Both the position numbers and the translations under genes were made by a program. From assembly GCA_965219385.1 (NCBI GenBank), contig CBDCNM010000001.1, positions 1,166,631 to 1,230,630 on the forward strand: 64,000 nt of DNA, in the 5' to 3' direction. Shown here one piece after another: positions 1 through 64,000 of the stretch. Under the pieces are notes generated by a model. It was not told the origin of the DNA. It made no database searches and saw only the letters and a list, made by a program, of their open reading frames with translations. The first letter of the stretch is position 1. Each line of letters starts with the position of its first letter. The stretch comes from Candidatus Latescibacterota bacterium. GTDB taxonomy: Bacteria; Latescibacterota; UBA2968; UBA8231.

Positions 1-2
1 GG

Positions 3-3000
3 GCGCTGTCGTCGGACCCGGTCGAGGTGTCGGTGCGGGTGACCGACGTGGAGGAGCCCGGCACGGTGACGCTGTCGTCGAGCCAGCCGCAGGTGGGCAC
101 GGCGGTGACGGCGACCTTGAGCGACCCGGACGGCGGGGTGCGCGGTACCCTGTGGCAGTGGCAGGCGAGCAACACGTCGCCGGCCTCTTGGTTGAATCGG
201 GGCTCGCCCGGTGCGTCCAGCAGCTACACGCCGCCGGACGCGGACGTGGGCTACGTGCTTCGGGCCCGGGCCCGCTACACCGACGTCCATGGTTCGCAGC
301 AGGCCGAGAGCGCCCCCCCGACCGACCCGGTGCGGGCTCGGCCGGGGGGGACCGTCTCCTACAGCGCCGCGTCGTACGTGGCGACCGAAGACGGCGACAC
401 CGCCACGGTGCGGGTGAACCTGTCGCCGGCGCCGACCGAGGCGGTGGCCGTGAAGGTGACGGTGCGACCGGGCCCGAACACCGAGGCCGGCGACTTCGCC
501 GCTGTCGACCTGGCGTCGGACAGCACCGTGTCGTTCACGGCCACCGCCGCCTCGGACTCGTTCAAGATCGTGGCCCGCTCCGATGCGGACAGCGAGGACG
601 AGACGGTGCTGCTGGGGTTCAAGGAGCTGCCGGCCGGCATCGGCCCCGGCGCGCCGGCCACGGCCACGGTGAACCTCTTGGACGCGACCCTGAAGGTGGT
701 CGGGCCCGCCCGGGTCTCCGTCGAGGAGGAGGGCAGCAGGTTGGTGGCCCCGTACCGGGCTACCGACCCGTGGGACGGTCCGGTGGCGCCGGTCCGCTGG
801 TCGCTGACCGGCGCCGATTCTACCTGGTTTCAGATGCATGGCAACACCCTCGAATTCGTCAGCGAGCCCGACTACGAGCAGCCCCTGGACGACGGCACCG
901 ACAACGTCTACGACGTGAATCTGCAGGCCGTCTACGGGGGGGCGTACCACTCGGCCCCGTTCCCCGTGGCCGTGACCGTGACCAACAAGGACGAGCCGGG
1001 CACGGTGAGCGTGTCGCCGTCGAGCGCGCAGGTGGGCCGGGAGTTGCAGGCGACGCTGACCGACCCGGACGGCAGCGTGTCTGACACGCTGTGGCAGTGG
1101 CAGTACCGGGCCGAGGCCACATCGGCGTGGGATGACCTTACGAGCCCGGAAGCGCGGTTTTCCGCGTATAGGCCGGTGGCGGCCGATGCCGGGCAGTACC
1201 TGCGGGCGACGGTGGGCTACACCGACGGGCACGGGCCGGGCAAGAGCGCACAGAGCGGGGCCACCGATGCGGTGCAGGAGGCGTCAACCGTGACGATCGT
1301 GGGGCCGGACAGTGTTTGGTTTGCCGAGAACGGCACGGACTCAGTGGCCACCTATCGGGCCACGGATGGGCAAGGGGCCCGGCTGGCGTGGCGGTTGGGG
1401 GGGCCGGATGTGGGGGCTTTCACGGTGGAAGGGGATACCCTTTCCTTTACGAGGGCGCCCGATTTTGAGGGGCCGACCGATGCGGGGGGCGACAACGAGT
1501 ACCACGTCACGGTGACGGCTGGCGAGGGGGCGGGGTCTAGGTCGGAGGCGGTGGTGGTGACGGTGACCAATGTGGATGAGCCGCCGCCGCCCGTGGGGGT
1601 GAGCGATACCACCTTTGCCGAGAACGGCACGGGGGGGGTGGCCACCTACACGGCCACCGACCCGGAGGGGGCCGCGATTGACTGGTCGTTGGGGGGGGCG
1701 GATGCCGACACCTTGCAGATCGATGCGCAGGGCCGGCTGTCGTTCCGGGCGGCGCCCAACTATGAGGCGCCGGCCGATGCCAACCGGGACCGTGTCTACC
1801 AGGTGGCGGTGGTGGCCAGTGACGGGGCGTTGTCAGCGTCGCTGGCGGTGTCGGTGCGGGTGACCAATGTGGAGGAGCCCGGCACGGTGACGCTGTCGTC
1901 GACTCAGCCGCGGGTGGGCACGGAGCTGACGGCGGAGCTGCACGACCCGGATGGGATCGAGCCGGGGGCGCGCTGGCAATGGCAGCGTCGGGCCGATGCG
2001 ATGGCAGAGTGGGAGTCGGTCTCCTCGTCGGCGCGCTCGCCGCCGAGCTATCCGGCGGCGTCCGGCTATAGGCCGGCGGCGGCGGAGGTGGGGCAGCAGT
2101 TGCGGGCGACGGTGGTGGACTATAGCGACGGCCACGGGGACAACAAGCAGGCGCAGAGTGATCCGACGGAGCCGGTGCAGGAGGCGGTCTCAACCGTGAC
2201 GATCGTGGGGCCGGACAGTGTTTGGTTTGCCGAGAATGGCACGGACACAGTGGCCACCTATCGGGCCACGGATGGGCAAGGAGCCCGGCTGGCGTGGCGG
2301 TTGGGGGGGCCGGATGTGGGGGCTTTCACGGTGGAAGGGGATACCCTTTCCTTTACGAGGGCGCCCGATTTTGAGGGGCCGGCCGATGCGGGGGGCGACA
2401 ACGAGTACCACGTCACGGTGACGGCTGGCGAGGGGGCGGTGTCTAGGTCGGAGGCGGTGGTGGTGACGGTGACCAATGTGGATGAACCCGGCACAGTGAC
2501 GCTGTCGTCGACCCAGCCGCGGGTGGGCACGGAGCTGACGGCGAACCTGCACGACCCGGATGGGATCGAGCCGGGGGCGCGCTGGCAATGGCAGCGTCGG
2601 GCCGATGCGACGGCAGCGTGGGAGTCGGTCTCCTCGTCGGCGCGCTCGCCGCCGCCGAGCTATCCGGCGGCGTCCGGCTATAGGCCGGGGGCGGCGGAGG
2701 TGGGGCAGCAGTTGCGGGCGACGGTGGTGGACTATAGCGACGGCCACGGGGACAACAAGCAGGCGCAGAGTGATCCGACGGAGCCGGTGGTGGATGTGCC
2801 GGAACCGCCGGTGCTGACGGTGGATGCCGGGGATAGGCAGGTGACGCTCAATTGGGAGGCGGCCTCGGATAATGGCTCCCCCATCGAGTGGTATGAATAC
2901 CGTCAAGCCAGCGGGTCGGTTTGGACAACGGTGTCGGGGGGCGGCGAGGCGCGGACCAAGACGGTGACCGGGTTGACCAACGGCACGGCGTATACCTTTG

Positions 3001-6000
3001 AGGTGCGGGCCAAAAATGAGGTGGGCTACGGCCCAGCCGCAAGTGAGTCGGCCACCCCGGCCGGGATGCCGGGCATGCCGGTGTTGCCCAACCGTGCGCC
3101 GCAACTCGTGGGGCCCAGCGCGCCGTCGTTTGCCGAAAACGGCAGGGTGGTGGCCTCCTACACGGCCACCGACCCGGAGGGCGACGCACTTAGGTGGCCA
3201 GGGTTGAGCGGGGCCGATGGGCAGGCCTTCCAACTGACCGGCTCGGGGCTGACGCGGGTGCTTCAATTCAAGACGGCGCCCAACTATGAGGCGCCGACGG
3301 ACCAGGACGGGGACAATGTCTACCGGGTAGGGGTGGGCGTGAGCGACGACCGGGCCGTTGACGGCCAGGCCGACGCGGCGGTGGACACCACCATCACGGT
3401 GTCGGTGACGGTGACCAATGTCAATGAGCCGCCGCAACTCGTGGGGGTGAGCGATACCAGCTTTGCCGAGAACGGTACGGGGGGGGTGGCCACCTACACG
3501 GCCACCGACCCGGAGAGCGACGCGATGGGCTGGTCGTTGAGCGGGACCGATGGGCAGGCCTTCCAACTGGCCGGCTCGGGGCTGACGCGGGTGCTTCAAT
3601 TCAAGACGGCGCCCAACTATGAGGCGCCGACGGACCAGGACGGGGACAAGGTCTACCGGGTGGGGGTGGGCGTGAGCGACGACCGGGACGAGGCGGGTGC
3701 CCCCGACCTTTCGGTGGACACCACCATCACGGTGTCGGTGACGCTGACCAATGTGGAGGAGGAGGGCACGGTGACGCTGTCGTCGAGCCAGCCGCGGGTG
3801 GGCACGGAGCTGACGGCGAACCTGCACGACCCGGATGGGATCGAGCCGGGGGCGCGCTGGCAATGGCAGCGCCGGGCCGATGCGACGGCAGCGTGGGAGT
3901 CGGTCTCCTCGTCGGCGCGCTCGCCGCCGCCGAGCTATCCGGCGGCGTCCGGCTATAGGCCGGGGGCGGCGGAGGTGGGGCAGCAGTTGCGGGCGACGGT
4001 GGTGGACTATAGCGACGGCCACGGGGACAACAAGCAGGCGCAGAGTGATCCGACGGAGCCGGTGGTGGATGTGCCGGAACCGCCGGTGCTGACGGTGGAT
4101 GCCGGGGATGGGCAGGTGACGCTCAATTGGGAGGCGGCCTCGGATAATGGCTCCCCCATCGAGTGGTATGAATACCGTCAAGCCAGCGGGTCGGTTTGGA
4201 CAACGGTGTCAGGGGGTGGCTCGGCGCGGGCCAAGACTGTGACCGGGTTGACCAACGGCACCGCCTATACCTTTGAGGTGCGGGCCAAAAACGGGGTGGG
4301 CTACGGCCCAGCCGCGAGTAAGTCGGCCACCCCGGCCGGGACGCCGGGCACGCCAGGGCTGACGGCGGTGCGGGGGGATGAGCAGGTGCGTTTGAGTTGG
4401 AGCGCGCCGCTGTCGGATAATGGCTCCCCCATCCAGTGGTATGAATACCGCCAGCGTAGCGAATCCGGTAGTTGGTCGAGTTGGTCCACGGTGGCCGGCT
4501 ACAACTCGGCGCGGACCAAGACCGTGACCGGGTTGACCAACGGCACGGTGTATACCTTTGAGGTGCGGGCCAAAAACGGGGTGGGCTACGGCCCGGCCGC
4601 GAGTGAGTCGGCCACCCCGGTGGCGCCCAATCGTGCGCCGCAACTCGTGGGGCCCAGCGCGCCGTCGTTTGCCGAAAACGGCAGGGTGGTGGCCTCCTAC
4701 ACGGCCACCGACCCGGAGGGCGACGCACTTAGGTGGCCAGGGTTGAGCGGGGCCGATGGGCGTGCCTTCCAACTGACCGGCTCGGGGCTGACGCGGGTGC
4801 TTCAATTCAAGACGGCGCCCAACTTTGAGGCGCCGACGGACCAGGACGGGGACAATGTCTACCGGGTGGGGGTGGGCGTGAGCGACGACCGGGACGAGGC
4901 GGGTGCCCCCGACCTTTCGGTGGACACCACCATCACGGTGTCGGTGACGGTGGCCAATGTGGATGAGGCCGGCACGGTGACGCTGTCGTCGCCCCAGCCG
5001 CAGGTGGACGTGCAACTGCGAGCGGACCTGAGCGATCCGGATGGGGGGGTGACTAATGTGCGGTGGAGTTGGTTGTATTCTAGCGCTCAGGGGGCAAGGG
5101 GGGTTTGGGAGGAGCCGGGGGGGACCGACCGGCTGTGGTCGACCTTCACGCCGTACTCGTTGCTGGTGGGACAGCAGGTGCGGGCGCGGGCGGTGTATGA
5201 TGACGGCCAGGGCGCCGACAAGCAGGCGCAGAGCGGGGCCACCGATGCGGTGGTGGATGTGCCGGAACCGCCGGTGCTGACGGTGGATGTCGGGGATGGG
5301 CAGGTGACGCTCAATTGGACGGCCGCCTCGGCCAATGGCTCGACCATCCAGCGGTATGAATACCGGCGGCGCGGGTCCGGCAGTTGGTCGGGTTGGTCCA
5401 CGGTGTCAGGGGGTGGCTCGGCGCGGGCCAAGACTGTGACCGGGTTGACCAACGGCACCGCCTATACCTTTGAGGTGCGGGCCAAAAACGGGGTGGGCTA
5501 CGGCCCAGCCGCGAGTAAGTCGGCCACTCCGGCCGGGACGCCGGGCACGCCAGGGCTGTCGGCGGTGCGGGGGGATGAGCAGGTGCGTTTGAGTTGGACG
5601 GCCGCCTCGGCCAACGGCTCGACCATCCAGCGGTATGAATACCGGCGGCGCGGGTCCGGCAGTTGGTCGGGTTGGTCCACGGTGTCAGGGGGTGGCTCGG
5701 CGCGGGCCAAGACTGTGACCGGGTTGACCAACGGCACCGCCTATACCTTTGAGGTGCGGGCCAAAAACGGGGTGGGCTACGGCCCAGCCGCGAGTAAGTC
5801 GGCCACCCCGGCCGGGACGCCGGGCACGCCAGGGCTGTCGGCGGTGCGGGGGGATGAGCAGGTGCGTTTGAGTTGGACGGCCGCCTCGGCCAACGGCTCG
5901 ACCATCCAGCGGTATGAATACCGGCGGCGCGGGTCCGGCAGTTGGTCGGGTTGGTCCACGGTGTCAGGGGGTGGCTCGGCGCGGGCCAAGACTGTGACCG

Positions 6001-9000
6001 GGTTGACCAACGGCACCGCCTATACCTTTGAGGTGCGGGCCAAAAATGGGGTGGGCTACGGCCCAGCCGCGAGTAAGTCGGCCACCCCGGCCGGGGTGCC
6101 GGGCACGCCAGGGCTGTCGGCGGTGCGGGGGGATGAGCAGGTGCGTTTGAGTTGGACGGCCGCCTCGGCCAACGGCTCGACCATCTCCTGGTATGAATAC
6201 CGAAAGCGCAGCGGGTCGGGTAGTTGGTCGAGTTGGTCCACGGTAGCCGGCTACTCCTCGGCACGGACCAAGACCGTGACCGGGTTGACCAACGGCACGG
6301 TGTATACCTTTGAGGTGCGGGCCAAAAATGGGGTGGGCTACGGCCCAGCCGCGAGTCGGTCGGCCACCCCGGCCGGGACGCCGGGCACGCCGGGGAGCCT
6401 GTCGGCTTCCGCCGGAGATGGGCAGGTGAGCTTGAGTTGGACGGCCGCCTCGGCTAATGGCTCGTCGATCCAGCGGTATGAATACCGGCGGCGCGGGTCG
6501 GGTAGTTGGTCGAGTTGGTCCACGGTGGCCGGCTACTCCTCGGCACGGACCAAGACCGTGACCGGGTTGACCAACGGCACGGTGTATACCTTTGAGGTGC
6601 GGGCCAAAAATGGGGTGGGCTACGGCCCAGCCGCGAGTCGGTCGGCCACCCCGGCCGGGACGCCGGGCACGCCGGGGAGCCTGTCGGCTTCCGCCGGAGA
6701 TGGGCAGGTGAGCTTGAGTTGGACGGCCGCCTCGGCCAACGGCTCGACCATCTCCTGGTATGAATACCGAAAGCGCAGCGGGTCGGGTAGTTGGTCGAGT
6801 TGGTCCACGGTAGCCGGCTACTCCTCGGCACGGACCAAGACCGTGACCGGGTTGACCAACGGCACGGTGTATACCTTTGAGGTGCGGGCCAAAAATGGGG
6901 TGGGCTACGGCCCAGCCGCGAGTCGGTCGGCCACCCCGGCCGGGACGCCGGGCACGCCGGGGAGCCTGTCGGCTTCCGCCGGAGATGGGCAGGTGAGCTT
7001 GAGTTGGACGGCCGCCTCGGCTAATGGCTCGTCGATCCAGCGGTATGAATACCGGCGGCGCGGGTCGGGTAGTTGGTCGAGTTGGTCCACGGTGGCCGGC
7101 TACTCCTCGGCACGGACCAAGACCGTGACCGGGTTGACCAACGGCACGGTGTATACCTTTGAGGTGCGGGCCAAAAATGGGGTGGGCTACGGCCCAGCCG
7201 CGAGTCGGTCGGCCACCCCGGCCGGGACGCCGGGCACGCCGGGGAGCCTGTCGGCTTCCGCCGGAGATGGGCAGGTGAGCTTGAGTTGGACGGCCGCCTC
7301 GGCTAATGGCTCGTCGATCCAGCGGTATGAATACCGGCGGCGCGGGTCGGGTAGTTGGTCGAGTTGGTCCACGGTGGCCGGCTACTCCTCGGCACGGACC
7401 AAGACCGTGACCGGGTTGACCAACGGCACGGTGTATACCTTTGAGGTGCGGGCCAAAAATGGGGTGGGCTACGGCCCAGCCGCGAGTCGGTCGGCCACCC
7501 CGGCCGGGGCGCCCGGCACCCCGGGGAGCCTGTCGGCTTCCGCCGGAGATGGGCAGGTGAGTTTGAGTTGGACGGCCGCCTCGGCTAATGGCTCGTCGAT
7601 CCAGCGGTATGAATACCGGCGGCGCGGGTCGGGTAGTTGGTCGAGTTGGTCCACGGTGGCCGGCTACTCCTCGGCACGGACCAAGACCGTGACCGGGTTG
7701 ACCAACGGCACGGTGTATACCTTTGAGGTGCGGGCCAAAAATGGGGTGGGCTACGGCCCAGCCGCGAGTCGGTCGGCCACCCCGGCCGGGACGCCGGGCA
7801 CGCCGGGGAGCCTGTCGGCTTCCGCCGGAGATGGGCAGGTGAGCTTGAGTTGGACGGCCGCCTCGGCTAATGGCTCGTCGATCCAGCGGTATGAATACCG
7901 GCGGCGCGGGTCGGGTAGTTGGTCGAGTTGGTCCACGGTAGCCGGCTACTCCTCGGCACGGACCAGGACCGTGACCGGGTTGACCAACGGCACCGCCTAT
8001 ACCTTTGAGGTGCGGGCCAAAAATGGGGTGGGCTACGGCCCAGCCGCGAGTCGGTCGGCCACCCCGGCCGGGGCGCCCGGCACCCCGGGGAGCCTGTCGG
8101 CTTCCGCCGGAGATGGGCAGGTGAGTTTGAGTTGGACGGCCGCCTCGGCTAATGGCTCGTCGATCCAGCGGTATGAATACCGGCGGCGCGGGTCGGGTAG
8201 TTGGTCGAGTTGGTCCACGGTGGCCGGCTACTCCTCGGCACGGACCAAGACCGTGACCGGGTTGACCAACGGCACGGTGTATACCTTTGAGGTGCGGGCC
8301 AAAAATGGGGTGGGCTACGGCCCAGCCGCAAGCAAGTCGGCCACCCCGGCCGGGGTGCCCGGCACCCCGGGGAGCCTGTCGGCGGTGCGGGGGGATGAGC
8401 AGGTGAGTTTGAGTTGGACGGCCGCCTCGAGCAATGGCTCGACCATCCAGCGGTATGAATACCGCCAGCGCAGCGGGTCGAGTTGGTCGAGTTGGTCCAC
8501 GGTGGCCGGCTACAGCTCGGCGCGGACCAAGACCGTGACCGGGTTGACCAACGGCACCGCCTATACCTTTGAGGTGCGGGCCAAAAACGGGGTGGGCTAC
8601 GGCCCAGCCGCAAGCAAGTCGGCCACCCCGGCCGGGGTGCCCGGCACCCCGGGGAGCCTGTCGGCTTCCGCCGGCGATGGGCAGGTGAGTTTGAGTTGGA
8701 CGGCCGCCTCGAGCAATGGCTCGACCATCCAGCGGTATGAATACCGCCAGCGCAGCGGGTCGAGTTGGTCGAGTTGGTCCACGGTGGCCGGCTACAGCTC
8801 GGCGCGGACCAAGACCGTGACCGGGTTGACCAACGGCACCGCCTATACCTTTGAGGTGCGGGCCAAAAATGGGGTGGGCTACGGCCCAGCCGCGAGTAAG
8901 TCGGCCACCCCGGCCGGGGTACCCGGCACCCCGGGGCTGTCGGCGGTGCGGGGGGATGAGCAGGTGCGTTTGAGTTGGACGGCCGCCTCGGCTAATGGTT

Positions 9001-9560
9001 CGTCGATCTACTGGTATGAATGCCGGCGGCGCAGCGGGTCCGGTAGCTGGTCAAGTTGGTCCACGGTGGCCGGCTACAGCTCGGCGCGGACCAAGACCGT
9101 GACCGGGTTGACCAACGGCACCGCCTATACCTTTGAGGTGCGGGCCAAAAATGGGGTGGGCTACGGCCCAGCCGCGAGTAAGTCGGCCACCCCAGCCGGG
9201 GTGCCCGGCACCCCGGGGAGCCTGTCGGCTTCCGCCGGAGATGAGCAGGTGCGTTTGAGTTGGACGGCCGCCTCGGCCAACGGTTCGTCGATCTACTGGT
9301 ATGAATGCCGGCGGCGCCGCGGGTCCGGTAGTTGGTCAAGTTGGTCCACGGTGGCCGGCTACAGCTCAGCGCGGACCAAGACCGTGACCGGGTTGACCAA
9401 CGGCTGGTCGTATACCTTTGAGGTGCGGGCCAAAAACGGGGTGGGCTACGGCCCAGCCGCGAGTAAGTCGGCCATCCCCCAAGCCCCCCCACCCCCCGGC
9501 GGCTACCGCGACGCCGCCCAGCGGTCGGCCAGCTCCCCAGCCCCCCACCCGGCCCCGTGA
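3..9560 (+). CDS. Giant surface protein/adhesin with cadherin-like Ig domains and 18 fibronectin type III domains (5'-truncated by window edge)
   Basis: Frame is open from base 3 (ORF track starts at an internal GTG, 27). Cadherin-like motifs (PDYE/PNYEAP, DNVY.V, VTVTNVDE, DPEG) and 18 copies of the FN3 motif GLTNG..YTFEVRAKN.VGYG. Confidence 0.9.
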   Translation, partial: ALSSDPVEVSVRVTDVEEPGTVTLSSSQPQVGTAVTATLSDPDGGVRGTLWQWQASNTSPASWLNRGSPGASSSYTPPDADVGYVLRARARYTDVHGSQQAESAPPTDPVRARPGGTVSYSAASYVATEDGDTATVRVNLSPAPTEAVAVKVTVRPGPNTEAGDFAAVDLASDSTVSFTATAASDSFKIVARSDADSEDETVLLGFKELPAGIGPGAPATATVNLLDATLKVVGPARVSVEEEGSRLVAPYRATDPWDGPVAPVRWSLTGADSTWFQMHGNTLEFVSEPDYEQPLDDGTDNVYDVNLQAVYGGAYHSAPFPVAVTVTNKDEPGTVSVSPSSAQVGRELQATLTDPDGSVSDTLWQWQYRAEATSAWDDLTSPEARFSAYRPVAADAGQYLRATVGYTDGHGPGKSAQSGATDAVQEASTVTIVGPDSVWFAENGTDSVATYRATDGQGARLAWRLGGPDVGAFTVEGDTLSFTRAPDFEGPTDAGGDNEYHVTVTAGEGAGSRSEAVVVTVTNVDEPPPPVGVSDTTFAENGTGGVATYTATDPEGAAIDWSLGGADADTLQIDAQGRLSFRAAPNYEAPADANRDRVYQVAVVASDGALSASLAVSVRVTNVEEPGTVTLSSTQPRVGTELTAELHDPDGIEPGARWQWQRRADAMAEWESVSSSARSPPSYPAASGYRPAAAEVGQQLRATVVDYSDGHGDNKQAQSDPTEPVQEAVSTVTIVGPDSVWFAENGTDTVATYRATDGQGARLAWRLGGPDVGAFTVEGDTLSFTRAPDFEGPADAGGDNEYHVTVTAGEGAVSRSEAVVVTVTNVDEPGTVTLSSTQPRVGTELTANLHDPDGIEPGARWQWQRRADATAAWESVSSSARSPPPSYPAASGYRPGAAEVGQQLRATVVDYSDGHGDNKQAQSDPTEPVVDVPEPPVLTVDAGDRQVTLNWEAASDNGSPIEWYEYRQASGSVWTTVSGGGEARTKTVTGLTNGTAYTFEVRAKNEVGYGPAASESATPAGMPGMPVLPNRAPQLVGPSAPSFAENGRVVASYTATDPEGDALRWPGLSGADGQAFQLTGSGLTRVLQFKTAPNYEAPTDQDGDNVYRVGVGVSDDRAVDGQADAAVDTTITVSVTVTNVNEPPQLVGVSDTSFAENGTGGVATYTATDPESDAMGWSLSGTDGQAFQLAGSGLTRVLQFKTAPNYEAPTDQDGDKVYRVGVGVSDDRDEAGAPDLSVDTTITVSVTLTNVEEEGTVTLSSSQPRVGTELTANLHDPDGIEPGARWQWQRRADATAAWESVSSSARSPPPSYPAASGYRPGAAEVGQQLRATVVDYSDGHGDNKQAQSDPTEPVVDVPEPPVLTVDAGDGQVTLNWEAASDNGSPIEWYEYRQASGSVWTTVSGGGSARAKTVTGLTNGTAYTFEVRAKNGVGYGPAASKSATPAGTPGTPGLTAVRGDEQVRLSWSAPLSDNGSPIQWYEYRQRSESGSWSSWSTVAGYNSARTKTVTGLTNGTVYTFEVRAKNGVGYGPAASESATPVAPNRAPQLVGPSAPSFAENGRVVASYTATDPEGDALRWPGLSGADGRAFQLTGSGLTRVLQFKTAPNFEAPTDQDGDNVYRVGVGVSDDRDEAGAPDLSVDTTITVSVTVANVDEAGTVTLSSPQPQVDVQLRADLSDPDGGVTNVRWSWLYSSAQGARGVWEEPGGTDRLWSTFTPYSLLVGQQVRARAVYDDGQGADKQAQSGATDAVVDVPEPPVLTVDVGDGQVTLNWTAASANGSTIQRYEYRRRGSGSWSGWSTVSGGGSARAKTVTGLTNGTAYTFEVRAKNGVGYGPAASKSATPAGTPGTPGLSAVRGDEQVRLSWTAASANGSTIQRYEYRRRGSGSWSGWSTVSGGGSARAKTVTGLTNGTAYTFEVRAKNGVGYGPAASKSATPAGTPGTPGLSAVRGDEQVRLSWTAASANGSTIQRYEYRRRGSGSWSGWSTVSGGGSARAKTVTGLTNGTAYTFEVRAKNGVGYGPAASKSATPAGVPGTPGLSAVRGDEQVRLSWTAASANGSTISWYEYRKRSGSGSWSSWSTVAGYSSARTKTVTGLTNGTVYTFEVRAKNGVGYGPAASRSATPAGTPGTPGSLSASAGDGQVSLSWTAASANGSSIQRYEYRRRGSGSWSSWSTVAGYSSARTKTVTGLTNGTVYTFEVRAKNGVGYGPAASRSATPAGTPGTPGSLSASAGDGQVSLSWTAASANGSTISWYEYRKRSGSGSWSSWSTVAGYSSARTKTVTGLTNGTVYTFEVRAKNGVGYGPAASRSATPAGTPGTPGSLSASAGDGQVSLSWTAASANGSSIQRYEYRRRGSGSWSSWSTVAGYSSARTKTVTGLTNGTVYTFEVRAKNGVGYGPAASRSATPAGTPGTPGSLSASAGDGQVSLSWTAASANGSSIQRYEYRRRGSGSWSSWSTVAGYSSARTKTVTGLTNGTVYTFEVRAKNGVGYGPAASRSATPAGAPGTPGSLSASAGDGQVSLSWTAASANGSSIQRYEYRRRGSGSWSSWSTVAGYSSARTKTVTGLTNGTVYTFEVRAKNGVGYGPAASRSATPAGTPGTPGSLSASAGDGQVSLSWTAASANGSSIQRYEYRRRGSGSWSSWSTVAGYSSARTRTVTGLTNGTAYTFEVRAKNGVGYGPAASRSATPAGAPGTPGSLSASAGDGQVSLSWTAASANGSSIQRYEYRRRGSGSWSSWSTVAGYSSARTKTVTGLTNGTVYTFEVRAKNGVGYGPAASKSATPAGVPGTPGSLSAVRGDEQVSLSWTAASSNGSTIQRYEYRQRSGSSWSSWSTVAGYSSARTKTVTGLTNGTAYTFEVRAKNGVGYGPAASKSATPAGVPGTPGSLSASAGDGQVSLSWTAASSNGSTIQRYEYRQRSGSSWSSWSTVAGYSSARTKTVTGLTNGTAYTFEVRAKNGVGYGPAASKSATPAGVPGTPGLSAVRGDEQVRLSWTAASANGSSIYWYECRRRSGSGSWSSWSTVAGYSSARTKTVTGLTNGTAYTFEVRAKNGVGYGPAASKSATPAGVPGTPGSLSASAGDEQVRLSWTAASANGSSIYWYECRRRRGSGSWSSWSTVAGYSSARTKTVTGLTNGWSYTFEVRAKNGVGYGPAASKSAIPQAPPPPGGYRDAAQRSASSPAPHPAP
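1285..4990 (+). repeat. Dispersed near-identical duplicated domain blocks within the giant gene
   Basis: Approximate pairs: 1285-1580 vs 2190-2485; 1880-2180 vs 2490-2790 vs 3765-4065; 3090-3350 vs 4630-4890. Confidence 0.85.
5255..9480 (+). repeat. Tandem array of 15 near-identical FN3-coding units (279/282/285 bp)
   Basis: Motif TATACCTTTGAGGTGCGGGCCAAAAA recurs at 279-285 bp spacing; antisense shadow ORFs show the same period (5498, 5777, 6056, 6338, 6620, 6905...). Confidence 0.95.
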
Positions 9561-10102
9561 CCGGCTTGACCGCCCAGGCCGGCCCCCACCAGGCCGTGCT
9601 CCACTGGACCGATCCGGGCGACTCGACCATCACCCATTGGCAGTACCGCACCCAAGCGGACGCCGCTGAATGGGACGCGTGGCAGACCATTCCCCACAGC
9701 GAGGCGACCACCACCCGCCATCGGGTTGCCCCTCTGGCCCACGGCGTGGCCTACCACATCCAGGTGCGGGCGGTCAACCCGACCGGAACCGGCGCCCAAG
9801 CGGTAGCCGTGGCCGTGACCCCGCTTCGCTTGGCAATCCAGGCCGTGCCCAATCCGTTTAATCCGAGCACGACCCTGCGCTTCGACCTGCCGACCCGGGC
9901 GACGGTCTCGTTGGTGCTTTACAATGTGTCAGGGCAGCGGGTCAAGACGCTCTTGCCGGCCGAGTCGTTGCCGGCCGGGGCTCATACCTGGGTCTGGGAC
10001 GGCCGGGACGATGCGGGCGCGGCGGTGGCCTCGGGGGTGTATGTGTATCGCTTGACCGTCGGAGAGCAGGCCCTGGTACGCAAAATTACCTTGCTCCGCT
10101 GA
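9557..10102 (+). CDS. FN3 plus FlgD-Ig/secretion C-terminal sorting-like domain; probable frameshifted C-terminus of the giant protein
   Basis: PNPFNPSTTLRFDLP...YNVSGQRVKTL...WDGRDDAG..VASGVYVYRL...KITLLR; no signal peptide; GTGA overlap with the upstream stop. Confidence 0.85.
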   Translation: MTGLTAQAGPHQAVLHWTDPGDSTITHWQYRTQADAAEWDAWQTIPHSEATTTRHRVAPLAHGVAYHIQVRAVNPTGTGAQAVAVAVTPLRLAIQAVPNPFNPSTTLRFDLPTRATVSLVLYNVSGQRVKTLLPAESLPAGAHTWVWDGRDDAGAAVASGVYVYRLTVGEQALVRKITLLR

Positions 10103-10397
10103 GCAAGTACCGATAGCTTGCAGCCGAGCCTCAAGGGCGCAACAGCCCGGACACGGACGAAAAAACCAAACCGACCGACTCGGGCGCCTTGATCGGCGGC
10201 GGTGCCCCACACGCCGATGCGTAAACCCATCGTATCCACCAACAGGGGCCACTTGCGCCGGTTGCTCTTTCTCAAGTAGCCCGCCGGGCGCCTCGGCGCC
10301 AGAATTCCACCCGTTATCACCGGGACGCGATCTAGTACATGCTTTCCCTGTCCGTGATCGGGCACCAGCGCGAGGTGGCCTCGGTTTACAAGTATAA

Positions 10398-11312
10398 TCA
10401 ATCCAAACCATCCGCCTGGTGCTTTCGCCGCAGTTCCCGCGACCATTCAAAGTAGTCATCCAGACGGGTCAGCTCGAACTCCTCGACGATATCCGCGGCC
10501 GAGCGCTTTTTTGACTGGCTGTAGAGCACCGAGGTCCCCACCTTGCCGGCAGTCACAATATTCACCTCGGCTCCGTACTGGCGCTTGATCTTGTCGTACT
10601 GCGCCCGGTTCCTGTCCAGGTGCACCACTTCGTAGTCCAGATTGATCCGCGCCGTGGCCCAGGGCTGATAATTGTTGCTCTCCGCCAGGGTGGTGCCCTG
10701 GGGATCTATGATGGAGCAGGGCGTGCCCCGGTAGACCGACCCAACGAAGAAAGCCCGTGTGTCCAGGGCCCACCAGTTCTGCACCAGTCCTCCGTGGTAC
10801 ATGGAACTGAAGAGCAACAGCCGTGGCTTTAATTTCTTGTACTGCTCGCGCAATTCCCCAAAGTTCAGATCAAAGCAGATCACCCCTCCGACCGGACCAA
10901 ACTCGGTATCAATCAGGGTAGCGCCCGGGCCGGGCCGGGTTCCATGATCGAACTCGGGATAGACCGGGATGTACTTGCGGTAGATCCCGGCCAGCTTGCC
11001 CCTGCGGTCCAGCAGGGCCAACACATTGTATACCTGCCCGGTCTTGCGCTCCTTCTGGTGCACCGGCACGGTGATATAGCAGTTGTGCTTTTTCGCCAGA
11101 TTAGCCAGCACCCGGGTGGTGCGCCCTCCAGGGACGTACTCGTCGAACTGCCCGCAGATGGTCTCCGGCAGCGCAATCAGGTCCGGATGGGTGGCCCGGG
11201 CGCATTCTCCAACCAGGTTCTTGAGATCTTTGTGGGTCTGTGGCACCACCTCTTTTTCGCCGCCGCTGATCGGCGCATAGGAAATGCTTGAAACCGTCAG
11301 AAAGTTGCTCAT
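10398..11312 (-). CDS. Carbon-nitrogen hydrolase (nitrilase superfamily)
   Basis: E-K-C triad motifs ALPE, YRK and ICFDLNF; start placed at ATG 11312 after a GGAG RBS. Confidence 0.85.
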   Translation of the reverse strand: MSNFLTVSSISYAPISGGEKEVVPQTHKDLKNLVGECARATHPDLIALPETICGQFDEYVPGGRTTRVLANLAKKHNCYITVPVHQKERKTGQVYNVLALLDRRGKLAGIYRKYIPVYPEFDHGTRPGPGATLIDTEFGPVGGVICFDLNFGELREQYKKLKPRLLLFSSMYHGGLVQNWWALDTRAFFVGSVYRGTPCSIIDPQGTTLAESNNYQPWATARINLDYEVVHLDRNRAQYDKIKRQYGAEVNIVTAGKVGTSVLYSQSKKRSAADIVEEFELTRLDDYFEWSRELRRKHQADGLD

Positions 11313-11548
11313 TGCCGCTCCCTTTCTCTTTGGGATTGCTTCTCGACGTGTAGCTTTGCCCTGGATACCTTTCAAAATTCTTTCTTCTTTAGAATATAGG
11401 TTTGTTTTCAGGAGGTTTCCATGAAATGCCAACCTCCTTGCAAAAATTAAAAAATTAGTTGCCAGGGTCCGGGTTCGGCTTTATTATTCTGGTAGTCGGG
11501 TCGTCGTGCAGAGGATTCGAACACCCAACCAAATTCTGGACGGATAAA

Positions 11549-11839
11549 ATGGCAGAAACCATTGACGAACTAACCATCCAATACGAAGAAGGAGGCCGGG
11601 TCCTGCGCCAGCAATTGGACAAAGAGGTCCTGAGCAAAGGTTCCTGGACCACCATCATGTTCCTCTATCAGGATCTGGACCGCAAAAGCGGAGATTACGG
11701 CCCGCACAAAGTCTCCATACGCCGCTTTCAAAAGCGCGAAGGGGTCTACCTCCAGCGCGGCAAATTCGAGATCTCCAGCGTCGCCCAGGCCCGGGCCATT
11801 TGCCACAAAATCCACGACTGGTTCCCCGAAGAAGAATAG
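11549..11839 (+). CDS. Small hypothetical protein (96 aa)
   Basis: Protein-like composition (MAETIDELTIQYEEGG...SKGSWTTIMFLYQD); occupies the gap at the head of a + strand gene run. Confidence 0.7.
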   Translation: MAETIDELTIQYEEGGRVLRQQLDKEVLSKGSWTTIMFLYQDLDRKSGDYGPHKVSIRRFQKREGVYLQRGKFEISSVAQARAICHKIHDWFPEEE

Positions 11840-11888
11840 CCCTTCGAGCGAGCGGGCCGTGACGTTTGCGCTTCGCGGAGTACTTGTC

Positions 11889-12512
11889 ATGAGACCTCTT
11901 CTACTGGTCAGCCTGGGGGTTTTCATCCTCGCCCTGCCGCTTTCCTCAGAGGTAGAACAGCAAGCTACCTCTTTGCCGGAAGACGCCGGTATGGTGCGCA
12001 TCGACGATTTCTACATTGATAAATACGAGTACCCCAACCGCAAGGGCGCCCTACCGCGGGTAGATATTACCTGGGCCGAAGCCCGGGCCCTGTGCCAGAA
12101 GCGCGGCAAACGGCTGTGCTCGGGAAGCGAATGGGAAAAGGCCTGCAAGGGCCCCCGCAACCATCTTTACAGCTATGGGCCGGCCTTTGAACAAGGTCGC
12201 TGCAATACCCCTTACAAGGAAGGCGAGATCTGGAAAAGGGGGCCTGGACCAGCGCCCAGCGGGCGCTTTGCAGGGTGTAGCAATGACTATGGCGTCTTCG
12301 ACATGATCGGCAACGTGTGGGAATGGACCGCCGAGCTGTACTCGCCCCCAAAGGAATGGCGCGTGATTCGCGGCGGCTCCTGGTTCCACAGCGTCAATCT
12401 GGCTCGAGCCGACGTCCGCTATGGTCGCTTCCTCGGCCCTGATTACCGGCTGGATCTGGTCGGTTTGCGCTGCTGCCGTTCGGTTTCCGAGGTGGAACCG
12501 GGTCGGGAATAA
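11889..12512 (+). CDS. Secreted FGE-sulfatase (SUMF1-like) domain protein
   Basis: Signal peptide; FYIDKYE, KRLC...EWEKAC, YGVFDMIGNVWEW, RGGSW and GLRCC motifs. Confidence 0.85.
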   Translation: MRPLLLVSLGVFILALPLSSEVEQQATSLPEDAGMVRIDDFYIDKYEYPNRKGALPRVDITWAEARALCQKRGKRLCSGSEWEKACKGPRNHLYSYGPAFEQGRCNTPYKEGEIWKRGPGPAPSGRFAGCSNDYGVFDMIGNVWEWTAELYSPPKEWRVIRGGSWFHSVNLARADVRYGRFLGPDYRLDLVGLRCCRSVSEVEPGRE

Positions 12513-12612
12513 TCCTGGACGAATTTTACCGCTACTGGCAACATTCCGAAGAGTAGTTTCTTCTAGTAAATATTGAAGATACCCCCAGACGATCCGCATC
12601 CGCGGGACGATC

Positions 12613-12641
12613 TTGACAATTGCCTGAGCCCGGTGTATACT
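12613..12641 (+). promoter_or_regulatory. Sigma70-type promoter
   Basis: TTGACA-17 bp-TATACT, about 70 bp upstream of the ATG at 12711. Confidence 0.8.
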
Positions 12642-12710
12642 AGTGCCAGTCTGGTCGTTCGGCTGCGGTAGCAGCCTGTATTTCCCCTTCTGCTCCAGCC
12701 CCAAAGGCTT

Positions 12711-15700
12711 ATGGATCCCAGGTTTGAATTAGAACAAGGCACCGGCATTTTCACCGGTAATGAACTGCTGGTAAAGGGCGCCCTGGAGTGCGGGATCGGC
12801 GAAATCACGGGATATCCTGGTTCCCCCTTGGCCGAACTTTTCGATACCCTCGAAAAGATACGCGAACTGCTCAATCAGCACGGTATTGCCGCTCAGATCG
12901 CCAACAACGAAGCCATGGCCGCAGCCCGCCTGAACGGCGCCCAGATGGCCAATGTCCGGGCCATGGCGGTCATGAAAAGCGTGGGCATGCACGTGGCCGC
13001 GGACGGCCTGGCCCTGGGCAATATGGCCGGAGCTACACCCGGAGCCGGGGCCCTGGTGGTGGTGGGAGACGATACCTGGTCGGAGAGCACCCAGGTGCCG
13101 GCCGATTCCCGCTTCCTGGCGCAACACCTCTACATGCCGGTAGTAGAACCTGCCACCTTTCAGGAAATCAAGGACTGGGTCGGGGTGGCCTTTGAACTCT
13201 CCCAGCAGACCGGGCTCTATATCACCTATCTGGTCACCTCCAACCAGGCCGATGGCGGCGGCAGCGTCGAGGTCTATCCGAACCGCTTCCCCGACCTCAA
13301 TACCCGGAACCGGATCAGCATCGATACCCAGACCATTTCCTCGGACGAACGGGTCATCATTCCGCCGGCCACCGCCCTCAAAGAGCAGCAAGTTATGGCC
13401 GAACGCTACCCCAGACTCCTGGATCTGGGGCGTGAAAAGGGCGTCAACCAGATCCTCGATCCCCCTTCCGCGGAGCCGACCCTCGGTTTTATAACCTCCG
13501 GCCTATCCTACACCTATCTCGAACACGCCCTGCACATCCTCGGGCTTTCCAGGCGTTTCCCGATCCTGAAACTCGGCATCACCTACCCGGTTGATCCCGA
13601 AATAATCGCCGCGTTCGCCTCTCGGGTCGGGCACCTGTGCGTAGTCGAGGAAAAACGCCCCTTTATCGAGCCGCAGGTGGCCTCCCTCCTGACTCGCCTG
13701 CGCCAGGAGGGAAGGGTAGCCGATATCCCCCTGTGGGGCAAGAACTTTCCCAATGGCAAGGGGTTCCCCGCGACCATGGGGCTCCATCCCTCTCTGACCC
13801 TCCAGCACCTGTCCCGTCTGTTGGCGGAGATCGACCCTTTGCTGATGGACCCGGTCCCGGTGCCGAACGGATTGGACCGGCTCGAGGACAAAGCCAGGCC
13901 GGCCGCGCCGGTCCCGCCCCGGACTCCTTCCTTTTGCCCGGGCTGCCCGCACCGCGATTCGGCCAGCGTGCTGAAGAAAACCGCGCAGGACTTCGCCGAC
14001 CCCGAGTACATGAAAAAACAGGGCTGCCAGACCACGGACCTGGTCTTCCACGGCGATATCGGCTGTTATTCCATGCTCAAATACGCCCCTTTTTCGCGCC
14101 TGATGCACAACCTTTCGGGCATGGGGCTGGGGGGAGCCACTGGCGCTGGTATCGATCCCTTTATCGACAACAAACAACTGGTCTTCATGGGAGATTCCAC
14201 CTTCTTCCACACCGGGGTCACCGCCATTTCCGATTCCATCAAGAACGACCAGGATCTCACCTATGTCATCCTCGACAACAAAACCACGGCTATGACCGGG
14301 CACCAGCCCACCCCCGGCGTGGACGTGGACATTCTCGGACGGCCGACCTTTGCCCAGGACATCGAGCGCGTGGTCCGCGGTCTGGCCGGGGACAGCACCA
14401 TCTCCATCTCCCGCATCAACCCGGCCAACCGCCGCGAGTACCGGTCCATGATCGAGGCGACCTTGTTGCGCCCGGGGGTCAAAATCGTCATCGCCGACAA
14501 GGAGTGCGGCATCACCTACCAGCGCCGGGAGCGGGCCCGGAAAGCGGCCATCGTCGCCGCCAAAGGCTTTGTCCCGGTCGAACGCCACATCAACATCAGT
14601 GAAGACGTGTGCGAGTACTGTCTGGAATGTACCAAAGCTACAGGGTGCAGCGGCTTGACGGTCAAGCGCCAGACCAACTATGGTCCCAAGATCGCCATTG
14701 ATCTTTCTTCCTGTGTCACCGACGGTGCCTGTACCCGGGTCGAGGTCGACCAGGGGGATAAAACCTGTCCATCCTTCGAGGAAATTACCATCCATCGCCA
14801 ACAGCCGCCGAAAATCGAGTTGCCCCCAACAGATGTGGGCCAGCTCCCGGAGCCGGAGATCCCCCCGCTGGAGGATATCTGGTATACCTATATCGCCGGC
14901 GTCGGCGGCATGGGCATCAATCTGGTGGCTTCGCTCCTGGCCCAGGCCGGAGTGCGCCAGGGTTATCAAGTCCGCCTGACCAACAAAAAAGGCCTGGCCA
15001 TTCGCAACGGCTCGGTCTACTCCCACCTCAGCTATGCGCCCCAACACCAGGTTATCTCGCCGCTGGTGCCCAACGGCATGGCCGACCTCCTGCTGGGTCT
15101 CGACCTGCTGGAGGCGGCCCGCGGGGTCGATCCCCGGGAGCGCAACCAGGCCGCCAGCCGGGAGCGCACCGCCGCCGTGGTCAATACCTTCAAGACCCCG
15201 ACCATCAACACCTTGATCGGCGAGGAAGACTTCGATCCAGAGGCCATGGCTACCCTGATCCGGGAGCACACCCACCCCGAAACCTACTTCGGCATGGATT
15301 TGTTCCAGATTTCCGAGACCTATCTGGGCAACAAGCTCTACGCCAATATCATGATGCTGGGCGTAGCCTACCAGCGCGGTCTGCTGCCGCTGGATCTCGA
15401 AAATCTCGAGTGGGCCATGAAAATAGCGGTGCGTCGCGACTTCGACACCAACAGGAAGGCCTTCGCCATGGGGCGCCGTCTGGCTCTGGATGCCGATTAC
15501 TTTGCCGCGGCGGAAAAACCCCGGACCTATCAAGCCCTGGTGCAGGAAAAAACCGCCCGGCTGCGCCAGACCCACACCGACGGCACCGCCCGGCGCTATG
15601 CCCGGCGACTCCGGGAAGTCCCGGCCGGCATGAACCTGGACGAGGAGACCCGCCGGCACTTTGCCCTGCGGGTCTACGACCTGATCCAGTACGAAAATTT

Positions 15701-16304
15701 CACCTTGGCGGAAAAATACATCCAGCAGGTCCAGTGGACCTACCAGCGGGATACGGGACAATTCTCATACGCGGCGACCCGTGCGGTGATCCACTACCTG
15801 GCCAAGGTTTTGATCATCAAAGACGAGGTTTACGTGGCCTACCTGCTCACCTGCGAGGAGAAGTACCAGCGGGATCGCGAGCGCTACAACATCGATCCGA
15901 CCCGGGGGGACCGCGTGGTCTACCACCACCTCACCCGGCCCCATTTCAAACTCTTCGGCAAGGATTTCCGGCCGGATCTCAAAACCCGCGACTGGCAGCT
16001 GCGCCTGATGCGCAAAATGAAGTTCCTGCGGCGCCTGTTTTCCGCCTGGTGGCACCGGGAGGAACGCGACTTCATTGACTGGTACACGGATCTGCTAAAA
16101 GGCTTTAACTACGCCAATGAAGAAGAATACCGCACCTGGGTAAAGGCGCTGGAGCTGCCCGAGGAAGTGAGGGGCTATCGCACGGTGCGCCGGCCCAAAA
16201 TGGAGGCCGCCCGCCGGCGCGCCGAGGAGTTGCTCGCCCGCCGTCCCTCAACCCGATCCCCCGACCTGCTGGAAATCGAGCCGGCGACAACGGTTTCGAC
16301 CTGA
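12711..16304 (+). CDS. Indolepyruvate/2-oxoacid:ferredoxin oxidoreductase, fused single-chain form
   Basis: GYPGSP, FCPGCPHR, GDIGCY, TPP-binding GDSTFFH...LDNKTTAMTG, ferredoxin-like Cys cluster, gamma-type GVGGMG, C-terminal IKDEVYVA region. Confidence 0.9.
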   Translation: MDPRFELEQGTGIFTGNELLVKGALECGIGEITGYPGSPLAELFDTLEKIRELLNQHGIAAQIANNEAMAAARLNGAQMANVRAMAVMKSVGMHVAADGLALGNMAGATPGAGALVVVGDDTWSESTQVPADSRFLAQHLYMPVVEPATFQEIKDWVGVAFELSQQTGLYITYLVTSNQADGGGSVEVYPNRFPDLNTRNRISIDTQTISSDERVIIPPATALKEQQVMAERYPRLLDLGREKGVNQILDPPSAEPTLGFITSGLSYTYLEHALHILGLSRRFPILKLGITYPVDPEIIAAFASRVGHLCVVEEKRPFIEPQVASLLTRLRQEGRVADIPLWGKNFPNGKGFPATMGLHPSLTLQHLSRLLAEIDPLLMDPVPVPNGLDRLEDKARPAAPVPPRTPSFCPGCPHRDSASVLKKTAQDFADPEYMKKQGCQTTDLVFHGDIGCYSMLKYAPFSRLMHNLSGMGLGGATGAGIDPFIDNKQLVFMGDSTFFHTGVTAISDSIKNDQDLTYVILDNKTTAMTGHQPTPGVDVDILGRPTFAQDIERVVRGLAGDSTISISRINPANRREYRSMIEATLLRPGVKIVIADKECGITYQRRERARKAAIVAAKGFVPVERHINISEDVCEYCLECTKATGCSGLTVKRQTNYGPKIAIDLSSCVTDGACTRVEVDQGDKTCPSFEEITIHRQQPPKIELPPTDVGQLPEPEIPPLEDIWYTYIAGVGGMGINLVASLLAQAGVRQGYQVRLTNKKGLAIRNGSVYSHLSYAPQHQVISPLVPNGMADLLLGLDLLEAARGVDPRERNQAASRERTAAVVNTFKTPTINTLIGEEDFDPEAMATLIREHTHPETYFGMDLFQISETYLGNKLYANIMMLGVAYQRGLLPLDLENLEWAMKIAVRRDFDTNRKAFAMGRRLALDADYFAAAEKPRTYQALVQEKTARLRQTHTDGTARRYARRLREVPAGMNLDEETRRHFALRVYDLIQYENFTLAEKYIQQVQWTYQRDTGQFSYAATRAVIHYLAKVLIIKDEVYVAYLLTCEEKYQRDRERYNIDPTRGDRVVYHHLTRPHFKLFGKDFRPDLKTRDWQLRLMRKMKFLRRLFSAWWHREERDFIDWYTDLLKGFNYANEEEYRTWVKALELPEEVRGYRTVRRPKMEAARRRAEELLARRPSTRSPDLLEIEPATTVST

Positions 16305-16325
16305 AGGCGGGGCGACGAGACCGTC

Positions 16326-16793
16326 ATGATCAGGACCTACTGTCCCGCGGACCTGAAAGCCCTCAAGGAGATCACGGCGATCTGTTTCGAGGCCGTCTCC
16401 ATCGACCGCAATATCGAACAGCGGTTCGGTGCCATCGGCGGCCGCGACTGGCGCTGGCGCAAACTCCGCCACATCGACGCCGACGTGGAAGGGGATCGCG
16501 CCAGGGGGGTTTTCGTCTGCGAACTGGATGGCCAGGTGGTCGGCTACATCACCGCCCGCGTGGATCCGCACAGCAAGATCGGCTGGATTCCCAATATGGC
16601 AGTGCTGCCCGCTTTCCAGGGACAGGGCATCGGCAAAAACCTGGTGCAGGCGGCCCTGGATTTCCTGCGCCGGCAGGACATGGAATGCGTCAAAATCGAG
16701 ACCCTGGAACAAAACCAGATCGGCTCGCGGTTCTACCCTGGCCTAGGCTTCCAGGAGGTCGCCCGTCAGATCCACTACCTCATGCGCTTGTGA
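16326..16793 (+). CDS. GNAT family N-acetyltransferase
   Basis: Acetyl-CoA motif AVLPAFQGQGIG and RFY..LGF. Confidence 0.85.
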   Translation: MIRTYCPADLKALKEITAICFEAVSIDRNIEQRFGAIGGRDWRWRKLRHIDADVEGDRARGVFVCELDGQVVGYITARVDPHSKIGWIPNMAVLPAFQGQGIGKNLVQAALDFLRRQDMECVKIETLEQNQIGSRFYPGLGFQEVARQIHYLMRL

Positions 16794-16800
16794 GGCCCTC

Positions 16801-17490
16801 GTGAACCTCAAGGAACTGGCCGGCCGCAAAGCCGCGCAATACGTAAACGAAGGCATGGTGGTGGGCCTGGGCTCGGGCTCCACCGCCACCTACGCCATCC
16901 AGGCCCTCGGGGAGCGCGTGGCCCAGGGCCTGCGGATCCGGGCCCTCTCCACCTCCGAGGCCTCCACTCGCCTGGCGGAGGAACTGGGCATCGAGCTGGT
17001 CACCTTTGAAGAGCAGCTGGTCGTCGATCTGACCATTGACGGGGCCGATGAAGTGGATCTGGACCTCAATCTTATCAAGGGTCTGGGCGGCGCCTTGTTG
17101 CGGGAGAAAATCGTGGCGGCGGCCAGCACCCGCGAAATCATCGTCGTCGATCCTGCCAAACTCGTCCCCGTGCTCGGCACCCGCTCCCCCCTGCCCGTGG
17201 AGGTCCTCCCCTTCGGCTGGCCCCTGGCCCAGGGCCACCTCGTGGAACAGGAACAGGGCCTGCGCGCGGAGTTGCGTTTGACCCCGAGTGGGGAGGAGCC
17301 CTACGAGACCGACAACGGGAATTTCATCCTGGACTGCCATTTCCCCCACGGAATCGACGATGCGGCAGCTACCGAAAGCCGCATCAATACCATCCCCAGC
17401 GTGGTCGACAACGGTCTCTTTGTCGGCCTGGCCGACCTGGTGATCATCGGCGAAGAAAGCGGCGACTACCGCCTGCTGGAACGGTCCTAG
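16801..17490 (+). CDS. rpiA: Ribose-5-phosphate isomerase A
   Basis: GLGSGST, DGADEVD, IKGLGGALLREKI and TDNGNFILD motifs. Confidence 0.97.
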   Translation: MNLKELAGRKAAQYVNEGMVVGLGSGSTATYAIQALGERVAQGLRIRALSTSEASTRLAEELGIELVTFEEQLVVDLTIDGADEVDLDLNLIKGLGGALLREKIVAAASTREIIVVDPAKLVPVLGTRSPLPVEVLPFGWPLAQGHLVEQEQGLRAELRLTPSGEEPYETDNGNFILDCHFPHGIDDAAATESRINTIPSVVDNGLFVGLADLVIIGEESGDYRLLERS

Positions 17491-17515
17491 ACCCTTTCCC
17501 CAAGGAGCGCACCCC

Positions 17516-18658
17516 ATGAATCGGGAAAACACCCCGCAAGACAAGGCACCCGCGCGCAGAGAGTTTTTCAAACGGGCCGGACTGGTCTCTGCCGCCGCCC
17601 TCGCCGGCGTTTCCTGCAGCAAGCCCCAACAGTCTGCGCCGCAGGTACAGACCCGGAAAACCTACGAGTGGAAGATGGTGACGACCTGGCCCAAGAATTT
17701 CCCCGGGCTGGGCACCGGGGCCAACTACCTGGCCAGAATCATCGAGGAAATGTCGGCAGGGCGGATCAAGGTCAAGGTCTACGGAGGCGGGGAACTGGTC
17801 CCTCCCCTCGGCATATTCGACGCGGTCAGCCGCGGCACGGCCGAGATCGGTCACGGAGCCGCCTACTATTGGAAGGGCAAACACGAGGCCACCCAATTCT
17901 TCGCGGCGGTCCCCTTCGGCTTCAATGCCCTGGAGATCAACGGCTGGCTGCGCTATGGAGGGGGCCAGGAACTGTGGGATGAACTCTACGCCCAGTTCGG
18001 CCTGAAAGCCTTTGCCGCGGGCAATACCGGCGTGCAGATGGGCGGCTGGTTCAACAAGGAAATAAACCACACCTCCGACTTTGCCGGCCTGAAGATGCGC
18101 ATGCCCGGCCTGGGCGGCGAGGTGCTCTCCCGCCTCGACGCGGCGGTCTCCAATATTCCCGGCGGCGAAATCTTCCAGGCCCTGAAGACCGGGGTCATCG
18201 ACGCCACCGAGTGGGTCGGTCCGTACAACGATCTGGCTTTGGGTTTTTACCAGGCCGCCAAATACTACTACTGGCCAGGTTGGCACGAACCGGGCACGAG
18301 CCTGGAAGCCATGATCAACAAGAAGGCCTTCGATGCGCTGCCGGCCAATCTCAAGGCCATCGTAACCCGGGCCTGTCAGGCCGCCAACGAAGACATGCTG
18401 TCCGAGTTCGTCGCCCGCAACAGCGCCGCCCTGCAAACCCTGATCTCCGAACACGGGGTCCAGCTCAAACGCTTTCCAGACGAGGTGCTCAAGGAGCTGG
18501 GCCGCACCTCCAAGGAAGTGGTGGCCGAGGTCGCCGACAAGGATCCGTTTTCCCAAAAGGTATTCGAATCCTTCGACAAGTTCAGAGGGGAATCCGCGTC
18601 CTATACCAGGATCTCGGAAGAGGCCTACACCCTGGCCCGCACCCTGACCTTTGGATAA
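17516..18658 (+). CDS. TRAP transporter substrate-binding protein DctP (TakP-like), Tat-type signal with possible lipobox
   Basis: RREFFKR...LAGVSC, WKMVTTWPKNFPGLG, GLKMRMPGLGG and EWVGPYND motifs. Confidence 0.92.
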   Translation: MNRENTPQDKAPARREFFKRAGLVSAAALAGVSCSKPQQSAPQVQTRKTYEWKMVTTWPKNFPGLGTGANYLARIIEEMSAGRIKVKVYGGGELVPPLGIFDAVSRGTAEIGHGAAYYWKGKHEATQFFAAVPFGFNALEINGWLRYGGGQELWDELYAQFGLKAFAAGNTGVQMGGWFNKEINHTSDFAGLKMRMPGLGGEVLSRLDAAVSNIPGGEIFQALKTGVIDATEWVGPYNDLALGFYQAAKYYYWPGWHEPGTSLEAMINKKAFDALPANLKAIVTRACQAANEDMLSEFVARNSAALQTLISEHGVQLKRFPDEVLKELGRTSKEVVAEVADKDPFSQKVFESFDKFRGESASYTRISEEAYTLARTLTFG

Positions 18659-18664
18659 CCCGCC

Positions 18665-19138
18665 ATGGAGCGCCTCAACCAGATTGTGGGCAGGACCATT
18701 CCCTGGCTCGTCCTCTCGATGGTGCTTTTGACCTTCGCCATCGTGATCCTCCGCTACGCCTTCGAACGCAGCTGGATCTGGATGCAGGAAGGCGTGCTCT
18801 ACTTGCACGCCTTTGTCTTTTTGTTTGCCTCGGCCTACGCGCTTTCACGCGATGCCCACGTACGGGTCGACATCCTTTACCGCCCGATGTCGAAAAGAAA
18901 AAAAGCCCTGGTCGAACTTCTCGGCTCCCTGTGCCTGCTGCTCCCCAGTTGCGTGGTCATCTTTTACCAGTCCCTTCCCTTTGTTCTGGACTCCTGGCAC
19001 GTGCTCGAAGGCTCCAAGGACCCGGGCGGTCTGGATGCGGTTTTCATCCTCAAATCCGCCATCCTGATCTTCGCTTCTCTGCTCTTCCTCCAAGCCCTGT
19101 CCATCGTTCACCGCGGTTATTCCGCCCTGAAAACTTAA
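18665..19138 (+). CDS. TRAP transporter small permease DctQ
   Basis: Four hydrophobic segments, HVRVDILY motif, position between DctP and DctM. Confidence 0.9.
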   Translation: MERLNQIVGRTIPWLVLSMVLLTFAIVILRYAFERSWIWMQEGVLYLHAFVFLFASAYALSRDAHVRVDILYRPMSKRKKALVELLGSLCLLLPSCVVIFYQSLPFVLDSWHVLEGSKDPGGLDAVFILKSAILIFASLLFLQALSIVHRGYSALKT

Positions 19139-19144
19139 AACCCT

Positions 19145-20539
19145 GTGATGGACTTGCTGCCCCTGCTGCTGTTCGTCTGCACCTTTGCCGTCCTGCTCTC
19201 GGGCTTTCCCGTGGCCTTTTGCCTGGCGGGCACCGCCCTGCTCTTTGCCGGCATCGGCATCCTGACCGGTTTTTTCGACCCGGTTTTCCTGGCTGCTCTC
19301 CCGGAGCGAATCTTCGGCATCATGGTCAACGAGACCCTGCTCGCCGTCCCCCTTTTCGTCTTCATGGGCGTGGTCCTGGAGCGCTCTAAAATAGCCGAAG
19401 AGCTGCTGGAAACCATGGCGCTGCTCTTCGGCGGACTCAGAGGTGGTCTGGGCATTTCAGTATGCGTGGTGGGCGGTCTGCTCGCCGCTTCCACCGGGAT
19501 CGTGGGCGCCACGGTCGTGACCATGGGGCTCATCTCGCTGCCGGCCATGATGCAGCGCTGCTATTCGCCTTCCCTCTCGACCGGCATCATCTGCGCTTCC
19601 GGCACCCTGGGTCAGATCATCCCGCCCAGCATTATCCTGGTCATCCTGGGGGATGTCATCAGCTCTGCCTATCAACAAGCCCAGCTGGACATGGGCAATT
19701 TCGCCCCTCAATCGGTGTCTGTCGGGGACTTGTTTATGGGCGCCCTGCTCCCGGGCATCGCCCTGATGGGGCTCTACATCCTCTACATCCTCTTCACGGG
19801 CCTGTTCCGCCCCCAGCTCGTTCCGGCCATCCCCCCCGCGGAAAGGCCCGCCATCTTCAGTCCCGACTTTTTGCGCCGCTTGCTGATGGTCCTGGCCCCG
19901 CCCCTGATCCTGATCGTCGGCGTCCTGGGCTCCATCCTCCTGGGAATCGCCACCCCGACCGAGGCGGCCTCGGTCGGCGCGGTCGGGGCGTTGATGCTGG
20001 CGCTGCTCAAAAAGCAATTCACCCTGGACTCGCTCAAGGAAGCCATGCGCACCACCACCAAGATCAACGCCATGGTCTTCACCATCCTCATCGGCGCCAG
20101 TGTTTTTTCGCTGGTATTCCGCGGTTACGGTGGGGACGAGGTGGTCGAGCAGTTCTTGCTGAACATGATGGGCGGCGCCGTCGCATCCTTCGCGCTGGTG
20201 ATGGGCATCATGTTTTTGCTGGGATTTTTCCTGGATTTCTTCGAGATCATCTTTGTGGTGGTGCCCATCGTCGGCCCCATCCTGCTCAAGATGGGGCTCG
20301 ATCCAATCTGGCTGGGCGTGATGATCGCCATGAATCTGCAGACCTCTTTCCTGACCCCGCCCTTTGGCTTTTCCCTCTTTTACCTGCGCGGCGTGGCGCC
20401 CGGCAGCATCAGCACTCCGCAGATCTATCGGGGCGCCATTCCCTTCATCCTGATTCAACTGGTCATGCTGATCGGATTGTGGTTCTTCCCGGAGCTGGCT
20501 ACCCGGCTGCCGGCCCTGGTGTTTGCGGCTTCTCCCTGA
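19145..20539 (+). CDS. TRAP transporter large permease DctM
   Basis: LLAVPLFVFMG, GTLGQIIPPS, ATPTEAA and LTPPFG motifs. Confidence 0.95.
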   Translation: MMDLLPLLLFVCTFAVLLSGFPVAFCLAGTALLFAGIGILTGFFDPVFLAALPERIFGIMVNETLLAVPLFVFMGVVLERSKIAEELLETMALLFGGLRGGLGISVCVVGGLLAASTGIVGATVVTMGLISLPAMMQRCYSPSLSTGIICASGTLGQIIPPSIILVILGDVISSAYQQAQLDMGNFAPQSVSVGDLFMGALLPGIALMGLYILYILFTGLFRPQLVPAIPPAERPAIFSPDFLRRLLMVLAPPLILIVGVLGSILLGIATPTEAASVGAVGALMLALLKKQFTLDSLKEAMRTTTKINAMVFTILIGASVFSLVFRGYGGDEVVEQFLLNMMGGAVASFALVMGIMFLLGFFLDFFEIIFVVVPIVGPILLKMGLDPIWLGVMIAMNLQTSFLTPPFGFSLFYLRGVAPGSISTPQIYRGAIPFILIQLVMLIGLWFFPELATRLPALVFAASP

Positions 20540-20555
20540 TCCGGCGCCTGCCCTT

Positions 20556-21344
20556 TCACAGCATCGACTTCACCAATCCGCCATCCACCTGGAGCGAAGT
20601 GCCGGTGATATAACTGGATCGTTCAGAGGCCAGGAAGACCACGTAGTCGGCCAGCTCCTGCACCTTGCCCAGCCGGCCCAGCGGAATGCTGGCGGCCAGA
20701 TCGTCCACTACGGCCTGGCTGGAGGTGTCCTGGTGCAGGGCGGCCTCGGCGAATTCCTCGCGCAACAACTCCGTGTCGATAAAGCCGGTGCAGACATTGT
20801 TGACCAGTATCTTGTCCCCGGCGTACTGGTTGGCCAGGGTCTTGGCCAGGCCCACCACCGCGGTCCGCAGGACATTCGAAGCGGTATGGCTCATGGGCTG
20901 TTTGACCGCAAAGGCGGTCAGGTTGATGATCCGACCGCCCCCCCTCTCCTTCATGATGGGGACGGCGTGGCGACACATCCTCATGACGTAGAGGAGAATC
21001 AGGTCTATGTACTCCTTCCAGCGTTCCTCTGTAATCTCCTCGAACGGTTGGGGATCCGGTCCGCCGGAGTTGTTCACCAGGATGTCGATTCCGTCGAATT
21101 CCTTCAGGGTCCGGTCCACCACCTCCAGCACGGTGTCCTCGGTGGAAAGATCGCCGGCCACGGTGAGCACCGGCGAGCTGGTGGCTATCCATATCTCCTC
21201 GGCCGCCTTTTCCAGGCGCTCCTCATTGCGGGCGCAGAGGACGACTCTGGCCCCCTCCCGCGCCAGGGCCAGAGCACACCCCTTGCCCAGTCCCCGACTC
21301 GATCCGCCTACGATCGCCACCTTGTTGTCCAATCCCATATCCAT
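20556..21344 (-). CDS. SDR family oxidoreductase (atypical active site)
   Basis: [14 protein letters not shown] and SYITG..LQVDGG motifs; AGGAG RBS before ATG 21344. Confidence 0.88.
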
Positions 21345-21455
21345 GATTTGTGCTCCTGCGTTAAGCCGTCGTATCCTCGACTTGAAATGGGCGAGGCTGT
21401 GTTGTACCTCTCCATCCACTAGATCGCCACCAGGGCAGCGATCTAATCTTTCCAG

Positions 21456-23357
21456 TTAGGACCGAACCAAGGCCAGGATGACCACGGCCAGTCCCAGCAC
21501 CCCCGCCCCCAGCAACAACCAGAGGTTCTCCGCCCTGGGCGCCACCAGCAAAAACACCGCTGCCACCGGTAGCAACACCAGGCGTCCTCTCAGACCCAGC
21601 GGGCCCTGGATATACCCGCTCACGGCAAGGGCCAGGGCCGCGATGCCGATCAGGGTGGTCAGCGCGTTGAGCGCCACCGCCCCCCAGGGCGCCATTCCGC
21701 CGCCGGGGGCCAGCAGCAGTAGTTCGGGGCGCAGCACAAAGGCAAAAGGAAGGGCAAAACCCACCAGGGCGAAGCGGAAGGCGGCCAGACCGGTCTTCAA
21801 CACGGGACTGCCGGCAAGGGCGGCGGCGGTGTACGCAGCCAGTGCTACCGGGGGCGTCACCATCGACATCATGCCGAAGTAGAAGATGAAGAAGTGGGCC
21901 GCCAGCGGCGGCCCCATATCCGCCAGCAAAGGTCCCACCAAGGTGGCCATCAACAAATAACACACCGCCGAAGGCAATCCTAGCCCCAGGATGATGGTCG
22001 AGATCATCAGCAGCACCAGGGCCGCCGGCAGGCTGTCCCGCGCCAGCGGCAACAAAACCCCCGGCAGCTTCGAACCGACCCCCGTCAGGGTCACCACTCC
22101 GATGACAATGCCGACACAGGCGGCAGCGGCCACCAGGGCCACCCCCCCGTGAACCGCGCGCTCCATGGCCTGTTGCAGTCCGCCAGGCCCCACGCGGGTA
22201 TCCCGGCCCCAGGCGGCCAGAAACAGCATGACCACCAGACTCAGGCTGACAGCGCGAAAAGGGGTATACCCCAGGACCAGGAAGAGAATAAGCGCTGCAA
22301 AGGCCCCGAAGAATACGCCCCCCTGCAGCGGGCTGGACGCGGCCGGAGGGGCCTCTTCGGCCCCGGCCCCCTGGCGGCGGGCCAGCAAATGCACCACCAG
22401 CAGCAGGGACAGGTAGTAGAGCAGGGCCGGTAGCAGAGCGGCGCGCACGATCTCCAGGTAGGTGACGGGAGGGTCCACTAGCTCCAGCATCATGTAGGCC
22501 CCGGCCCCCATGATCGGCGGCACCAGGGCCCCGCCCGAGCTGGCGGCCGCCTCGATTCCGGCGGCTATTTCAGGCCGAAAACCAGCGGCCCGCATCAAGG
22601 GGATGGTGAAGGCACCGGTAGTGGCCGTATTGGCCACGGCGCTGCCCGAAAGCGAACCCATAAGACCGCTGCTGAGTACGGCCACCTTGGCCGGGCCGCC
22701 GGCACTTCTGCCCAGCAGGCGACGCGAGAAGCCGAGGATGAAGCCGGTGGCGCCGGTACGTTCGAGCAGGGCGCCGAAAAGCACGAAGAGGAAGACATAA
22801 GTGAACATCACCCTGAGCGCCACCCCGAAGATGCCCTGGCTGTGCAGGAAGGTCTGGCTGACAATGCGCTGCCAGGGATAACCCCGGTGCGGAAAAAGCC
22901 AGTCCGGCAGGAAAGGCCCCAGGCCGGCATACAGCAGAAAAACCAGGGCCAATAACGGCAGGGAAGGCCCCACTGCCCGGCGCGCCGCCTCCAGAACCAA
23001 GGCCAGCCCCACCAGCCCCACCCAGAAGTCCAGCGCCGCTTCAGCGCCGGCGCGCGCCCCCAGGGCCACCCCCCCGAGCCACAGGCCGCTGCACCCCGGT
23101 TCTACCTGAGTGAACACATAACCGAAGCACAAGATGGTCGCAGCGCACAATAATGCAGCGCACAGACGCGCAGCCCCGGCCCGGGACTCTTGTGGCCGCA
23201 GCGGGAACTTGAGGAAGACCAGCCCCAACCCCAGCAGGGCAAAAAGCGCCAGTTGACTCTGGGGTGACAACAGGGGATAATTCACCTCTGCCAGGGTGAA
23301 AAGACACAAAAGAGAGGCCCCAGCGCGGAAGGCCAGGCGTTCGGGCAACGGCATCAC
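21456..23357 (-). CDS. TAXI-TRAP fused 4TM/12TM permease
   Basis: GGPAKVAV, GSAVAN, PPIMGAGAY, GLGLP and TPPVALAAY motifs. Confidence 0.93.
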   Translation of the reverse strand: MMPLPERLAFRAGASLLCLFTLAEVNYPLLSPQSQLALFALLGLGLVFLKFPLRPQESRAGAARLCAALLCAATILCFGYVFTQVEPGCSGLWLGGVALGARAGAEAALDFWVGLVGLALVLEAARRAVGPSLPLLALVFLLYAGLGPFLPDWLFPHRGYPWQRIVSQTFLHSQGIFGVALRVMFTYVFLFVLFGALLERTGATGFILGFSRRLLGRSAGGPAKVAVLSSGLMGSLSGSAVANTATTGAFTIPLMRAAGFRPEIAAGIEAAASSGGALVPPIMGAGAYMMLELVDPPVTYLEIVRAALLPALLYYLSLLLVVHLLARRQGAGAEEAPPAASSPLQGGVFFGAFAALILFLVLGYTPFRAVSLSLVVMLFLAAWGRDTRVGPGGLQQAMERAVHGGVALVAAAACVGIVIGVVTLTGVGSKLPGVLLPLARDSLPAALVLLMISTIILGLGLPSAVCYLLMATLVGPLLADMGPPLAAHFFIFYFGMMSMVTPPVALAAYTAAALAGSPVLKTGLAAFRFALVGFALPFAFVLRPELLLLAPGGGMAPWGAVALNALTTLIGIAALALAVSGYIQGPLGLRGRLVLLPVAAVFLLVAPRAENLWLLLGAGVLGLAVVILALVRS

Positions 23358-24331
23358 TGCGGCCAGATGCCGATCTCCTGGTAATAGCGCACAGCGCCTT
23401 TGTGGAAGGGGGTGCCGGTAGCGCGCGCCGCATTCCCAGGATTGATGGCCCGGCCGGCCGGATGCTGTTTGACCACCTCGGCGCGGTGTTCGTAGAGGGT
23501 TTTGGTGAAGCGGTAGACCGTGTCCTCGTCGAGGCCGGCCGGAGCGATCAGATGCATGGCGCCGACATTCATGCCGTGGAAATCTTGGGTCTGGTTGCGG
23601 TAGGTGTCGGCCGGGATGGTCGCGGCGTTGAAGAAGGGATAGTCCTTAAAAAGCTGCTCCATGGCCGCCTGGTCGTAGGGCACGAAGCGGATGTCCTGGC
23701 CGGCGGCGGCCTGGGTGATGGAAGCGGTGGGTACGGCCCCGCCCAAAAAGGCGGCGGCCGCCGCGCCATCGGCCAGCATGTCCACCGAGCCGGCCTGGGT
23801 ATTGTACAGGGGCGTGAAGTCGGCATAAGCCACCCCGTGGGCCGCCAGGATAGGCTCCAGGAAGAACTCGAAACCGGCGCCGGCCGGCCCGACGACAACC
23901 CGCCGGCCTTTGAGGTCACCAAGCCGTTCGACGCCCGAGGCGGCCGGGGTGATAAAGAGGGCTACATTGGGAGCCAGGGTCACAACCGCGCGGATGGCGT
24001 ACGCTTTTTCCCAGGCCCCCTCACCGCGCACGGCAAAATACGTGATGGCCGCGTTGGCCAGGGCAAAGTCCAGTTCGCCGCGGTCGAGACGGCGGATGTT
24101 TTCGCGCGTGCCTTTGGTCGCCTCGGCCGCGATCTGCCAGCCCTGGTCGCTGGTATGGGCGCCGACCACCTGGGCGATGGCGCCGCCGACCACAAAGAAG
24201 GCGCCGCCCGGCGGAGCGGTCCCGATGCTGAGGAAGCGTCGCCCATCGCCATCCGGGTCGCAGCCCCACAGGGCGAAAAAAGCCGCAAGGCAGAGGGCGA
24301 CGGAGGTTTTAAGAAGGCTTCTAAGGTTCAT
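23354..24331 (-). CDS. TAXI family TRAP solute-binding lipoprotein
   Basis: Lipobox LWGC, IGTAPPGGAFFVVGG and PFHKGAVRYY motifs. Confidence 0.93.
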   Translation of the reverse strand: MNLRSLLKTSVALCLAAFFALWGCDPDGDGRRFLSIGTAPPGGAFFVVGGAIAQVVGAHTSDQGWQIAAEATKGTRENIRRLDRGELDFALANAAITYFAVRGEGAWEKAYAIRAVVTLAPNVALFITPAASGVERLGDLKGRRVVVGPAGAGFEFFLEPILAAHGVAYADFTPLYNTQAGSVDMLADGAAAAAFLGGAVPTASITQAAAGQDIRFVPYDQAAMEQLFKDYPFFNAATIPADTYRNQTQDFHGMNVGAMHLIAPAGLDEDTVYRFTKTLYEHRAEVVKQHPAGRAINPGNAARATGTPFHKGAVRYYQEIGIWPQ

Positions 24332-24481
24332 TGGTTTTTCCGTCTGTTCATCCGGGTATGCTTTTCCAGTTATCCACCCAGTTTCAATCCTCGATTGGTT
24401 TTACATATCTCATAGAAATATAGCTCTATGGCAGAATATTATCTACTTCTGCTACTGAAATACATCATTACCCATTGAAAA

Positions 24482-24904
24482 TCACCTGACCCCGACCCCG
24501 TACACATACACCAGTTCCCCCCCGTAATAACCGGTCTGCCACAACAGGACACAACCCACCCCGGCCACCAGGATCCAGGCCTTCAGCCCCCAGCCTTGCA
24601 AACGTCCCTGTAGTTGCAAGGGCAAGCGTCCCAGAGCCACCACCAAAAAGAAGAACAGCACCAGGGTGGACAGTTCCTCGTGCTCTTCGATGTACTCCAG
24701 CGCCTCTACCTCGCCTCGATAAGGCACGGCGGCCTCATTGCCGGTAAGCACCGCCGCCACCGCCGCCAGGGTACCCAGGACCAGCAGAAGATAGGCTCCC
24801 CCGTGCCATTCCGGCCGTTTCCGGATCCACGCCACCACGTCCACCACAACACTCAGCGGCAACAACACCAGTGGAAAATGGACCACCATTGGATGCCAGC
24901 TCAT
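24482..24904 (-). CDS. Membrane protein, DUF2231-like
   Basis: HPMVVHFP at the N-terminus, TGYYGGELVY.YG at the C-terminus, four hydrophobic segments. Confidence 0.8.
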   Translation of the reverse strand: MSWHPMVVHFPLVLLPLSVVVDVVAWIRKRPEWHGGAYLLLVLGTLAAVAAVLTGNEAAVPYRGEVEALEYIEEHEELSTLVLFFFLVVALGRLPLQLQGRLQGWGLKAWILVAGVGCVLLWQTGYYGGELVYVYGVGVR

Positions 24905-24970
24905 TGCAATCGACTCCTATCCCTCTTGTCTACGCGCCGCAAGATACCACCAGGCCGCAGCACAGGCAAG

Positions 24971-24999
24971 TTGACCCGGCCCTTGAGGCATGGTATAAT
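24971..24999 (+). promoter_or_regulatory. Sigma70-type promoter with extended -10
   Basis: TTGACC-17 bp-TATAAT with TGn extension, upstream of 25116. Confidence 0.75.
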
Positions 25000-25115
25000 C
25001 CGGCCGTTTCTCAATGGCCTGCACCCTGGCCCTGATCCAATCGCGAGGTTGACACCGTCCCGACACCGCCCTATCATCTGGAACACCTTCGCGCCAACCC
25101 TCAAGGAAAACGACC

Positions 25116-26411
25116 ATGGCAACCCAACTCTACTCGCACATCCGGCAAACCCCGCTCCACGACACCCACGAACACCTCAATAAAGAGCCCCAGTGGGTGG
25201 ACGAAGGCCCCGACATCCTCCAGGATCTCTTTGGCAATTACGTGCCCGCGGACCTGATCACCGCCGGCGCCAGCCCGGAGGCCATGCAACGGCTCACCGA
25301 TGCTTCGGACCCGGACCTGGGCGCCCGCTTCGCCGGCATCAGGGAGGCCTGGGATGCCATTCAGTTTACCGGCTACGGTGAGGCCGTGCGCATCCTAGGG
25401 GAGCAGATCTACGGGATGCAGGAATGGACCACAAAGGAGTTCGAAGCCGCCCAGGAAAAGCTGCTAAACTGGCGCCGGCCCGGGGGCCGCCATCGCCTGC
25501 TCTGCGAAGTCGGCAACCTGGACCACGTCCAGATCGACGATTTCTCCTGGTCCTGCCTGCCGGACCCTGCCGGACCCGAGTTTTTTCTCTACGATCTTTC
25601 GTGGGCCGGCTTTTGCAACGGTCAGATCGATGTGGAAGCACTGCACCAGGAGACCGGCATCACCGTATCCACCCTGTCCACCCTGCGCCAGGCCATGGAA
25701 AAGATCTTTGAAAGCTACGGCCCCTGCGCCATTGCCGTAAAGGCCCAGCACGCCTACAACCGCACCCTCCTCTGGCAGGAGCGCACCGATTGCGAGGCCG
25801 CACCCGCCCTGCAGACCGTACTGAGCCAGGGCAACCAGACCCCCGAGGCCGTCCGTCTGTGCCTGGGCGACTGGTGTTGGGCCCGGGGCGTGGAGCTGGC
25901 CATCCAGCACAACCTGCCCTTCAAGCTCCACACCGGCTACTACGCCGGCAACAACCGCATGCCCGTGGACCGCATCAAAGGCGGCAACCTGTGCGCCCTC
26001 CTGACCCGCTACCTGGATTGCCGTTTTGTGCTGATGCACATCGCCTACCCCTACAACAACGAACTGGTGGCCCTGACCAAGCACTACGCCAATGTCTGGG
26101 CCGATTTGTGCTGGGCCTGGTCCATCGACCCTTACAGCTCCTGCGACTTCGTGCGCCGCTTCATTCACACCGCTCCGGCCAACAAAATCTTTGCCTTTGG
26201 CGGCGACACCTGCTGGCCGACCAGTTCGGTGGCTTATGCCATCCAGGCACGCGAGTGGCTCAATCGCGCTCTGCAGAGCGAAGTGGACGACGGCCTCATG
26301 AACGAGCGCCAGGCCATGGAGCTGGCCACCCGCCTGATGAGCCTCAACCAGGAGGCCTGCTTCGACTTGCAGGGCACTCGCGCCGCCATCCAGACCGCCG
26401 GCGCGGCCTGA
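25116..26411 (+). CDS. Amidohydrolase superfamily protein
   Basis: DTHEH metal motif, KLHTG, VLMH..YP and FGGD. Confidence 0.85.
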   Translation: MATQLYSHIRQTPLHDTHEHLNKEPQWVDEGPDILQDLFGNYVPADLITAGASPEAMQRLTDASDPDLGARFAGIREAWDAIQFTGYGEAVRILGEQIYGMQEWTTKEFEAAQEKLLNWRRPGGRHRLLCEVGNLDHVQIDDFSWSCLPDPAGPEFFLYDLSWAGFCNGQIDVEALHQETGITVSTLSTLRQAMEKIFESYGPCAIAVKAQHAYNRTLLWQERTDCEAAPALQTVLSQGNQTPEAVRLCLGDWCWARGVELAIQHNLPFKLHTGYYAGNNRMPVDRIKGGNLCALLTRYLDCRFVLMHIAYPYNNELVALTKHYANVWADLCWAWSIDPYSSCDFVRRFIHTAPANKIFAFGGDTCWPTSSVAYAIQAREWLNRALQSEVDDGLMNERQAMELATRLMSLNQEACFDLQGTRAAIQTAGAA

Positions 26412-26442
26412 CCCTCCTACCCTTCAACCACAGAGAAAGATC

Positions 26443-28113
26443 ATGTCCGACCTCACCCACAAGAGCAGCACCATCACCCAGGGCCCTGCCCGCGCCGGGG
26501 CCCGCGCCATGTACAAAGCCGCCGGCTTTGACGCCGACGCCCTTGCCAGGCCCCTGATCGGCATTGCCAATACCTGGACCGAACTGGGCCCCTGCAACCT
26601 CCATTTGCGCCGTCTGGCCGCCAAGGTCAAGGAAGGCGTGCGCGCCGCCGGGGGCACCCCCATGGAATTCAATACCGTGGTCATATCCGACGGCATCACC
26701 ATGGGCACCGAAGGCATGAAAACCTCGCTGATCAGCCGCGAAGTCATCGCCGATTCCATTGAGCTGGTAGTCCGCGGCCACATGCTGGATGGCCTGGTCG
26801 GGCTCACCGGTTGCGACAAGACGACCCCGGGCGCGGTCATGGCCATGGCCCGCCTGGATATTCCCTCGGTCATTCTCTACGGCGGCTCCATCATGCCCGG
26901 CCACTACAAGGGCGAGGATGTGACCATCCAGGACGTGTACGAGGCCATCGGCGCCCACGCCACCGGCCGGATGCAGGACGACCAGCTCCGCGAAATCGAA
27001 ATCAACGCCTGCCCGGGCGCCGGCTCCTGCGGCGGCCAATTCACCGCCAATACCATGGCCACGGCCGTGGAATTGATGGGCATCGCCCTGATGGACAGCG
27101 GCTCGGTCCCGGCGGTGGACCCGAAAAAAGACGAGGTGGCCATCCAGATCGGCGAGCTGGCCGTGGACCTGATCAAGCGCGATCTGCGTCCCAGCCGGAT
27201 CATCACCCGCCAGGCCATCGACAACGCCATCGCCTCGATCGCCACCACCGGCGGCTCCACCAACGGGGTGCTCCACTTCCTGGCCATCGCCCACGAGCTG
27301 GGCATCGAGCTGGACATCGAGGACTTTCAGGAAATCAGCGGTCGCACCCCGCTGATGGTGGACCTCAAACCCGGGGGCCGCTTCGTGGCCCCGGACCTGC
27401 ACCGGGCCGGCGGCATCGGCCTGGTGGCCAAACGCCTCAAAGAGGTCGGCCTGCTCCACGAGGAGGCCCTCACGGTCAGCGGCCGCACCATCGGCGAGGA
27501 GGCTGACCGGACAGTGGAAGAACCGGGCCAGGAAGTGGTGCGTCCCGCGGACAACCCGCTCAAAACCAGCGGCGGCCTGGTGGTGCTCAAGGGCAATCTG
27601 GCCGCGGAAGGGTGCGTGGTCAAGCTGGCTGGCTACGAGCGCGCACTGCACACCGGGCCGGCCCGCGTCTTCGACGGCGAGGACGCGGTGCTGCCGGCCA
27701 TCCAGGACGGCCAGATCCGGCCCGGGGACGTGGTCGTAATCCGCTACGAAGGCCCCATGGGCGGGCCGGGCATGCGGGAAATGCTGGCCGTCACCGGAGC
27801 CATCGTCGGCGCCGGCCTGGGCGAATCGGTAGCCCTCATCACCGACGGCCGCTTCTCGGGCGCCACCCGCGGATTGATGATCGGCCACGTGGCCCCCGAA
27901 GCCGCCCGGGGCGGCCCCCTGGCCATCCTGCGGGACGATGATCCGATCACCATCGACACCACCCAGCGCCGGCTGGACGTGGATCTGGACGAAGCGGAAA
28001 TCCGCGCCCGCCTGCAGACCTGGGAGGCCCCTGCACCGCGCTACCAGAGCGGGGTCATGGCCAAGTACGCCCGCACCGTATCCTCGGCCGCCCGGGGCGC
28101 GGTGACCGTCTGA
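26443..28113 (+). CDS. ilvD: Dihydroxy-acid dehydratase
   Basis: PCN.HL, SDGITMG, GCDKT.PG, CGGQFTANTM, GGSTN, GGPGMREM and TDGRFSG motifs. Confidence 0.95.
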   Translation: MSDLTHKSSTITQGPARAGARAMYKAAGFDADALARPLIGIANTWTELGPCNLHLRRLAAKVKEGVRAAGGTPMEFNTVVISDGITMGTEGMKTSLISREVIADSIELVVRGHMLDGLVGLTGCDKTTPGAVMAMARLDIPSVILYGGSIMPGHYKGEDVTIQDVYEAIGAHATGRMQDDQLREIEINACPGAGSCGGQFTANTMATAVELMGIALMDSGSVPAVDPKKDEVAIQIGELAVDLIKRDLRPSRIITRQAIDNAIASIATTGGSTNGVLHFLAIAHELGIELDIEDFQEISGRTPLMVDLKPGGRFVAPDLHRAGGIGLVAKRLKEVGLLHEEALTVSGRTIGEEADRTVEEPGQEVVRPADNPLKTSGGLVVLKGNLAAEGCVVKLAGYERALHTGPARVFDGEDAVLPAIQDGQIRPGDVVVIRYEGPMGGPGMREMLAVTGAIVGAGLGESVALITDGRFSGATRGLMIGHVAPEAARGGPLAILRDDDPITIDTTQRRLDVDLDEAEIRARLQTWEAPAPRYQSGVMAKYARTVSSAARGAVTV

Positions 28114-28116
28114 GCC

Positions 28117-29253
28117 ATGCACGGCGCCCTCCACTGCCCCTCCTGTAATGCCGACTACGGGGAGCGGACGACCGCACACAGGTGCCCCTCCTGCGGCCAG
28201 GCCCTTTCCTTGAAACGCCCCCCCGCCGCCTTCCCGCTGGAGCAGATCCGCCGACGCCCCCCGGATATGTGGCGCTACGCCGAGGCCCTGCCCACCTTTG
28301 CCGACCGGATCTCCCTGGGCGAGCCCCTCACCCCCCTGGTGTCCTTCAAACTGGGGCATCTGGACCTTCTGGCCAAGTGCGAATTCACCCAGCCCACCGG
28401 CTCCTACAAGGACCGGGGCGCCGCCTTGTTGATGAGTTATTTGCGCGCCCTTGGGGTGCGGGAGGCGGTCGAGGATTCCTCGGGCAACGCCGGCGCCTCC
28501 ATGGCCGCGTACGCGGCCCGGGCCGGGATCCACCTCAAGGTTTTCTGCCCGGCCTCCGCCTCTGCCGGCAAGCTGGTGCAGATCCGCCTCTACGGCGCCG
28601 AGCTGATGCGCATCGAAGGTCCGCGCCCCCGCGCCACCGAAGCCCTGCTGGACTACGTCGAAAAAACCGGCGCGGTCTACGCCTCCCACTTGTGGAATCC
28701 CCTGTTCGACGAGGGCATCAAGACCATGGCCTTCGAGATCGCCGAACAACTCGACTGGTCCTCGCCCGACATGATCTTCTGTCCGGTGGGAGCCGGCAGC
28801 ATCCCCCTGGGGCTTTACAACGGCTTCAAAGAATTGCAGGATGCCGGCATCATTGACCACCTTCCCCGCCTGATCGCGGTCCAGGCGCGCAATAACTGTC
28901 CGGTCTACCAGGCCTTCAAGAACGATGCCGACCGCATCGTGCCCATGCAGGATCCCCAACCCACCCTGGCCGAGGGCATTGCCCTGCCTGCCCCGGTCCG
29001 CGACCAGGAAGTCCTGAAGGCCCTGCGCGAGACCGGTGGTACAGTAGTCGCCGTCGAAGAAGAAGCTATTATTGAAGGCGCGAAACGGCTTGGCCAGGCC
29101 GGTTTTTGCGTCGAGCCCACCTCGGCCGTGGTCTGGAAGGGGGTGGAGCGTCTGCACGCCCAGGAGCCCATCCCCTCCAGCGCTTCAGTGGTGATCGTTC
29201 TCTCCGGCCACGGTCTCAAAGCCTCTCAGCCCCTGGGTGCGTTGCTGGACTGA
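28117..29253 (+). CDS. Threonine synthase-like PLP enzyme with N-terminal CxxC pairs
   Basis: PTGSYKDRG (PLP lysine), DSSGNAG and EPTSA motifs. Confidence 0.85.
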   Translation: MHGALHCPSCNADYGERTTAHRCPSCGQALSLKRPPAAFPLEQIRRRPPDMWRYAEALPTFADRISLGEPLTPLVSFKLGHLDLLAKCEFTQPTGSYKDRGAALLMSYLRALGVREAVEDSSGNAGASMAAYAARAGIHLKVFCPASASAGKLVQIRLYGAELMRIEGPRPRATEALLDYVEKTGAVYASHLWNPLFDEGIKTMAFEIAEQLDWSSPDMIFCPVGAGSIPLGLYNGFKELQDAGIIDHLPRLIAVQARNNCPVYQAFKNDADRIVPMQDPQPTLAEGIALPAPVRDQEVLKALRETGGTVVAVEEEAIIEGAKRLGQAGFCVEPTSAVVWKGVERLHAQEPIPSSASVVIVLSGHGLKASQPLGALLD

Positions 29254-29356
29254 GCCTGTACCCGGCGGTGCCCCTCCATGTCGGGGGGAATAGCCGCCAG
29301 CGGCGAAGCGGCTGGTAAGACCTCCTCGAGCGGCTGAAGCAGTCCGGCTTCGTCCA

Positions 29357-30826
29357 CTACTTGCCGGCCTTGATCTGCCTGAGCGTCCCGGCCTCTTCGA
29401 GCTCCTTGTAGGATGGATCCAGTGGAAAACACCCCGACACCAGACCGTGGCGCGGCGCCGTGGTGCAGTCGCTGAAGGTGCGGCAGATCCGCCGGCGCTC
29501 CATCTTGCCGTCGGTCAGCACATCGCGGGGCAATTGCGGATAGGACAGGACCATGCGGCCCAGTCCCACGAAATCCACCTTGCCCTGGCGCACACAAGCC
29601 TGCCCCACGTGCGGCAGGTACTCCTGCAAATAGGAATACCCCGAACCCACGATCGGCCTGTCCGGGAAGCGCTGCTTGATGACGGCGACCACCTCTAACT
29701 GCCGCGCCACTCCCACCAGGGGGTCCTCGGGCGGCTGGTACCCGTCCGAGGGGGGAAAGAGCGCCGGCCGCTGGATGTGGGGATTGTAGTAGGGACTGCC
29801 GCAGGAAATATTGATCAGCTCGACCCCCAGTTCCCCCAGCAAATCGATAAACTCGAAGGCCTCGTCCAGATCAATGCGCAGGGGATCTTCCGGGGCCAGG
29901 CCAAAACCAAACTCATAGGGCAGGCACTCCTCGTAGGGCTCCGGAATCCCCGGCCCCAGACGCCTGCCCTCGGTGAGGGCGGGATCCGGCCGGAACGGCA
30001 CAAAATCAAAGGCGCTCAGACGCACCCCGATTTTCAAGTCCGGGGCCAGAACTCGGATCCCCTGGATCACCTCGCGGCAAAAGCGGGTGCGGTTTTCGAA
30101 CGGGCCGCCGAATTTGCCCGGCCGCGTGCGGGCGCTGAGAAATTCGTGCCCCAGGTAGCCGTGGCAGTGCTTGATATCCACGAAGTGATACCCCAGTTCG
30201 CCGGCGATGAGAGCCGCTTTGATATAGAGCTGGATCAGGTCCTCGATATAGCCGTCCGTCAGCACGGGATGCTCCGCCGCCAGGCCGAACTTGCGGTCCA
30301 GGATGGGGTGGTGGTAGAGGATGGCCGGTTCCATCCGGTCCTTGCGAAAAGGCCGACAAAACCGCCCCGAATGGGTCAGCTGCAGCCCCAGCAGCAAATC
30401 CTCCGTGGAACCAAAGTGCTCCCGATGGGCCTGGAGCAACAAGGAGCGCAACTCGGCCAGGCCGCTCCTGGTCTGTTCCGTGGCCATCAGCTGATTGGGA
30501 TTGGCCCGCCCCTCCGGGCACACGGCAAAGGCCTCACCGCCCCAGATCAACTTGGCCCCGCTGCGGCCGAAATTCCGCCACCGCCTACAGGTTTTAGCGC
30601 TGGGCATCCCCTCCTCGGTGCCGTCCCAACCCTCCATGGGCTGAATCGCAAAGCGATTGCCGATCGTCAGCCCACCCAGCCGATAGGGCCGCACCAGGGG
30701 CGAGTCGGACGCCGTGAGGATCTGCGCGTCGCAGTCCAGTTCGAGGCCCAATCCCTGGATGTGCCGGCGAAAGTCCTCTACGTTCTTGAAGCTGGATATG
30801 CGCGGATACCTGGCGGTTTCGGCCAT
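29357..30826 (-). CDS. NADH:flavin oxidoreductase (old yellow enzyme family)
   Basis: [35 protein letters not shown] and FENRTRF motifs. Confidence 0.9.
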
Positions 30827-30838
30827 GGGTTGGCTTCC

Positions 30839-31606
30839 TCAGCGGGCGGGAACAGCGCTTTTTCCGCCGAGCAACTTGAAGCCCCACACCAGGCCCACCA
30901 CCACCATCACCAGGCTGATCAACTGGGCGTCGCTCAGGCCCCAGAGCACCCTGGGGTTGAGGCGGATGAACTCCACCAAAAAGCGGGCCAGGCCGGTCAG
31001 GGCCAGGTAGAGGCAAAAGGAAAGCCCCGGGATCCAGATGCGCTCCCGGGTGGCCCACAGGATTCCGCCGATACCCAGCCCCATCAAGGTTTCGTAGACC
31101 GGCGCGGGATGCACCTTCTCCAGGGTCGGCACCACACCGTCAGGGTAAGCCATGCCCCAGGGCAAATCCGTCGGCCCCCCGTAATCCCCGTCCCCGGCCA
31201 GCTGGCAGCCGATTCGACCGATGGCGTAGCCCATGGACAAAGCAATGCCCAGCGCATCCGCGACCGGCAAAATGGGTGCCCGGCGCCGTTTGATCACCCA
31301 TACCGCGGCTCCGGCCGCCACCATGAAGCCGCCGTACCAGGTCAGCCCGCTCCCCGAGAAGAGGTTGCCGAAGGTCTCCTCCCAGTTCGTGGAAGCAGGG
31401 GTTTCGAAGAGCACGAAATACAGCTTGGCGCCGACCAGCCCGCCCACCATGGCCGCGGTGACCAGGGACGAGCCCAGCTCTGGATCCAGCCCCTTCCGCC
31501 TCAGCTCCTTGTTCAACAGGAACAGGGCGGCCAGAAACCCCAGAGCCACCATGGCGCCGAAGCTGTGTATTTGCAGAGGGCCTATTTCGAACAAGTGAGG
31601 GTACAT
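30839..31606 (-). CDS. lgt: Prolipoprotein diacylglyceryl transferase
   Basis: MYPHLF.IG, WYGG, IGRIGC..AG..YG, HP...YE and RFLVEFIR motifs. Confidence 0.9.
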   Translation of the reverse strand: MYPHLFEIGPLQIHSFGAMVALGFLAALFLLNKELRRKGLDPELGSSLVTAAMVGGLVGAKLYFVLFETPASTNWEETFGNLFSGSGLTWYGGFMVAAGAAVWVIKRRRAPILPVADALGIALSMGYAIGRIGCQLAGDGDYGGPTDLPWGMAYPDGVVPTLEKVHPAPVYETLMGLGIGGILWATRERIWIPGLSFCLYLALTGLARFLVEFIRLNPRVLWGLSDAQLISLVMVVVGLVWGFKLLGGKSAVPAR

Positions 31607-31615
31607 GCGATGGCG

Positions 31616-34600
31616 TCAATCTCCATTCCGCCGTGCCAGGGCGTCTATCCTCCTTTTCAACTCTTCGACGATCAGGCGATAAATTTCGTAGCGGTGCAGA
31701 CTGCCGCACCGGTCCCTGTACGGCTCCATCTCCAGGGGTTGGCCAAACCTGAGCCGAATGAGAGGACGGCGCGAACGGCGGCCCCGGGCGCGCGCCTGAA
31801 AGCTCCCGTGGACGTGCACCGGGACAATCGGTAGATCCAGTTCCAGAGCCAGCAGCCCCACCCCTGTTTTAAAAGGCTGCAGCTGACCGCTGGGAGAGCG
31901 CATCCCCTCTGGAAAAACCAGCAGGGGCCGGCGGGTTTCCAGCAAGGAGCGAATTTCGATCAGGCTCTGGCGGAAGTTTTCGCCGTGATCCAGAGCCAAG
32001 GCGTTGGCAAAGGTGCGCAGGAACCACCCCGACAGCACCGAGCGAGAAAAATAAGACCGCCCCACCGCCAGGGTTACACAATCCACGTGGGACCGCAGAG
32101 CGAGCAGGATCGAGGGAGGATCGAGATGACTGGTATAGTTTGCCGCAATCAGATAGGGCCGATCCTGGGGCAAATTTTCCAGCCCGTGCGCCCGATACGA
32201 GAACAGGACATTGAAAAGAAGACGTCCCGGCCGCCACAACAGACCCTGCAACACCCTCCGGCCCAGCCCCCCCCACCGCGCCGGTCGCCGCTCCTCGGTC
32301 CCCAGCAGCCTGGACCAGTACCTGCTCGCTTCATGCCCATCCCGCCCTTCCACCAGTCTGTCTACCTGTTTGGCGAAGCTGGATTCGAGTCCTGCCACCA
32401 GGTCCCGCAGACTACAGCGGCTGCGATCGATAGGCTCCAGTTTTACCCCCAGGCGCTCCTCGAGACAGGCTCCAAACTCCACCCCCATCAGCGAGTCCAG
32501 CAAGGTATCCAGCGGGGCCTCCGAGTGGGCCACGACCTCGCTGAAGCTCAGGCCGGTGACCTGGCTGACCTGCTGGTAGACCTGGCGCTCCCACGGCGGC
32601 AGGCTTTCGTCGATCTCGGCCCCTTCGCGCTCCAGCTGCAACTCGGCCAGCAAAGCCGCCCGGTCCAGGTCCCCATCGTCCAGGCGCGGCAAGGGGCGCT
32701 TCCATATGTGCAGATGCTGAATCCGCTGGTAGGTGGACAGGGTGCGGGAAATCTGGTAGGATCGGGTCCTGATTTCCCCACATGCTTTTTCCTCCTCCTG
32801 GACGCCGGCGCTTTCGAGGACGGCCACCCCGTGGATTTCTTCCCCCAGGGTCCGCGGTGAGTACACCCCGGCCACGCCCAGCTCGGTCACGTAGGGCAGG
32901 TCCCCGTACAGGGCTTCCACCTCTTCGGGATAGACGTTCTTGCCGGCGCCGGTGACGATCATGCTTTTGCAGCGACCGGTGATAAAAAGATAACCGTCTG
33001 CGTCCACATAACCGAGATCTCCTGTGTGGAGCCAGCCATCGCGCAACGCGGCGGCCGTGATCTCCGTCTTATTGAGATACCCGGCCATGATATTGGCTCC
33101 CTTGACCAGGATCTCGCCCTCCTCGCCGTCGGCCCCTGCGATGGCCACCTCCTGCCCCGGCAGCACCTGGCCCACGGAGCCGCGGCGCGGACGTTCCAGG
33201 GGATTGACCGCGACAATCGGGGCGGCTTCGGTCAGGCCATAGCCCTCGCAAAGGCGGATCCCCAGGCCCTGGTAGGCATCGTGGATCTCGGACGAGAGGG
33301 GCGCCCCGCCGCTGACCACTAGGCGCAAGCTGCTCAGATCGGCACTGTTGTCCAGACGCTGGACGCGGTCGGCCAGGACCTTGAGAATGCGCGGCACGCT
33401 CAGCAGGGCCGTGGTGCCGGTGGCGTGGATTGCCCGGAGAATTTCGCGGCTGTTGAAGCTCTCAAGGTAGGTGGTGGTGGCACCACCCAGAATAGACATC
33501 AACAGTCCCCCGGTAAACTCGAGTCCGTGATGCAGGGGGAGTACAGAGAGAATTCGATCGGACTGGTAAACCGGCTGCACCTGGGCCAGAGCCAGTAGAT
33601 TGGCAATGAAATTGCCGTGGGTGAGCAAAACCCCGCGGGGGTCGACGGCCGTGCCGGAGGTAAAGATGATGGACGCCACCATATCGGGCGCAACCCTGGG
33701 TCGTCTCCACTCGAGGGATGAGGGTGCTCCCTCCCCTTCCCGACCCAAACCCGAACCGCCCTGCTCCAGATCGAGAAAGTGCAGGGGCTCGTCCAGTGCC
33801 CTCCGCTCTGCTACCCGCTCGGCGGCGAGGAGAGTTAGGTAGTCCGGTGAAGTGATAAGCGCCCTGGCTTCGGTGAAGTCGGCCAGAGCCCAGATCTCCT
33901 CTTCGCGGGTATGGGGGTCCAGCGGGACCACCGTCAAGCCAAGACTCGAAGCGGCCATATAGGCCATGACCCACTCGGGGCTGTTGGCCGTCCACAACAT
34001 CACCCGGTGCCCCGGCTCCAGGCCCTGCTCCTGCCAGGTTGCGGCCAGCAGGTCGACGCGCTGCTGCATCTCGCGATAGGTATAGCGCACCCAGCGGTCT
34101 TTGCGCTCGACCTGAAAAGCCACTTTGTCGGCGTAGCGGCTGCAGGCCCAGCCGATCAGGTCGGGAATGGTCTCTATACCCTCTTCTTCGTGCCAGCGTT
34201 CCTCCTCCTCTCCCACCTCCTCGGGCGCCTCATGCAGCAAGGGGTCCCCAATCGCATCCTCCTTCAACACGTGTTTTCTGAGACCGGGGAGATGAATCTT
34301 AGGGTAGTACTCCGCCCAGTCGATCTGGCGCACGTCCATGTCGAAGATCCGTTGTTCTTCGGGTGACAGGGATTCGTACAGGTCCCGGGTGCGCTGGCTC
34401 TCGAAGCGGCAGTCCAGGTGGGCATAAGGAGCAAATAAATCGGTGTAGTAGAGCAACCGTTGCAGGCGGGTCCTGAGGGCTACCAAGCTGCGCTTCCTGG
34501 GCGGGGATACCAGGCGTCCCGGGAGCCGCTTGAGCAGCCATTGCCAGGCCCTTAAAGGATACATGTACTTGAGGTAAAACAGGATTTTGAACTTGCGCTG

Positions 34601-35851
34601 GCTCGAAAAGGTCCATTCGGGTAGAGAGGGTATGCGCCCGTCCCTGCCGGACATGGGATGGGCGCGGAAATGGCTCTTGATGTACTCGAACAGATCCGCA
34701 TTGATCAGGGGATTTTCCGCACTGCTGGCCACCTGAAATACTCCAACCTCTTCCTTGCAGGCCCGGGTAGCAGCGCCCAGTATGACATTGACGACTATAT
34801 CCACGGGGATCAGATCCATGGCGACATTGCGCCGGGCGGGAAAATCGGGCACCAGACCACGGCCATAGGCCACGATCAAAGGATCCGATACCTTGAGGCC
34901 GCTGATCCAGCCCGGCTCGGGGTCCTTCAGGCTGCTCTCGATCACACTGGGCCGCACGATCACCAAGGGTACATCGCCGTGGTGTTTTACCAGCATTTGT
35001 TCGCCCATGGCCTTGGTGAAGGTGTAGATGTCATTCCAGCCATAGGTCTTGGCCCGGCGCATGCCCTCTTCCACCAGCCGGCGCTCAATCCAGCTCTTGC
35101 GCCGGTTTTCGATCAGTTTTTCAAGCCGCTTCTCGGAGAGCTGACGGCTGTGCCTCTGGTCCAGTATCTGCCGACGGAAGATCTCCAATTGTGCGGCGCT
35201 GGCCGCCTGTGCGTGGAGGTTCTGGCAGCTGGCCTGACAGTCCCGGATCTCGGCCTCGGGATCAAAGGGTTTGTCCGTAGAGGGAGAGCCCATCATCTGG
35301 GCGATGGTGCGGTCCAGAGGCAGAAGCTCTTCGGGAATCGAGCCGGAACGCCGGCCGTTTACATAGGCGGTGGACACCTGGAGAAAGACCACCTCTCGCC
35401 GACAGGCCCGCGCAAACTTGAGCACCTCCTGGGGCCCCAGGGTATTGAGCTTGAGGGAAAAATCCAGCGGCGCGTCGAATTCAACCGTGGCCGCGCTGCC
35501 GATGACGAGATCGATCTCGTCGAGCAGCTGCTCGCGGACCCTTTGCTCGAACCCCAGATCCGGGGCCGTGAGATCCCCGTCGACGGCAACGACCTTATCC
35601 TTCGCCTCTTCGTAAGCGCGGGGATCGGTTGCCTTGAAGCGGTCGAACAGGCTGGTGGCAAAGCAGTCTCTCTCCAGGCGCTCCGCTACCGAGAGGACGG
35701 TGCCATCGGGCTGTTTCCGGGGGCGTATCAGCACGTAGACCTTGTGGACCTGCGGCAGGTCGCGCAGGATTTTGGCCAACAAACCTTTGCCCAGGAAGCC
35801 TGTGACGCCTGTGAGCAGTATGGTGCGATCCTTGTAAAACTCTCTGATCAT
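31616..35851 (-). CDS. Multidomain fatty acyl reductase - acyl-CoA ligase - ACP - acyltransferase (ElbD-like architecture)
   Basis: TGVTGFLG, VSTAYV, YTFTK (reductase); FTSG, GYGLTE, TGDLG, GKNVYPEEVE (AMP-binding); LDSL (carrier Ser); FPEG.RS and PFKTG (PlsC-type). Confidence 0.9.
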   Translation of the reverse strand: MIREFYKDRTILLTGVTGFLGKGLLAKILRDLPQVHKVYVLIRPRKQPDGTVLSVAERLERDCFATSLFDRFKATDPRAYEEAKDKVVAVDGDLTAPDLGFEQRVREQLLDEIDLVIGSAATVEFDAPLDFSLKLNTLGPQEVLKFARACRREVVFLQVSTAYVNGRRSGSIPEELLPLDRTIAQMMGSPSTDKPFDPEAEIRDCQASCQNLHAQAASAAQLEIFRRQILDQRHSRQLSEKRLEKLIENRRKSWIERRLVEEGMRRAKTYGWNDIYTFTKAMGEQMLVKHHGDVPLVIVRPSVIESSLKDPEPGWISGLKVSDPLIVAYGRGLVPDFPARRNVAMDLIPVDIVVNVILGAATRACKEEVGVFQVASSAENPLINADLFEYIKSHFRAHPMSGRDGRIPSLPEWTFSSQRKFKILFYLKYMYPLRAWQWLLKRLPGRLVSPPRKRSLVALRTRLQRLLYYTDLFAPYAHLDCRFESQRTRDLYESLSPEEQRIFDMDVRQIDWAEYYPKIHLPGLRKHVLKEDAIGDPLLHEAPEEVGEEEERWHEEEGIETIPDLIGWACSRYADKVAFQVERKDRWVRYTYREMQQRVDLLAATWQEQGLEPGHRVMLWTANSPEWVMAYMAASSLGLTVVPLDPHTREEEIWALADFTEARALITSPDYLTLLAAERVAERRALDEPLHFLDLEQGGSGLGREGEGAPSSLEWRRPRVAPDMVASIIFTSGTAVDPRGVLLTHGNFIANLLALAQVQPVYQSDRILSVLPLHHGLEFTGGLLMSILGGATTTYLESFNSREILRAIHATGTTALLSVPRILKVLADRVQRLDNSADLSSLRLVVSGGAPLSSEIHDAYQGLGIRLCEGYGLTEAAPIVAVNPLERPRRGSVGQVLPGQEVAIAGADGEEGEILVKGANIMAGYLNKTEITAAALRDGWLHTGDLGYVDADGYLFITGRCKSMIVTGAGKNVYPEEVEALYGDLPYVTELGVAGVYSPRTLGEEIHGVAVLESAGVQEEEKACGEIRTRSYQISRTLSTYQRIQHLHIWKRPLPRLDDGDLDRAALLAELQLEREGAEIDESLPPWERQVYQQVSQVTGLSFSEVVAHSEAPLDTLLDSLMGVEFGACLEERLGVKLEPIDRSRCSLRDLVAGLESSFAKQVDRLVEGRDGHEASRYWSRLLGTEERRPARWGGLGRRVLQGLLWRPGRLLFNVLFSYRAHGLENLPQDRPYLIAANYTSHLDPPSILLALRSHVDCVTLAVGRSYFSRSVLSGWFLRTFANALALDHGENFRQSLIEIRSLLETRRPLLVFPEGMRSPSGQLQPFKTGVGLLALELDLPIVPVHVHGSFQARARGRRSRRPLIRLRFGQPLEMEPYRDRCGSLHRYEIYRLIVEELKRRIDALARRNGD

Positions 35852-36332
35852 ATTTTCGGAGAACGGACCGCTTCGTCCGACCGCTGTTGACGGAAGGGTG
35901 ACGAAGCTGTCAGAAGGACATACTATCTGCCCGACCAATGCTGCGTCCAGCAGGTCGGTAGCCAGCCTTGCGTCGGTTTCGGTAACGACACCGGCGATGC
36001 GTAGGTACGCGAAGGTGTGGGCCGCAGGATATCAGGTCCGAAACCCCAATACACTTCCAGGGGGCCTAGGCTCCAAATAAGCGAGTTTGGATTATTTATT
36101 CGGGTTTAATACCCCGCAGCTTGCTGCGCTGTATGCTGAGTGGTTATTTTATGAGACTTGTCGCGTAATAATACGCTTTCCCTCCATAAATACCTACAAA
36201 TTCAACAACCTGTGAAAGTGGTGGGTGAAATTACAGTATATACTTGTTTTTCAATGATTTATAATCCGTTTTTCCTGGTAACGCGACAACCCTAATATAG
36301 CACAGATTGGCTACGGGCACAACTACCTGGTT

Positions 36333-36515
36333 TCAGGATTCACAGGCGGCGCCCCTACCTGCATCGGCCCCTTCGGCATCCGCTTTTTCCGGCGCCGGAT
36401 CCGGCTCCCGCGCCCGAATTCCCTGGCCGGTGATATAGGGATGGCGAATCTGATCCTTCAAAGTCTGGCGCAACTCATCCCCTTCGAGGGGCTTTGCCGC
36501 TGAAGAGCGTCTCAT
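36333..36515 (-). CDS. Possible small hypothetical protein
   Basis: 60-aa ORF with a purine-rich AAGAAAGG upstream; no recognisable motif. Confidence 0.25.
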   Translation of the reverse strand: MRRSSAAKPLEGDELRQTLKDQIRHPYITGQGIRAREPDPAPEKADAEGADAGRGAACES

Positions 36516-36648
36516 GGAAGCCTTTCTTACATATTTCTTAAAGACAGCTTCTTAAATCTAAGCCAACCCCCTGTTGCGGCAATACCCCCTCCTTGTCTTC
36601 AAAGCCCCAACCGTCCTATTTTATGCTTCATTTAGTGAGGTCGGTAGA

Positions 36649-37539
36649 TTGCCGGACAACTGGGTTCTGATTGCCAATCCCGCCGCTGGTAGGGGCCAGG
36701 CCCGTCCAGGGGCCGAAAAGGCCGCCCGGACGTTGGAAAGTTCCGGCCAGACCGTTGATCTGCGCTTCACCCGGGAGCGTGGTCACGCCGCCGAACTGGC
36801 CTGTCAGGCCGTGCGGGAAGGCGCGGCTCGCCTAATTGTATGCGGCGGGGACGGGACCCTCTCGGAAGTGCTGCCCGGCCTGGCCCACGGTCCGGTCGCC
36901 CTGGGTTTGCTGCCCTGTGGCACGGGCAATGATTTCGCCCGCTCTGTGGGGATTCCGCGCCGGTTCGACCAGGCCCTTCGCACCCTGTTGCACGGCCGGG
37001 GCCACACCCTGGATTTGGCCCGGGTGGATGACCACTTGTTCTGTACGGTGGCGGCTTTTGGTTTTGATGCCGAAGTCAGCCACACCGTGAACACCGGTCA
37101 GGCCCCCTTTCCCGGCACTCTGGGTTATCTCCACACCGCCCTCAAACACCTCTCGCGCTACCAGCCCCCCCACGTCCGCCTCTCGGGCGAGTTCGGCGAG
37201 TACCAGGGCGAGGTCTTGCTGGTGGCCACCGGCAACACCAGTAGTTATGGAGGAGGCCTGAAGATCGTGCCCACCGCCCACCCGCAGGATGGCAAGCTGG
37301 ATGTGTGTATCGCCGGCAAGCTCGAAACGCGGAGCATCCTCAACCTGCTGCCGCGGGTGTTCTGGGGCGGCCACCTGCACCACCCTGCCGTGCGCTGCGA
37401 ACGCACCTCCTGGCTCAAAATCGAGACCGCCGAACCCCGCGTGATACACGCCGATGGCGAGCACGTGGGGGAAACCCCGGTGACCCTGCGGAGTGAACCG
37501 GCGGCCCTGACCGTGGTGCTGCCGGGCGCCCCCCCATAA
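36649..37539 (+). CDS. Diacylglycerol kinase family lipid kinase (YegS/BmrU-like)
   Basis: ANPAAG, GGDGT, P.GTGNDFA, N...YGGG and DGE motifs; start placed at TTG 36649 after GAGG. Confidence 0.92.
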   Translation: MPDNWVLIANPAAGRGQARPGAEKAARTLESSGQTVDLRFTRERGHAAELACQAVREGAARLIVCGGDGTLSEVLPGLAHGPVALGLLPCGTGNDFARSVGIPRRFDQALRTLLHGRGHTLDLARVDDHLFCTVAAFGFDAEVSHTVNTGQAPFPGTLGYLHTALKHLSRYQPPHVRLSGEFGEYQGEVLLVATGNTSSYGGGLKIVPTAHPQDGKLDVCIAGKLETRSILNLLPRVFWGGHLHHPAVRCERTSWLKIETAEPRVIHADGEHVGETPVTLRSEPAALTVVLPGAPP

Positions 37540-37622
37540 TTTGCATCTGTCGACGATATTGATCATATTCCAAGCACGCGTTTTTCCTCTTATTATTCCA
37601 GAATAAACCTGTATATCTATCC

Positions 37623-38594
37623 ATGGCCACCAGGGCTCAGAAGGTCCGACTCGCTCTTTTCTTTCTCATCTCCGGGATTGTTCTCACGTTTTTCCTGCTC
37701 TTCACAGTCGGCCTGCACCTGCTGAAAAAACGCGAATACTACCTCATCGAATTCAGCGGTATATCCCTGGGGGGCCTGAGCGATGGCGCCCAGGTCAAGT
37801 ACCAGGGTTTCAAAGCCGGTCGGGTAGAAAGCATTTCCATCTCCCCCGAGGATAACACCATCCTGGTGGTGGAAATATCGGTCCAGCCCGACATGGTCGG
37901 GGCCATCAAGACCGATACCCAGGCCAGATTGCACTCCCAGGGCCTTATCGGCATAAAGCACATCGAACTCATGGCCGGAACCCGGGAGGCCGATGTTTTG
38001 CCACCAGGCTCCACCATCCCGGTCGGCGAGACCTTCTTTTCCGACTTCGACCAGCGGGCCGAAATCCTCACCGACAAGATCGATCGGGTCCTGGACAACG
38101 CCATCCTCCTCACCAGCAAGGAGAACAGCGTCCAGTTCAACAAGATGCTGCACGCCAGCGGCAACCTGATGGAAAACGCCGATCATCTGCTCCGCGAAAA
38201 CAGGGCGCCGATCCACCAGACCTTTGAAAACATGGCGCAAACCACCCGTTCCCTGGCCCATGCCGCTGCTACCTTGCAGGCGACCATGGATTCCCTGCAC
38301 CAGATGCTCACCGGCACCGAAGCCCACAACGCCATTGCCGATCTGCAGGCGGCGACCCATCACATGCGCCGGCAAATTGAAGGCCCGCTCCCCGAACTGA
38401 TCGCCCGCATGGACAAAGCCACTGCAAACATAGACCGGACCTTTACCCACATCGACCGGACCGTGGTCTCGAGCCGCCAGAACATCCTGGACGCCTTGCA
38501 GGAGTTGGAAGAAACCCTGCAAAACGTGCGCGAAGCCACCGAACTCATCCGCGAGGATCCCTCTATCCTGATCCGCGGCAGGGAGAAAGAATAG
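37623..38594 (+). CDS. MCE/MlaD family protein with helical C-terminal extension
   Basis: N-terminal TM helix, GLSDGAQVKYQG..AGRV, GLIG.KHIEL and DPSILIRG motifs. Confidence 0.9.
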   Translation: MATRAQKVRLALFFLISGIVLTFFLLFTVGLHLLKKREYYLIEFSGISLGGLSDGAQVKYQGFKAGRVESISISPEDNTILVVEISVQPDMVGAIKTDTQARLHSQGLIGIKHIELMAGTREADVLPPGSTIPVGETFFSDFDQRAEILTDKIDRVLDNAILLTSKENSVQFNKMLHASGNLMENADHLLRENRAPIHQTFENMAQTTRSLAHAAATLQATMDSLHQMLTGTEAHNAIADLQAATHHMRRQIEGPLPELIARMDKATANIDRTFTHIDRTVVSSRQNILDALQELEETLQNVREATELIREDPSILIRGREKE

Positions 38595-38598
38595 CGGC

Positions 38599-39387
38599 AT
38601 GATGCGCCTGTATTTATCCGTCCTCATCGTGGTTGCAGGTATGGTGTTGAGCAGCTGTACTCAGCTCATAGGCGGCAAGACCGAAATCCGCGTGCGCCGC
38701 AAATTCACCCTTGCAACCCAGCCCCTCAGACTCGAGCTCAAAGACTCGAAGCGGCCCTATCCCCACAAGGTGCAGATCAAAAAAATCGAGGTCCCTGGCA
38801 CCTACGATCGCGACCAGATCGTCTTCCGGCTTTCGACCTTCGAACTAAAGGAGGACAAATCTCATATCTGGGCCAACCGGCCCAGCAAGATGCTCACCGA
38901 CGTGGTCGAAGAATACCTCAACAGAGCCAATCTCTTCACCCAGATCAGCCAGGAGTTTCTCGACGAACGGCCCGACTACACCCTCGTTTCAACGATCAAG
39001 GCCATCGAGCGCTTCGACAGCGGCGACTTGTGGTACGCCCACCTGGCCATGTCCATGAAATTGGTGGATGCGGAGACCAACGAGGTATTCTGGAGCGATG
39101 ACTTCGACGAACGACCCCGGGTCTACAACAAGGACATGGCCTTTACCGTGGAAGCCTTGAGCCAGATACTGCGCAAAAAGATGGAACGATACATCAGCGA
39201 AATAGACTTCAAATTCCTGAACAAGATGAGCGCGGACCAAGGCCAGCCGCTCGGCCCACCCGCCGATGGGCCCGGGCAACAGCCCCTGGCCGGCAATCCA
39301 GCCCGCAACGATACCTTGAACCACCTCTTCGCACCCAACCCCGATTACGAAATCATCCCGGGCAAGCTCGCGCCCGAGGAAGACTGA
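38599..39387 (+). CDS. PqiC-like ABC-transport auxiliary lipoprotein
   Basis: Lipobox LSSC, YDRDQIVFR and WANRPSKML; follows the MCE gene. Confidence 0.8.
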   Translation: MMRLYLSVLIVVAGMVLSSCTQLIGGKTEIRVRRKFTLATQPLRLELKDSKRPYPHKVQIKKIEVPGTYDRDQIVFRLSTFELKEDKSHIWANRPSKMLTDVVEEYLNRANLFTQISQEFLDERPDYTLVSTIKAIERFDSGDLWYAHLAMSMKLVDAETNEVFWSDDFDERPRVYNKDMAFTVEALSQILRKKMERYISEIDFKFLNKMSADQGQPLGPPADGPGQQPLAGNPARNDTLNHLFAPNPDYEIIPGKLAPEED

Positions 39388-39414
39388 ACCGGCTTGCAAA
39401 AAGCAAAAACAAAG

Positions 39415-40929
39415 ATGAAAAGGCCCTCCCTGACTCTTCTGATCCTGGTCCTGGCGTCTCTCACCGCGCTGCCGGCAAGGGCGGACGAGAGCACCTGGAT
39501 AACCCCTGCCCGGGTCCAGTTGAACCAGGACCCTACCCTGATTCCCAGGGGCAAGGGGTTTCTCTTCGTACCCGCCATGACCGCCCCGCGCGAAGAGCCC
39601 AACTACCAGGTCTTCCAGGGGGGGAAAGAGGTGGCTTCGAAAAAACCCGGCACCGGCGTTTTATTGCCGCCGGGCTCCTACCAGATCCTGATTGGATCGG
39701 GCTCGGGCTACCAGATGATGAAGAAAAGCCTGCCGATTGTGGAAGGCTGGACCACCCTGCTCAAGCCCGACTGGGCCGGGCTGGTCATTGATGTCATCGA
39801 CGAAACCAGGACTTCGATCAACGAGACCTATGAACTCTTCGGAGAAGAGAGCCAGGAAAATTACGGCCTGGGCCGCGGCGTCGAAGAAGAGCGCGGCGAA
39901 GGCGTCAATACCTGGCTCCTGAAACCAGGGGTCTATAATGTCGTCAAGGTCGGCGATAACGTCACCACCACCCGGCGTTTCAGCGTCCGCCTGATGCCCG
40001 GGGAGCTGACCCGGTTCAACCTGGTGATCGATAGCGGCACCAATGATTTCGTCGGCTTCTATCCGCAACGGCAGCTACAGGGCACCGGCCGGATCTCCCC
40101 AACCTGGAAAGCCACCTGGGAATTGAGCGGCTCGACCCAGTTCAACACCTCCCAGAATAGAGGCACCGGGGACGACCGCAGCGTCTCTCTGTCCGTGCAG
40201 GTCTTCAACCGCAGCCGTTACAGAACCGAAAAGAACTTTGCCGCTCTGCGGCTCATCCTCGAAGAGGGCGGCACCAAGGTGGGCAGCGCCGCCTTCCGCA
40301 AGTCCATCGACAAATTCGAGCTGCGCGCCACCTACATCTACCGCCTTTCGCGGCGCATCGGCCCCTACCTCCGCGGCGTGCTCAACACCAAGTTGTTCGC
40401 CACGGATCAACCCTTTGATGAACCGCGAGACTTTGCCAAGTTGAGTGCCGCGGGAGATACCCTCGCTCTGGAGCCGGGGGCTCAGGAAGTCACCCTGTCG
40501 CCCTCTTTCTTTCCCCTGCGCCTGCGCCAGGGCATCGGCATCAATTCCCAGTTGATCCAGAGTTTTCCCCTCAACGTGGACCTGCGGTTCGGCTTGGGCG
40601 CCCGGCAGACCTATGTCTCGGACTCGTTTGAACTCAGCGGCGATGAAAACAGCGCCACCAAGCTTACAACCAGCACCAGTATCGGCCTCGAAGCCCTGCT
40701 GATCACGGGCGCCCGCATCGGCCGCTTTGTAGATCTCAATTCAGAGGTCGACCTCCTGGTGTCTTCGCGCCGAATCGATTCGTGGGTATTCAGCTGGGAG
40801 AACCGCTGGCGCATCTTCCTGACCAGCTTCATCAACCTGGACATCGTCGCCGACATCGAACGCGACGAGACCCGCAAGCAGTTCCAGGCCACGGAACAGG
40901 TGCTGCTGCGCTTTTCCAAATTCCTCTGA
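39415..40929 (+). CDS. Exported protein with probable C-terminal beta-barrel
   Basis: Signal peptide ending ARA; alternating beta-strand pattern in the C-terminal half; ends LLRFSKFL. Confidence 0.6.
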   Translation: MKRPSLTLLILVLASLTALPARADESTWITPARVQLNQDPTLIPRGKGFLFVPAMTAPREEPNYQVFQGGKEVASKKPGTGVLLPPGSYQILIGSGSGYQMMKKSLPIVEGWTTLLKPDWAGLVIDVIDETRTSINETYELFGEESQENYGLGRGVEEERGEGVNTWLLKPGVYNVVKVGDNVTTTRRFSVRLMPGELTRFNLVIDSGTNDFVGFYPQRQLQGTGRISPTWKATWELSGSTQFNTSQNRGTGDDRSVSLSVQVFNRSRYRTEKNFAALRLILEEGGTKVGSAAFRKSIDKFELRATYIYRLSRRIGPYLRGVLNTKLFATDQPFDEPRDFAKLSAAGDTLALEPGAQEVTLSPSFFPLRLRQGIGINSQLIQSFPLNVDLRFGLGARQTYVSDSFELSGDENSATKLTTSTSIGLEALLITGARIGRFVDLNSEVDLLVSSRRIDSWVFSWENRWRIFLTSFINLDIVADIERDETRKQFQATEQVLLRFSKFL

Positions 40930-40936
40930 ACCCTCC

Positions 40937-42034
40937 ATGAGTCCGGTGCAATTCGACGAACAGGGCCTGCACATCAGCGGTCCTCTCACCCTGGCCACCA
41001 TCGACGAGGTCGAGGGACAAACCCGACACTTGCTCGAAACCCATCCCCTTTCCTCCCTCGAGGCCGATCTGAGCCAGATCACCCGGCTGGACACGGCCGG
41101 GGTCGTGTTCCTGCGTCGCCTGTCCCACCGGGCCCGGGAATACGGCAAAAACCTGAGCCTCACCCCGCTGCCGCCCGATTTACAGAATTTCTTCGATTTC
41201 ATCGCCTTGCCTCCCCGGGAGGCGGAGGACGGCCGCCCTCCCCCCGACCGCCTCGAAGGCCTGGGGGAACGGATACTGCACACCCAGGGCCGCACCGCCA
41301 CTTTCCTGTATCTGATGGCGGACCTGACCTGGGCGACAATGGCCGCCCTCTTCCAGCGCACCGGAATGCGGCGCGGCAGTTTTGTCGATCAGGCCATTGC
41401 CATCGGCTCTCAGGCCCTTCCCATCACCGCCTTGATCCTCTTCCTCATCGGCGCGGTCTCGGCCCTGCAATCCGCCGCGCAACTGCGCCAGTTCGGGGCC
41501 CACATCTTTGTCGCCGACCTTCTGGCCATCGGCATCTGCCGCGAGCTTGGACCGCTCATGACCGCCATCATCGTCTCCGGCCGCAGCGGCTCGGCCATTG
41601 CCGCCGAGGTCGCCACCATGAAGTTCACCGAAGAACTGGACGCCCTGCAGACCATGGGACTGGACCCATTGCGCTTTGTCGGCGTGCCCAAGATGTGGGC
41701 CATGCTGCTGTGCGTGCCCCTGCTGACCATCCTGGCCGATTTCATGGGCATTCTGGGCGGGGTTTTCGTCGCCCTCACCTCGCTCGAGGTCGCCCCCGGG
41801 GCCTTTGTGGTCCGGGCGGTCGAAGCCCTCCAGTTCAAGGACGTCCTCACGGGCGTGGTCAAAAGCATTTCCTTTGCCTGGATCATCACCCTGATCGCAA
41901 TCTACCAGGGGCTCGACTTCAGCGGCGGCGCCACCGGCGTGGGCCGCTCCACCACGGCGGCGGTGGTCGCCTCCATCTTCGGCATCATTTTCCTGGATTG
42001 TTTCTGGGGACTGTTCTTTTACCTGAAGTTTTGA
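40937..42034 (+). CDS. MlaE-family ABC permease with N-terminal STAS domain
   Basis: DLSQITRLDTAG (STAS); RELGPLMTAII.SGRSGSAIAAE and GVGRSTT.AVV. Confidence 0.92.
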   Translation: MSPVQFDEQGLHISGPLTLATIDEVEGQTRHLLETHPLSSLEADLSQITRLDTAGVVFLRRLSHRAREYGKNLSLTPLPPDLQNFFDFIALPPREAEDGRPPPDRLEGLGERILHTQGRTATFLYLMADLTWATMAALFQRTGMRRGSFVDQAIAIGSQALPITALILFLIGAVSALQSAAQLRQFGAHIFVADLLAIGICRELGPLMTAIIVSGRSGSAIAAEVATMKFTEELDALQTMGLDPLRFVGVPKMWAMLLCVPLLTILADFMGILGGVFVALTSLEVAPGAFVVRAVEALQFKDVLTGVVKSISFAWIITLIAIYQGLDFSGGATGVGRSTTAAVVASIFGIIFLDCFWGLFFYLKF

Positions 42035-42774
42035 TGAAACGCCTCATCGATATCGCCGATCTGCGCGTGGGCTACGGCGAAACCCCGATCCTCGACGGCA
42101 TCGCCCTGCACGTCGACCAGGGGGAGATCGTCGTGATCCTGGGGGGCAGCGGCTGCGGCAAGAGCAGCTTGCTCAAAACCATCATCGGCCTGGTGCCACC
42201 CCAGTCCGGCCGCGTCGAACTCCTGGGACAGGACCTGCCCGCCCTCTCCGCCGCGCACCAGCAAGCCCTGCTCCAGCGCGTCGGGGTCATGTTTCAGTAC
42301 GGGGCCCTGCTCAATTCCCTGACCGTGGGCGAAAACGTCGCCCTGCCGCTCGAAATGCACACCGACCTGGCCCCCGCCTTGGTCGAGGACATCGTGCGCA
42401 CCCGGCTCCACCTGGTGGGCCTGGGCCGCGCCTTTGCCCTTTTGCCGGCCGAGCTTTCCGGGGGCATGCGCAAACGCGCCGCCCTGGCCCGGGCCCTGGC
42501 CCTGGATCCGGCTATCCTCTTGTGCGACGAACCTGGCGCCGGCCTCGATCCCATCACCGCCGCCGGTATCGACCACCTGCTCCTGACCCTCAACCGGAGC
42601 CTGGGCACCACCATCGTCATCGTCACCCACGAGTTGCTCAGCATCCAGCGCCTGGACGGCCGCCTCATCATGCTGGACCAGGGCCGGGTCGCCTTCACCG
42701 GCAGCGTGGCCCAGGCCCGCTCCTCGGACATCCCCCAGGTCGAACGCTTCTTCCGACCCGGAGCCGAAGATTGA
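42034..42774 (+). CDS. MlaF-family ABC ATPase
   Basis: GGSGCGKS, LSGGMRKR, CDEP.AGLDP and VTH; ATG overlaps the upstream TGA. Confidence 0.92.
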   Translation: MKRLIDIADLRVGYGETPILDGIALHVDQGEIVVILGGSGCGKSSLLKTIIGLVPPQSGRVELLGQDLPALSAAHQQALLQRVGVMFQYGALLNSLTVGENVALPLEMHTDLAPALVEDIVRTRLHLVGLGRAFALLPAELSGGMRKRAALARALALDPAILLCDEPGAGLDPITAAGIDHLLLTLNRSLGTTIVIVTHELLSIQRLDGRLIMLDQGRVAFTGSVAQARSSDIPQVERFFRPGAED

Positions 42775-42775
42775 C

Positions 42776-43252
42776 ATGCAAACCATCATCATCGCCGCCC
42801 TCGGCAAAAACAAGGTCATCGGCGACAAAGGCGATATCCCCTGGAGCCACCCTGAGGACCAGCAACGCTTCAAGCGCCTTACCATGGGCCATCCTGTGGT
42901 CATGGGCCGCAAGACCTTCGAATCCCTCCGCCGCCCCCTCGCCGGCCGGCAGAACATCGTCCTGACCCGCCGGCCGGACTACCCGGTCCCGGAGGGGGTA
43001 GTGGTCTTTGCCACCCTGTCCGCGGCGCGCTTGCACTGCCAGGAGGCTCACGCCGAAAAGATGTTCATCATCGGCGGCGCTGAAATTTACCGCCTGGCCC
43101 TCCCCGAAACCGACGAGATGCTGCTGACCCACATCCCCGAGGAGATCGAGGGCGATACCTTCTTTCCCGCGTGGAATGAGCAGGAGTGGGAGGTGGTTGA
43201 CAGTTTCGAAAAGAAGGGATTAAGTTATTGCACCTACCGCCGCAAACGATAA
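42776..43252 (+). CDS. folA: Dihydrofolate reductase
   Basis: VIG.KGDIPW, VMGRKTFES, PL.GRQNIVLT, IGGAEIY and GDTFFP motifs. Confidence 0.95.
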   Translation: MQTIIIAALGKNKVIGDKGDIPWSHPEDQQRFKRLTMGHPVVMGRKTFESLRRPLAGRQNIVLTRRPDYPVPEGVVVFATLSAARLHCQEAHAEKMFIIGGAEIYRLALPETDEMLLTHIPEEIEGDTFFPAWNEQEWEVVDSFEKKGLSYCTYRRKR

Positions 43253-43253
43253 T

Positions 43254-43498
43254 CAGTACTTTGCGAAATACCCGTACCTATTTGGACCTCAAGGCCGGGA
43301 GGGGATGTTGCCGGCAGGGTGTCGGGGGCTGCAAGCAGGCGCAGCAGCTGGAAGGGATGGGGGGGTGGAGCGGGGAAAAGGGGGCTCTGGGGCTCTGGCC
43401 TGCCTGGGAGAGTGGGGAGGGGCAAGAGCGCCCTGGGCCTCATAAAACGCCAGAGGCACAAGCCCCGCACGGCCGCCCACCGATTCCGTGAAGTACTG
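43254..43498. mobile_element. MITE-like non-autonomous element, 245 bp
   Basis: Imperfect 16-bp TIRs CAGTACTTTGCGAAAT / ATTCCGTGAAGTACTG flanked by direct repeat ATAAT (43249-43253 and 43499-43503); G-rich interior. Confidence 0.8.
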
Positions 43499-43522
43499 AT
43501 AATACCCCAGCGAGGTCACCCC

Positions 43523-44725
43523 ATGTTCGAGACCCTGCAAACCGCCCCCCCCGACCCCATCCTGGGCCTCACCGAAGCCTTCGGAAAAGACCCCAACCCG
43601 GCCAAGATCAACCTCGGCGTCGGAGTCTACAAAGACGCCCGGGGCAACACCCCGGTATTCCACTCGGTCAAGCAGGCCGAAGAGCGCATCCTGGCCACGG
43701 AGAAAAGCAAGAGCTACCTGGCCATCGAAGGCGCCCCCGAGTACGGGGCCGCCGTGCAGGAACTCCTCTTCGGCGCCGACCACGAGATCGTCGCCGGCCG
43801 GCGCGCCGTCACCACCCACACCCCGGGCGGCACCGGGGCCCTGCGGGTGGCCGCGGACTTTGTCCGCAAGATGTTTCCCGCTTCCCGCATCTGGCTCAGC
43901 GAGCCCACCTGGGCCAACCACCCCAAGGTCTTCGAGGCCGCCGGCCTGGAGGTAGGCACCTACCCTTATTTCGACCCGGCCACCAATGGTCTGGACCTCG
44001 AGTCCATGCTCGAGACCCTGGACCAACTCCCCGCCGCCGACGTGGTCCTGCTCCACGGCTGTTGCCATAACCCCAGCGGCGTGGATCCCACCCCGGCCCA
44101 GTGGCAACACATCGCCGAGGTGCTCGAGACCCGCCGGCTCCTGCCCCTGGTGGACTTTGCCTACCAGGGCCTGGGCCACGGCCTGGAAGAGGACGCAGCC
44201 GGCCTCCTGGCCCTGTGCCGCCCCAACCTCGAGTTGCTCATCGCCAGTTCTTTTTCCAAGAATTTCGGGCTCTACAACGAGCGTGTGGGCGCCCTCACCC
44301 TGGTGGGCGCCACCTTCCAGGACGCCACCACCGCCCTGGGCCACGTCAAGATCTGCGTCCGCGCCAACTACTCCAATCCCCCGGCCCACGGCTCCGCCCT
44401 GGTGACCACGGTGTTGCAGGACCCCGAGCTGCGCCGGCAGTGGGAAGGCGAAATCACGGCCATGCGCGACCGCATCAACAGCATGCGCCATCTCTTCGTC
44501 GCCACCCTGAAGGAGAAGGGCGTGGAGCGCGACTTTTCCTTCATCGCCCAGCAGCGCGGGATGTTCTCCTTTTCGGGTTTGTCCCCCCAACAGGTGGAGG
44601 CCCTGCGGCGGGATTACTCCATCTACATCGTCGGCTCCGGCCGCATCAACGTCGCCGGCATGACCGGAGAAAACGCGGATGCCCTGTGCACGGCCATTGC
44701 CGCGGTGCTTCAATCTGTAGATTAA
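43523..44725 (+). CDS. Aspartate/aromatic amino acid aminotransferase (AspC/TyrB family)
   Basis: PDPILGL, NLGVGVY, HGCCHNPSG, SFSKNFGLYNER and SGRINVAG; ATG 43523 after a GAGG RBS. Confidence 0.95.
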   Translation: MFETLQTAPPDPILGLTEAFGKDPNPAKINLGVGVYKDARGNTPVFHSVKQAEERILATEKSKSYLAIEGAPEYGAAVQELLFGADHEIVAGRRAVTTHTPGGTGALRVAADFVRKMFPASRIWLSEPTWANHPKVFEAAGLEVGTYPYFDPATNGLDLESMLETLDQLPAADVVLLHGCCHNPSGVDPTPAQWQHIAEVLETRRLLPLVDFAYQGLGHGLEEDAAGLLALCRPNLELLIASSFSKNFGLYNERVGALTLVGATFQDATTALGHVKICVRANYSNPPAHGSALVTTVLQDPELRRQWEGEITAMRDRINSMRHLFVATLKEKGVERDFSFIAQQRGMFSFSGLSPQQVEALRRDYSIYIVGSGRINVAGMTGENADALCTAIAAVLQSVD

Positions 44726-44742
44726 ACATCTCGACCTCCCGA

Positions 44743-45852
44743 CTACTGCACCTCAAAGCTGAAAGCACGGACCACCACAGGGCTGGGACCCAGCTTTTCC
44801 GCGCGACTCGAAAGGGATATCCCGCTCTCCAGAATAAAGCGCTCCCTCTCCCCCAATTGCTCCTCTCCTACCGAGCGCAAAACCCTTATTTCCCCTCCCT
44901 CTCCCATCCTGCTCGTCAAGAACGCGACGAGGGCCTGATCCTGCTTTTCCAATCCCCTGAACCGATCTACTTCCCCTTCGCTTATCAACTTGGCCATGTT
45001 TTCAAACAACTCCTCCCAATCCTCACCCAGGTGCTCTGCCGCAATCAGATAGAGGGTATACACCTTGCCGGATTCACCCACAGTGATCCAATCCTCCTCT
45101 CCCGGGCCGTACTGCCAGCGCCCCCCGTACACCATCTGGCTTGCAAAGACCTCTTCCCGTTCCCCTTCCGAACTGTAGAGAAAACCCCAGACCTGGCAAT
45201 CGGAACCCGTCTTGAAACGGATCTGTAGACGATCCTCAGGCTCCAGCACGACCCCTCCCGCCAGCGCGATCTGCTCATCAAATCCCCCCTCGCTGTGCAG
45301 CCCCAGCAGGTGCAAATCCACATCGACCCGGGCCGGTCCCGGGGCCTGGCCGGGTTCCTGCTTGCTCCTTTCGTCTATCTTGCGCTGCAGATCCTCCCCG
45401 GCCAGGCGCCGGGTACCCGACCCCACCAGGATCCCGCTCGCCCGCTCGATGACGAAGAGCTGTGGATAAACCCAGTTGGCCTGGTCCTGCAGACGGCCCG
45501 CCAGCACCCAAGGTGCGGAGAGATCTTCAAACTCGCTGGCCGGGACCACTTCCCCTTCACCCCACTTTTTATACCCGGCCTCCTCCACCAGGACCAGGGG
45601 CACCCCGACCTGTACCAGAGCCGAAATCAGGTACTCGTCCAGGATCTCGGTGGCCGTGCTGCGCTCGCCCTCCTCGTTGCGGAAACCCAGCATTGCCACC
45701 TCTTCATCCCCCTCCAGCCGGGCGGCCACCTGTGCCAGCTCGTCCATGGCCTTGGCCAGCCGCTCCCCCGGGTCCGGACCGCGTCTCCAGGGCGCACAGG
45801 CCTGGAGCCCGCACAGCCCCAGGACGACCAACAGGAACAGGTGTTTTATCAT
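44743..45852 (-). CDS. Lipoprotein of unknown function (possible FlgO/CsgG-like plus DUF4384-like domains)
   Basis: Lipobox LQAC; acidic composition; domain guesses are tentative. Confidence 0.6.
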   Translation of the reverse strand: MIKHLFLLVVLGLCGLQACAPWRRGPDPGERLAKAMDELAQVAARLEGDEEVAMLGFRNEEGERSTATEILDEYLISALVQVGVPLVLVEEAGYKKWGEGEVVPASEFEDLSAPWVLAGRLQDQANWVYPQLFVIERASGILVGSGTRRLAGEDLQRKIDERSKQEPGQAPGPARVDVDLHLLGLHSEGGFDEQIALAGGVVLEPEDRLQIRFKTGSDCQVWGFLYSSEGEREEVFASQMVYGGRWQYGPGEEDWITVGESGKVYTLYLIAAEHLGEDWEELFENMAKLISEGEVDRFRGLEKQDQALVAFLTSRMGEGGEIRVLRSVGEEQLGERERFILESGISLSSRAEKLGPSPVVVRAFSFEVQ

Positions 45853-46100
45853 CTTTTTCCGTCCGCTTTATCAATCCGTTCCAGAGCCGGTAAAACCTGG
45901 CGGCTGTCGTAGACCACCTCCCCCTCCACTCCCAGGGGCAAATCCGCGTCGGATTCGGCCAGCGGCCCCAGAAGAATGGTGCGTTCGATCCTCTTGGCAT
46001 ACTCCGGGGCTATGATCAAACCCTGCAGAACCGCTCCGATCCGATACCCCCGGCCTGCCTGGTGCACTGCCTCGTGGGTGACGTGGATCACAGAAGCCAT
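45849..46100 (-). pseudogene. Probable truncated N-terminal fragment of a glycosyltransferase-like protein
   Basis: GAGGTG RBS; IHVTHEA....IGAVLQGL...RTILLGP resembles the start of glycogen-synthase-like GT-B proteins, but the ORF ends at 83 aa. Confidence 0.45.
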
Positions 46101-46239
46101 AGGTTCACCTCGTTTATCTAGACGTGAATAATACGATTCCGCGGAGGGCTTGTCTACTCTTCCATTGCCGTGTTTTTTCTCTGCTTGTGTCCGGGAGCCT
46201 GGTGCACCTATCTTTCTTGGGTAGAGGAGTACAGCGAGC

Positions 46240-47166
46240 GTGAGTCATCAGCGGAATCCGAAAAAGATTGATCGCTTGGTGGAAAGTCTGCCGACCAGGA
46301 CCTTCGCCGGCCTGGTAGACCGGGCCCTGGCCGAAGATCTCGCCACCCCGAAGCCCACTCCCGAAGCCGATCGGACCACCCACTGGATCGTGCCGCAACA
46401 GACCAGGGTCCGGGCCCGCATCCTCGCCCGGCAACAAGGGGTGGTCGCCGGCCTGGAGGTGGCGCGGGCCGTATTCGCCAAACTGGATCCGGACCTGGCC
46501 TTTGAGACCGAGGTGGCGGAAGGCAGTCCGGTAGGCGCCGGTTCTACCCTGATCCGCCTCGAGGGCTGTGCCCGGGCCCTGCTCACCGGCGAACGCACCG
46601 CCCTCAACTTTCTGCAGCATCTGTCCGGTATCGCTACCCTGACCCGGAAATTCGTCGGGGCCATAGACGGCACCTCCGCCCGGGTCACCGACACCCGCAA
46701 GACCATCCCGGGCCTGCGCCAGCTGGAAAAGTACGCGGTGCGCCTGGGCGGCGGTATCAATCACCGCATGGGTCTTTACGATGCCGTGTTGATCAAGGAG
46801 AATCACGCAGCTTTGGTGGGCGGCCCCGGAAAGGCCGTCGAGCGGGCCCACCAGGCCGCCGCCCGGCACCAGCAGGGGGGGGGGATCCGCATTTTTGTGG
46901 AGACCCGCAACCTGGACGAGGTCCGCAGTGTCCTGGCCGGGCAACCGGATCGCATCATGCTGGACAATATGGCCCCCGCCACCATGCGCCAGGCCGTCCA
47001 GTTCATCCGCCAGAGCGCTCCGCACATCGAGATCGAGGCCACGGGCGGCATCACCATGGACAATGTGCGCCCGATCGCCCGGACCGGGGTCGACCTGATT
47101 TCCATCGGCGCTCTGACCCATTCGGCCCCGGCCCTGGATCTGAGTTTGCTCTTCGACGGGGGGTAG
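46240..47166 (+). CDS. nadC: Quinolinate phosphoribosyltransferase
   Basis: ERTALNFLQHLSGIAT, DTRKTIPG, HRMGLYD.VLIKENH, IMLDN and GALTHS motifs. Confidence 0.97.
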   Translation: MSHQRNPKKIDRLVESLPTRTFAGLVDRALAEDLATPKPTPEADRTTHWIVPQQTRVRARILARQQGVVAGLEVARAVFAKLDPDLAFETEVAEGSPVGAGSTLIRLEGCARALLTGERTALNFLQHLSGIATLTRKFVGAIDGTSARVTDTRKTIPGLRQLEKYAVRLGGGINHRMGLYDAVLIKENHAALVGGPGKAVERAHQAAARHQQGGGIRIFVETRNLDEVRSVLAGQPDRIMLDNMAPATMRQAVQFIRQSAPHIEIEATGGITMDNVRPIARTGVDLISIGALTHSAPALDLSLLFDGG

Positions 47167-47229
47167 GCTGTACGCGCCCATACGGAAATCCCGGCCGTGG
47201 GCCCCAGCGGGGCCGGGCTGGCAGGGGTT

Positions 47230-49482
47230 TTAAGAAGGCCAGCTCCCCGGATCGCCCTTGCCTCCACCCACGGCCATCACCGCCGTCGTGGTCTGCTGGG
47301 TCGTGACCAGGTTGTAGAAAATCCCCTCGCGCGCCATCAACTCCTCGTGGGTGCCCACCTCGGCGATGCGCCCCCCGTCCAGCACCACCAGCCGGTCGGC
47401 GTTGCGCAGGGTGGAAAGCCGGTGGGCGATTGCAAAGGTGGTGCGGCCCTGGACCAGCCGGGCAATGGCCTCCTGCAACTTCTTTTCAGTCGGGGTGTCC
47501 ACCGAGGAGGTGGCCTCGTCGAGGATCAGGATCCTGGGATCGTGCAGAATGGCCCGGGCAATGGCGATCCGCTGTTTTTCCCCGCCCGACAGCTTGCCCC
47601 CGCGCTCCCCTACCAGGGTATCGTAGCCATCCGGCCGAGCGCTGATGAACTCGTGGGCATTGGCCGCCCGCGCCGCCCGCACGACCTCGGTGAAATCCGC
47701 CTCCTGTTTACCGTAGCCGATATTCTCGGCGATGCTACCGTTGAAGAGAAAGGACTCCTGGGCCACCATGCCGATCTGACGCCTCAGATCGGTCAGGCGG
47801 ATCTTGCGGATATCCATCCCATCCACCTCCAGAGAGCCCCGATCCACATCGTAGAACCGGCAGATCAGGTTGATCACCGTGGACTTGCCCACTCCGGAGC
47901 GGCCCACCAGGCCGATCATCTCCCCGGGCTCGACCTCCAGGTCGATCTCCTCGAGCACGGGCTTGCCCGGATCGTAGCCAAAGCTGACCTTGTCGAAGCG
48001 CACCCGTCCCTGTAACCGGGCCAGGGGGACGGCCTCGGGGTCCTCGAAGGACTCGGGCCGGGCGTCGATGATCTCGAAGATCCGTTCGGCCCCGGCAAAG
48101 GCCCGGGTCATGTGGTTGTTGATGCCGCTGAAAAACTGGAGGGGCCGGTAGAGCTGCCAGATATAACTGATAAAGGCGATCAAGACCCCCAGCTTGAGTT
48201 CGCCGGCCAGGATCTGCCGCCCGCCGAAGTACCAGACGAAAAAGATGCCGAAGCTCATCAAAAAGCTCATCACCGCGGAAAAAACCAGCCAGGCCCGCTC
48301 GCCGCTTACCGAAGCCTGGCGCAACTCGTCGTTGCGCTGGTTGAAGCGTTGCTCTTCGCGCGCCTCCTGGGCAAAGGCCTTGACCACCCGGATCCCCGAG
48401 ATGGACTCGTTGAGATGAATGGAGAGCCGCGACCACTTGGCCGACCATCGCTTCCAGACCCGCCGCAGCTGCTCCCACCTTTTGAAGGTGCCCCACACGA
48501 TCAGGGGCAGGGGCAGCAGGACGTAGAGGGTGAGGACCCAGTTCATGTAGAGCAGGAGCCCCAGAATCCCTACCAGCATCAGGGCGTTGGTGAGCACAAA
48601 GGGAATTTGAAAAAGCAGGAACCTCTCCAGGCGATCAGCATCGTTGAGGAAACGGGAGATCAGGTTGCCGATTTGGCGCTTGTCGTAGAACCTCAAAGGC
48701 AGGAACTGGAGACGCTGGTAGAGCCGGGAGCGCACGTCCCTGCTGGTCCAGCTCGACAGATCCGCGCGCAGAAAACCATTGGCCAGTTCCAGGCACCAGC
48801 TCAATAGACGTATGGCCAGGAGGCCCCCGACAAACCAGGCCAGAAGCCCCATACCCGCCCTGGGCGTGAGCACATCGTCGATGATGCGCTGAACCACCAG
48901 GGGCGGCAGCAACCCCAGGCCCGTGGTGGCCAGCGTAACCGCCATCAGCACCACGACCCGGCCCCGGTAGGGCCTCAGGAAAAAGGCGATCCGCTTCAAG
49001 GTTTCCCACTTCTCGATGCAGAACGGACAGATCCCGTCCTTCTCCGGCAGCCAGCGGCCACATCTCTCGCACCGGGTCCGCTCCACCTCGGTGGGCAGGC
49101 TCAAAGGCTCTTGTTTGGACAACTGCCGGATGCCTCCGGCCACCTCCGCGAACTTGGCGCTTAAAGAACTGGAGTAGTGGAGACTGAGCAAAGGCTCCTC
49201 CTTGCGCTCCACCTCCAGACGGGCGCCCCCGACCAGATCCCGGATCTGGACCTGGTTCACCTGCTCCAGCGGCACCTCCACCACCCCGTCCGGGCCGTCC
49301 TCGGAGATGAAGAACAGCCGCTTTTCCGTGACCACCAGCCAGCGCTCCCCAAAGCGGCGCTCGTCCGCCATGTCCGCGGCCACCTGGATCCGCACCGCCT
49401 CTTCGGGTGGTTTCAAGCCCTTCAGCTTGCCTTCCACTGCAGGAGGCAAGCTTTCCATAAAAGGTTCCATGGGATAAGTCAA
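47230..49482 (-). CDS. ABC exporter (TMD+NBD) with N-terminal extra domain and CxxC-CxxC motif
   Basis: GRSGVGKS, LSGGEKQR, ILDEATSS, AHRLST; CERC...CPFC. Confidence 0.92.
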   Translation of the reverse strand: MTYPMEPFMESLPPAVEGKLKGLKPPEEAVRIQVAADMADERRFGERWLVVTEKRLFFISEDGPDGVVEVPLEQVNQVQIRDLVGGARLEVERKEEPLLSLHYSSSLSAKFAEVAGGIRQLSKQEPLSLPTEVERTRCERCGRWLPEKDGICPFCIEKWETLKRIAFFLRPYRGRVVVLMAVTLATTGLGLLPPLVVQRIIDDVLTPRAGMGLLAWFVGGLLAIRLLSWCLELANGFLRADLSSWTSRDVRSRLYQRLQFLPLRFYDKRQIGNLISRFLNDADRLERFLLFQIPFVLTNALMLVGILGLLLYMNWVLTLYVLLPLPLIVWGTFKRWEQLRRVWKRWSAKWSRLSIHLNESISGIRVVKAFAQEAREEQRFNQRNDELRQASVSGERAWLVFSAVMSFLMSFGIFFVWYFGGRQILAGELKLGVLIAFISYIWQLYRPLQFFSGINNHMTRAFAGAERIFEIIDARPESFEDPEAVPLARLQGRVRFDKVSFGYDPGKPVLEEIDLEVEPGEMIGLVGRSGVGKSTVINLICRFYDVDRGSLEVDGMDIRKIRLTDLRRQIGMVAQESFLFNGSIAENIGYGKQEADFTEVVRAARAANAHEFISARPDGYDTLVGERGGKLSGGEKQRIAIARAILHDPRILILDEATSSVDTPTEKKLQEAIARLVQGRTTFAIAHRLSTLRNADRLVVLDGGRIAEVGTHEELMAREGIFYNLVTTQQTTTAVMAVGGGKGDPGSWPS

Positions 49483-51716
49483 TCCTTCACCGCTATGATT
49501 TCCGCTACTTCTTGCTGCAGCTTCACCAACTCGTAGAACGCCCCTTCTCTGGCCATGAGTTGGTCGTGGGTGCCCACCTCGACGATGCGCCCCCCGTCCA
49601 GCACCACCAGCCGGTCGGCGTTGCGCAAGGTCGACAGCCGGTGGGCAATCGCAAAGGTGGTGCGTCCCTTCACCAGCTGGGCAATGGCTTCCTGGATCTG
49701 CTTTTCGGTCTCCACGTCCACCGACGAGGTGGCCTCGTCAAGGATGAGGATTTTGGGGTCGTGCAGCACTGCCCGGGCAATGGCGATGCGCTGTTTTTCC
49801 CCGCCCGAAAGACCCCCGCCGCGCTCCCCTACTTGGGTGTCGTACCCGTCGGGTTTGGCCGTGATGAAGGGATGGGCATTGGCGGCCCGGGCCGCGGCCA
49901 TGATCTCCCCGAAGGAGGCTTCGGGCTTGCCGTAGCTGATGTTCTCGGCGATGGTGCCGCTGAACAACACCGGCTCCTGGGGCACGATGCCGATCTGCCG
50001 CCGCAACTCCTCCAGGCGGATCTTGCGGATATCCACCCCATCGATCTCGATGGCGCCGCGATCCACCTCGTAGAACCGGGCGACCAGGTTCACGGTGGTG
50101 GTCTTGCCTACCCCGGACTTGCCCACCAGGCCGATCATCTCGCCCGGCGCCGCCTCCAGGTCCATTTCCTGGAGCACGGGCTTGCTCTTGTCGTAGCCGA
50201 AGGTGACCCGGAGAAACCTCACCTTGCCCTCCATCCGGGGCAGGGCCACGGCCTGGGGATCCTCGTAGGCTTCGGGGGTGGTGTCAATGACCTCGAAGAT
50301 GCGCTCGGCCCCGGCAAAGGCCCGCGTCATCCACGAATTGACCTGGGCAAACCACTCCAGGGGCCCGTACACCAGCCACATATAGGCGTAAAACGCCAGC
50401 AGGGCGCCGATGGTGAGTTCGTCCCTGAGCACTTCCCAGCTCCCGAAGAACCAGATGATCAGCATCCCGAACCCGGTAACCAGCCCCATGGTCGACCACA
50501 ACACGAACCAGTTGCGCGCCGTCCTGCGGCTGATCTGCCCCAGTTCCCGGTTCTTTTCCTCAAAGGCATCCACCTCCCGGTGTTCCTGGGCAAAGGCCTT
50601 GACCACGCGGATGCCGTTGAGGGCTTCGTTGAGGCGCGTACTCAGGCTCGACCACCCGTGCCCGTACTTGTGGAAGATGCCTCTCATGCGCCGCCAGAAC
50701 AGGACGCTCCAGAACAAGATCAGCGGGATCGGCACCAGGATGTAGAGGGTGAGCTTCCAGCTCATGAAAAACAAAAAGCCCAGTATGCCCACGATCATCA
50801 GGGCATTGATGATCAGGTAGGGCAACCCTTCCACCAGGAAGTCCTGCAGCATCTCCGCATCCCGCGTCACCCGCGAAATCAGGGAACCGACCTGGCGCTT
50901 GTCGTAAAACTGCATCGACAGCATCTCCAGCCGGCGGTAGAGCTGGCTCCGAATATCCGCGGTCACCCGGGCGCTCAGCCAGGCCATGGTCCAGCCGTGC
51001 GCCAGCTCCGTGCACCAGTTCCACACCCTCACCCCCACCAGGGCCAGGACCAGCAAGCCCAGCAGGATCAGGCGCTGGTCCACCTCGACGCTGGCCTCTT
51101 CGACCGGTACCAGGACCTCGTCCACCAGGCGCTTGGTGATCAGGGGCGGCAGCAGTTCGGCCAGGGCCGTGGCCACCGAGGCCAGGGCCAGGAAGGCAGC
51201 CTTGCCCTTGTGGGGCTTCATGTAGGAGACGATGCGCGCCAGGGTGCTGAAGCGGTGGATACAGGCCGGACAGAGCCCGTTTTTTTCGGGCAGGAGCCGG
51301 CCGCACTTCTCGCAGCGGATGCGGTCCAGCTGGGCGCTGATCTGGAAGGGCTCTGCGCTGCGGAGCTGTTCGATGCCCCTGGCCACTTCCGCGAACTTGA
51401 CACTCAGGGAGCTGGAGTAGGGCACCAGGATGGGCGGCCCATCCTGGCGCTGCAGCTCCAGCTGGCTGCCCCCTACCAGGGCTTCATTCTCTACTGCGGC
51501 CAGTTCCCCCACGGGTATTTCCCGGGCCCCGCCCCTGCTCCCGACCGGCACCACCAGCACCCGGCTACCGGTGACCACCACCCACTGGGCACCGAAACGC
51601 CCATCCGCATCCAGATCCGCCGACACCCGCATCAGCATCTCTTCATCGCCGGGGATCAGGGCTTCTATCTTCTCGGCCACGGGCCCTGAAACTGGATCCA
51701 GGAGTTTCATCCTCAA
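49479..51716 (-). CDS. ABC exporter (TMD+NBD), paralogue of the adjacent gene
   Basis: GKSGVGKT, LSGGEKQR, ILDEATSS; CEKC...CPAC. Confidence 0.92.
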   Translation of the reverse strand: MRMKLLDPVSGPVAEKIEALIPGDEEMLMRVSADLDADGRFGAQWVVVTGSRVLVVPVGSRGGAREIPVGELAAVENEALVGGSQLELQRQDGPPILVPYSSSLSVKFAEVARGIEQLRSAEPFQISAQLDRIRCEKCGRLLPEKNGLCPACIHRFSTLARIVSYMKPHKGKAAFLALASVATALAELLPPLITKRLVDEVLVPVEEASVEVDQRLILLGLLVLALVGVRVWNWCTELAHGWTMAWLSARVTADIRSQLYRRLEMLSMQFYDKRQVGSLISRVTRDAEMLQDFLVEGLPYLIINALMIVGILGFLFFMSWKLTLYILVPIPLILFWSVLFWRRMRGIFHKYGHGWSSLSTRLNEALNGIRVVKAFAQEHREVDAFEEKNRELGQISRRTARNWFVLWSTMGLVTGFGMLIIWFFGSWEVLRDELTIGALLAFYAYMWLVYGPLEWFAQVNSWMTRAFAGAERIFEVIDTTPEAYEDPQAVALPRMEGKVRFLRVTFGYDKSKPVLQEMDLEAAPGEMIGLVGKSGVGKTTTVNLVARFYEVDRGAIEIDGVDIRKIRLEELRRQIGIVPQEPVLFSGTIAENISYGKPEASFGEIMAAARAANAHPFITAKPDGYDTQVGERGGGLSGGEKQRIAIARAVLHDPKILILDEATSSVDVETEKQIQEAIAQLVKGRTTFAIAHRLSTLRNADRLVVLDGGRIVEVGTHDQLMAREGAFYELVKLQQEVAEIIAVKD

Positions 51717-52498
51717 GAGGCAGCCGGATCCTCTCCCGGGTTATCGGCCCCGACGAGAAAGGGCCGCAGGGCCCGGATCCGCTTTACGTCCTCGGCCACC
51801 TCCGCGGCTGAAACATCCAGAAAGCGCTCGCCCTTCGCGGCCGTGGCCGTGGTCGGATCCCCCACGCCCCCGTGCCGGGTGCGCTGGTCGAAGCGGTAGT
51901 ACGAGGCGGCGCCGGGGACCCGCATGCCCTCGCGCTCGCCATCGGGATCCAGCCGCTCCATGCGCACCAGTTCCGGCCGCAGGGCCAGGATTATCGAGGT
52001 CTCGGTCTCGCCGGCATGGCCCGACCCACCACTGCCCCGGTCGCGGATCTTTTCCAGCTTGTCGGTGCTGCCCCAGGCCCAGCGGGTGTAAAACTCGGCC
52101 TCCTGGTTCTGGTAGCGCTCCATGAGGCGCTGCAGCAGCACCTGGATACCCGCTCCATTGCCGCCGTGGCTGTTCTGGATCAGGATCTTCCTGAAACCGT
52201 GGCCCACCATGGAGGCCACGATATCCATCATCAAGCGCAAATGGGTATCGGAAACCGCGCTCACTGTTCCGGGATAACGGATGTGGTGCTGGGAATACCC
52301 GAGCCACTGCACCGGCAGTACCAGGACATCGTCCGGCACCCGCTCGTGGACCCGGCGGGCGACCTCGCCGCCGATCATGCTGTCGGTAAACACCGGCAAA
52401 TGGAGGCTGTGCTGCTCGCAGGAGGCCACGGGGATCAATACCACGATGTCGCGCGGCAGGGCGTCGATTTCGGGGGAGGTCATCTCGGCTAAGATCAT
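51713..52498 (-). CDS. Creatininase family amidohydrolase
   Basis: EQHS.HLP..TD, S.HH..YPGT, NSHGGN and HAGETETS; AGGAG RBS before ATG 52498. Confidence 0.92.
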   Translation of the reverse strand: MILAEMTSPEIDALPRDIVVLIPVASCEQHSLHLPVFTDSMIGGEVARRVHERVPDDVLVLPVQWLGYSQHHIRYPGTVSAVSDTHLRLMMDIVASMVGHGFRKILIQNSHGGNGAGIQVLLQRLMERYQNQEAEFYTRWAWGSTDKLEKIRDRGSGGSGHAGETETSIILALRPELVRMERLDPDGEREGMRVPGAASYYRFDQRTRHGGVGDPTTATAAKGERFLDVSAAEVAEDVKRIRALRPFLVGADNPGEDPAAS

Positions 52499-52587
52499 CT
52501 TGTGCTCCTTCTCTTGGTTGAATGCCGCGCGGCGGTCTCCGGATCCAGCTCGGGGCACAGCCCCTCGTCGGCCGCGGCGGACATGCT

Positions 52588-53601
52588 TCAGACAAAGGCT
52601 GGTTTCACCGGCACCGACTGCCGGGCGGCCGAAGTATTGGCCGCCTCCAGCACCCCGATCACGCGCGCCGCCGACTCGGGCGTGATCACCAGATCGGCTC
52701 TGCCCAGCAGGTGATCGTAGACATTCTGGTAGTACATATATCCCGTGGACTCCAGATAGTCCACTTCCGTACTCATGCGGCGCCCCTTTATCATGCTTTC
52801 GACCCGGAACTTGCCGCCGCTATCCTCAATGGCGCCCTGCTCCCCCAGAATCCGCCAGCGCGGACGGCCGCTCATCGACAGATTGGACATGGTCAGGGTC
52901 GCCGTGCAGCCGCCCTTGAAGCGCAGGGTGTATTCGGAGTGGTCTTCGTTGGTATAGCCCTTCCAGGTTTTGTTTTTGACCTGATAGCCGCTGACCCAAT
53001 CCACCGGCTCGGGCACCAGGTTGAGAATCCAGTCGGTGAAATGGGCGCCCCAATCGTAGATGGACCCGCCCGAGATCTTCTTATCCGCTCGCCACCAGTC
53101 GGGCTGGGGGCCGTACCCGTAAAAGCCGGTTTCGATGCGAAAGACCCGGCCGATCAGCTTTTCCTCGTTGATCAGATCCCGCAGCACCATGAAATCCCCG
53201 TCCCAGCGGCGGTTGTGAAAGGTGGAGAGGAAAAGCCTTTTCTTGCGGACCACCTGCAGCATCGCTTTGATTTCCTTGCTGGTGACGGCCATGGGTTTTT
53301 CGCAGATCACGCCGACCCCGGCATTGAGACACTGTAGCGCCAGCTTACCGTGAGTGTTGTGGGGCGTGACCACCGCCACCAGGTCCAGATCGGCGCATCT
53401 GAGCATGTCGCTCGCCCGGCTGTACGCGCGGATTCCGGGCCAGTCCTCAACCGCGGTCTGGCGCCGGGCGGCATCCACATCGCAAACCGCCACGGCCTCC
53501 ATGCCCTCCTTCTCGCTCATCTCACCAAGGTGGTGACGGCCCATGTTGAAGGCCCCGCCATACCCGATCACCCCACAACGAAAGTTTTTCTTTTTTTTCA
53601 T
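52588..53601 (-). CDS. Gfo/Idh/MocA family oxidoreductase
   Basis: GVIGYG, CEKP, HNRRWD and GG.IYDWGAH motifs. Confidence 0.92.
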   Translation of the reverse strand: MKKKKNFRCGVIGYGGAFNMGRHHLGEMSEKEGMEAVAVCDVDAARRQTAVEDWPGIRAYSRASDMLRCADLDLVAVVTPHNTHGKLALQCLNAGVGVICEKPMAVTSKEIKAMLQVVRKKRLFLSTFHNRRWDGDFMVLRDLINEEKLIGRVFRIETGFYGYGPQPDWWRADKKISGGSIYDWGAHFTDWILNLVPEPVDWVSGYQVKNKTWKGYTNEDHSEYTLRFKGGCTATLTMSNLSMSGRPRWRILGEQGAIEDSGGKFRVESMIKGRRMSTEVDYLESTGYMYYQNVYDHLLGRADLVITPESAARVIGVLEAANTSAARQSVPVKPAFV

Positions 53602-53695
53602 GTATCCTTTCCCTTGTTTGTAGCCGATCCCCGGAGACCTGGATCTGCAAAGGACCAGGTCCCAGCCCTTCCGGCCGTTTCTCGCCCATGGTCGG

Positions 53696-54505
53696 TTACT
53701 GGGCCTTCTGTTTTCCCATGGCACCCTTGATGAGGGATTCGGCCCACTGTGGTCGAAGCAGATTTAGCAACAGCAGCAGTTTGAGCTTCCAGGGAATGAT
53801 CAGTTCGGATTCGCGCCGGTGCATGGCTTGCACAATGGCCCGACCGGCCTCCTCGACCGAGACCGATTCCTCGCTGTGTTTTCTGGAAGAAGCCCTGAGT
53901 GCCTCCCCGCCTTTGCCCAGGGCGTTTTTCCGCAGATCGGTACCGCGCAGCCAGTGCGGCAGCACGGTGAGCACATCGACCCCGCTGCCCTCCAGCTCCA
54001 TCCTGAGGGTCTCGCAAAAGCCCTGCAAGGCGTGCTTGGAGGCGACATAGCCGGTGTGCTGCGGCACCCCGATCTTGCTCTGAATCGAGGTGATGGCCGC
54101 AATCATGCCCTTGTTCTGCTTCAGGTAGGGCAGGGCATAATACACACAGTACAGAGCCCCCAGGTAGTTGATCTCGATCAGCCGGCGGAATACATTCAGG
54201 TCTTCCACCTCGTCGAATCTCGCCCACATGCTGATGCCGGCATTGGCAATCAGGTAATCCACCCCCCCAAAGCGGCCGACGGTCTCGTCGATCAGTCTTT
54301 TGCAGTCCTCGGGCCGGGTGACATCCCCGATCACCGCTAGGGCCTGCGCCCCGATCGCCTCGCACAGCCCCGCAACCTCTTCCTGTTGCTCTTTTTCCGG
54401 GGAAAACAGCGCCAGTCGGGCTTCGGCTCTGGCGAATTCCAGGGCCAGCGCCGCGCCCAACCCCGACGAGGCCCCGGTTATGATTACGGATTTTTCTCGA
54501 AACAT
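53696..54505 (-). CDS. Classical SDR oxidoreductase (DHRS7/7B-like)
   Basis: TGASSGLG, NAG, YVASKHALQGF.ETLR.EL. Confidence 0.9.
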   Translation of the reverse strand: MFREKSVIITGASSGLGAALALEFARAEARLALFSPEKEQQEEVAGLCEAIGAQALAVIGDVTRPEDCKRLIDETVGRFGGVDYLIANAGISMWARFDEVEDLNVFRRLIEINYLGALYCVYYALPYLKQNKGMIAAITSIQSKIGVPQHTGYVASKHALQGFCETLRMELEGSGVDVLTVLPHWLRGTDLRKNALGKGGEALRASSRKHSEESVSVEEAGRAIVQAMHRRESELIIPWKLKLLLLLNLLRPQWAESLIKGAMGKQKAQ

Positions 54506-54552
54506 GCTTTTAGCCGCCGCCTGAAAGTGAAACCTTTTGCCGCACCGCTACC

Positions 54553-56397
54553 TCAGGAGCGCGCGGCAAAGACCCCGTTGCCGATTCCGAAGGTATTGTT
54601 GGGATCCATGGCCTTTTTGACCTGCTGGAGAACCTGGATGCTGTTGTGGGTCTGGATTTGAGCGAGGAAACCCTTTCTGACCTTGCCCACCCCGTGGTGG
54701 TGGGAAAGCGAGCCGCCGTGATCGAGAATCACCTGCCTGAGGTGGTGCTCGATTTCATAGTAGACTTCGTGCGGTTTTTCCAGCCCCCGGGCGGAAAAGC
54801 CCATGGTGAAGTAGATGCAGACGCCGGTGGGATAGGTCTGGGTTACTCGGTAGGCCAGATAGGGCCGTCCACTCACCTGGCGCGCCTGGCACTGTGCTGC
54901 CAGCTCCCGCTGGACCGCCTGGCAAACCGGGTGAATCCGATCCCAGGGCACCGAGGTTTCAAAAGTCTCGCCGAGGACGTGAAACTGGTTGAAGAAATCT
55001 CTGATATAAGCAATGGCAAAGGTAAGCATATAACCCCGCTTGCCGTTGCGCGCCCCGCCGCTGATTCCCCCATGCTTTTTGACGAGTTTGAAGATCACCG
55101 CCTTTTGATGGTTAACCTCGCTCCGGGAACCTTCCATGAGGATGGTGCAGGCCGCTATCTCGAGCGGCTTGAAGCCGAGGATTTTCAGCAGCATGAACTT
55201 TTGGAAAAACCCCATTATCCCCTGCCACAAACCGGGCGCGGGCTTGAGGGCCTGGCCGAATCTGAACTCGGTGTTGTCCACCAGGCGAATGCTGGCCGGC
55301 AGGACGCCTTCCCCGCGCAATTCCTTCAAAAAACGAACCCCGTTTTCAAAAGACGGGAAAACCAGAGAGCCATAGCGCCGCACCTGGGGCCGGGGATGGA
55401 TCTTGATGATGGCCTTGGTGATGATGCCGAAATTGCCCTCGCTGCCAAAGAGAAAGACCCGGGGCTGAATCCCCACCGAGTTCCGCGGGGTGGCGCTATG
55501 GGTTTCGATATCCCCGGTGGGCGTGACCAGGGTAGCTTCGAGCACGATGTCCTCGATATTTCCGTACCTGTTCTTCTTCATGCCGCTGGCGTTGGTCGCG
55601 ATCCACCCCCCCAGGGTCGACAGCTCGACGCTGTCCGGGTCGTGGCCGGAGGTGTACCCCCTTGAATCCAGTTCCCTTTCCAGGTGCTTGCCGGAGATCC
55701 CGGCCTGGACACAGGCCTGGAGGTTGTCCTCGTCCAGCCAGAGAATCTGGTCCATCCGGCGCATATCGACGGATGCGATCATGCGCTGCTCGGCGGGCGG
55801 ACAGGCCAAGGCGCCGCTCACATTGGTCCCTCCTCCGTAGGGCACCAGGCACACATCGTGCTCGTCGGCCAGCCGCACCACGACCTGCACATCCTCCTCG
55901 CTTTGCGGATAGAGGGCCAGGTCCACCGTGCGCGGCAGCGAGCCGTGGTAGAGGACTCTATAAACCTCGTCGACGCTTAGTTGCCCGTGGCTGTGAATCA
56001 ACCTATCGCGGTCGTCGAACGAGATCTGATCCGCTGCAAACCTTTGCTTTGCAGCCTCGGTGAAGCCCTGGTTTATCCTGGCTTGGGGCACCACCTGATC
56101 CTCTTTCTCCGTCTCCATATCCCGCGGGCGAAACGACTGCCCCAGGACCTCTTCCGCAAAGGGGATGAAACCGGGGAGACTGTACCCTGCAAGCGGGTAG
56201 CGGCTGCCGGTAACCCGCACACTCCGCGGGCCATCGAACTCGAACCGGGTGTCGGTATAACCCCACTTGTGCGGGTATCTCTCGCCCTCGGAGGAATCGT
56301 AGCAGGCATCCAGTTCTTCGGCGCCATCCTGCCGTTTCACGATGATCAGGATCAGACCGACCACAACCACGGCCAGAGCGAGAAGGGCTTCAAGCAT
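54553..56397 (-). CDS. Alkyl-dihydroxyacetonephosphate synthase (AGPS-type FAD enzyme) with N-terminal membrane anchor
   Basis: PYGGGTNV, GHDPDSVELSTLGGW, ASGMKKNRYGNIED, GSEG.FG, IAYIRD, FETS.PWD, RVTQTY and HHHGVG; AGGAG RBS before ATG 56397. Confidence 0.9.
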   Translation of the reverse strand: MLEALLALAVVVVGLILIIVKRQDGAEELDACYDSSEGERYPHKWGYTDTRFEFDGPRSVRVTGSRYPLAGYSLPGFIPFAEEVLGQSFRPRDMETEKEDQVVPQARINQGFTEAAKQRFAADQISFDDRDRLIHSHGQLSVDEVYRVLYHGSLPRTVDLALYPQSEEDVQVVVRLADEHDVCLVPYGGGTNVSGALACPPAEQRMIASVDMRRMDQILWLDEDNLQACVQAGISGKHLERELDSRGYTSGHDPDSVELSTLGGWIATNASGMKKNRYGNIEDIVLEATLVTPTGDIETHSATPRNSVGIQPRVFLFGSEGNFGIITKAIIKIHPRPQVRRYGSLVFPSFENGVRFLKELRGEGVLPASIRLVDNTEFRFGQALKPAPGLWQGIMGFFQKFMLLKILGFKPLEIAACTILMEGSRSEVNHQKAVIFKLVKKHGGISGGARNGKRGYMLTFAIAYIRDFFNQFHVLGETFETSVPWDRIHPVCQAVQRELAAQCQARQVSGRPYLAYRVTQTYPTGVCIYFTMGFSARGLEKPHEVYYEIEHHLRQVILDHGGSLSHHHGVGKVRKGFLAQIQTHNSIQVLQQVKKAMDPNNTFGIGNGVFAARS

Positions 56398-56525
56398 ATC
56401 CAGGTCTCCTGGTATCGGGAATATCGGCCCCTGTACGGGCGCAAACCACACCTTTGAAAAATGCTCAGGAGCCAGGTTTATGGCAAGGGCAAGTCAGGTC
56501 CACTCGCCCGCGCTCCACCCTGTTT

Positions 56526-57680
56526 TCACCCCCCGACGATTCCGCCCACGTCCACCACGTAGATCTGCCGCGTGCCTTGGTGCACCGAATCGAAGCAGAT
56601 CTGCCGGCCGTCCCGGCTCCAGCGCGGGTGCAGATCGCAGCGGATCTCGCCCGCGATTTCCGGCAGCGCGTAGAAGCGACCCAGGTCGAAGCGGCGCGCA
56701 TCCGCCAGCCGGTAGAGAATCAAGCTGCGCTGACTCTCCTCATCCGGGTAGGTATCGGTCAGCAGCCAGCGGCCGCCCGGACTGTACGAACAGTGGCCGT
56801 CCTTGGTGAGTACCCCCTTGCCGACTACCTCGACCTGGTCGCTCTGGTCGGTGAACAAAAAGTAAAAATCGCCGATCCCGCGCTGCCGCGCCCAGGCCAG
56901 AATCTGTTTCTTGTTGCGCCAATCAAAGTGCGACACCAGTTCGTGGTCGGCCACGCAGTGGATCTCCGTCCCGTCCGGATTTGCCGTGAACAGCCGGGTA
57001 TTGCGCCTGCCCTTTGCGTCTACCCAGCGGTGCAGGAAGAGGAAACGGCTGCCGTCCGGATTGAACTGCAGGTGGTTGAACCAGTGTTTGGCCCCCTCCA
57101 TGCTCTGGACGGGGCGGATGCCCACGATCTGGTCCAGGGAGATGATCAGGTGGTTGTTCCCGCTCTCCAGATCCATCCAGTAAATCCCATCATCGGCCGG
57201 TTGCAACTCGTGCTCCCACGGATCCTCCAGCCCCGCGTACCCGTACCCTGGACGGGTCTGGTGAATCCGGGCGAAGTTGACACTCACCGCCTGCCTTCCA
57301 TCGCGGCTCGCCGCGTACACCGGCCGGGGCAACACCCGCTTTACCCCGCTGTGCACATCCTGTGCCACCGCGGCGAAGCCGTCCTCTTCGCGGATGTTGT
57401 AAAGGATCAGGCGCTCGGGATCCGACCCCAGCCACTGCAGCATGCTGCCCTGCTGCCAGTTCCAGGCCGACGTCGCGGCCACGGCCTGCCACGCAGACCC
57501 GGCTTCCAGATTGATCAGGCCGATGAGGGCCCGGTCAGCAGGCCCAGGAGGCCGCTCCATGAACCCGGCTTCCAGCCCCAGCAGTAAACGGCCGCTCCGG
57601 TTCCAGGGGCATTTGTCGTAGTACCCGAAGAAATGGTGCCGCGGTCCCCGGGTTACAGCCCGGACAGCGAGCCGGCCCAT
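56526..57680 (-). CDS. TolB-like beta-propeller protein
   Basis: HHFFGYYD..PW, WNWQQG, FNPDGSR, GHCSYSP and DLHPRWSRDG repeats. Confidence 0.75.
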   Translation of the reverse strand: MGRLAVRAVTRGPRHHFFGYYDKCPWNRSGRLLLGLEAGFMERPPGPADRALIGLINLEAGSAWQAVAATSAWNWQQGSMLQWLGSDPERLILYNIREEDGFAAVAQDVHSGVKRVLPRPVYAASRDGRQAVSVNFARIHQTRPGYGYAGLEDPWEHELQPADDGIYWMDLESGNNHLIISLDQIVGIRPVQSMEGAKHWFNHLQFNPDGSRFLFLHRWVDAKGRRNTRLFTANPDGTEIHCVADHELVSHFDWRNKKQILAWARQRGIGDFYFLFTDQSDQVEVVGKGVLTKDGHCSYSPGGRWLLTDTYPDEESQRSLILYRLADARRFDLGRFYALPEIAGEIRCDLHPRWSRDGRQICFDSVHQGTRQIYVVDVGGIVGG

Positions 57681-58316
57681 TCAAACCCGGTCCCGCCGGG
57701 GCCGGGCCGGACCGTGGGTGTGGTCCCACAGATGCCCCCGCCGTTTCTCTCCCTCCATGGTGGTCTCGAAATACACCGCCCTTACCGGCTCGTACACCCG
57801 GGGAAAGTCATGGTGGAAGCCCCTGCCCGTGGCCACGCAATCCCCCGGTCCCACCGGGTAGTGTTTGCCCTCCGAAACCGCCACCCCCGCCCCCTCGAAC
57901 AGGATCCAGTACTCGTCGAAGTCATGGTAGTGGCAGTCAATGCTGGTTTCCTTGGCGTAGTCCACGGCATCGCCCTGGTCCCGGGGTTGGGGGCTTTTTT
58001 CCACCCCGAAGAGCCCAGACCCACCCAGTTCCTCGCCCCAGTGGCCGCACATGCGGATCAGGGTGGTATCCTCCTCGACTTCGAGCACTTCGAAGCAGGC
58101 GTCCCCCGCCGGCAAATCCAGATTGGTCCTCACCTCGGCGTGGACTTGCTCACCCCCGCAGGCAATGAGGCAGCGCCCCTTGCCCACGATCAACTTTTCC
58201 CTGGCACTCTGGCGCTCAAAGCAATGGGTGCCCCCGACCGGCACCTCCGCAATATCAAAGCTCTCCATTTCGCACCAGGCCGGGGCCTGGCCCTTTCCAC
58301 TCTTGAAAACAGGCAT
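57681..58316 (-). CDS. Cupin domain protein
   Basis: HYHDFDEYW and GDCV.TGRG.HH motifs. Confidence 0.8.
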   Translation of the reverse strand: MPVFKSGKGQAPAWCEMESFDIAEVPVGGTHCFERQSAREKLIVGKGRCLIACGGEQVHAEVRTNLDLPAGDACFEVLEVEEDTTLIRMCGHWGEELGGSGLFGVEKSPQPRDQGDAVDYAKETSIDCHYHDFDEYWILFEGAGVAVSEGKHYPVGPGDCVATGRGFHHDFPRVYEPVRAVYFETTMEGEKRRGHLWDHTHGPARPRRDRV

Positions 58317-58357
58317 GGGTTATGTCTCCTTTAAGTAAGAAGCCGTCAACGATGAAC

Positions 58358-60127
58358 TCACTCTTTGAACTCAACTTCGACCACCTGATCATCCAGTTCT
58401 TTCTGCAACGCCTCCAACTCGCTCACCACCCGGGGAACCACCTCTTCGAGGGGCACGTCAACCCGCTCCTCGGCGCGCCGCAACTTCATTTCCACCTGCC
58501 CCTTCTCAAGCGAGCGCTCACCCACCGTCAGGCGCAGGGGCACCCCGATCAGATCCGCGTCGTTGAACTTCACCCCCGGATTTTCCGGCCTGTCGTCCAG
58601 CAGCACTTCGACCCCGGCGGTCCCCAGTTCCCGGTACAAGCTTTCGGCGGCTTCGGCCGCTGGTCCTTCTCCCTTGGCCAGGGCCACCAGGTGCACCTGG
58701 CAGGGGGCCACCGACACCGGCCAGATCAGGCCCTGGTCGTCGTTGTGCTCCTCGGCGATACAGGCCAGGAGGCGGCCCACGCCGATCCCGTACGACCCCA
58801 TGATTACGGGCTTGACCTGTCCCTCGGCATCCAGGAAGGTGCCGCCCATGGACTCGGTGTAGCGGGTGCCCAGCTGGAAGATATTGCCGACCTCGACCCC
58901 GCGCCAGGCGCGCAGCCGGGTCGCACACTCGGGACAGGTGTCTCCCTCCTGGGCCGCGGCGATATCGCAGACCAGATCGGCCTGGTAGTCGCGCTCGTAG
59001 TTGACGTTTTTGATGTGGTAGCCCTCCTGGTTGGCACCGGCCACCAAGTTGGGAGAGGACGGGATCGAATCGTCCGCCACCACCAGGGCGTTTTTCACGC
59101 CCATGGCCGAGCCATATCCGGGCTCGGCGCCCACCGCCCGGATCTCTTCCTCGCGCGCCGGCCGCATCTCCCGGGCCTTTATGGCATTGGCCAGCTTGGT
59201 CTCGTTGACCTCCATATCGCCCCGAATCACCGCCAGCACGAACCTTTCGACCTCTTCCTCGCCCTCGGTGAGGGTGGCCACCATGAAGACCGCCTTGGCG
59301 GTTTTGCTCTGGGGTACCTCCAGCAACTGGGCCAGGGCCTCGATGGTGGGGGTATCCGGGGTGGCAATTTTCTCCATTTCGGCCGCTTCTTCCCGGGCGG
59401 CAACCCCCTTTTTGAAGAGGGCTATCTGACGATTGGCCGCGTACCCGCACTGCGGGCACATTACCAGGGTGTCCTCGCCGATCGGATTGAGGTACATGTA
59501 CTCGTGCGCCACCTGCCCGCCCATCATGCCCACGTCGGAGCGGACCGCCACGGTGGACAGGCCACAGCGGTTGAAGATGTTGAAATAGGCCTGATAGTGG
59601 GCCCGGTACTGGGCCTCCAGGCCCACCTGATCCGCGTCCAGGCTGTAGCTGTCCTTCATGGTAAACTCCCGCACCCGGATCAGCCCCGAACGGGGCCGCG
59701 GATCGTCGCGCCACTTGGTCTGGAGGTGGTAGATCAGCTGCGGCAACTGGCGATAGGAACGGATCTCCTTGCGAACCAGGTCGCCCACTACCTCTTCGTG
59801 GGTCATGGCCAGCACCATATCGCGGTCGGACTTGTCCTGAAAGCGCCCCATTTCGCTGCCCACCTGGTACCAGCGCCCGGTCTCCTTCCAGATGTCGGCC
59901 GGGTGCACCACCGGCATGGTGATCTCCTGGCCGCCGATGGCGTCCATCTCCTGGCGGATGATGTTCTCCACCTTGTTCAAGGAACGTCTGGCCAGGGGCA
60001 AATACGAGAAAATGCCGCTGGCCAACTGGCGGATGTACCCGGCCCGCAGCAACAGCTGGTGGCTCGCCACTTCGGCGTCGGCCGAGCTTTCGCGCCAGGT
60101 CCGGCTGAACAATTTGCTCATTCGCAT
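58358..60127 (-). CDS. proS: Proline--tRNA ligase (bacterial type with editing domain)
   Basis: SHQLLLRAG, THEE, RDDPRPR.GL.R.REF.MKDSYS, EVGNIFQLG, MGSYGIG and GVKFNDADLIG motifs. Confidence 0.97.
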   Translation of the reverse strand: MRMSKLFSRTWRESSADAEVASHQLLLRAGYIRQLASGIFSYLPLARRSLNKVENIIRQEMDAIGGQEITMPVVHPADIWKETGRWYQVGSEMGRFQDKSDRDMVLAMTHEEVVGDLVRKEIRSYRQLPQLIYHLQTKWRDDPRPRSGLIRVREFTMKDSYSLDADQVGLEAQYRAHYQAYFNIFNRCGLSTVAVRSDVGMMGGQVAHEYMYLNPIGEDTLVMCPQCGYAANRQIALFKKGVAAREEAAEMEKIATPDTPTIEALAQLLEVPQSKTAKAVFMVATLTEGEEEVERFVLAVIRGDMEVNETKLANAIKAREMRPAREEEIRAVGAEPGYGSAMGVKNALVVADDSIPSSPNLVAGANQEGYHIKNVNYERDYQADLVCDIAAAQEGDTCPECATRLRAWRGVEVGNIFQLGTRYTESMGGTFLDAEGQVKPVIMGSYGIGVGRLLACIAEEHNDDQGLIWPVSVAPCQVHLVALAKGEGPAAEAAESLYRELGTAGVEVLLDDRPENPGVKFNDADLIGVPLRLTVGERSLEKGQVEMKLRRAEERVDVPLEEVVPRVVSELEALQKELDDQVVEVEFKE

Positions 60128-60150
60128 CGGGTCATCTCTCCTGATTGTAC

Positions 60151-60183
60151 AGAAAAACCGCCGCGAGTCAGGCTCGACGGCGG
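60151..60183 (-). terminator. Intrinsic terminator in the proS leader (attenuator)
   Basis: Minus strand CCGCCG-T-CGAG-CCTGA-CTCG-CGGCGG-TTTTTCT, about 25 nt before the proS ATG. Confidence 0.8.
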
Positions 60184-60209
60184 GATAGTGGATCAGACTC
60201 CTAATAAAG

Positions 60210-60284
60210 CTACATCACCGTCGATACCTGTCGCACAGGGTGGCAAGGTCGCAAGACACTCGGGCATGCAGGGTAGTAGCTCAT
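60210..60284 (-). CDS. Putative proS leader peptide, 24 aa (MSYYPACPSVLRPCHPVRQVSTVM)
   Basis: Short ORF with 4 Pro codons; its 3' end is complementary to the 5' arm of the downstream terminator. Confidence 0.6.
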   Translation of the reverse strand: MSYYPACPSVLRPCHPVRQVSTVM

Positions 60285-60368
60285 GGCGTTTCACCCGCGA
60301 ACTTTGTTTAAAAAAACTTATTCAGTTGCGCACCCTAAGTCAAGGGCTTGGGGTCCCTTGCTGCCTTA

Positions 60369-61058
60369 TCACCTCTTCTTCCCGACCAGAGCCCGCATGG
60401 CCCGGTACATAATAGCGAGCGAAAACAGCACCCAGATCAAGGCGATCGGATAGGCCAGTTGCGGCACCCCCCAGTAGTGGGCCAGGATGCCCGCGTCGGT
60501 CAGTTCGGCGTGCAGCCACAAATCGGTATAGAAATCGTAGAGGCTATAAAGGCACAGCATCATCCCTATCCAGGTAGCCGCGGCCACAGCCGCGCGCTGC
60601 GATTTTATCGCCATTGCGACCAGGATCAGGCCGCTGAAAATCCCCAGGTAGAAATCCATCCCGCCCACGGGGGTGTAGCCCATGGTCATGCCCATGCACA
60701 CCGCCCCGACCAGCAGGAGCAGGAGTCGTTGCGCCTGGGGCAGGATGCCGGTGTAGATCAACAGGGTGCCCAGCAGGGCCGAGCCCACGTACCCAGCCGC
60801 GGTGATCAGGGGGAAAAAACCACCCTGGGCCAAGGTGTGACCGGACTCGTTGGGATTGGTTCGCATCTCCAGCACCTCCCCACCCGTGAGCAAGGCAGCG
60901 CCGGCGTGGCAGACCTCGTGCACCATGACCACGAACAAGCGGAAGGGCATGATCAGCGGGCTTTCCCACAGGGCCAGAGCCACGATCGCGCCCAGGAGAT
61001 GGTAGCGGAAGCACCAGAGAATCCGGAAGATATAGGCAATTCTCTCGAGGGATTGCAT
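60369..61058 (-). CDS. Peptidase M50B-like membrane protein
   Basis: HEVCH zinc motif, AGYVG and TDAGILA; multiple TM segments. Confidence 0.85.
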   Translation of the reverse strand: MQSLERIAYIFRILWCFRYHLLGAIVALALWESPLIMPFRLFVVMVHEVCHAGAALLTGGEVLEMRTNPNESGHTLAQGGFFPLITAAGYVGSALLGTLLIYTGILPQAQRLLLLLVGAVCMGMTMGYTPVGGMDFYLGIFSGLILVAMAIKSQRAAVAAATWIGMMLCLYSLYDFYTDLWLHAELTDAGILAHYWGVPQLAYPIALIWVLFSLAIMYRAMRALVGKKR

Positions 61059-61070
61059 CCCTTGAATATG

Positions 61071-61098
61071 AAAAAAAGCGTCCGGTCAGGCCAGACGT
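61071..61098 (-). terminator. Intrinsic terminator-like hairpin
   Basis: Minus strand ACGTCTGG-CCTGA-CCGGACGC-TTTTTTT. Confidence 0.6.
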
Positions 61099-61100
61099 TT

Positions 61101-61250
61101 CTAAGAAGCCCTCAACCCGTCTCGGTCCCCCCGTATCAGCGGCGGCCGACCGGGACCGCCGGGTTGCCATTTGCGGGGCGGCAGCAACGGTTGGAGGAGC
61201 GGCCATTGCGCGTCAATCAGATCTGTCGGATATTGAGGGGACGTACTCAT
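61101..61250 (-). pseudogene. IS5-family transposase N-terminal remnant
   Basis: Manual translation MSTSPQYPTDLIDAQWPLLQPLLPPRKWQPGGPGRPP... matches the YPSDLTD.QW..L.PLLP...GRP start of IS5-family transposases; stops after 49 codons. Confidence 0.75.
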
Positions 61251-61336
61251 TGGAGACCTTTCGTTTCAGGATGCGGAGCTTGTCGAAACCTGAAGGTGTT
61301 CGGTGAGGACGCTTCCGGCCAGGCCGCGCCGACCCC

Positions 61337-61460
61337 AAAAACCATCGGACAACGCCGTTCAAATAGACTAAACTTTCTCGAACCCATGCCCCAAACCAAC
61401 GAAACCTCCTTCAACGTCCGGCTGTTGGACGTGCTGCGGACCAAGCATCCGCGCTGGCGC
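61337..61460 (+). repeat. Direct repeat copy 1 (124 bp)
   Basis: Matches 63364-63487 with 7 mismatches by manual alignment. Confidence 0.95.
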
Positions 61461-61498
61461 AGAGCAACAGGACCGTCCCTTAAAAAAGGAAGGGACTT

Positions 61499-62839
61499 AT
61501 GGACCTTGAGTTGAAAATTGAGAATTTTGGACCCATCGACGAGGCGACCATCCAAGTTGGCCGGTTCACGGTATTCGCCGGGCCGAACAACACCGGCAAG
61601 ACGTTCGTGTCAAAGATGCTGTATTCGATTCTCGGTGCGAGGAATGCGAATTATGCGCGAGTGTTTTTGGCTGTGATAGCCCGCCCCATAGAATCGAATT
61701 TGCAACTTTTCGAGCAGAGCGGTCGAGTGGTAGAAGAACGCCCCTTGTCCGCAATTAAAAAGGGACTCCAAAAGATCGACTCTATCCTACGGGAGGCGTT
61801 CTCAAGTTATCCGAGCCAAAATGAAATTGATCGGCTCAAGGCGGTTCATCCCGAATTGATGGCTGAAATCGAGGAGATAAAGGCCCATTCCCAAGCCCTT
61901 AAAAGCAACGTTAAGATAAAAGAAGAAGACCTTTATGCTCGCAGTCTCGAAAACTGCATAAGCATTTTGGAAAGCAATTTCATGGATGGGGAATCGGCGA
62001 TTGAGTGGGGACAGCATTCCAAGCTTCGCCAGAACATACAGGGAAATTTTCAAGCATCTGATCTTTCAAATCTCAAGGGGGACGGCGATTCCCCTTTTTA
62101 CTTTAGCGTTGAAGGAGTGGGGGAATTACGGGAAACAGAAAAGTTTTTCACGTTCACTCCCTATCCGCAAATCGTTCAAAACATGCAGTCATTCCCTGAA
62201 GCCTTCTATTTAGAGTCTCCGCTTTATTGGAAACTAAAAAGTGCCCTGGAGTCGATTAAGCTCAATCCACGTTCTCCTTTCAGGGATTCTTTGAACGGAG
62301 TCCCGGATTACTTCTACGACATGGCCGTTGCCCTCAGAAAGAAGCGTATCGAACATCCTTTCTCCAGGATCCATGAAGGTCTGCACGATGCGATTGGCGG
62401 GCGGATTTCACTGAGTGAAGCGGGCGATCTTGAATTCCAACAAAACGGCAAGTCGATTCCGCTCTCTCTCACGTCGGCGGGGGTTGCAAACATGGGAATG
62501 CTGGCCTTGCTGATTGAGCGAGGGGCCTTAGACCGAGGATCTTTTCTTTTTATCGATGAACCTGAGTCGAATCTCCATCCGGCTTGGCAAGTTGAGATGG
62601 CGGCGTTCCTCTTTGAATTAGCCCGTCAGGGGGTCAATGTGGTGGTCTCCACCCACAGCATGACGATCCTCAAGTGGCTTGAGGTGCATGTAAAGGAAAA
62701 ACCGGAAGACCGGGAACTGGTCAAGTTGAATAAGTTTCCGCCGGACGCCGAATGGAACGACGACATGGACGCGGTGATGGCAGAAGTCAAACAGTTGTTG
62801 ACTAAGCCTTTCTCTGATCTCTACATCAAAGGGCTGTAG
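61499..62839 (+). CDS. ABC-type ATPase (AAA_15/AAA_21-like), no TM domain; putative defence ATPase
   Basis: IENFGPI, Walker A GPNNTGKT, Walker B FIDEPESNLHP, H-loop STHS; visibly AT-richer than its flanks. Confidence 0.88.
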   Translation: MDLELKIENFGPIDEATIQVGRFTVFAGPNNTGKTFVSKMLYSILGARNANYARVFLAVIARPIESNLQLFEQSGRVVEERPLSAIKKGLQKIDSILREAFSSYPSQNEIDRLKAVHPELMAEIEEIKAHSQALKSNVKIKEEDLYARSLENCISILESNFMDGESAIEWGQHSKLRQNIQGNFQASDLSNLKGDGDSPFYFSVEGVGELRETEKFFTFTPYPQIVQNMQSFPEAFYLESPLYWKLKSALESIKLNPRSPFRDSLNGVPDYFYDMAVALRKKRIEHPFSRIHEGLHDAIGGRISLSEAGDLEFQQNGKSIPLSLTSAGVANMGMLALLIERGALDRGSFLFIDEPESNLHPAWQVEMAAFLFELARQGVNVVVSTHSMTILKWLEVHVKEKPEDRELVKLNKFPPDAEWNDDMDAVMAEVKQLLTKPFSDLYIKGL

Positions 62840-62840
62840 A

Positions 62841-63398
62841 ATGCCCTTATCCCAATTCGCCGAGCCAATAAGCTCTGCCGGCGGCGGCCTAAAAGCGTAT
62901 CGGATGGACAGCACAGTGAGAGAGTCCGACATGCGCCGCGCCGCCGGACTTGGGACATGCGAGTGCTGCGACTATGTAACGATCAGCAAGGACAGCCAAA
63001 GCATTGTTTTTATTGAGGAAACCGACTTAGAGCGCACGATAATTGATTTCAAAGAAAAATATGATTACCTCAACGACGACGACCAGGTTGACTTGCTTTA
63101 CGACGAAGTTCTTAAAGGGCACCGGCTTAAACTTTACGGGTCGATGTTGGTCCTGTGTCGCCTGTCAAGCTCGCGGGGCAATGTGAGAGCGTTTCTGCCA
63201 GAGAATGAGTTTCAGTTCTGGCTCGTAACGACCAGCACGGCTTCGTCGGACTCTGTTATACTGATAGATCACCTGACAGACAAGTTGAGAGATTTTCTAA
63301 AAAGTCCATTAACCAGAGAGATGATGAATGTGGTCGATATTATTCCGTCAACTGAGCTGGCCGAAAAACTATCGGACAACGCCATTCAAATAGACTAA
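62841..63398 (+). CDS. Hypothetical partner of the ATPase, possible PD-(D/E)xK-like fold
   Basis: Starts 1 nt after the ATPase stop; CDY...VFIEET motif; same atypical composition. Confidence 0.65.
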   Translation: MPLSQFAEPISSAGGGLKAYRMDSTVRESDMRRAAGLGTCECCDYVTISKDSQSIVFIEETDLERTIIDFKEKYDYLNDDDQVDLLYDEVLKGHRLKLYGSMLVLCRLSSSRGNVRAFLPENEFQFWLVTTSTASSDSVILIDHLTDKLRDFLKSPLTREMMNVVDIIPSTELAEKLSDNAIQID

Positions 63399-63487
63399 AC
63401 TTTCTCGAACCCATGCCCCAAACCAACGAAATCGCCTTCAATGTCTGGCTGTTGGACGTGCTGCGGACCAAGCATCCACGCTGGCGC
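63364..63487 (+). repeat. Direct repeat copy 2 (124 bp)
   Basis: Matches 61337-61460; offset 2027 bp. Confidence 0.95.
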
Positions 63488-64000
63488 GACCGCACCGGCG
63501 TGGAGCAACACGGCGTCTTCCGCGAGACCGCCCGGCGGCCGGACTTGGTCATTCGCCCGCCGGGCGGCATTCCGGTCGTCCTCGAAACGGAGTTTCTGCC
63601 GGCGCACAGCGTCGAGGAAGACGCCCAAGCCCGCCTGGGGAAATTCTTGCAGTACAACGGCGATAGAATCGAGCAGACCATCGCCGTCCAGATTCCACGG
63701 GAACTGAGCCGGGTGCCGCAGGCAGACTTGGAGCAGCATATCGAGGCCGCCGAGTTCCGCTACTGCACGTATTCGCTGCAAGCAGCGGGCACTGCCGTGC
63801 GCTGGCCGGCCACGGGCTGGCTCGACGGCAGTGTTGACGATCTTGCCAGTTGTATTGAAAACGTCTCACTGTCCGAGCGGCTGCTCACCGAGGGAACGCA
63901 GATTCTGGAGCAGAGCATCGGCGAGGCCGCCGGCAAGTTGCGCGAAACAGCCGGCTCCCACGCGCTGGAGAATATGGCGCAGTCCCTCCATCAAGAGGAC
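63413..64000 (+). CDS. 3'-truncated ORF, N-terminal nuclease-like domain of a probable restriction-modification-type protein
   Basis: Absent from the ORF track because it runs off the window. Manual translation MPQTNEIAFNVWLLDVLRTKHPRW...RRPDLVI...PVVLETEF... is open to 64000; PD...ExE motif. Confidence 0.65.
   Translation, partial: MPQTNEIAFNVWLLDVLRTKHPRWRDRTGVEQHGVFRETARRPDLVIRPPGGIPVVLETEFLPAHSVEEDAQARLGKFLQYNGDRIEQTIAVQIPRELSRVPQADLEQHIEAAEFRYCTYSLQAAGTAVRWPATGWLDGSVDDLASCIENVSLSERLLTEGTQILEQSIGEAAGKLRETAGSHALENMAQSLHQED

What the first reader, a model, noticed from the sequence alone, without database searches (positions are those of the whole stretch)
31616..56397. Candidate hybrid ether-lipid pathway: ElbD-like fatty-alcohol producer plus AGPS plus SDR
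Seen: three genes within 25 kb, namely a reductase-ligase-ACP-acyltransferase fusion (31616-35851), an alkyl-DHAP synthase (54553-56397) and, 47 bp downstream of it on the same strand, a DHRS7/7B-like SDR (53696-54505). Known: this four-domain architecture is that of Myxococcus ElbD (ether lipids). In animals FAR makes fatty alcohol, AGPS exchanges it for the acyl group of acyl-DHAP, and an SDR (DHRS7B/PexRAP, yeast Ayr1) reduces alkyl-DHAP. Inference: this apparently non-myxobacterial organism makes alkyl-glycerol ether lipids by combining both routes. No DHAP acyltransferase or plasmalogen desaturase is visible in the window.
Basis: partly seen in the sequence, partly recalled or inferred. 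Interest (0 to 1): 0.82.

Follow-up and report, generated by a model that had tools for sequence, protein, structure and literature searches.

The report
Ether-lipid pathway genes in Latescibacterota
Three genes of this uncultured bacterium fit an animal-style route to ether-linked membrane lipids; the gene pair was already reported for its phylum, but relatives keep the genes in one operon with an unnamed acyltransferase that may supply the missing step.

Summary
All three genes are real. AGPS is a true alkyl-DHAP synthase (E 1e-151 to guinea-pig AGPS, HHH loop and catalytic Tyr kept). A classical SDR follows it after 47 bp. The 1411-1440-aa protein has ElbD's domain order: FAR, ACS, ACP, AT.

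The genome is a Latescibacterota MAG. "Hybrid of two routes" overstates the novelty. M. xanthus has both elbD and agps, and both homologues were already reported in Latescibacterota MAGs (PMC11868695; bioRxiv 10.64898/2026.06.23.733905).

New here:
- The FAR domain is the positional counterpart of a standalone FAR. In sister families that FAR lies in a tight FAR-X-AGPS-SDR(-lipid kinase) operon.
- X is an unannotated ~645-aa protein. Its C-terminal half has a PlsC/GPAT fold (Z 17.2) and an HX4D motif, so it is the best candidate for the "missing" DHAP acyltransferase. This genome encodes it on the other contig.
- FAR, X and AGPS co-occur in 120 of 168 genomes of the phylum.
- The window's own AT domain has Tyr in place of the catalytic His.
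- No PEDS1/CarF or PlsA-type reductase domain was found, so plain alkyl ethers are predicted, not plasmalogens.

No step has been tested biochemically. The scan earlier noted a similar SDR-acyltransferase-AGPS set in an actinobacterium (e1-5211310).

The parts
31616..35851 (-). ElbD-like four-domain protein (FAR, acyl-activating, ACP, acyltransferase). The likely start is ATG 35851; the longest ORF runs to TTG 35938.
   Evidence: Pfam domains. Translation. Relatives align from residue ~28 of the long ORF. 415 homologues, most with the same Pfam set.
34259..35815 (-). FAR part (NAD_binding_4 plus Sterile; residues 42-560 of the 1440-aa ORF). It is predicted to reduce an activated fatty acid to a fatty alcohol.
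   Evidence: The TGxTGFxG and YTFTK motifs are conserved in 113 homologues. It is the only FAR-type gene in the genome; the only other strong NAD_binding_4 protein is an A-PCP-R. It is the positional counterpart of standalone FARs.
32636..34150 (-). AMP-binding (acyl-activating) domain, residues ~597-1101.
   Evidence: Pfam 4e-78. NCBIfam long-chain-fatty-acid ligase and Aas-type models, all below their cut-offs. The P-loop (FTSG..PRG) and the C-terminal LPRLDDG region are atypical across the whole family.
32354..32596 (-). ACP-like segment with the LLDSLM serine motif (Ser1149 of the long ORF).
   Evidence: PF00550 E 0.0025, below its cut-off. The motif is conserved family-wide. PF00550 is recognised in more distant homologues.
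31814..32194 (-). PlsC/Aas-type acyltransferase domain. Motif I is NYTSHLD: Tyr1268 (codon TAT, 32135-32137) stands where the catalytic His of HX4D is expected.
   Evidence: PF01553 4e-19. NCBIfam AGP_acyltrn and Aas models. Motif counts: 92 of 113 canonical, 5 of 113 Y/F, 16 of 113 degenerate.
54553..56397 (-). Alkyl-DHAP synthase (AGPS), with a hydrophobic N-terminal helix.
   Evidence: Present in 125 of 168 genomes of the phylum.
53696..54505 (-). Classical SDR, candidate acyl/alkyl-DHAP reductase.
   Evidence: TGASSGLG; Ser-Tyr-Lys with YVASK. Conserved directly downstream of AGPS.
36574..37539 (+). YegS/Rv2252/BmrU-family lipid kinase, divergent from the ElbD-like gene. Likely accessory member of the module.
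   Evidence: Pfam. TIGR00147 at 184 bits, cut-off 119. It is the last gene of 13 of the 23 FAR-X-AGPS clusters and lies next to the FAR or fusion gene in 7 of 12 f1 loci.

Best explanation
The window holds three dispersed pieces of a DHAP/AGPS-type alkyl ether glycerolipid pathway, the same type as in animals. The pathway is near-universal in one class of Latescibacterota.

Proposed steps, all inferred and none assayed:
1. The FAR domain of the ElbD-like protein makes a fatty alcohol. Its acyl-activating and ACP domains possibly feed it.
2. Protein X, a PlsC-fold acyltransferase encoded on the other contig (G000:C2:418225-420159), makes 1-acyl-DHAP.
3. AGPS exchanges the acyl group for the alcohol, giving 1-alkyl-DHAP.
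4. The adjacent SDR reduces the keto group, giving 1-alkyl-glycerol-3-phosphate.
5. Ordinary acyltransferases and head-group enzymes finish the lipid. The YegS-type lipid kinase may re-phosphorylate alkyl(acyl)glycerol.

The product would be a plasmanyl (saturated alkyl) ether lipid, not a plasmalogen. In this lineage the ACP-AT end of the fusion looks to be decaying, so the protein probably serves mainly as the pathway's reductase.
For: AGPS is genuine. It matches guinea-pig AGPS at 1e-151, nearly full length. The SLSHHHGVGK loop is identical, and the Tyr that 4bca replaces by Phe is kept.

In sister families f2, f3, f4 and f14 the genes sit on one strand with gaps of -14 to 81 bp, in the order (ACS)-FAR-X-AGPS-SDR-(lipid kinase). 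Of 80 X loci, 23 show FAR-X-AGPS; 20 of those also have the SDR and 13 also the kinase.

Within the window's family, one syntenic slot (Mla genes, kinase, then FAR, Lgt, OYE) holds either a standalone FAR or the four-domain fusion. Their FAR parts form one clade (100/100) with the two forms interleaved.

Co-occurrence across 168 genomes of the phylum: AGPS in 125, FAR in 132, X in 132. All three are present in 120 genomes and none in 33.

An SDR follows AGPS in 26 of 30 loci, and also in the lone holder outside the phylum, G168. A second AGPS clade (45% identity) is followed by a different SDR that is only 28% identical.

X residues 356-644 match T. maritima PlsC at Z 17.2 (231 aligned, rmsd 3.4) and human GPAT1 at Z 12.1. 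His444 is invariant and Asp449 at least 90% conserved in 25 sequences.

In G000, FAR, X, AGPS, SDR and the kinase are each single-copy, and only three PF01553 matches exist.

No PF10520 (PEDS1/CarF) and no PF09989 (PlsA/Ger reductase domain) match was found in G000.
Against: Nothing has been assayed, and no lipid data exist for this uncultured group.

In G000 only AGPS-SDR and fusion-kinase are adjacent; the module is spread over three loci.

The co-occurrence is essentially one clade plus G034, so it is not a set of independent events.

Seven genomes have FAR plus X but no AGPS at E<=1e-60: G008, G037, G039, G149, G150, G152 and G153. Two of them carry FAR-X-HAD-Zn-ADH-LarA_N-like clusters instead. 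X can therefore work without AGPS, which weakens "X = DHAP acyltransferase".

In M. xanthus, ElbD acts largely independently of AGPS (PMC9131029).

Pontiella carries elbD homologues but no ether lipids were detected in it (PMC11868695).

X has no sequence link to GNPAT, PlsB or PF01553 at significant E.

The SDR shows no specific affinity to any characterised reductase.

The PF10520 control rang in none of the 14 control genomes, and the genome is 94% complete.
Confidence: 0.62

Rival explanations
1. There are two parallel, independent routes, as in M. xanthus. The ElbD-like protein makes alkyl ethers by the still-unknown, AGPS-independent Elb mechanism. AGPS-SDR (with X) forms a separate minor route, which merely borrows fatty alcohol from the only FAR.
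For: M. xanthus genetics: deleting elbD removes most ether lipid, while deleting the AGPS gene has a small effect (PMC9131029). Fused ElbD-like genes occur without AGPS in genus g15 (4 of 5 genomes) and in G031. 92 of 113 fusions keep a canonical AT motif.
Against: There are no ElbB/C/E-type neighbours here, and G000 has no homologue of the HAD found in the AGPS-free clusters. The window's AT domain has Tyr for the catalytic His, and the closest relative lacks ACP-AT. Standalone FARs occupy the same slot in AGPS-bearing relatives.
Confidence: 0.2
2. FAR and X make fatty alcohols and wax-type or other neutral esters for storage or the envelope. AGPS-SDR is functionally unrelated to the ElbD-like gene.
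For: A FAR plus an acyltransferase is the minimal wax-ester pair. FAR-X occurs without AGPS in seven genomes.
Against: FAR-X-AGPS-SDR form tight operons in 20-23 of 80 X loci. X has the glycerolipid PlsC/GPAT fold. Known bacterial wax synthases belong to the WS/DGAT family, not this fold (recalled knowledge).
Confidence: 0.08
3. The AGPS homologue and the SDR act on another substrate, for example in breakdown or remodelling of host-derived ether lipids, and not in de novo synthesis.
For: Fragments at least 99% identical to this stretch occur in sponge-labelled RNA libraries, and sponges are rich in ether lipids (abstract of bioRxiv 10.64898/2026.06.23.733905). Earlier scan notes describe AGPS-like branches with other roles.
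Against: Per those notes (not checked here), the AGPS-like branches have Fe-S and kinase partners and are more distant. This protein aligns to animal AGPS over its whole length including the N-terminal domain and has no Fe-S neighbour. Linkage to a FAR points to synthesis.
Confidence: 0.07

Closest known systems
Myxococcus xanthus ElbD (MXAN_1528) in the elbABCDE operon (Lorenzen et al. 2014, known to me only through PMC9131029 and PMC13012113)
   Same: It has the same domain order, FAR, acyl-activating, ACP, AGPAT-like acyltransferase, and a similar size.
   Different: It has no ElbA/B/C/E neighbours; its neighbours are Lgt, an OYE-like flavoprotein and a lipid kinase. Motif I of the AT domain has Tyr for the catalytic His.
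[quoted passage not shown]
   Same: An AGPS is genetically linked to a FAR, an acyltransferase and an NAD(P)-dependent reductase-type protein.
   Different: In Latescibacterota, FAR and the acyltransferase (X) are separate genes. X is not recognisably GNPAT-like in sequence and has a ~350-aa helical N-terminal domain. The reductase is a classical SDR and not an extended, epimerase-type one. A lipid kinase is often appended.
Mammalian peroxisomal ether-lipid pathway: FAR1, GNPAT, AGPS, PexRAP/DHRS7B
   Same: The proposed chemistry and order of steps are the same. The AGPS is clearly homologous (1e-151).
   Different: The acyltransferase is a non-orthologous candidate. Orthology of the SDR to DHRS7B/Ayr1 is untested. 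There is no PEDS1, so no vinyl ether is expected. AGPS has a hydrophobic N-terminal helix, with no eukaryote-type targeting signal apparent (the targeting signal is recalled knowledge).
Thermotoga maritima PlsC (PDB 5kym) and the GPAT/AGPAT superfamily
   Same: X residues 356-644 share the fold (Z 17.2) and the HX4D motif.
   Different: Only 14% identity. There is no Pfam or NCBIfam hit. Motif III reads Y-(G/P)-x-G-T-T where acyltransferases such as the fusion's own AT domain have FPEGTRS. There is a large extra N-terminal domain. The substrate is unknown.
Published screens: elbD and agps homologues in Latescibacterota MAGs (PMC11868695; bioRxiv 10.64898/2026.06.23.733905)
   Same: They report the same two genes in the same phylum: 50 of 92 and 67 of 92 Black Sea MAGs, and sponge MAGs with 'standalone elbD' plus agps.
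   Different: Those were BLAST presence/absence screens. The main text of the preprint does not contain the terms GNPAT, SDR, DHAP or fatty alcohol (0 occurrences). Supplements were not seen.

Membership tests
AGPS (alkylglycerone-phosphate synthase, EC 2.5.1.26) | Full-length similarity to characterised AGPS, including the N-terminal AGPS-specific region and the FAD_binding_4 and FAD-oxidase_C domains | tested here: met
   4bby at 1e-151 over query 62-625 against chain 95-656. 2uuu at 1e-89. The next family scores 1e-23. Pfam domains.
AGPS (alkylglycerone-phosphate synthase, EC 2.5.1.26) | Catalytic HHH loop and active-site tyrosine | tested here: met
   SLSHHHGVGK is identical to the guinea-pig enzyme. 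The Tyr in CIYF is kept; 4bca differs from 4bby by Phe at that position. The residue numbers Tyr578 and His615-617 are recalled, not taken from a call.
AGPS (alkylglycerone-phosphate synthase, EC 2.5.1.26) | Exchange of the acyl group of acyl-DHAP for a fatty alcohol | not testable with these tools
   Needs an enzyme assay.
ElbD (M. xanthus multifunctional ether-lipid enzyme) | Domain order FAR, acyl-CoA/ACP ligase, ACP, AGPAT-like acyltransferase | tested here: met
   The ACP is seen only by a sub-threshold PF00550 match plus a conserved DSL motif. The architecture of ElbD itself is taken from PMC9131029.
ElbD (M. xanthus multifunctional ether-lipid enzyme) | Embedded in an elb operon with a HAD-type ElbB, ElbC and an NAD-epimerase-type ElbE | tested here: not met
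   The neighbours are Lgt, an OYE-like protein, a lipid kinase and Mla genes. This synteny holds in all 11 relatives' loci and in the 4 standalone-FAR loci.
ElbD (M. xanthus multifunctional ether-lipid enzyme) | Sequence orthology to MXAN_1528 | not tested
The published BLAST screen (E<1e-30, identity >=30%) reports hits in 50 of 92 Latescibacterota MAGs (PMC11868695).
ElbD (M. xanthus multifunctional ether-lipid enzyme) | Catalytically intact acyltransferase motif I (HX4D) | tested here: not met
   The window has NYTSHLD. 92 of 113 homologues have NHxxxxD.
Acyl/alkyl-DHAP reductase (EC 1.1.1.101; PexRAP/DHRS7B, yeast Ayr1) | Classical SDR with a TGxxxGxG cofactor motif and a Ser-Tyr-Lys catalytic set | tested here: met
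   TGASSGLG and S...YVASK. adh_short 2e-44.
Acyl/alkyl-DHAP reductase (EC 1.1.1.101; PexRAP/DHRS7B, yeast Ayr1) | Specific relatedness to DHRS7B or Ayr1 | not tested
   No reference sequence was available. PDB matches are spread evenly over many SDR types at 1e-25 to 1e-20, and the Atlas gives only generic SDR clusters.
Acyl/alkyl-DHAP reductase (EC 1.1.1.101; PexRAP/DHRS7B, yeast Ayr1) | Functional linkage to AGPS | tested here: met
   The SDR is downstream of AGPS in 26 of 30 loci, in 13 of 16 loci and in G168. A different SDR follows the second AGPS clade.
GNPAT / DHAP acyltransferase (for protein X, outside the window) | GPAT/AGPAT fold with an HX4D catalytic motif | tested here: met
   5kym Z 17.2, 8e4y Z 12.1, 1iuq Z 11.4. 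HQSLLD with His444 invariant.
GNPAT / DHAP acyltransferase (for protein X, outside the window) | Detectable sequence homology to GNPAT, PlsB or PF01553 | tested here: not met
   Four of five X proteins have no Pfam hit; the fifth has PF01553 at E 0.012. No NCBIfam hit. A profile against PDB sequences gave 0 hits at E<=10. A profile against 1.84 billion representatives returned no full-length relative from another family.
GNPAT / DHAP acyltransferase (for protein X, outside the window) | Acylates DHAP | not testable with these tools
   Needs an assay. The only evidence is its operon position between FAR and AGPS.

The most novel reading that the evidence does not exclude
X is a previously unrecognised family of DHAP acyltransferase that replaces GNPAT non-orthologously, and the adjacent SDR is a bacterial alkyl-DHAP reductase. 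FAR-X-AGPS-SDR(-kinase) would then be a complete, self-contained bacterial operon for the 'peroxisomal' ether-lipid pathway, built partly from different parts than in animals and myxobacteria. It would be directly transplantable into E. coli.
Probability: 0.4. Interest if true: 0.7.

Novelty: new variant of a known kind. Interest (0 to 1): 0.5.

Why it matters
Bacterial alkyl ether lipids are used as environmental and palaeo-proxies, and they bear on the origin of eukaryotic ether lipids. Yet apart from AGPS and ElbD, the bacterial enzymes are unassigned.

This locus and its relatives give a concrete, testable four- or five-gene set for a whole, uncultured, sponge- and sediment-associated phylum. 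They also nominate two unassigned enzymes: a new acyltransferase family and an SDR.

Tried and rejected
- PEDS1/CarF (PF10520) was searched in the own genome and gave no match, but the control rang in none of 14 genomes, so this is weak evidence.
- PF09989 (PlsA/Ger reductase domain) gave no match in G000; the control rang in 4 genomes.
- The second strong NAD_binding_4 protein of G000 is an A-PCP-R reductase next to unrelated genes, not a FARAT.
- The Atlas search with the SDR returned only generic SDR clusters.
- A profile of X against PDB sequences gave nothing at E<=10. Foldseek and VIA gave only coiled-coil-like, low-Z matches for X's N-terminal ~350 residues. That domain was not folded alone, so no claim of a new fold is made.
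- A search for X in 80 other genomes of G168's class found none, so G168 is a lone holder.
- Laying RNA contigs: four RNA libraries labelled sponge metagenome (one study) hold 170-709-nt contigs at least 99% identical over AGPS, the SDR and other genes of 38500-58400. None bridges the AGPS-SDR junction, the depth is 2-5, and DNA carry-over cannot be excluded. This is not evidence of co-transcription.
- The promoter/terminator scan of 51500-58500 was uninformative.
- No complex-prediction job was sent, because the two proteins exceed the size limit unless cut arbitrarily and no binding claim is made.
- Sequence comparison with M. xanthus ElbD and Agps, with human GNPAT and DHRS7B, and with yeast Ayr1 could not be done.

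Full report
**Observation.**

- ORF 31616-35938 (1440 aa from a TTG). Pfam finds NAD_binding_4 plus Sterile (a FAR), then AMP-binding, then Acyltransferase PF01553.
- An ACP lies between the last two domains, but the evidence is weak. PF00550 scores E 0.0025, below its cut-off, when the segment is scanned alone. The LLDSLM serine motif is conserved in 113 full-length homologues, and more distant homologues carry PF00550.
- ORF 54553-56451 (614 aa from ATG 56397, the length of its homologues). It matches guinea-pig AGPS (4bby) at E 1e-151 over residues 62-625 and Dictyostelium AGPS at 1e-89. Generic FAD oxidases start at 1e-23.
- Its SLSHHHGVGK loop is identical to the guinea-pig enzyme. It keeps the Tyr at the position where the variant entry 4bca has Phe.
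- ORF 53696-54505 lies 47 bp downstream. It is a classical SDR with TGASSGLG and a Ser-Tyr-Lys set.

**Whose genome.**

The window is G000:C1:1166631-1230630 of a 5.81-Mb, two-contig assembly that is 94% complete. An earlier scan note calls it an uncultured Latescibacterota bacterium. Most named records holding close relatives of its genes are titled Candidatus Latescibacterota MAGs; some are titled Gemmatimonadota. Fragments at least 99% identical occur in RNA libraries labelled sponge metagenome.

**What is already known.**

I read passages of PMC9131029. I also read the abstract, section 11 and passages of PMC13012113.

- M. xanthus ElbD has exactly this domain order and sits in elbABCDE.
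- The same organism also has an operon MXAN_1676 (AGPS), MXAN_1675 (a FAR-GNPAT fusion) and MXAN_1674 (an NAD-epimerase-type protein).
- Deleting elbD removes most ether lipid. Deleting the AGPS gene has a small effect.

ElbD plus AGPS in one genome is therefore the myxobacterial state, not a new hybrid.

PMC11868695 (passages) reports BLAST hits of M. xanthus ElbD in 50 of 92 Black Sea Latescibacterota MAGs and of Agps in 67 of 92.

The preprint 10.64898/2026.06.23.733905 (section 13 read in full) reports "standalone elbD" plus agps in sponge Latescibacterota MAGs. Its main text never uses the terms GNPAT, SDR, DHAP or fatty alcohol (0 occurrences). I did not see the supplements of either paper. 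I know Lorenzen et al. 2014 only through these summaries.

**Comparative genomics, the main new evidence.**

I searched the 168 genomes held for the phylum three times.

| Query | Threshold | Genomes with a match | f1 | f2 | f3 | f4 | Other families |
|---|---|---|---|---|---|---|---|
| AGPS | E<=1e-60 | 125 | 71/75 | 1/3 | 22/22 | 29/31 | 1/36 |
| ElbD-like protein | E<=1e-80 | 132 | 72/75 | 3/3 | 22/22 | 31/31 | 3/36 |

- Only 49 genomes, all of family f1 and including G000, match the ElbD-like protein over nearly its whole length.
- G031, in another class, has the fusion too.
- All other matches cover only the FAR part. They are standalone FARs of ~540-570 aa at 39-63% identity.

In f3 and f4 that standalone FAR lies about 2 kb from AGPS. 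I fetched 16 AGPS regions and called genes in them. They show the following gene order on one strand, with gaps of -14 to 81 bp:

- FAR, then a ~650-aa gene "X", then AGPS, then the SDR.
- A YegS-type lipid kinase often follows.
- In G038 an acyl-CoA-ligase gene comes first.

The SDR lies within 1.5 kb downstream of AGPS in 13 of these 16 regions, and a different SDR follows in a fourteenth. In the 30 AGPS loci returned, own locus included, it follows in 26. Of the four without it, L022 ends at the contig end. The other three are L030, L033 and L039.

**Protein X.**

Sequence searches give almost nothing:

- Four of five copies have no Pfam hit. One has PF01553 at E 0.012.
- There is no NCBIfam hit.
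- A profile against PDB sequences finds nothing at E<=10.
- A 25-sequence profile against 1.84 billion representatives finds 75 proteins. Only 7 are full-length relatives; the rest are fragments or two weak long outliers.
- Sources call it "hypothetical protein", once "1-acyl-sn-glycerol-3-phosphate acyltransferase".

The structure is more informative:

- The AlphaFold model is confident (pLDDT 87.8, pTM 0.90).
- Residues 356-644 match T. maritima PlsC at Z 17.2 (231 aligned, rmsd 3.4), human GPAT1 at Z 12.1 and plant GPATs at Z 10.6-11.4.
- An HQSLLD motif has His444 invariant and Asp449 at least 90% conserved.
- The N-terminal ~350 residues are helical and gave no convincing match. That part was not folded alone.

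G000 encodes X on its other contig (C2:418225-420159), among unrelated genes.

X is found in 132 of 168 genomes: f1 73/75, f2 3/3, f3 22/22, f4 31/31, others 2/36.

Combining the three searches:

- 119 of the 132 genomes of f1-f4 (G000 included) have FAR, X and AGPS. So does G034, which makes 120 of 168.
- 33 of 168 have none of the three.
- The negative sets do not overlap. Several negatives are assembly gaps: G062 has a partial AGPS at a contig end (L131), and G075's cluster is cut by a contig end.
- These genomes are kin. The pattern is essentially one clade plus a few outliers, not many independent events.

Of 80 named loci holding X:

| Arrangement | Loci |
|---|---|
| X alone (the dispersed f1 type) | 52 |
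| FAR-X-AGPS-SDR-kinase | 13 |
| FAR-X-AGPS-SDR | 7 |
| FAR-X-AGPS | 3 |
| FAR-X | 3 |
| X plus a creatininase-like gene | 2 |

**The fusion versus the standalone FAR.**

In f1 one syntenic slot holds either the four-domain fusion or a bare FAR. The slot is MlaE, a 511-aa protein, an ABC auxiliary lipoprotein, MlaD and sometimes the kinase, and then, divergently, FAR followed by Lgt and an OYE-like gene.

A maximum-likelihood tree of 32 FAR parts puts all f1 sequences in one clade (100/100), with fused and standalone forms interleaved. The operon-type FARs of f2, f3, f4, f8 and f14 form another group (94/94). The root is midpoint only, so no direction of change is claimed.

The C-terminal end of the fusion is decaying in the window's lineage:

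- The closest relative (G095, 71% identity) has FAR-ACS followed 250 bp later by Lgt. That leaves no room for ACP-AT.
- Among 113 full-length homologues, 92 have the canonical NHxxxxD acyltransferase motif and 16 are degenerate.
- Five have Tyr or Phe in place of the His. These are the window's protein (NYTSHLD, Tyr1268, codon TAT) and four of its nine closest relatives.
- The His of HX4D is the catalytic base of this superfamily (established knowledge, recalled). The window's AT domain is therefore probably impaired.
- The ACS-ACP-AT part resembles Aas-type acyl-ACP synthetase/acyltransferases in NCBIfam.

**Most likely mechanism.**

All steps are inferred.

1. The FAR domain supplies fatty alcohol.
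2. X supplies acyl-DHAP.
3. AGPS makes alkyl-DHAP.
4. The SDR reduces it to 1-alkyl-G3P.
5. Housekeeping enzymes finish the lipid.
6. The lipid kinase may salvage alkyl(acyl)glycerol.

G000 has single copies of all of these genes and only three PF01553 matches. PF10520 (PEDS1/CarF) gave no match, though its control rang nowhere. PF09989 (PlsA/Ger) gave no match, with its control ringing in 4 genomes. I therefore predict alkyl ethers, not plasmalogens.

A second AGPS clade (45% identity, G038) is followed by a different SDR that is only 28% identical. This fits a recurring need for a ketoreductase after AGPS.

**Evidence against, and open points.**

- Seven genomes have FAR and X but no AGPS: G008, G037, G039 and four of the five genomes of genus g15.
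- In G037 and G008 the cluster continues with a HAD hydrolase, a Zn-dependent dehydrogenase and a LarA_N-like protein.
- This recalls the HAD-type ElbB of the myxobacterial elb operon. It shows that X can serve an AGPS-free route, so X may be a different glycerolipid acyltransferase, for example sn-2 acylation of alkyl-G3P. G000 has no homologue of that HAD.
- The SDR's likeness to DHRS7B or Ayr1 was not testable.
- M. xanthus genetics, and the Pontiella case in PMC11868695, warn that homologues do not guarantee ether lipids.
- The RNA-library contigs are short and shallow, and they do not bridge the AGPS-SDR junction.

**Novelty and verdict.**

The finding as written, ElbD-like plus AGPS in a non-myxobacterium, is a new member of a known kind and is already reported for this phylum. 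What I did not find in the papers searched or read:

- the operon FAR-X-AGPS-SDR-kinase;
- the X family;
- the conserved AGPS-SDR pair;
- the decay of the fusion's AT domain.

An earlier, unchecked scan note describes an analogous SDR-acyltransferase-AGPS set in an actinobacterium (e1-5211310).

I rate it a new variant of a known kind, interest 0.5. My confidence that these window genes work in one alkyl-ether pathway is 0.62. My confidence that X is specifically the DHAP acyltransferase is about 0.4.

Noticed in passing
G037 = L154:2531-12717 and G008 = L153:7060-17669 (relatives, not the window): AGPS-free variant of the cluster: (ACS)-FAR-X-HAD hydrolase-Zn-dependent dehydrogenase-LarA_N-like protein(-lipid kinase-methyltransferase). 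It may be an alternative, Elb-like way to the ether bond. The HAD recalls ElbB of M. xanthus.
   Followed up: partly
window 29357-31606 (-) and 37623-42034 (+): The single-copy Lgt and an OYE-like flavoprotein lie directly downstream of the FAR or fusion gene. A Mla-type lipid transport cluster (MlaD, auxiliary lipoprotein, a 511-aa protein without Pfam hit, STAS-MlaE) lies upstream. This synteny is conserved throughout family f1. Functional link or plain inherited synteny is undecided.
   Followed up: partly
window 56332-56397 (-): From its likely ATG, AGPS begins with a hydrophobic helix (MLEALLALAVVVVGLILIIVKR). This suggests a membrane anchor.
   Followed up: no
L144 and L159/L160 (G168): A 2-Mb record titled as a Gammaproteobacteria MAG carries FAR-X, and elsewhere AGPS-SDR with the AGPS split over two frames. 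None of 80 other genomes of its class has X, and its FAR nests among family f4 sequences. This points to horizontal transfer or a binning or assembly problem.
   Followed up: partly
window 47230-53724 (-): Downstream of the SDR on the same strand lie a GFO/IDH/MocA oxidoreductase (overlapping the SDR by 29 bp), a creatininase/MftE-like amidohydrolase and two ABC exporter genes. Only the closest relative (G095) shares the GFO gene after the SDR. They are probably unrelated to the lipid genes.
   Followed up: partly
window 27-9560 (+): A very long ORF (3177 aa, 70% G+C) lies at the start of the window. It was not examined.
   Followed up: no
window 61499-63398 (+): A lower-G+C stretch (55%) carries an AAA_15/AAA_21 ATPase (AbiEii-like annotation) and a 185-aa ORF without Pfam hit. 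It may be a small defence or mobile island.
   Followed up: no
ElbD-like family, residues ~760 and ~1083 of the 1440-aa ORF: Across the family the acyl-activating domain has an atypical P-loop (FTSG..PRG, with a two-residue deletion in many members). It also has LPRLDDGxVDR where the C-terminal lysine motif of ANL enzymes is expected (recalled). Its adenylation chemistry may be unusual.
   Followed up: no
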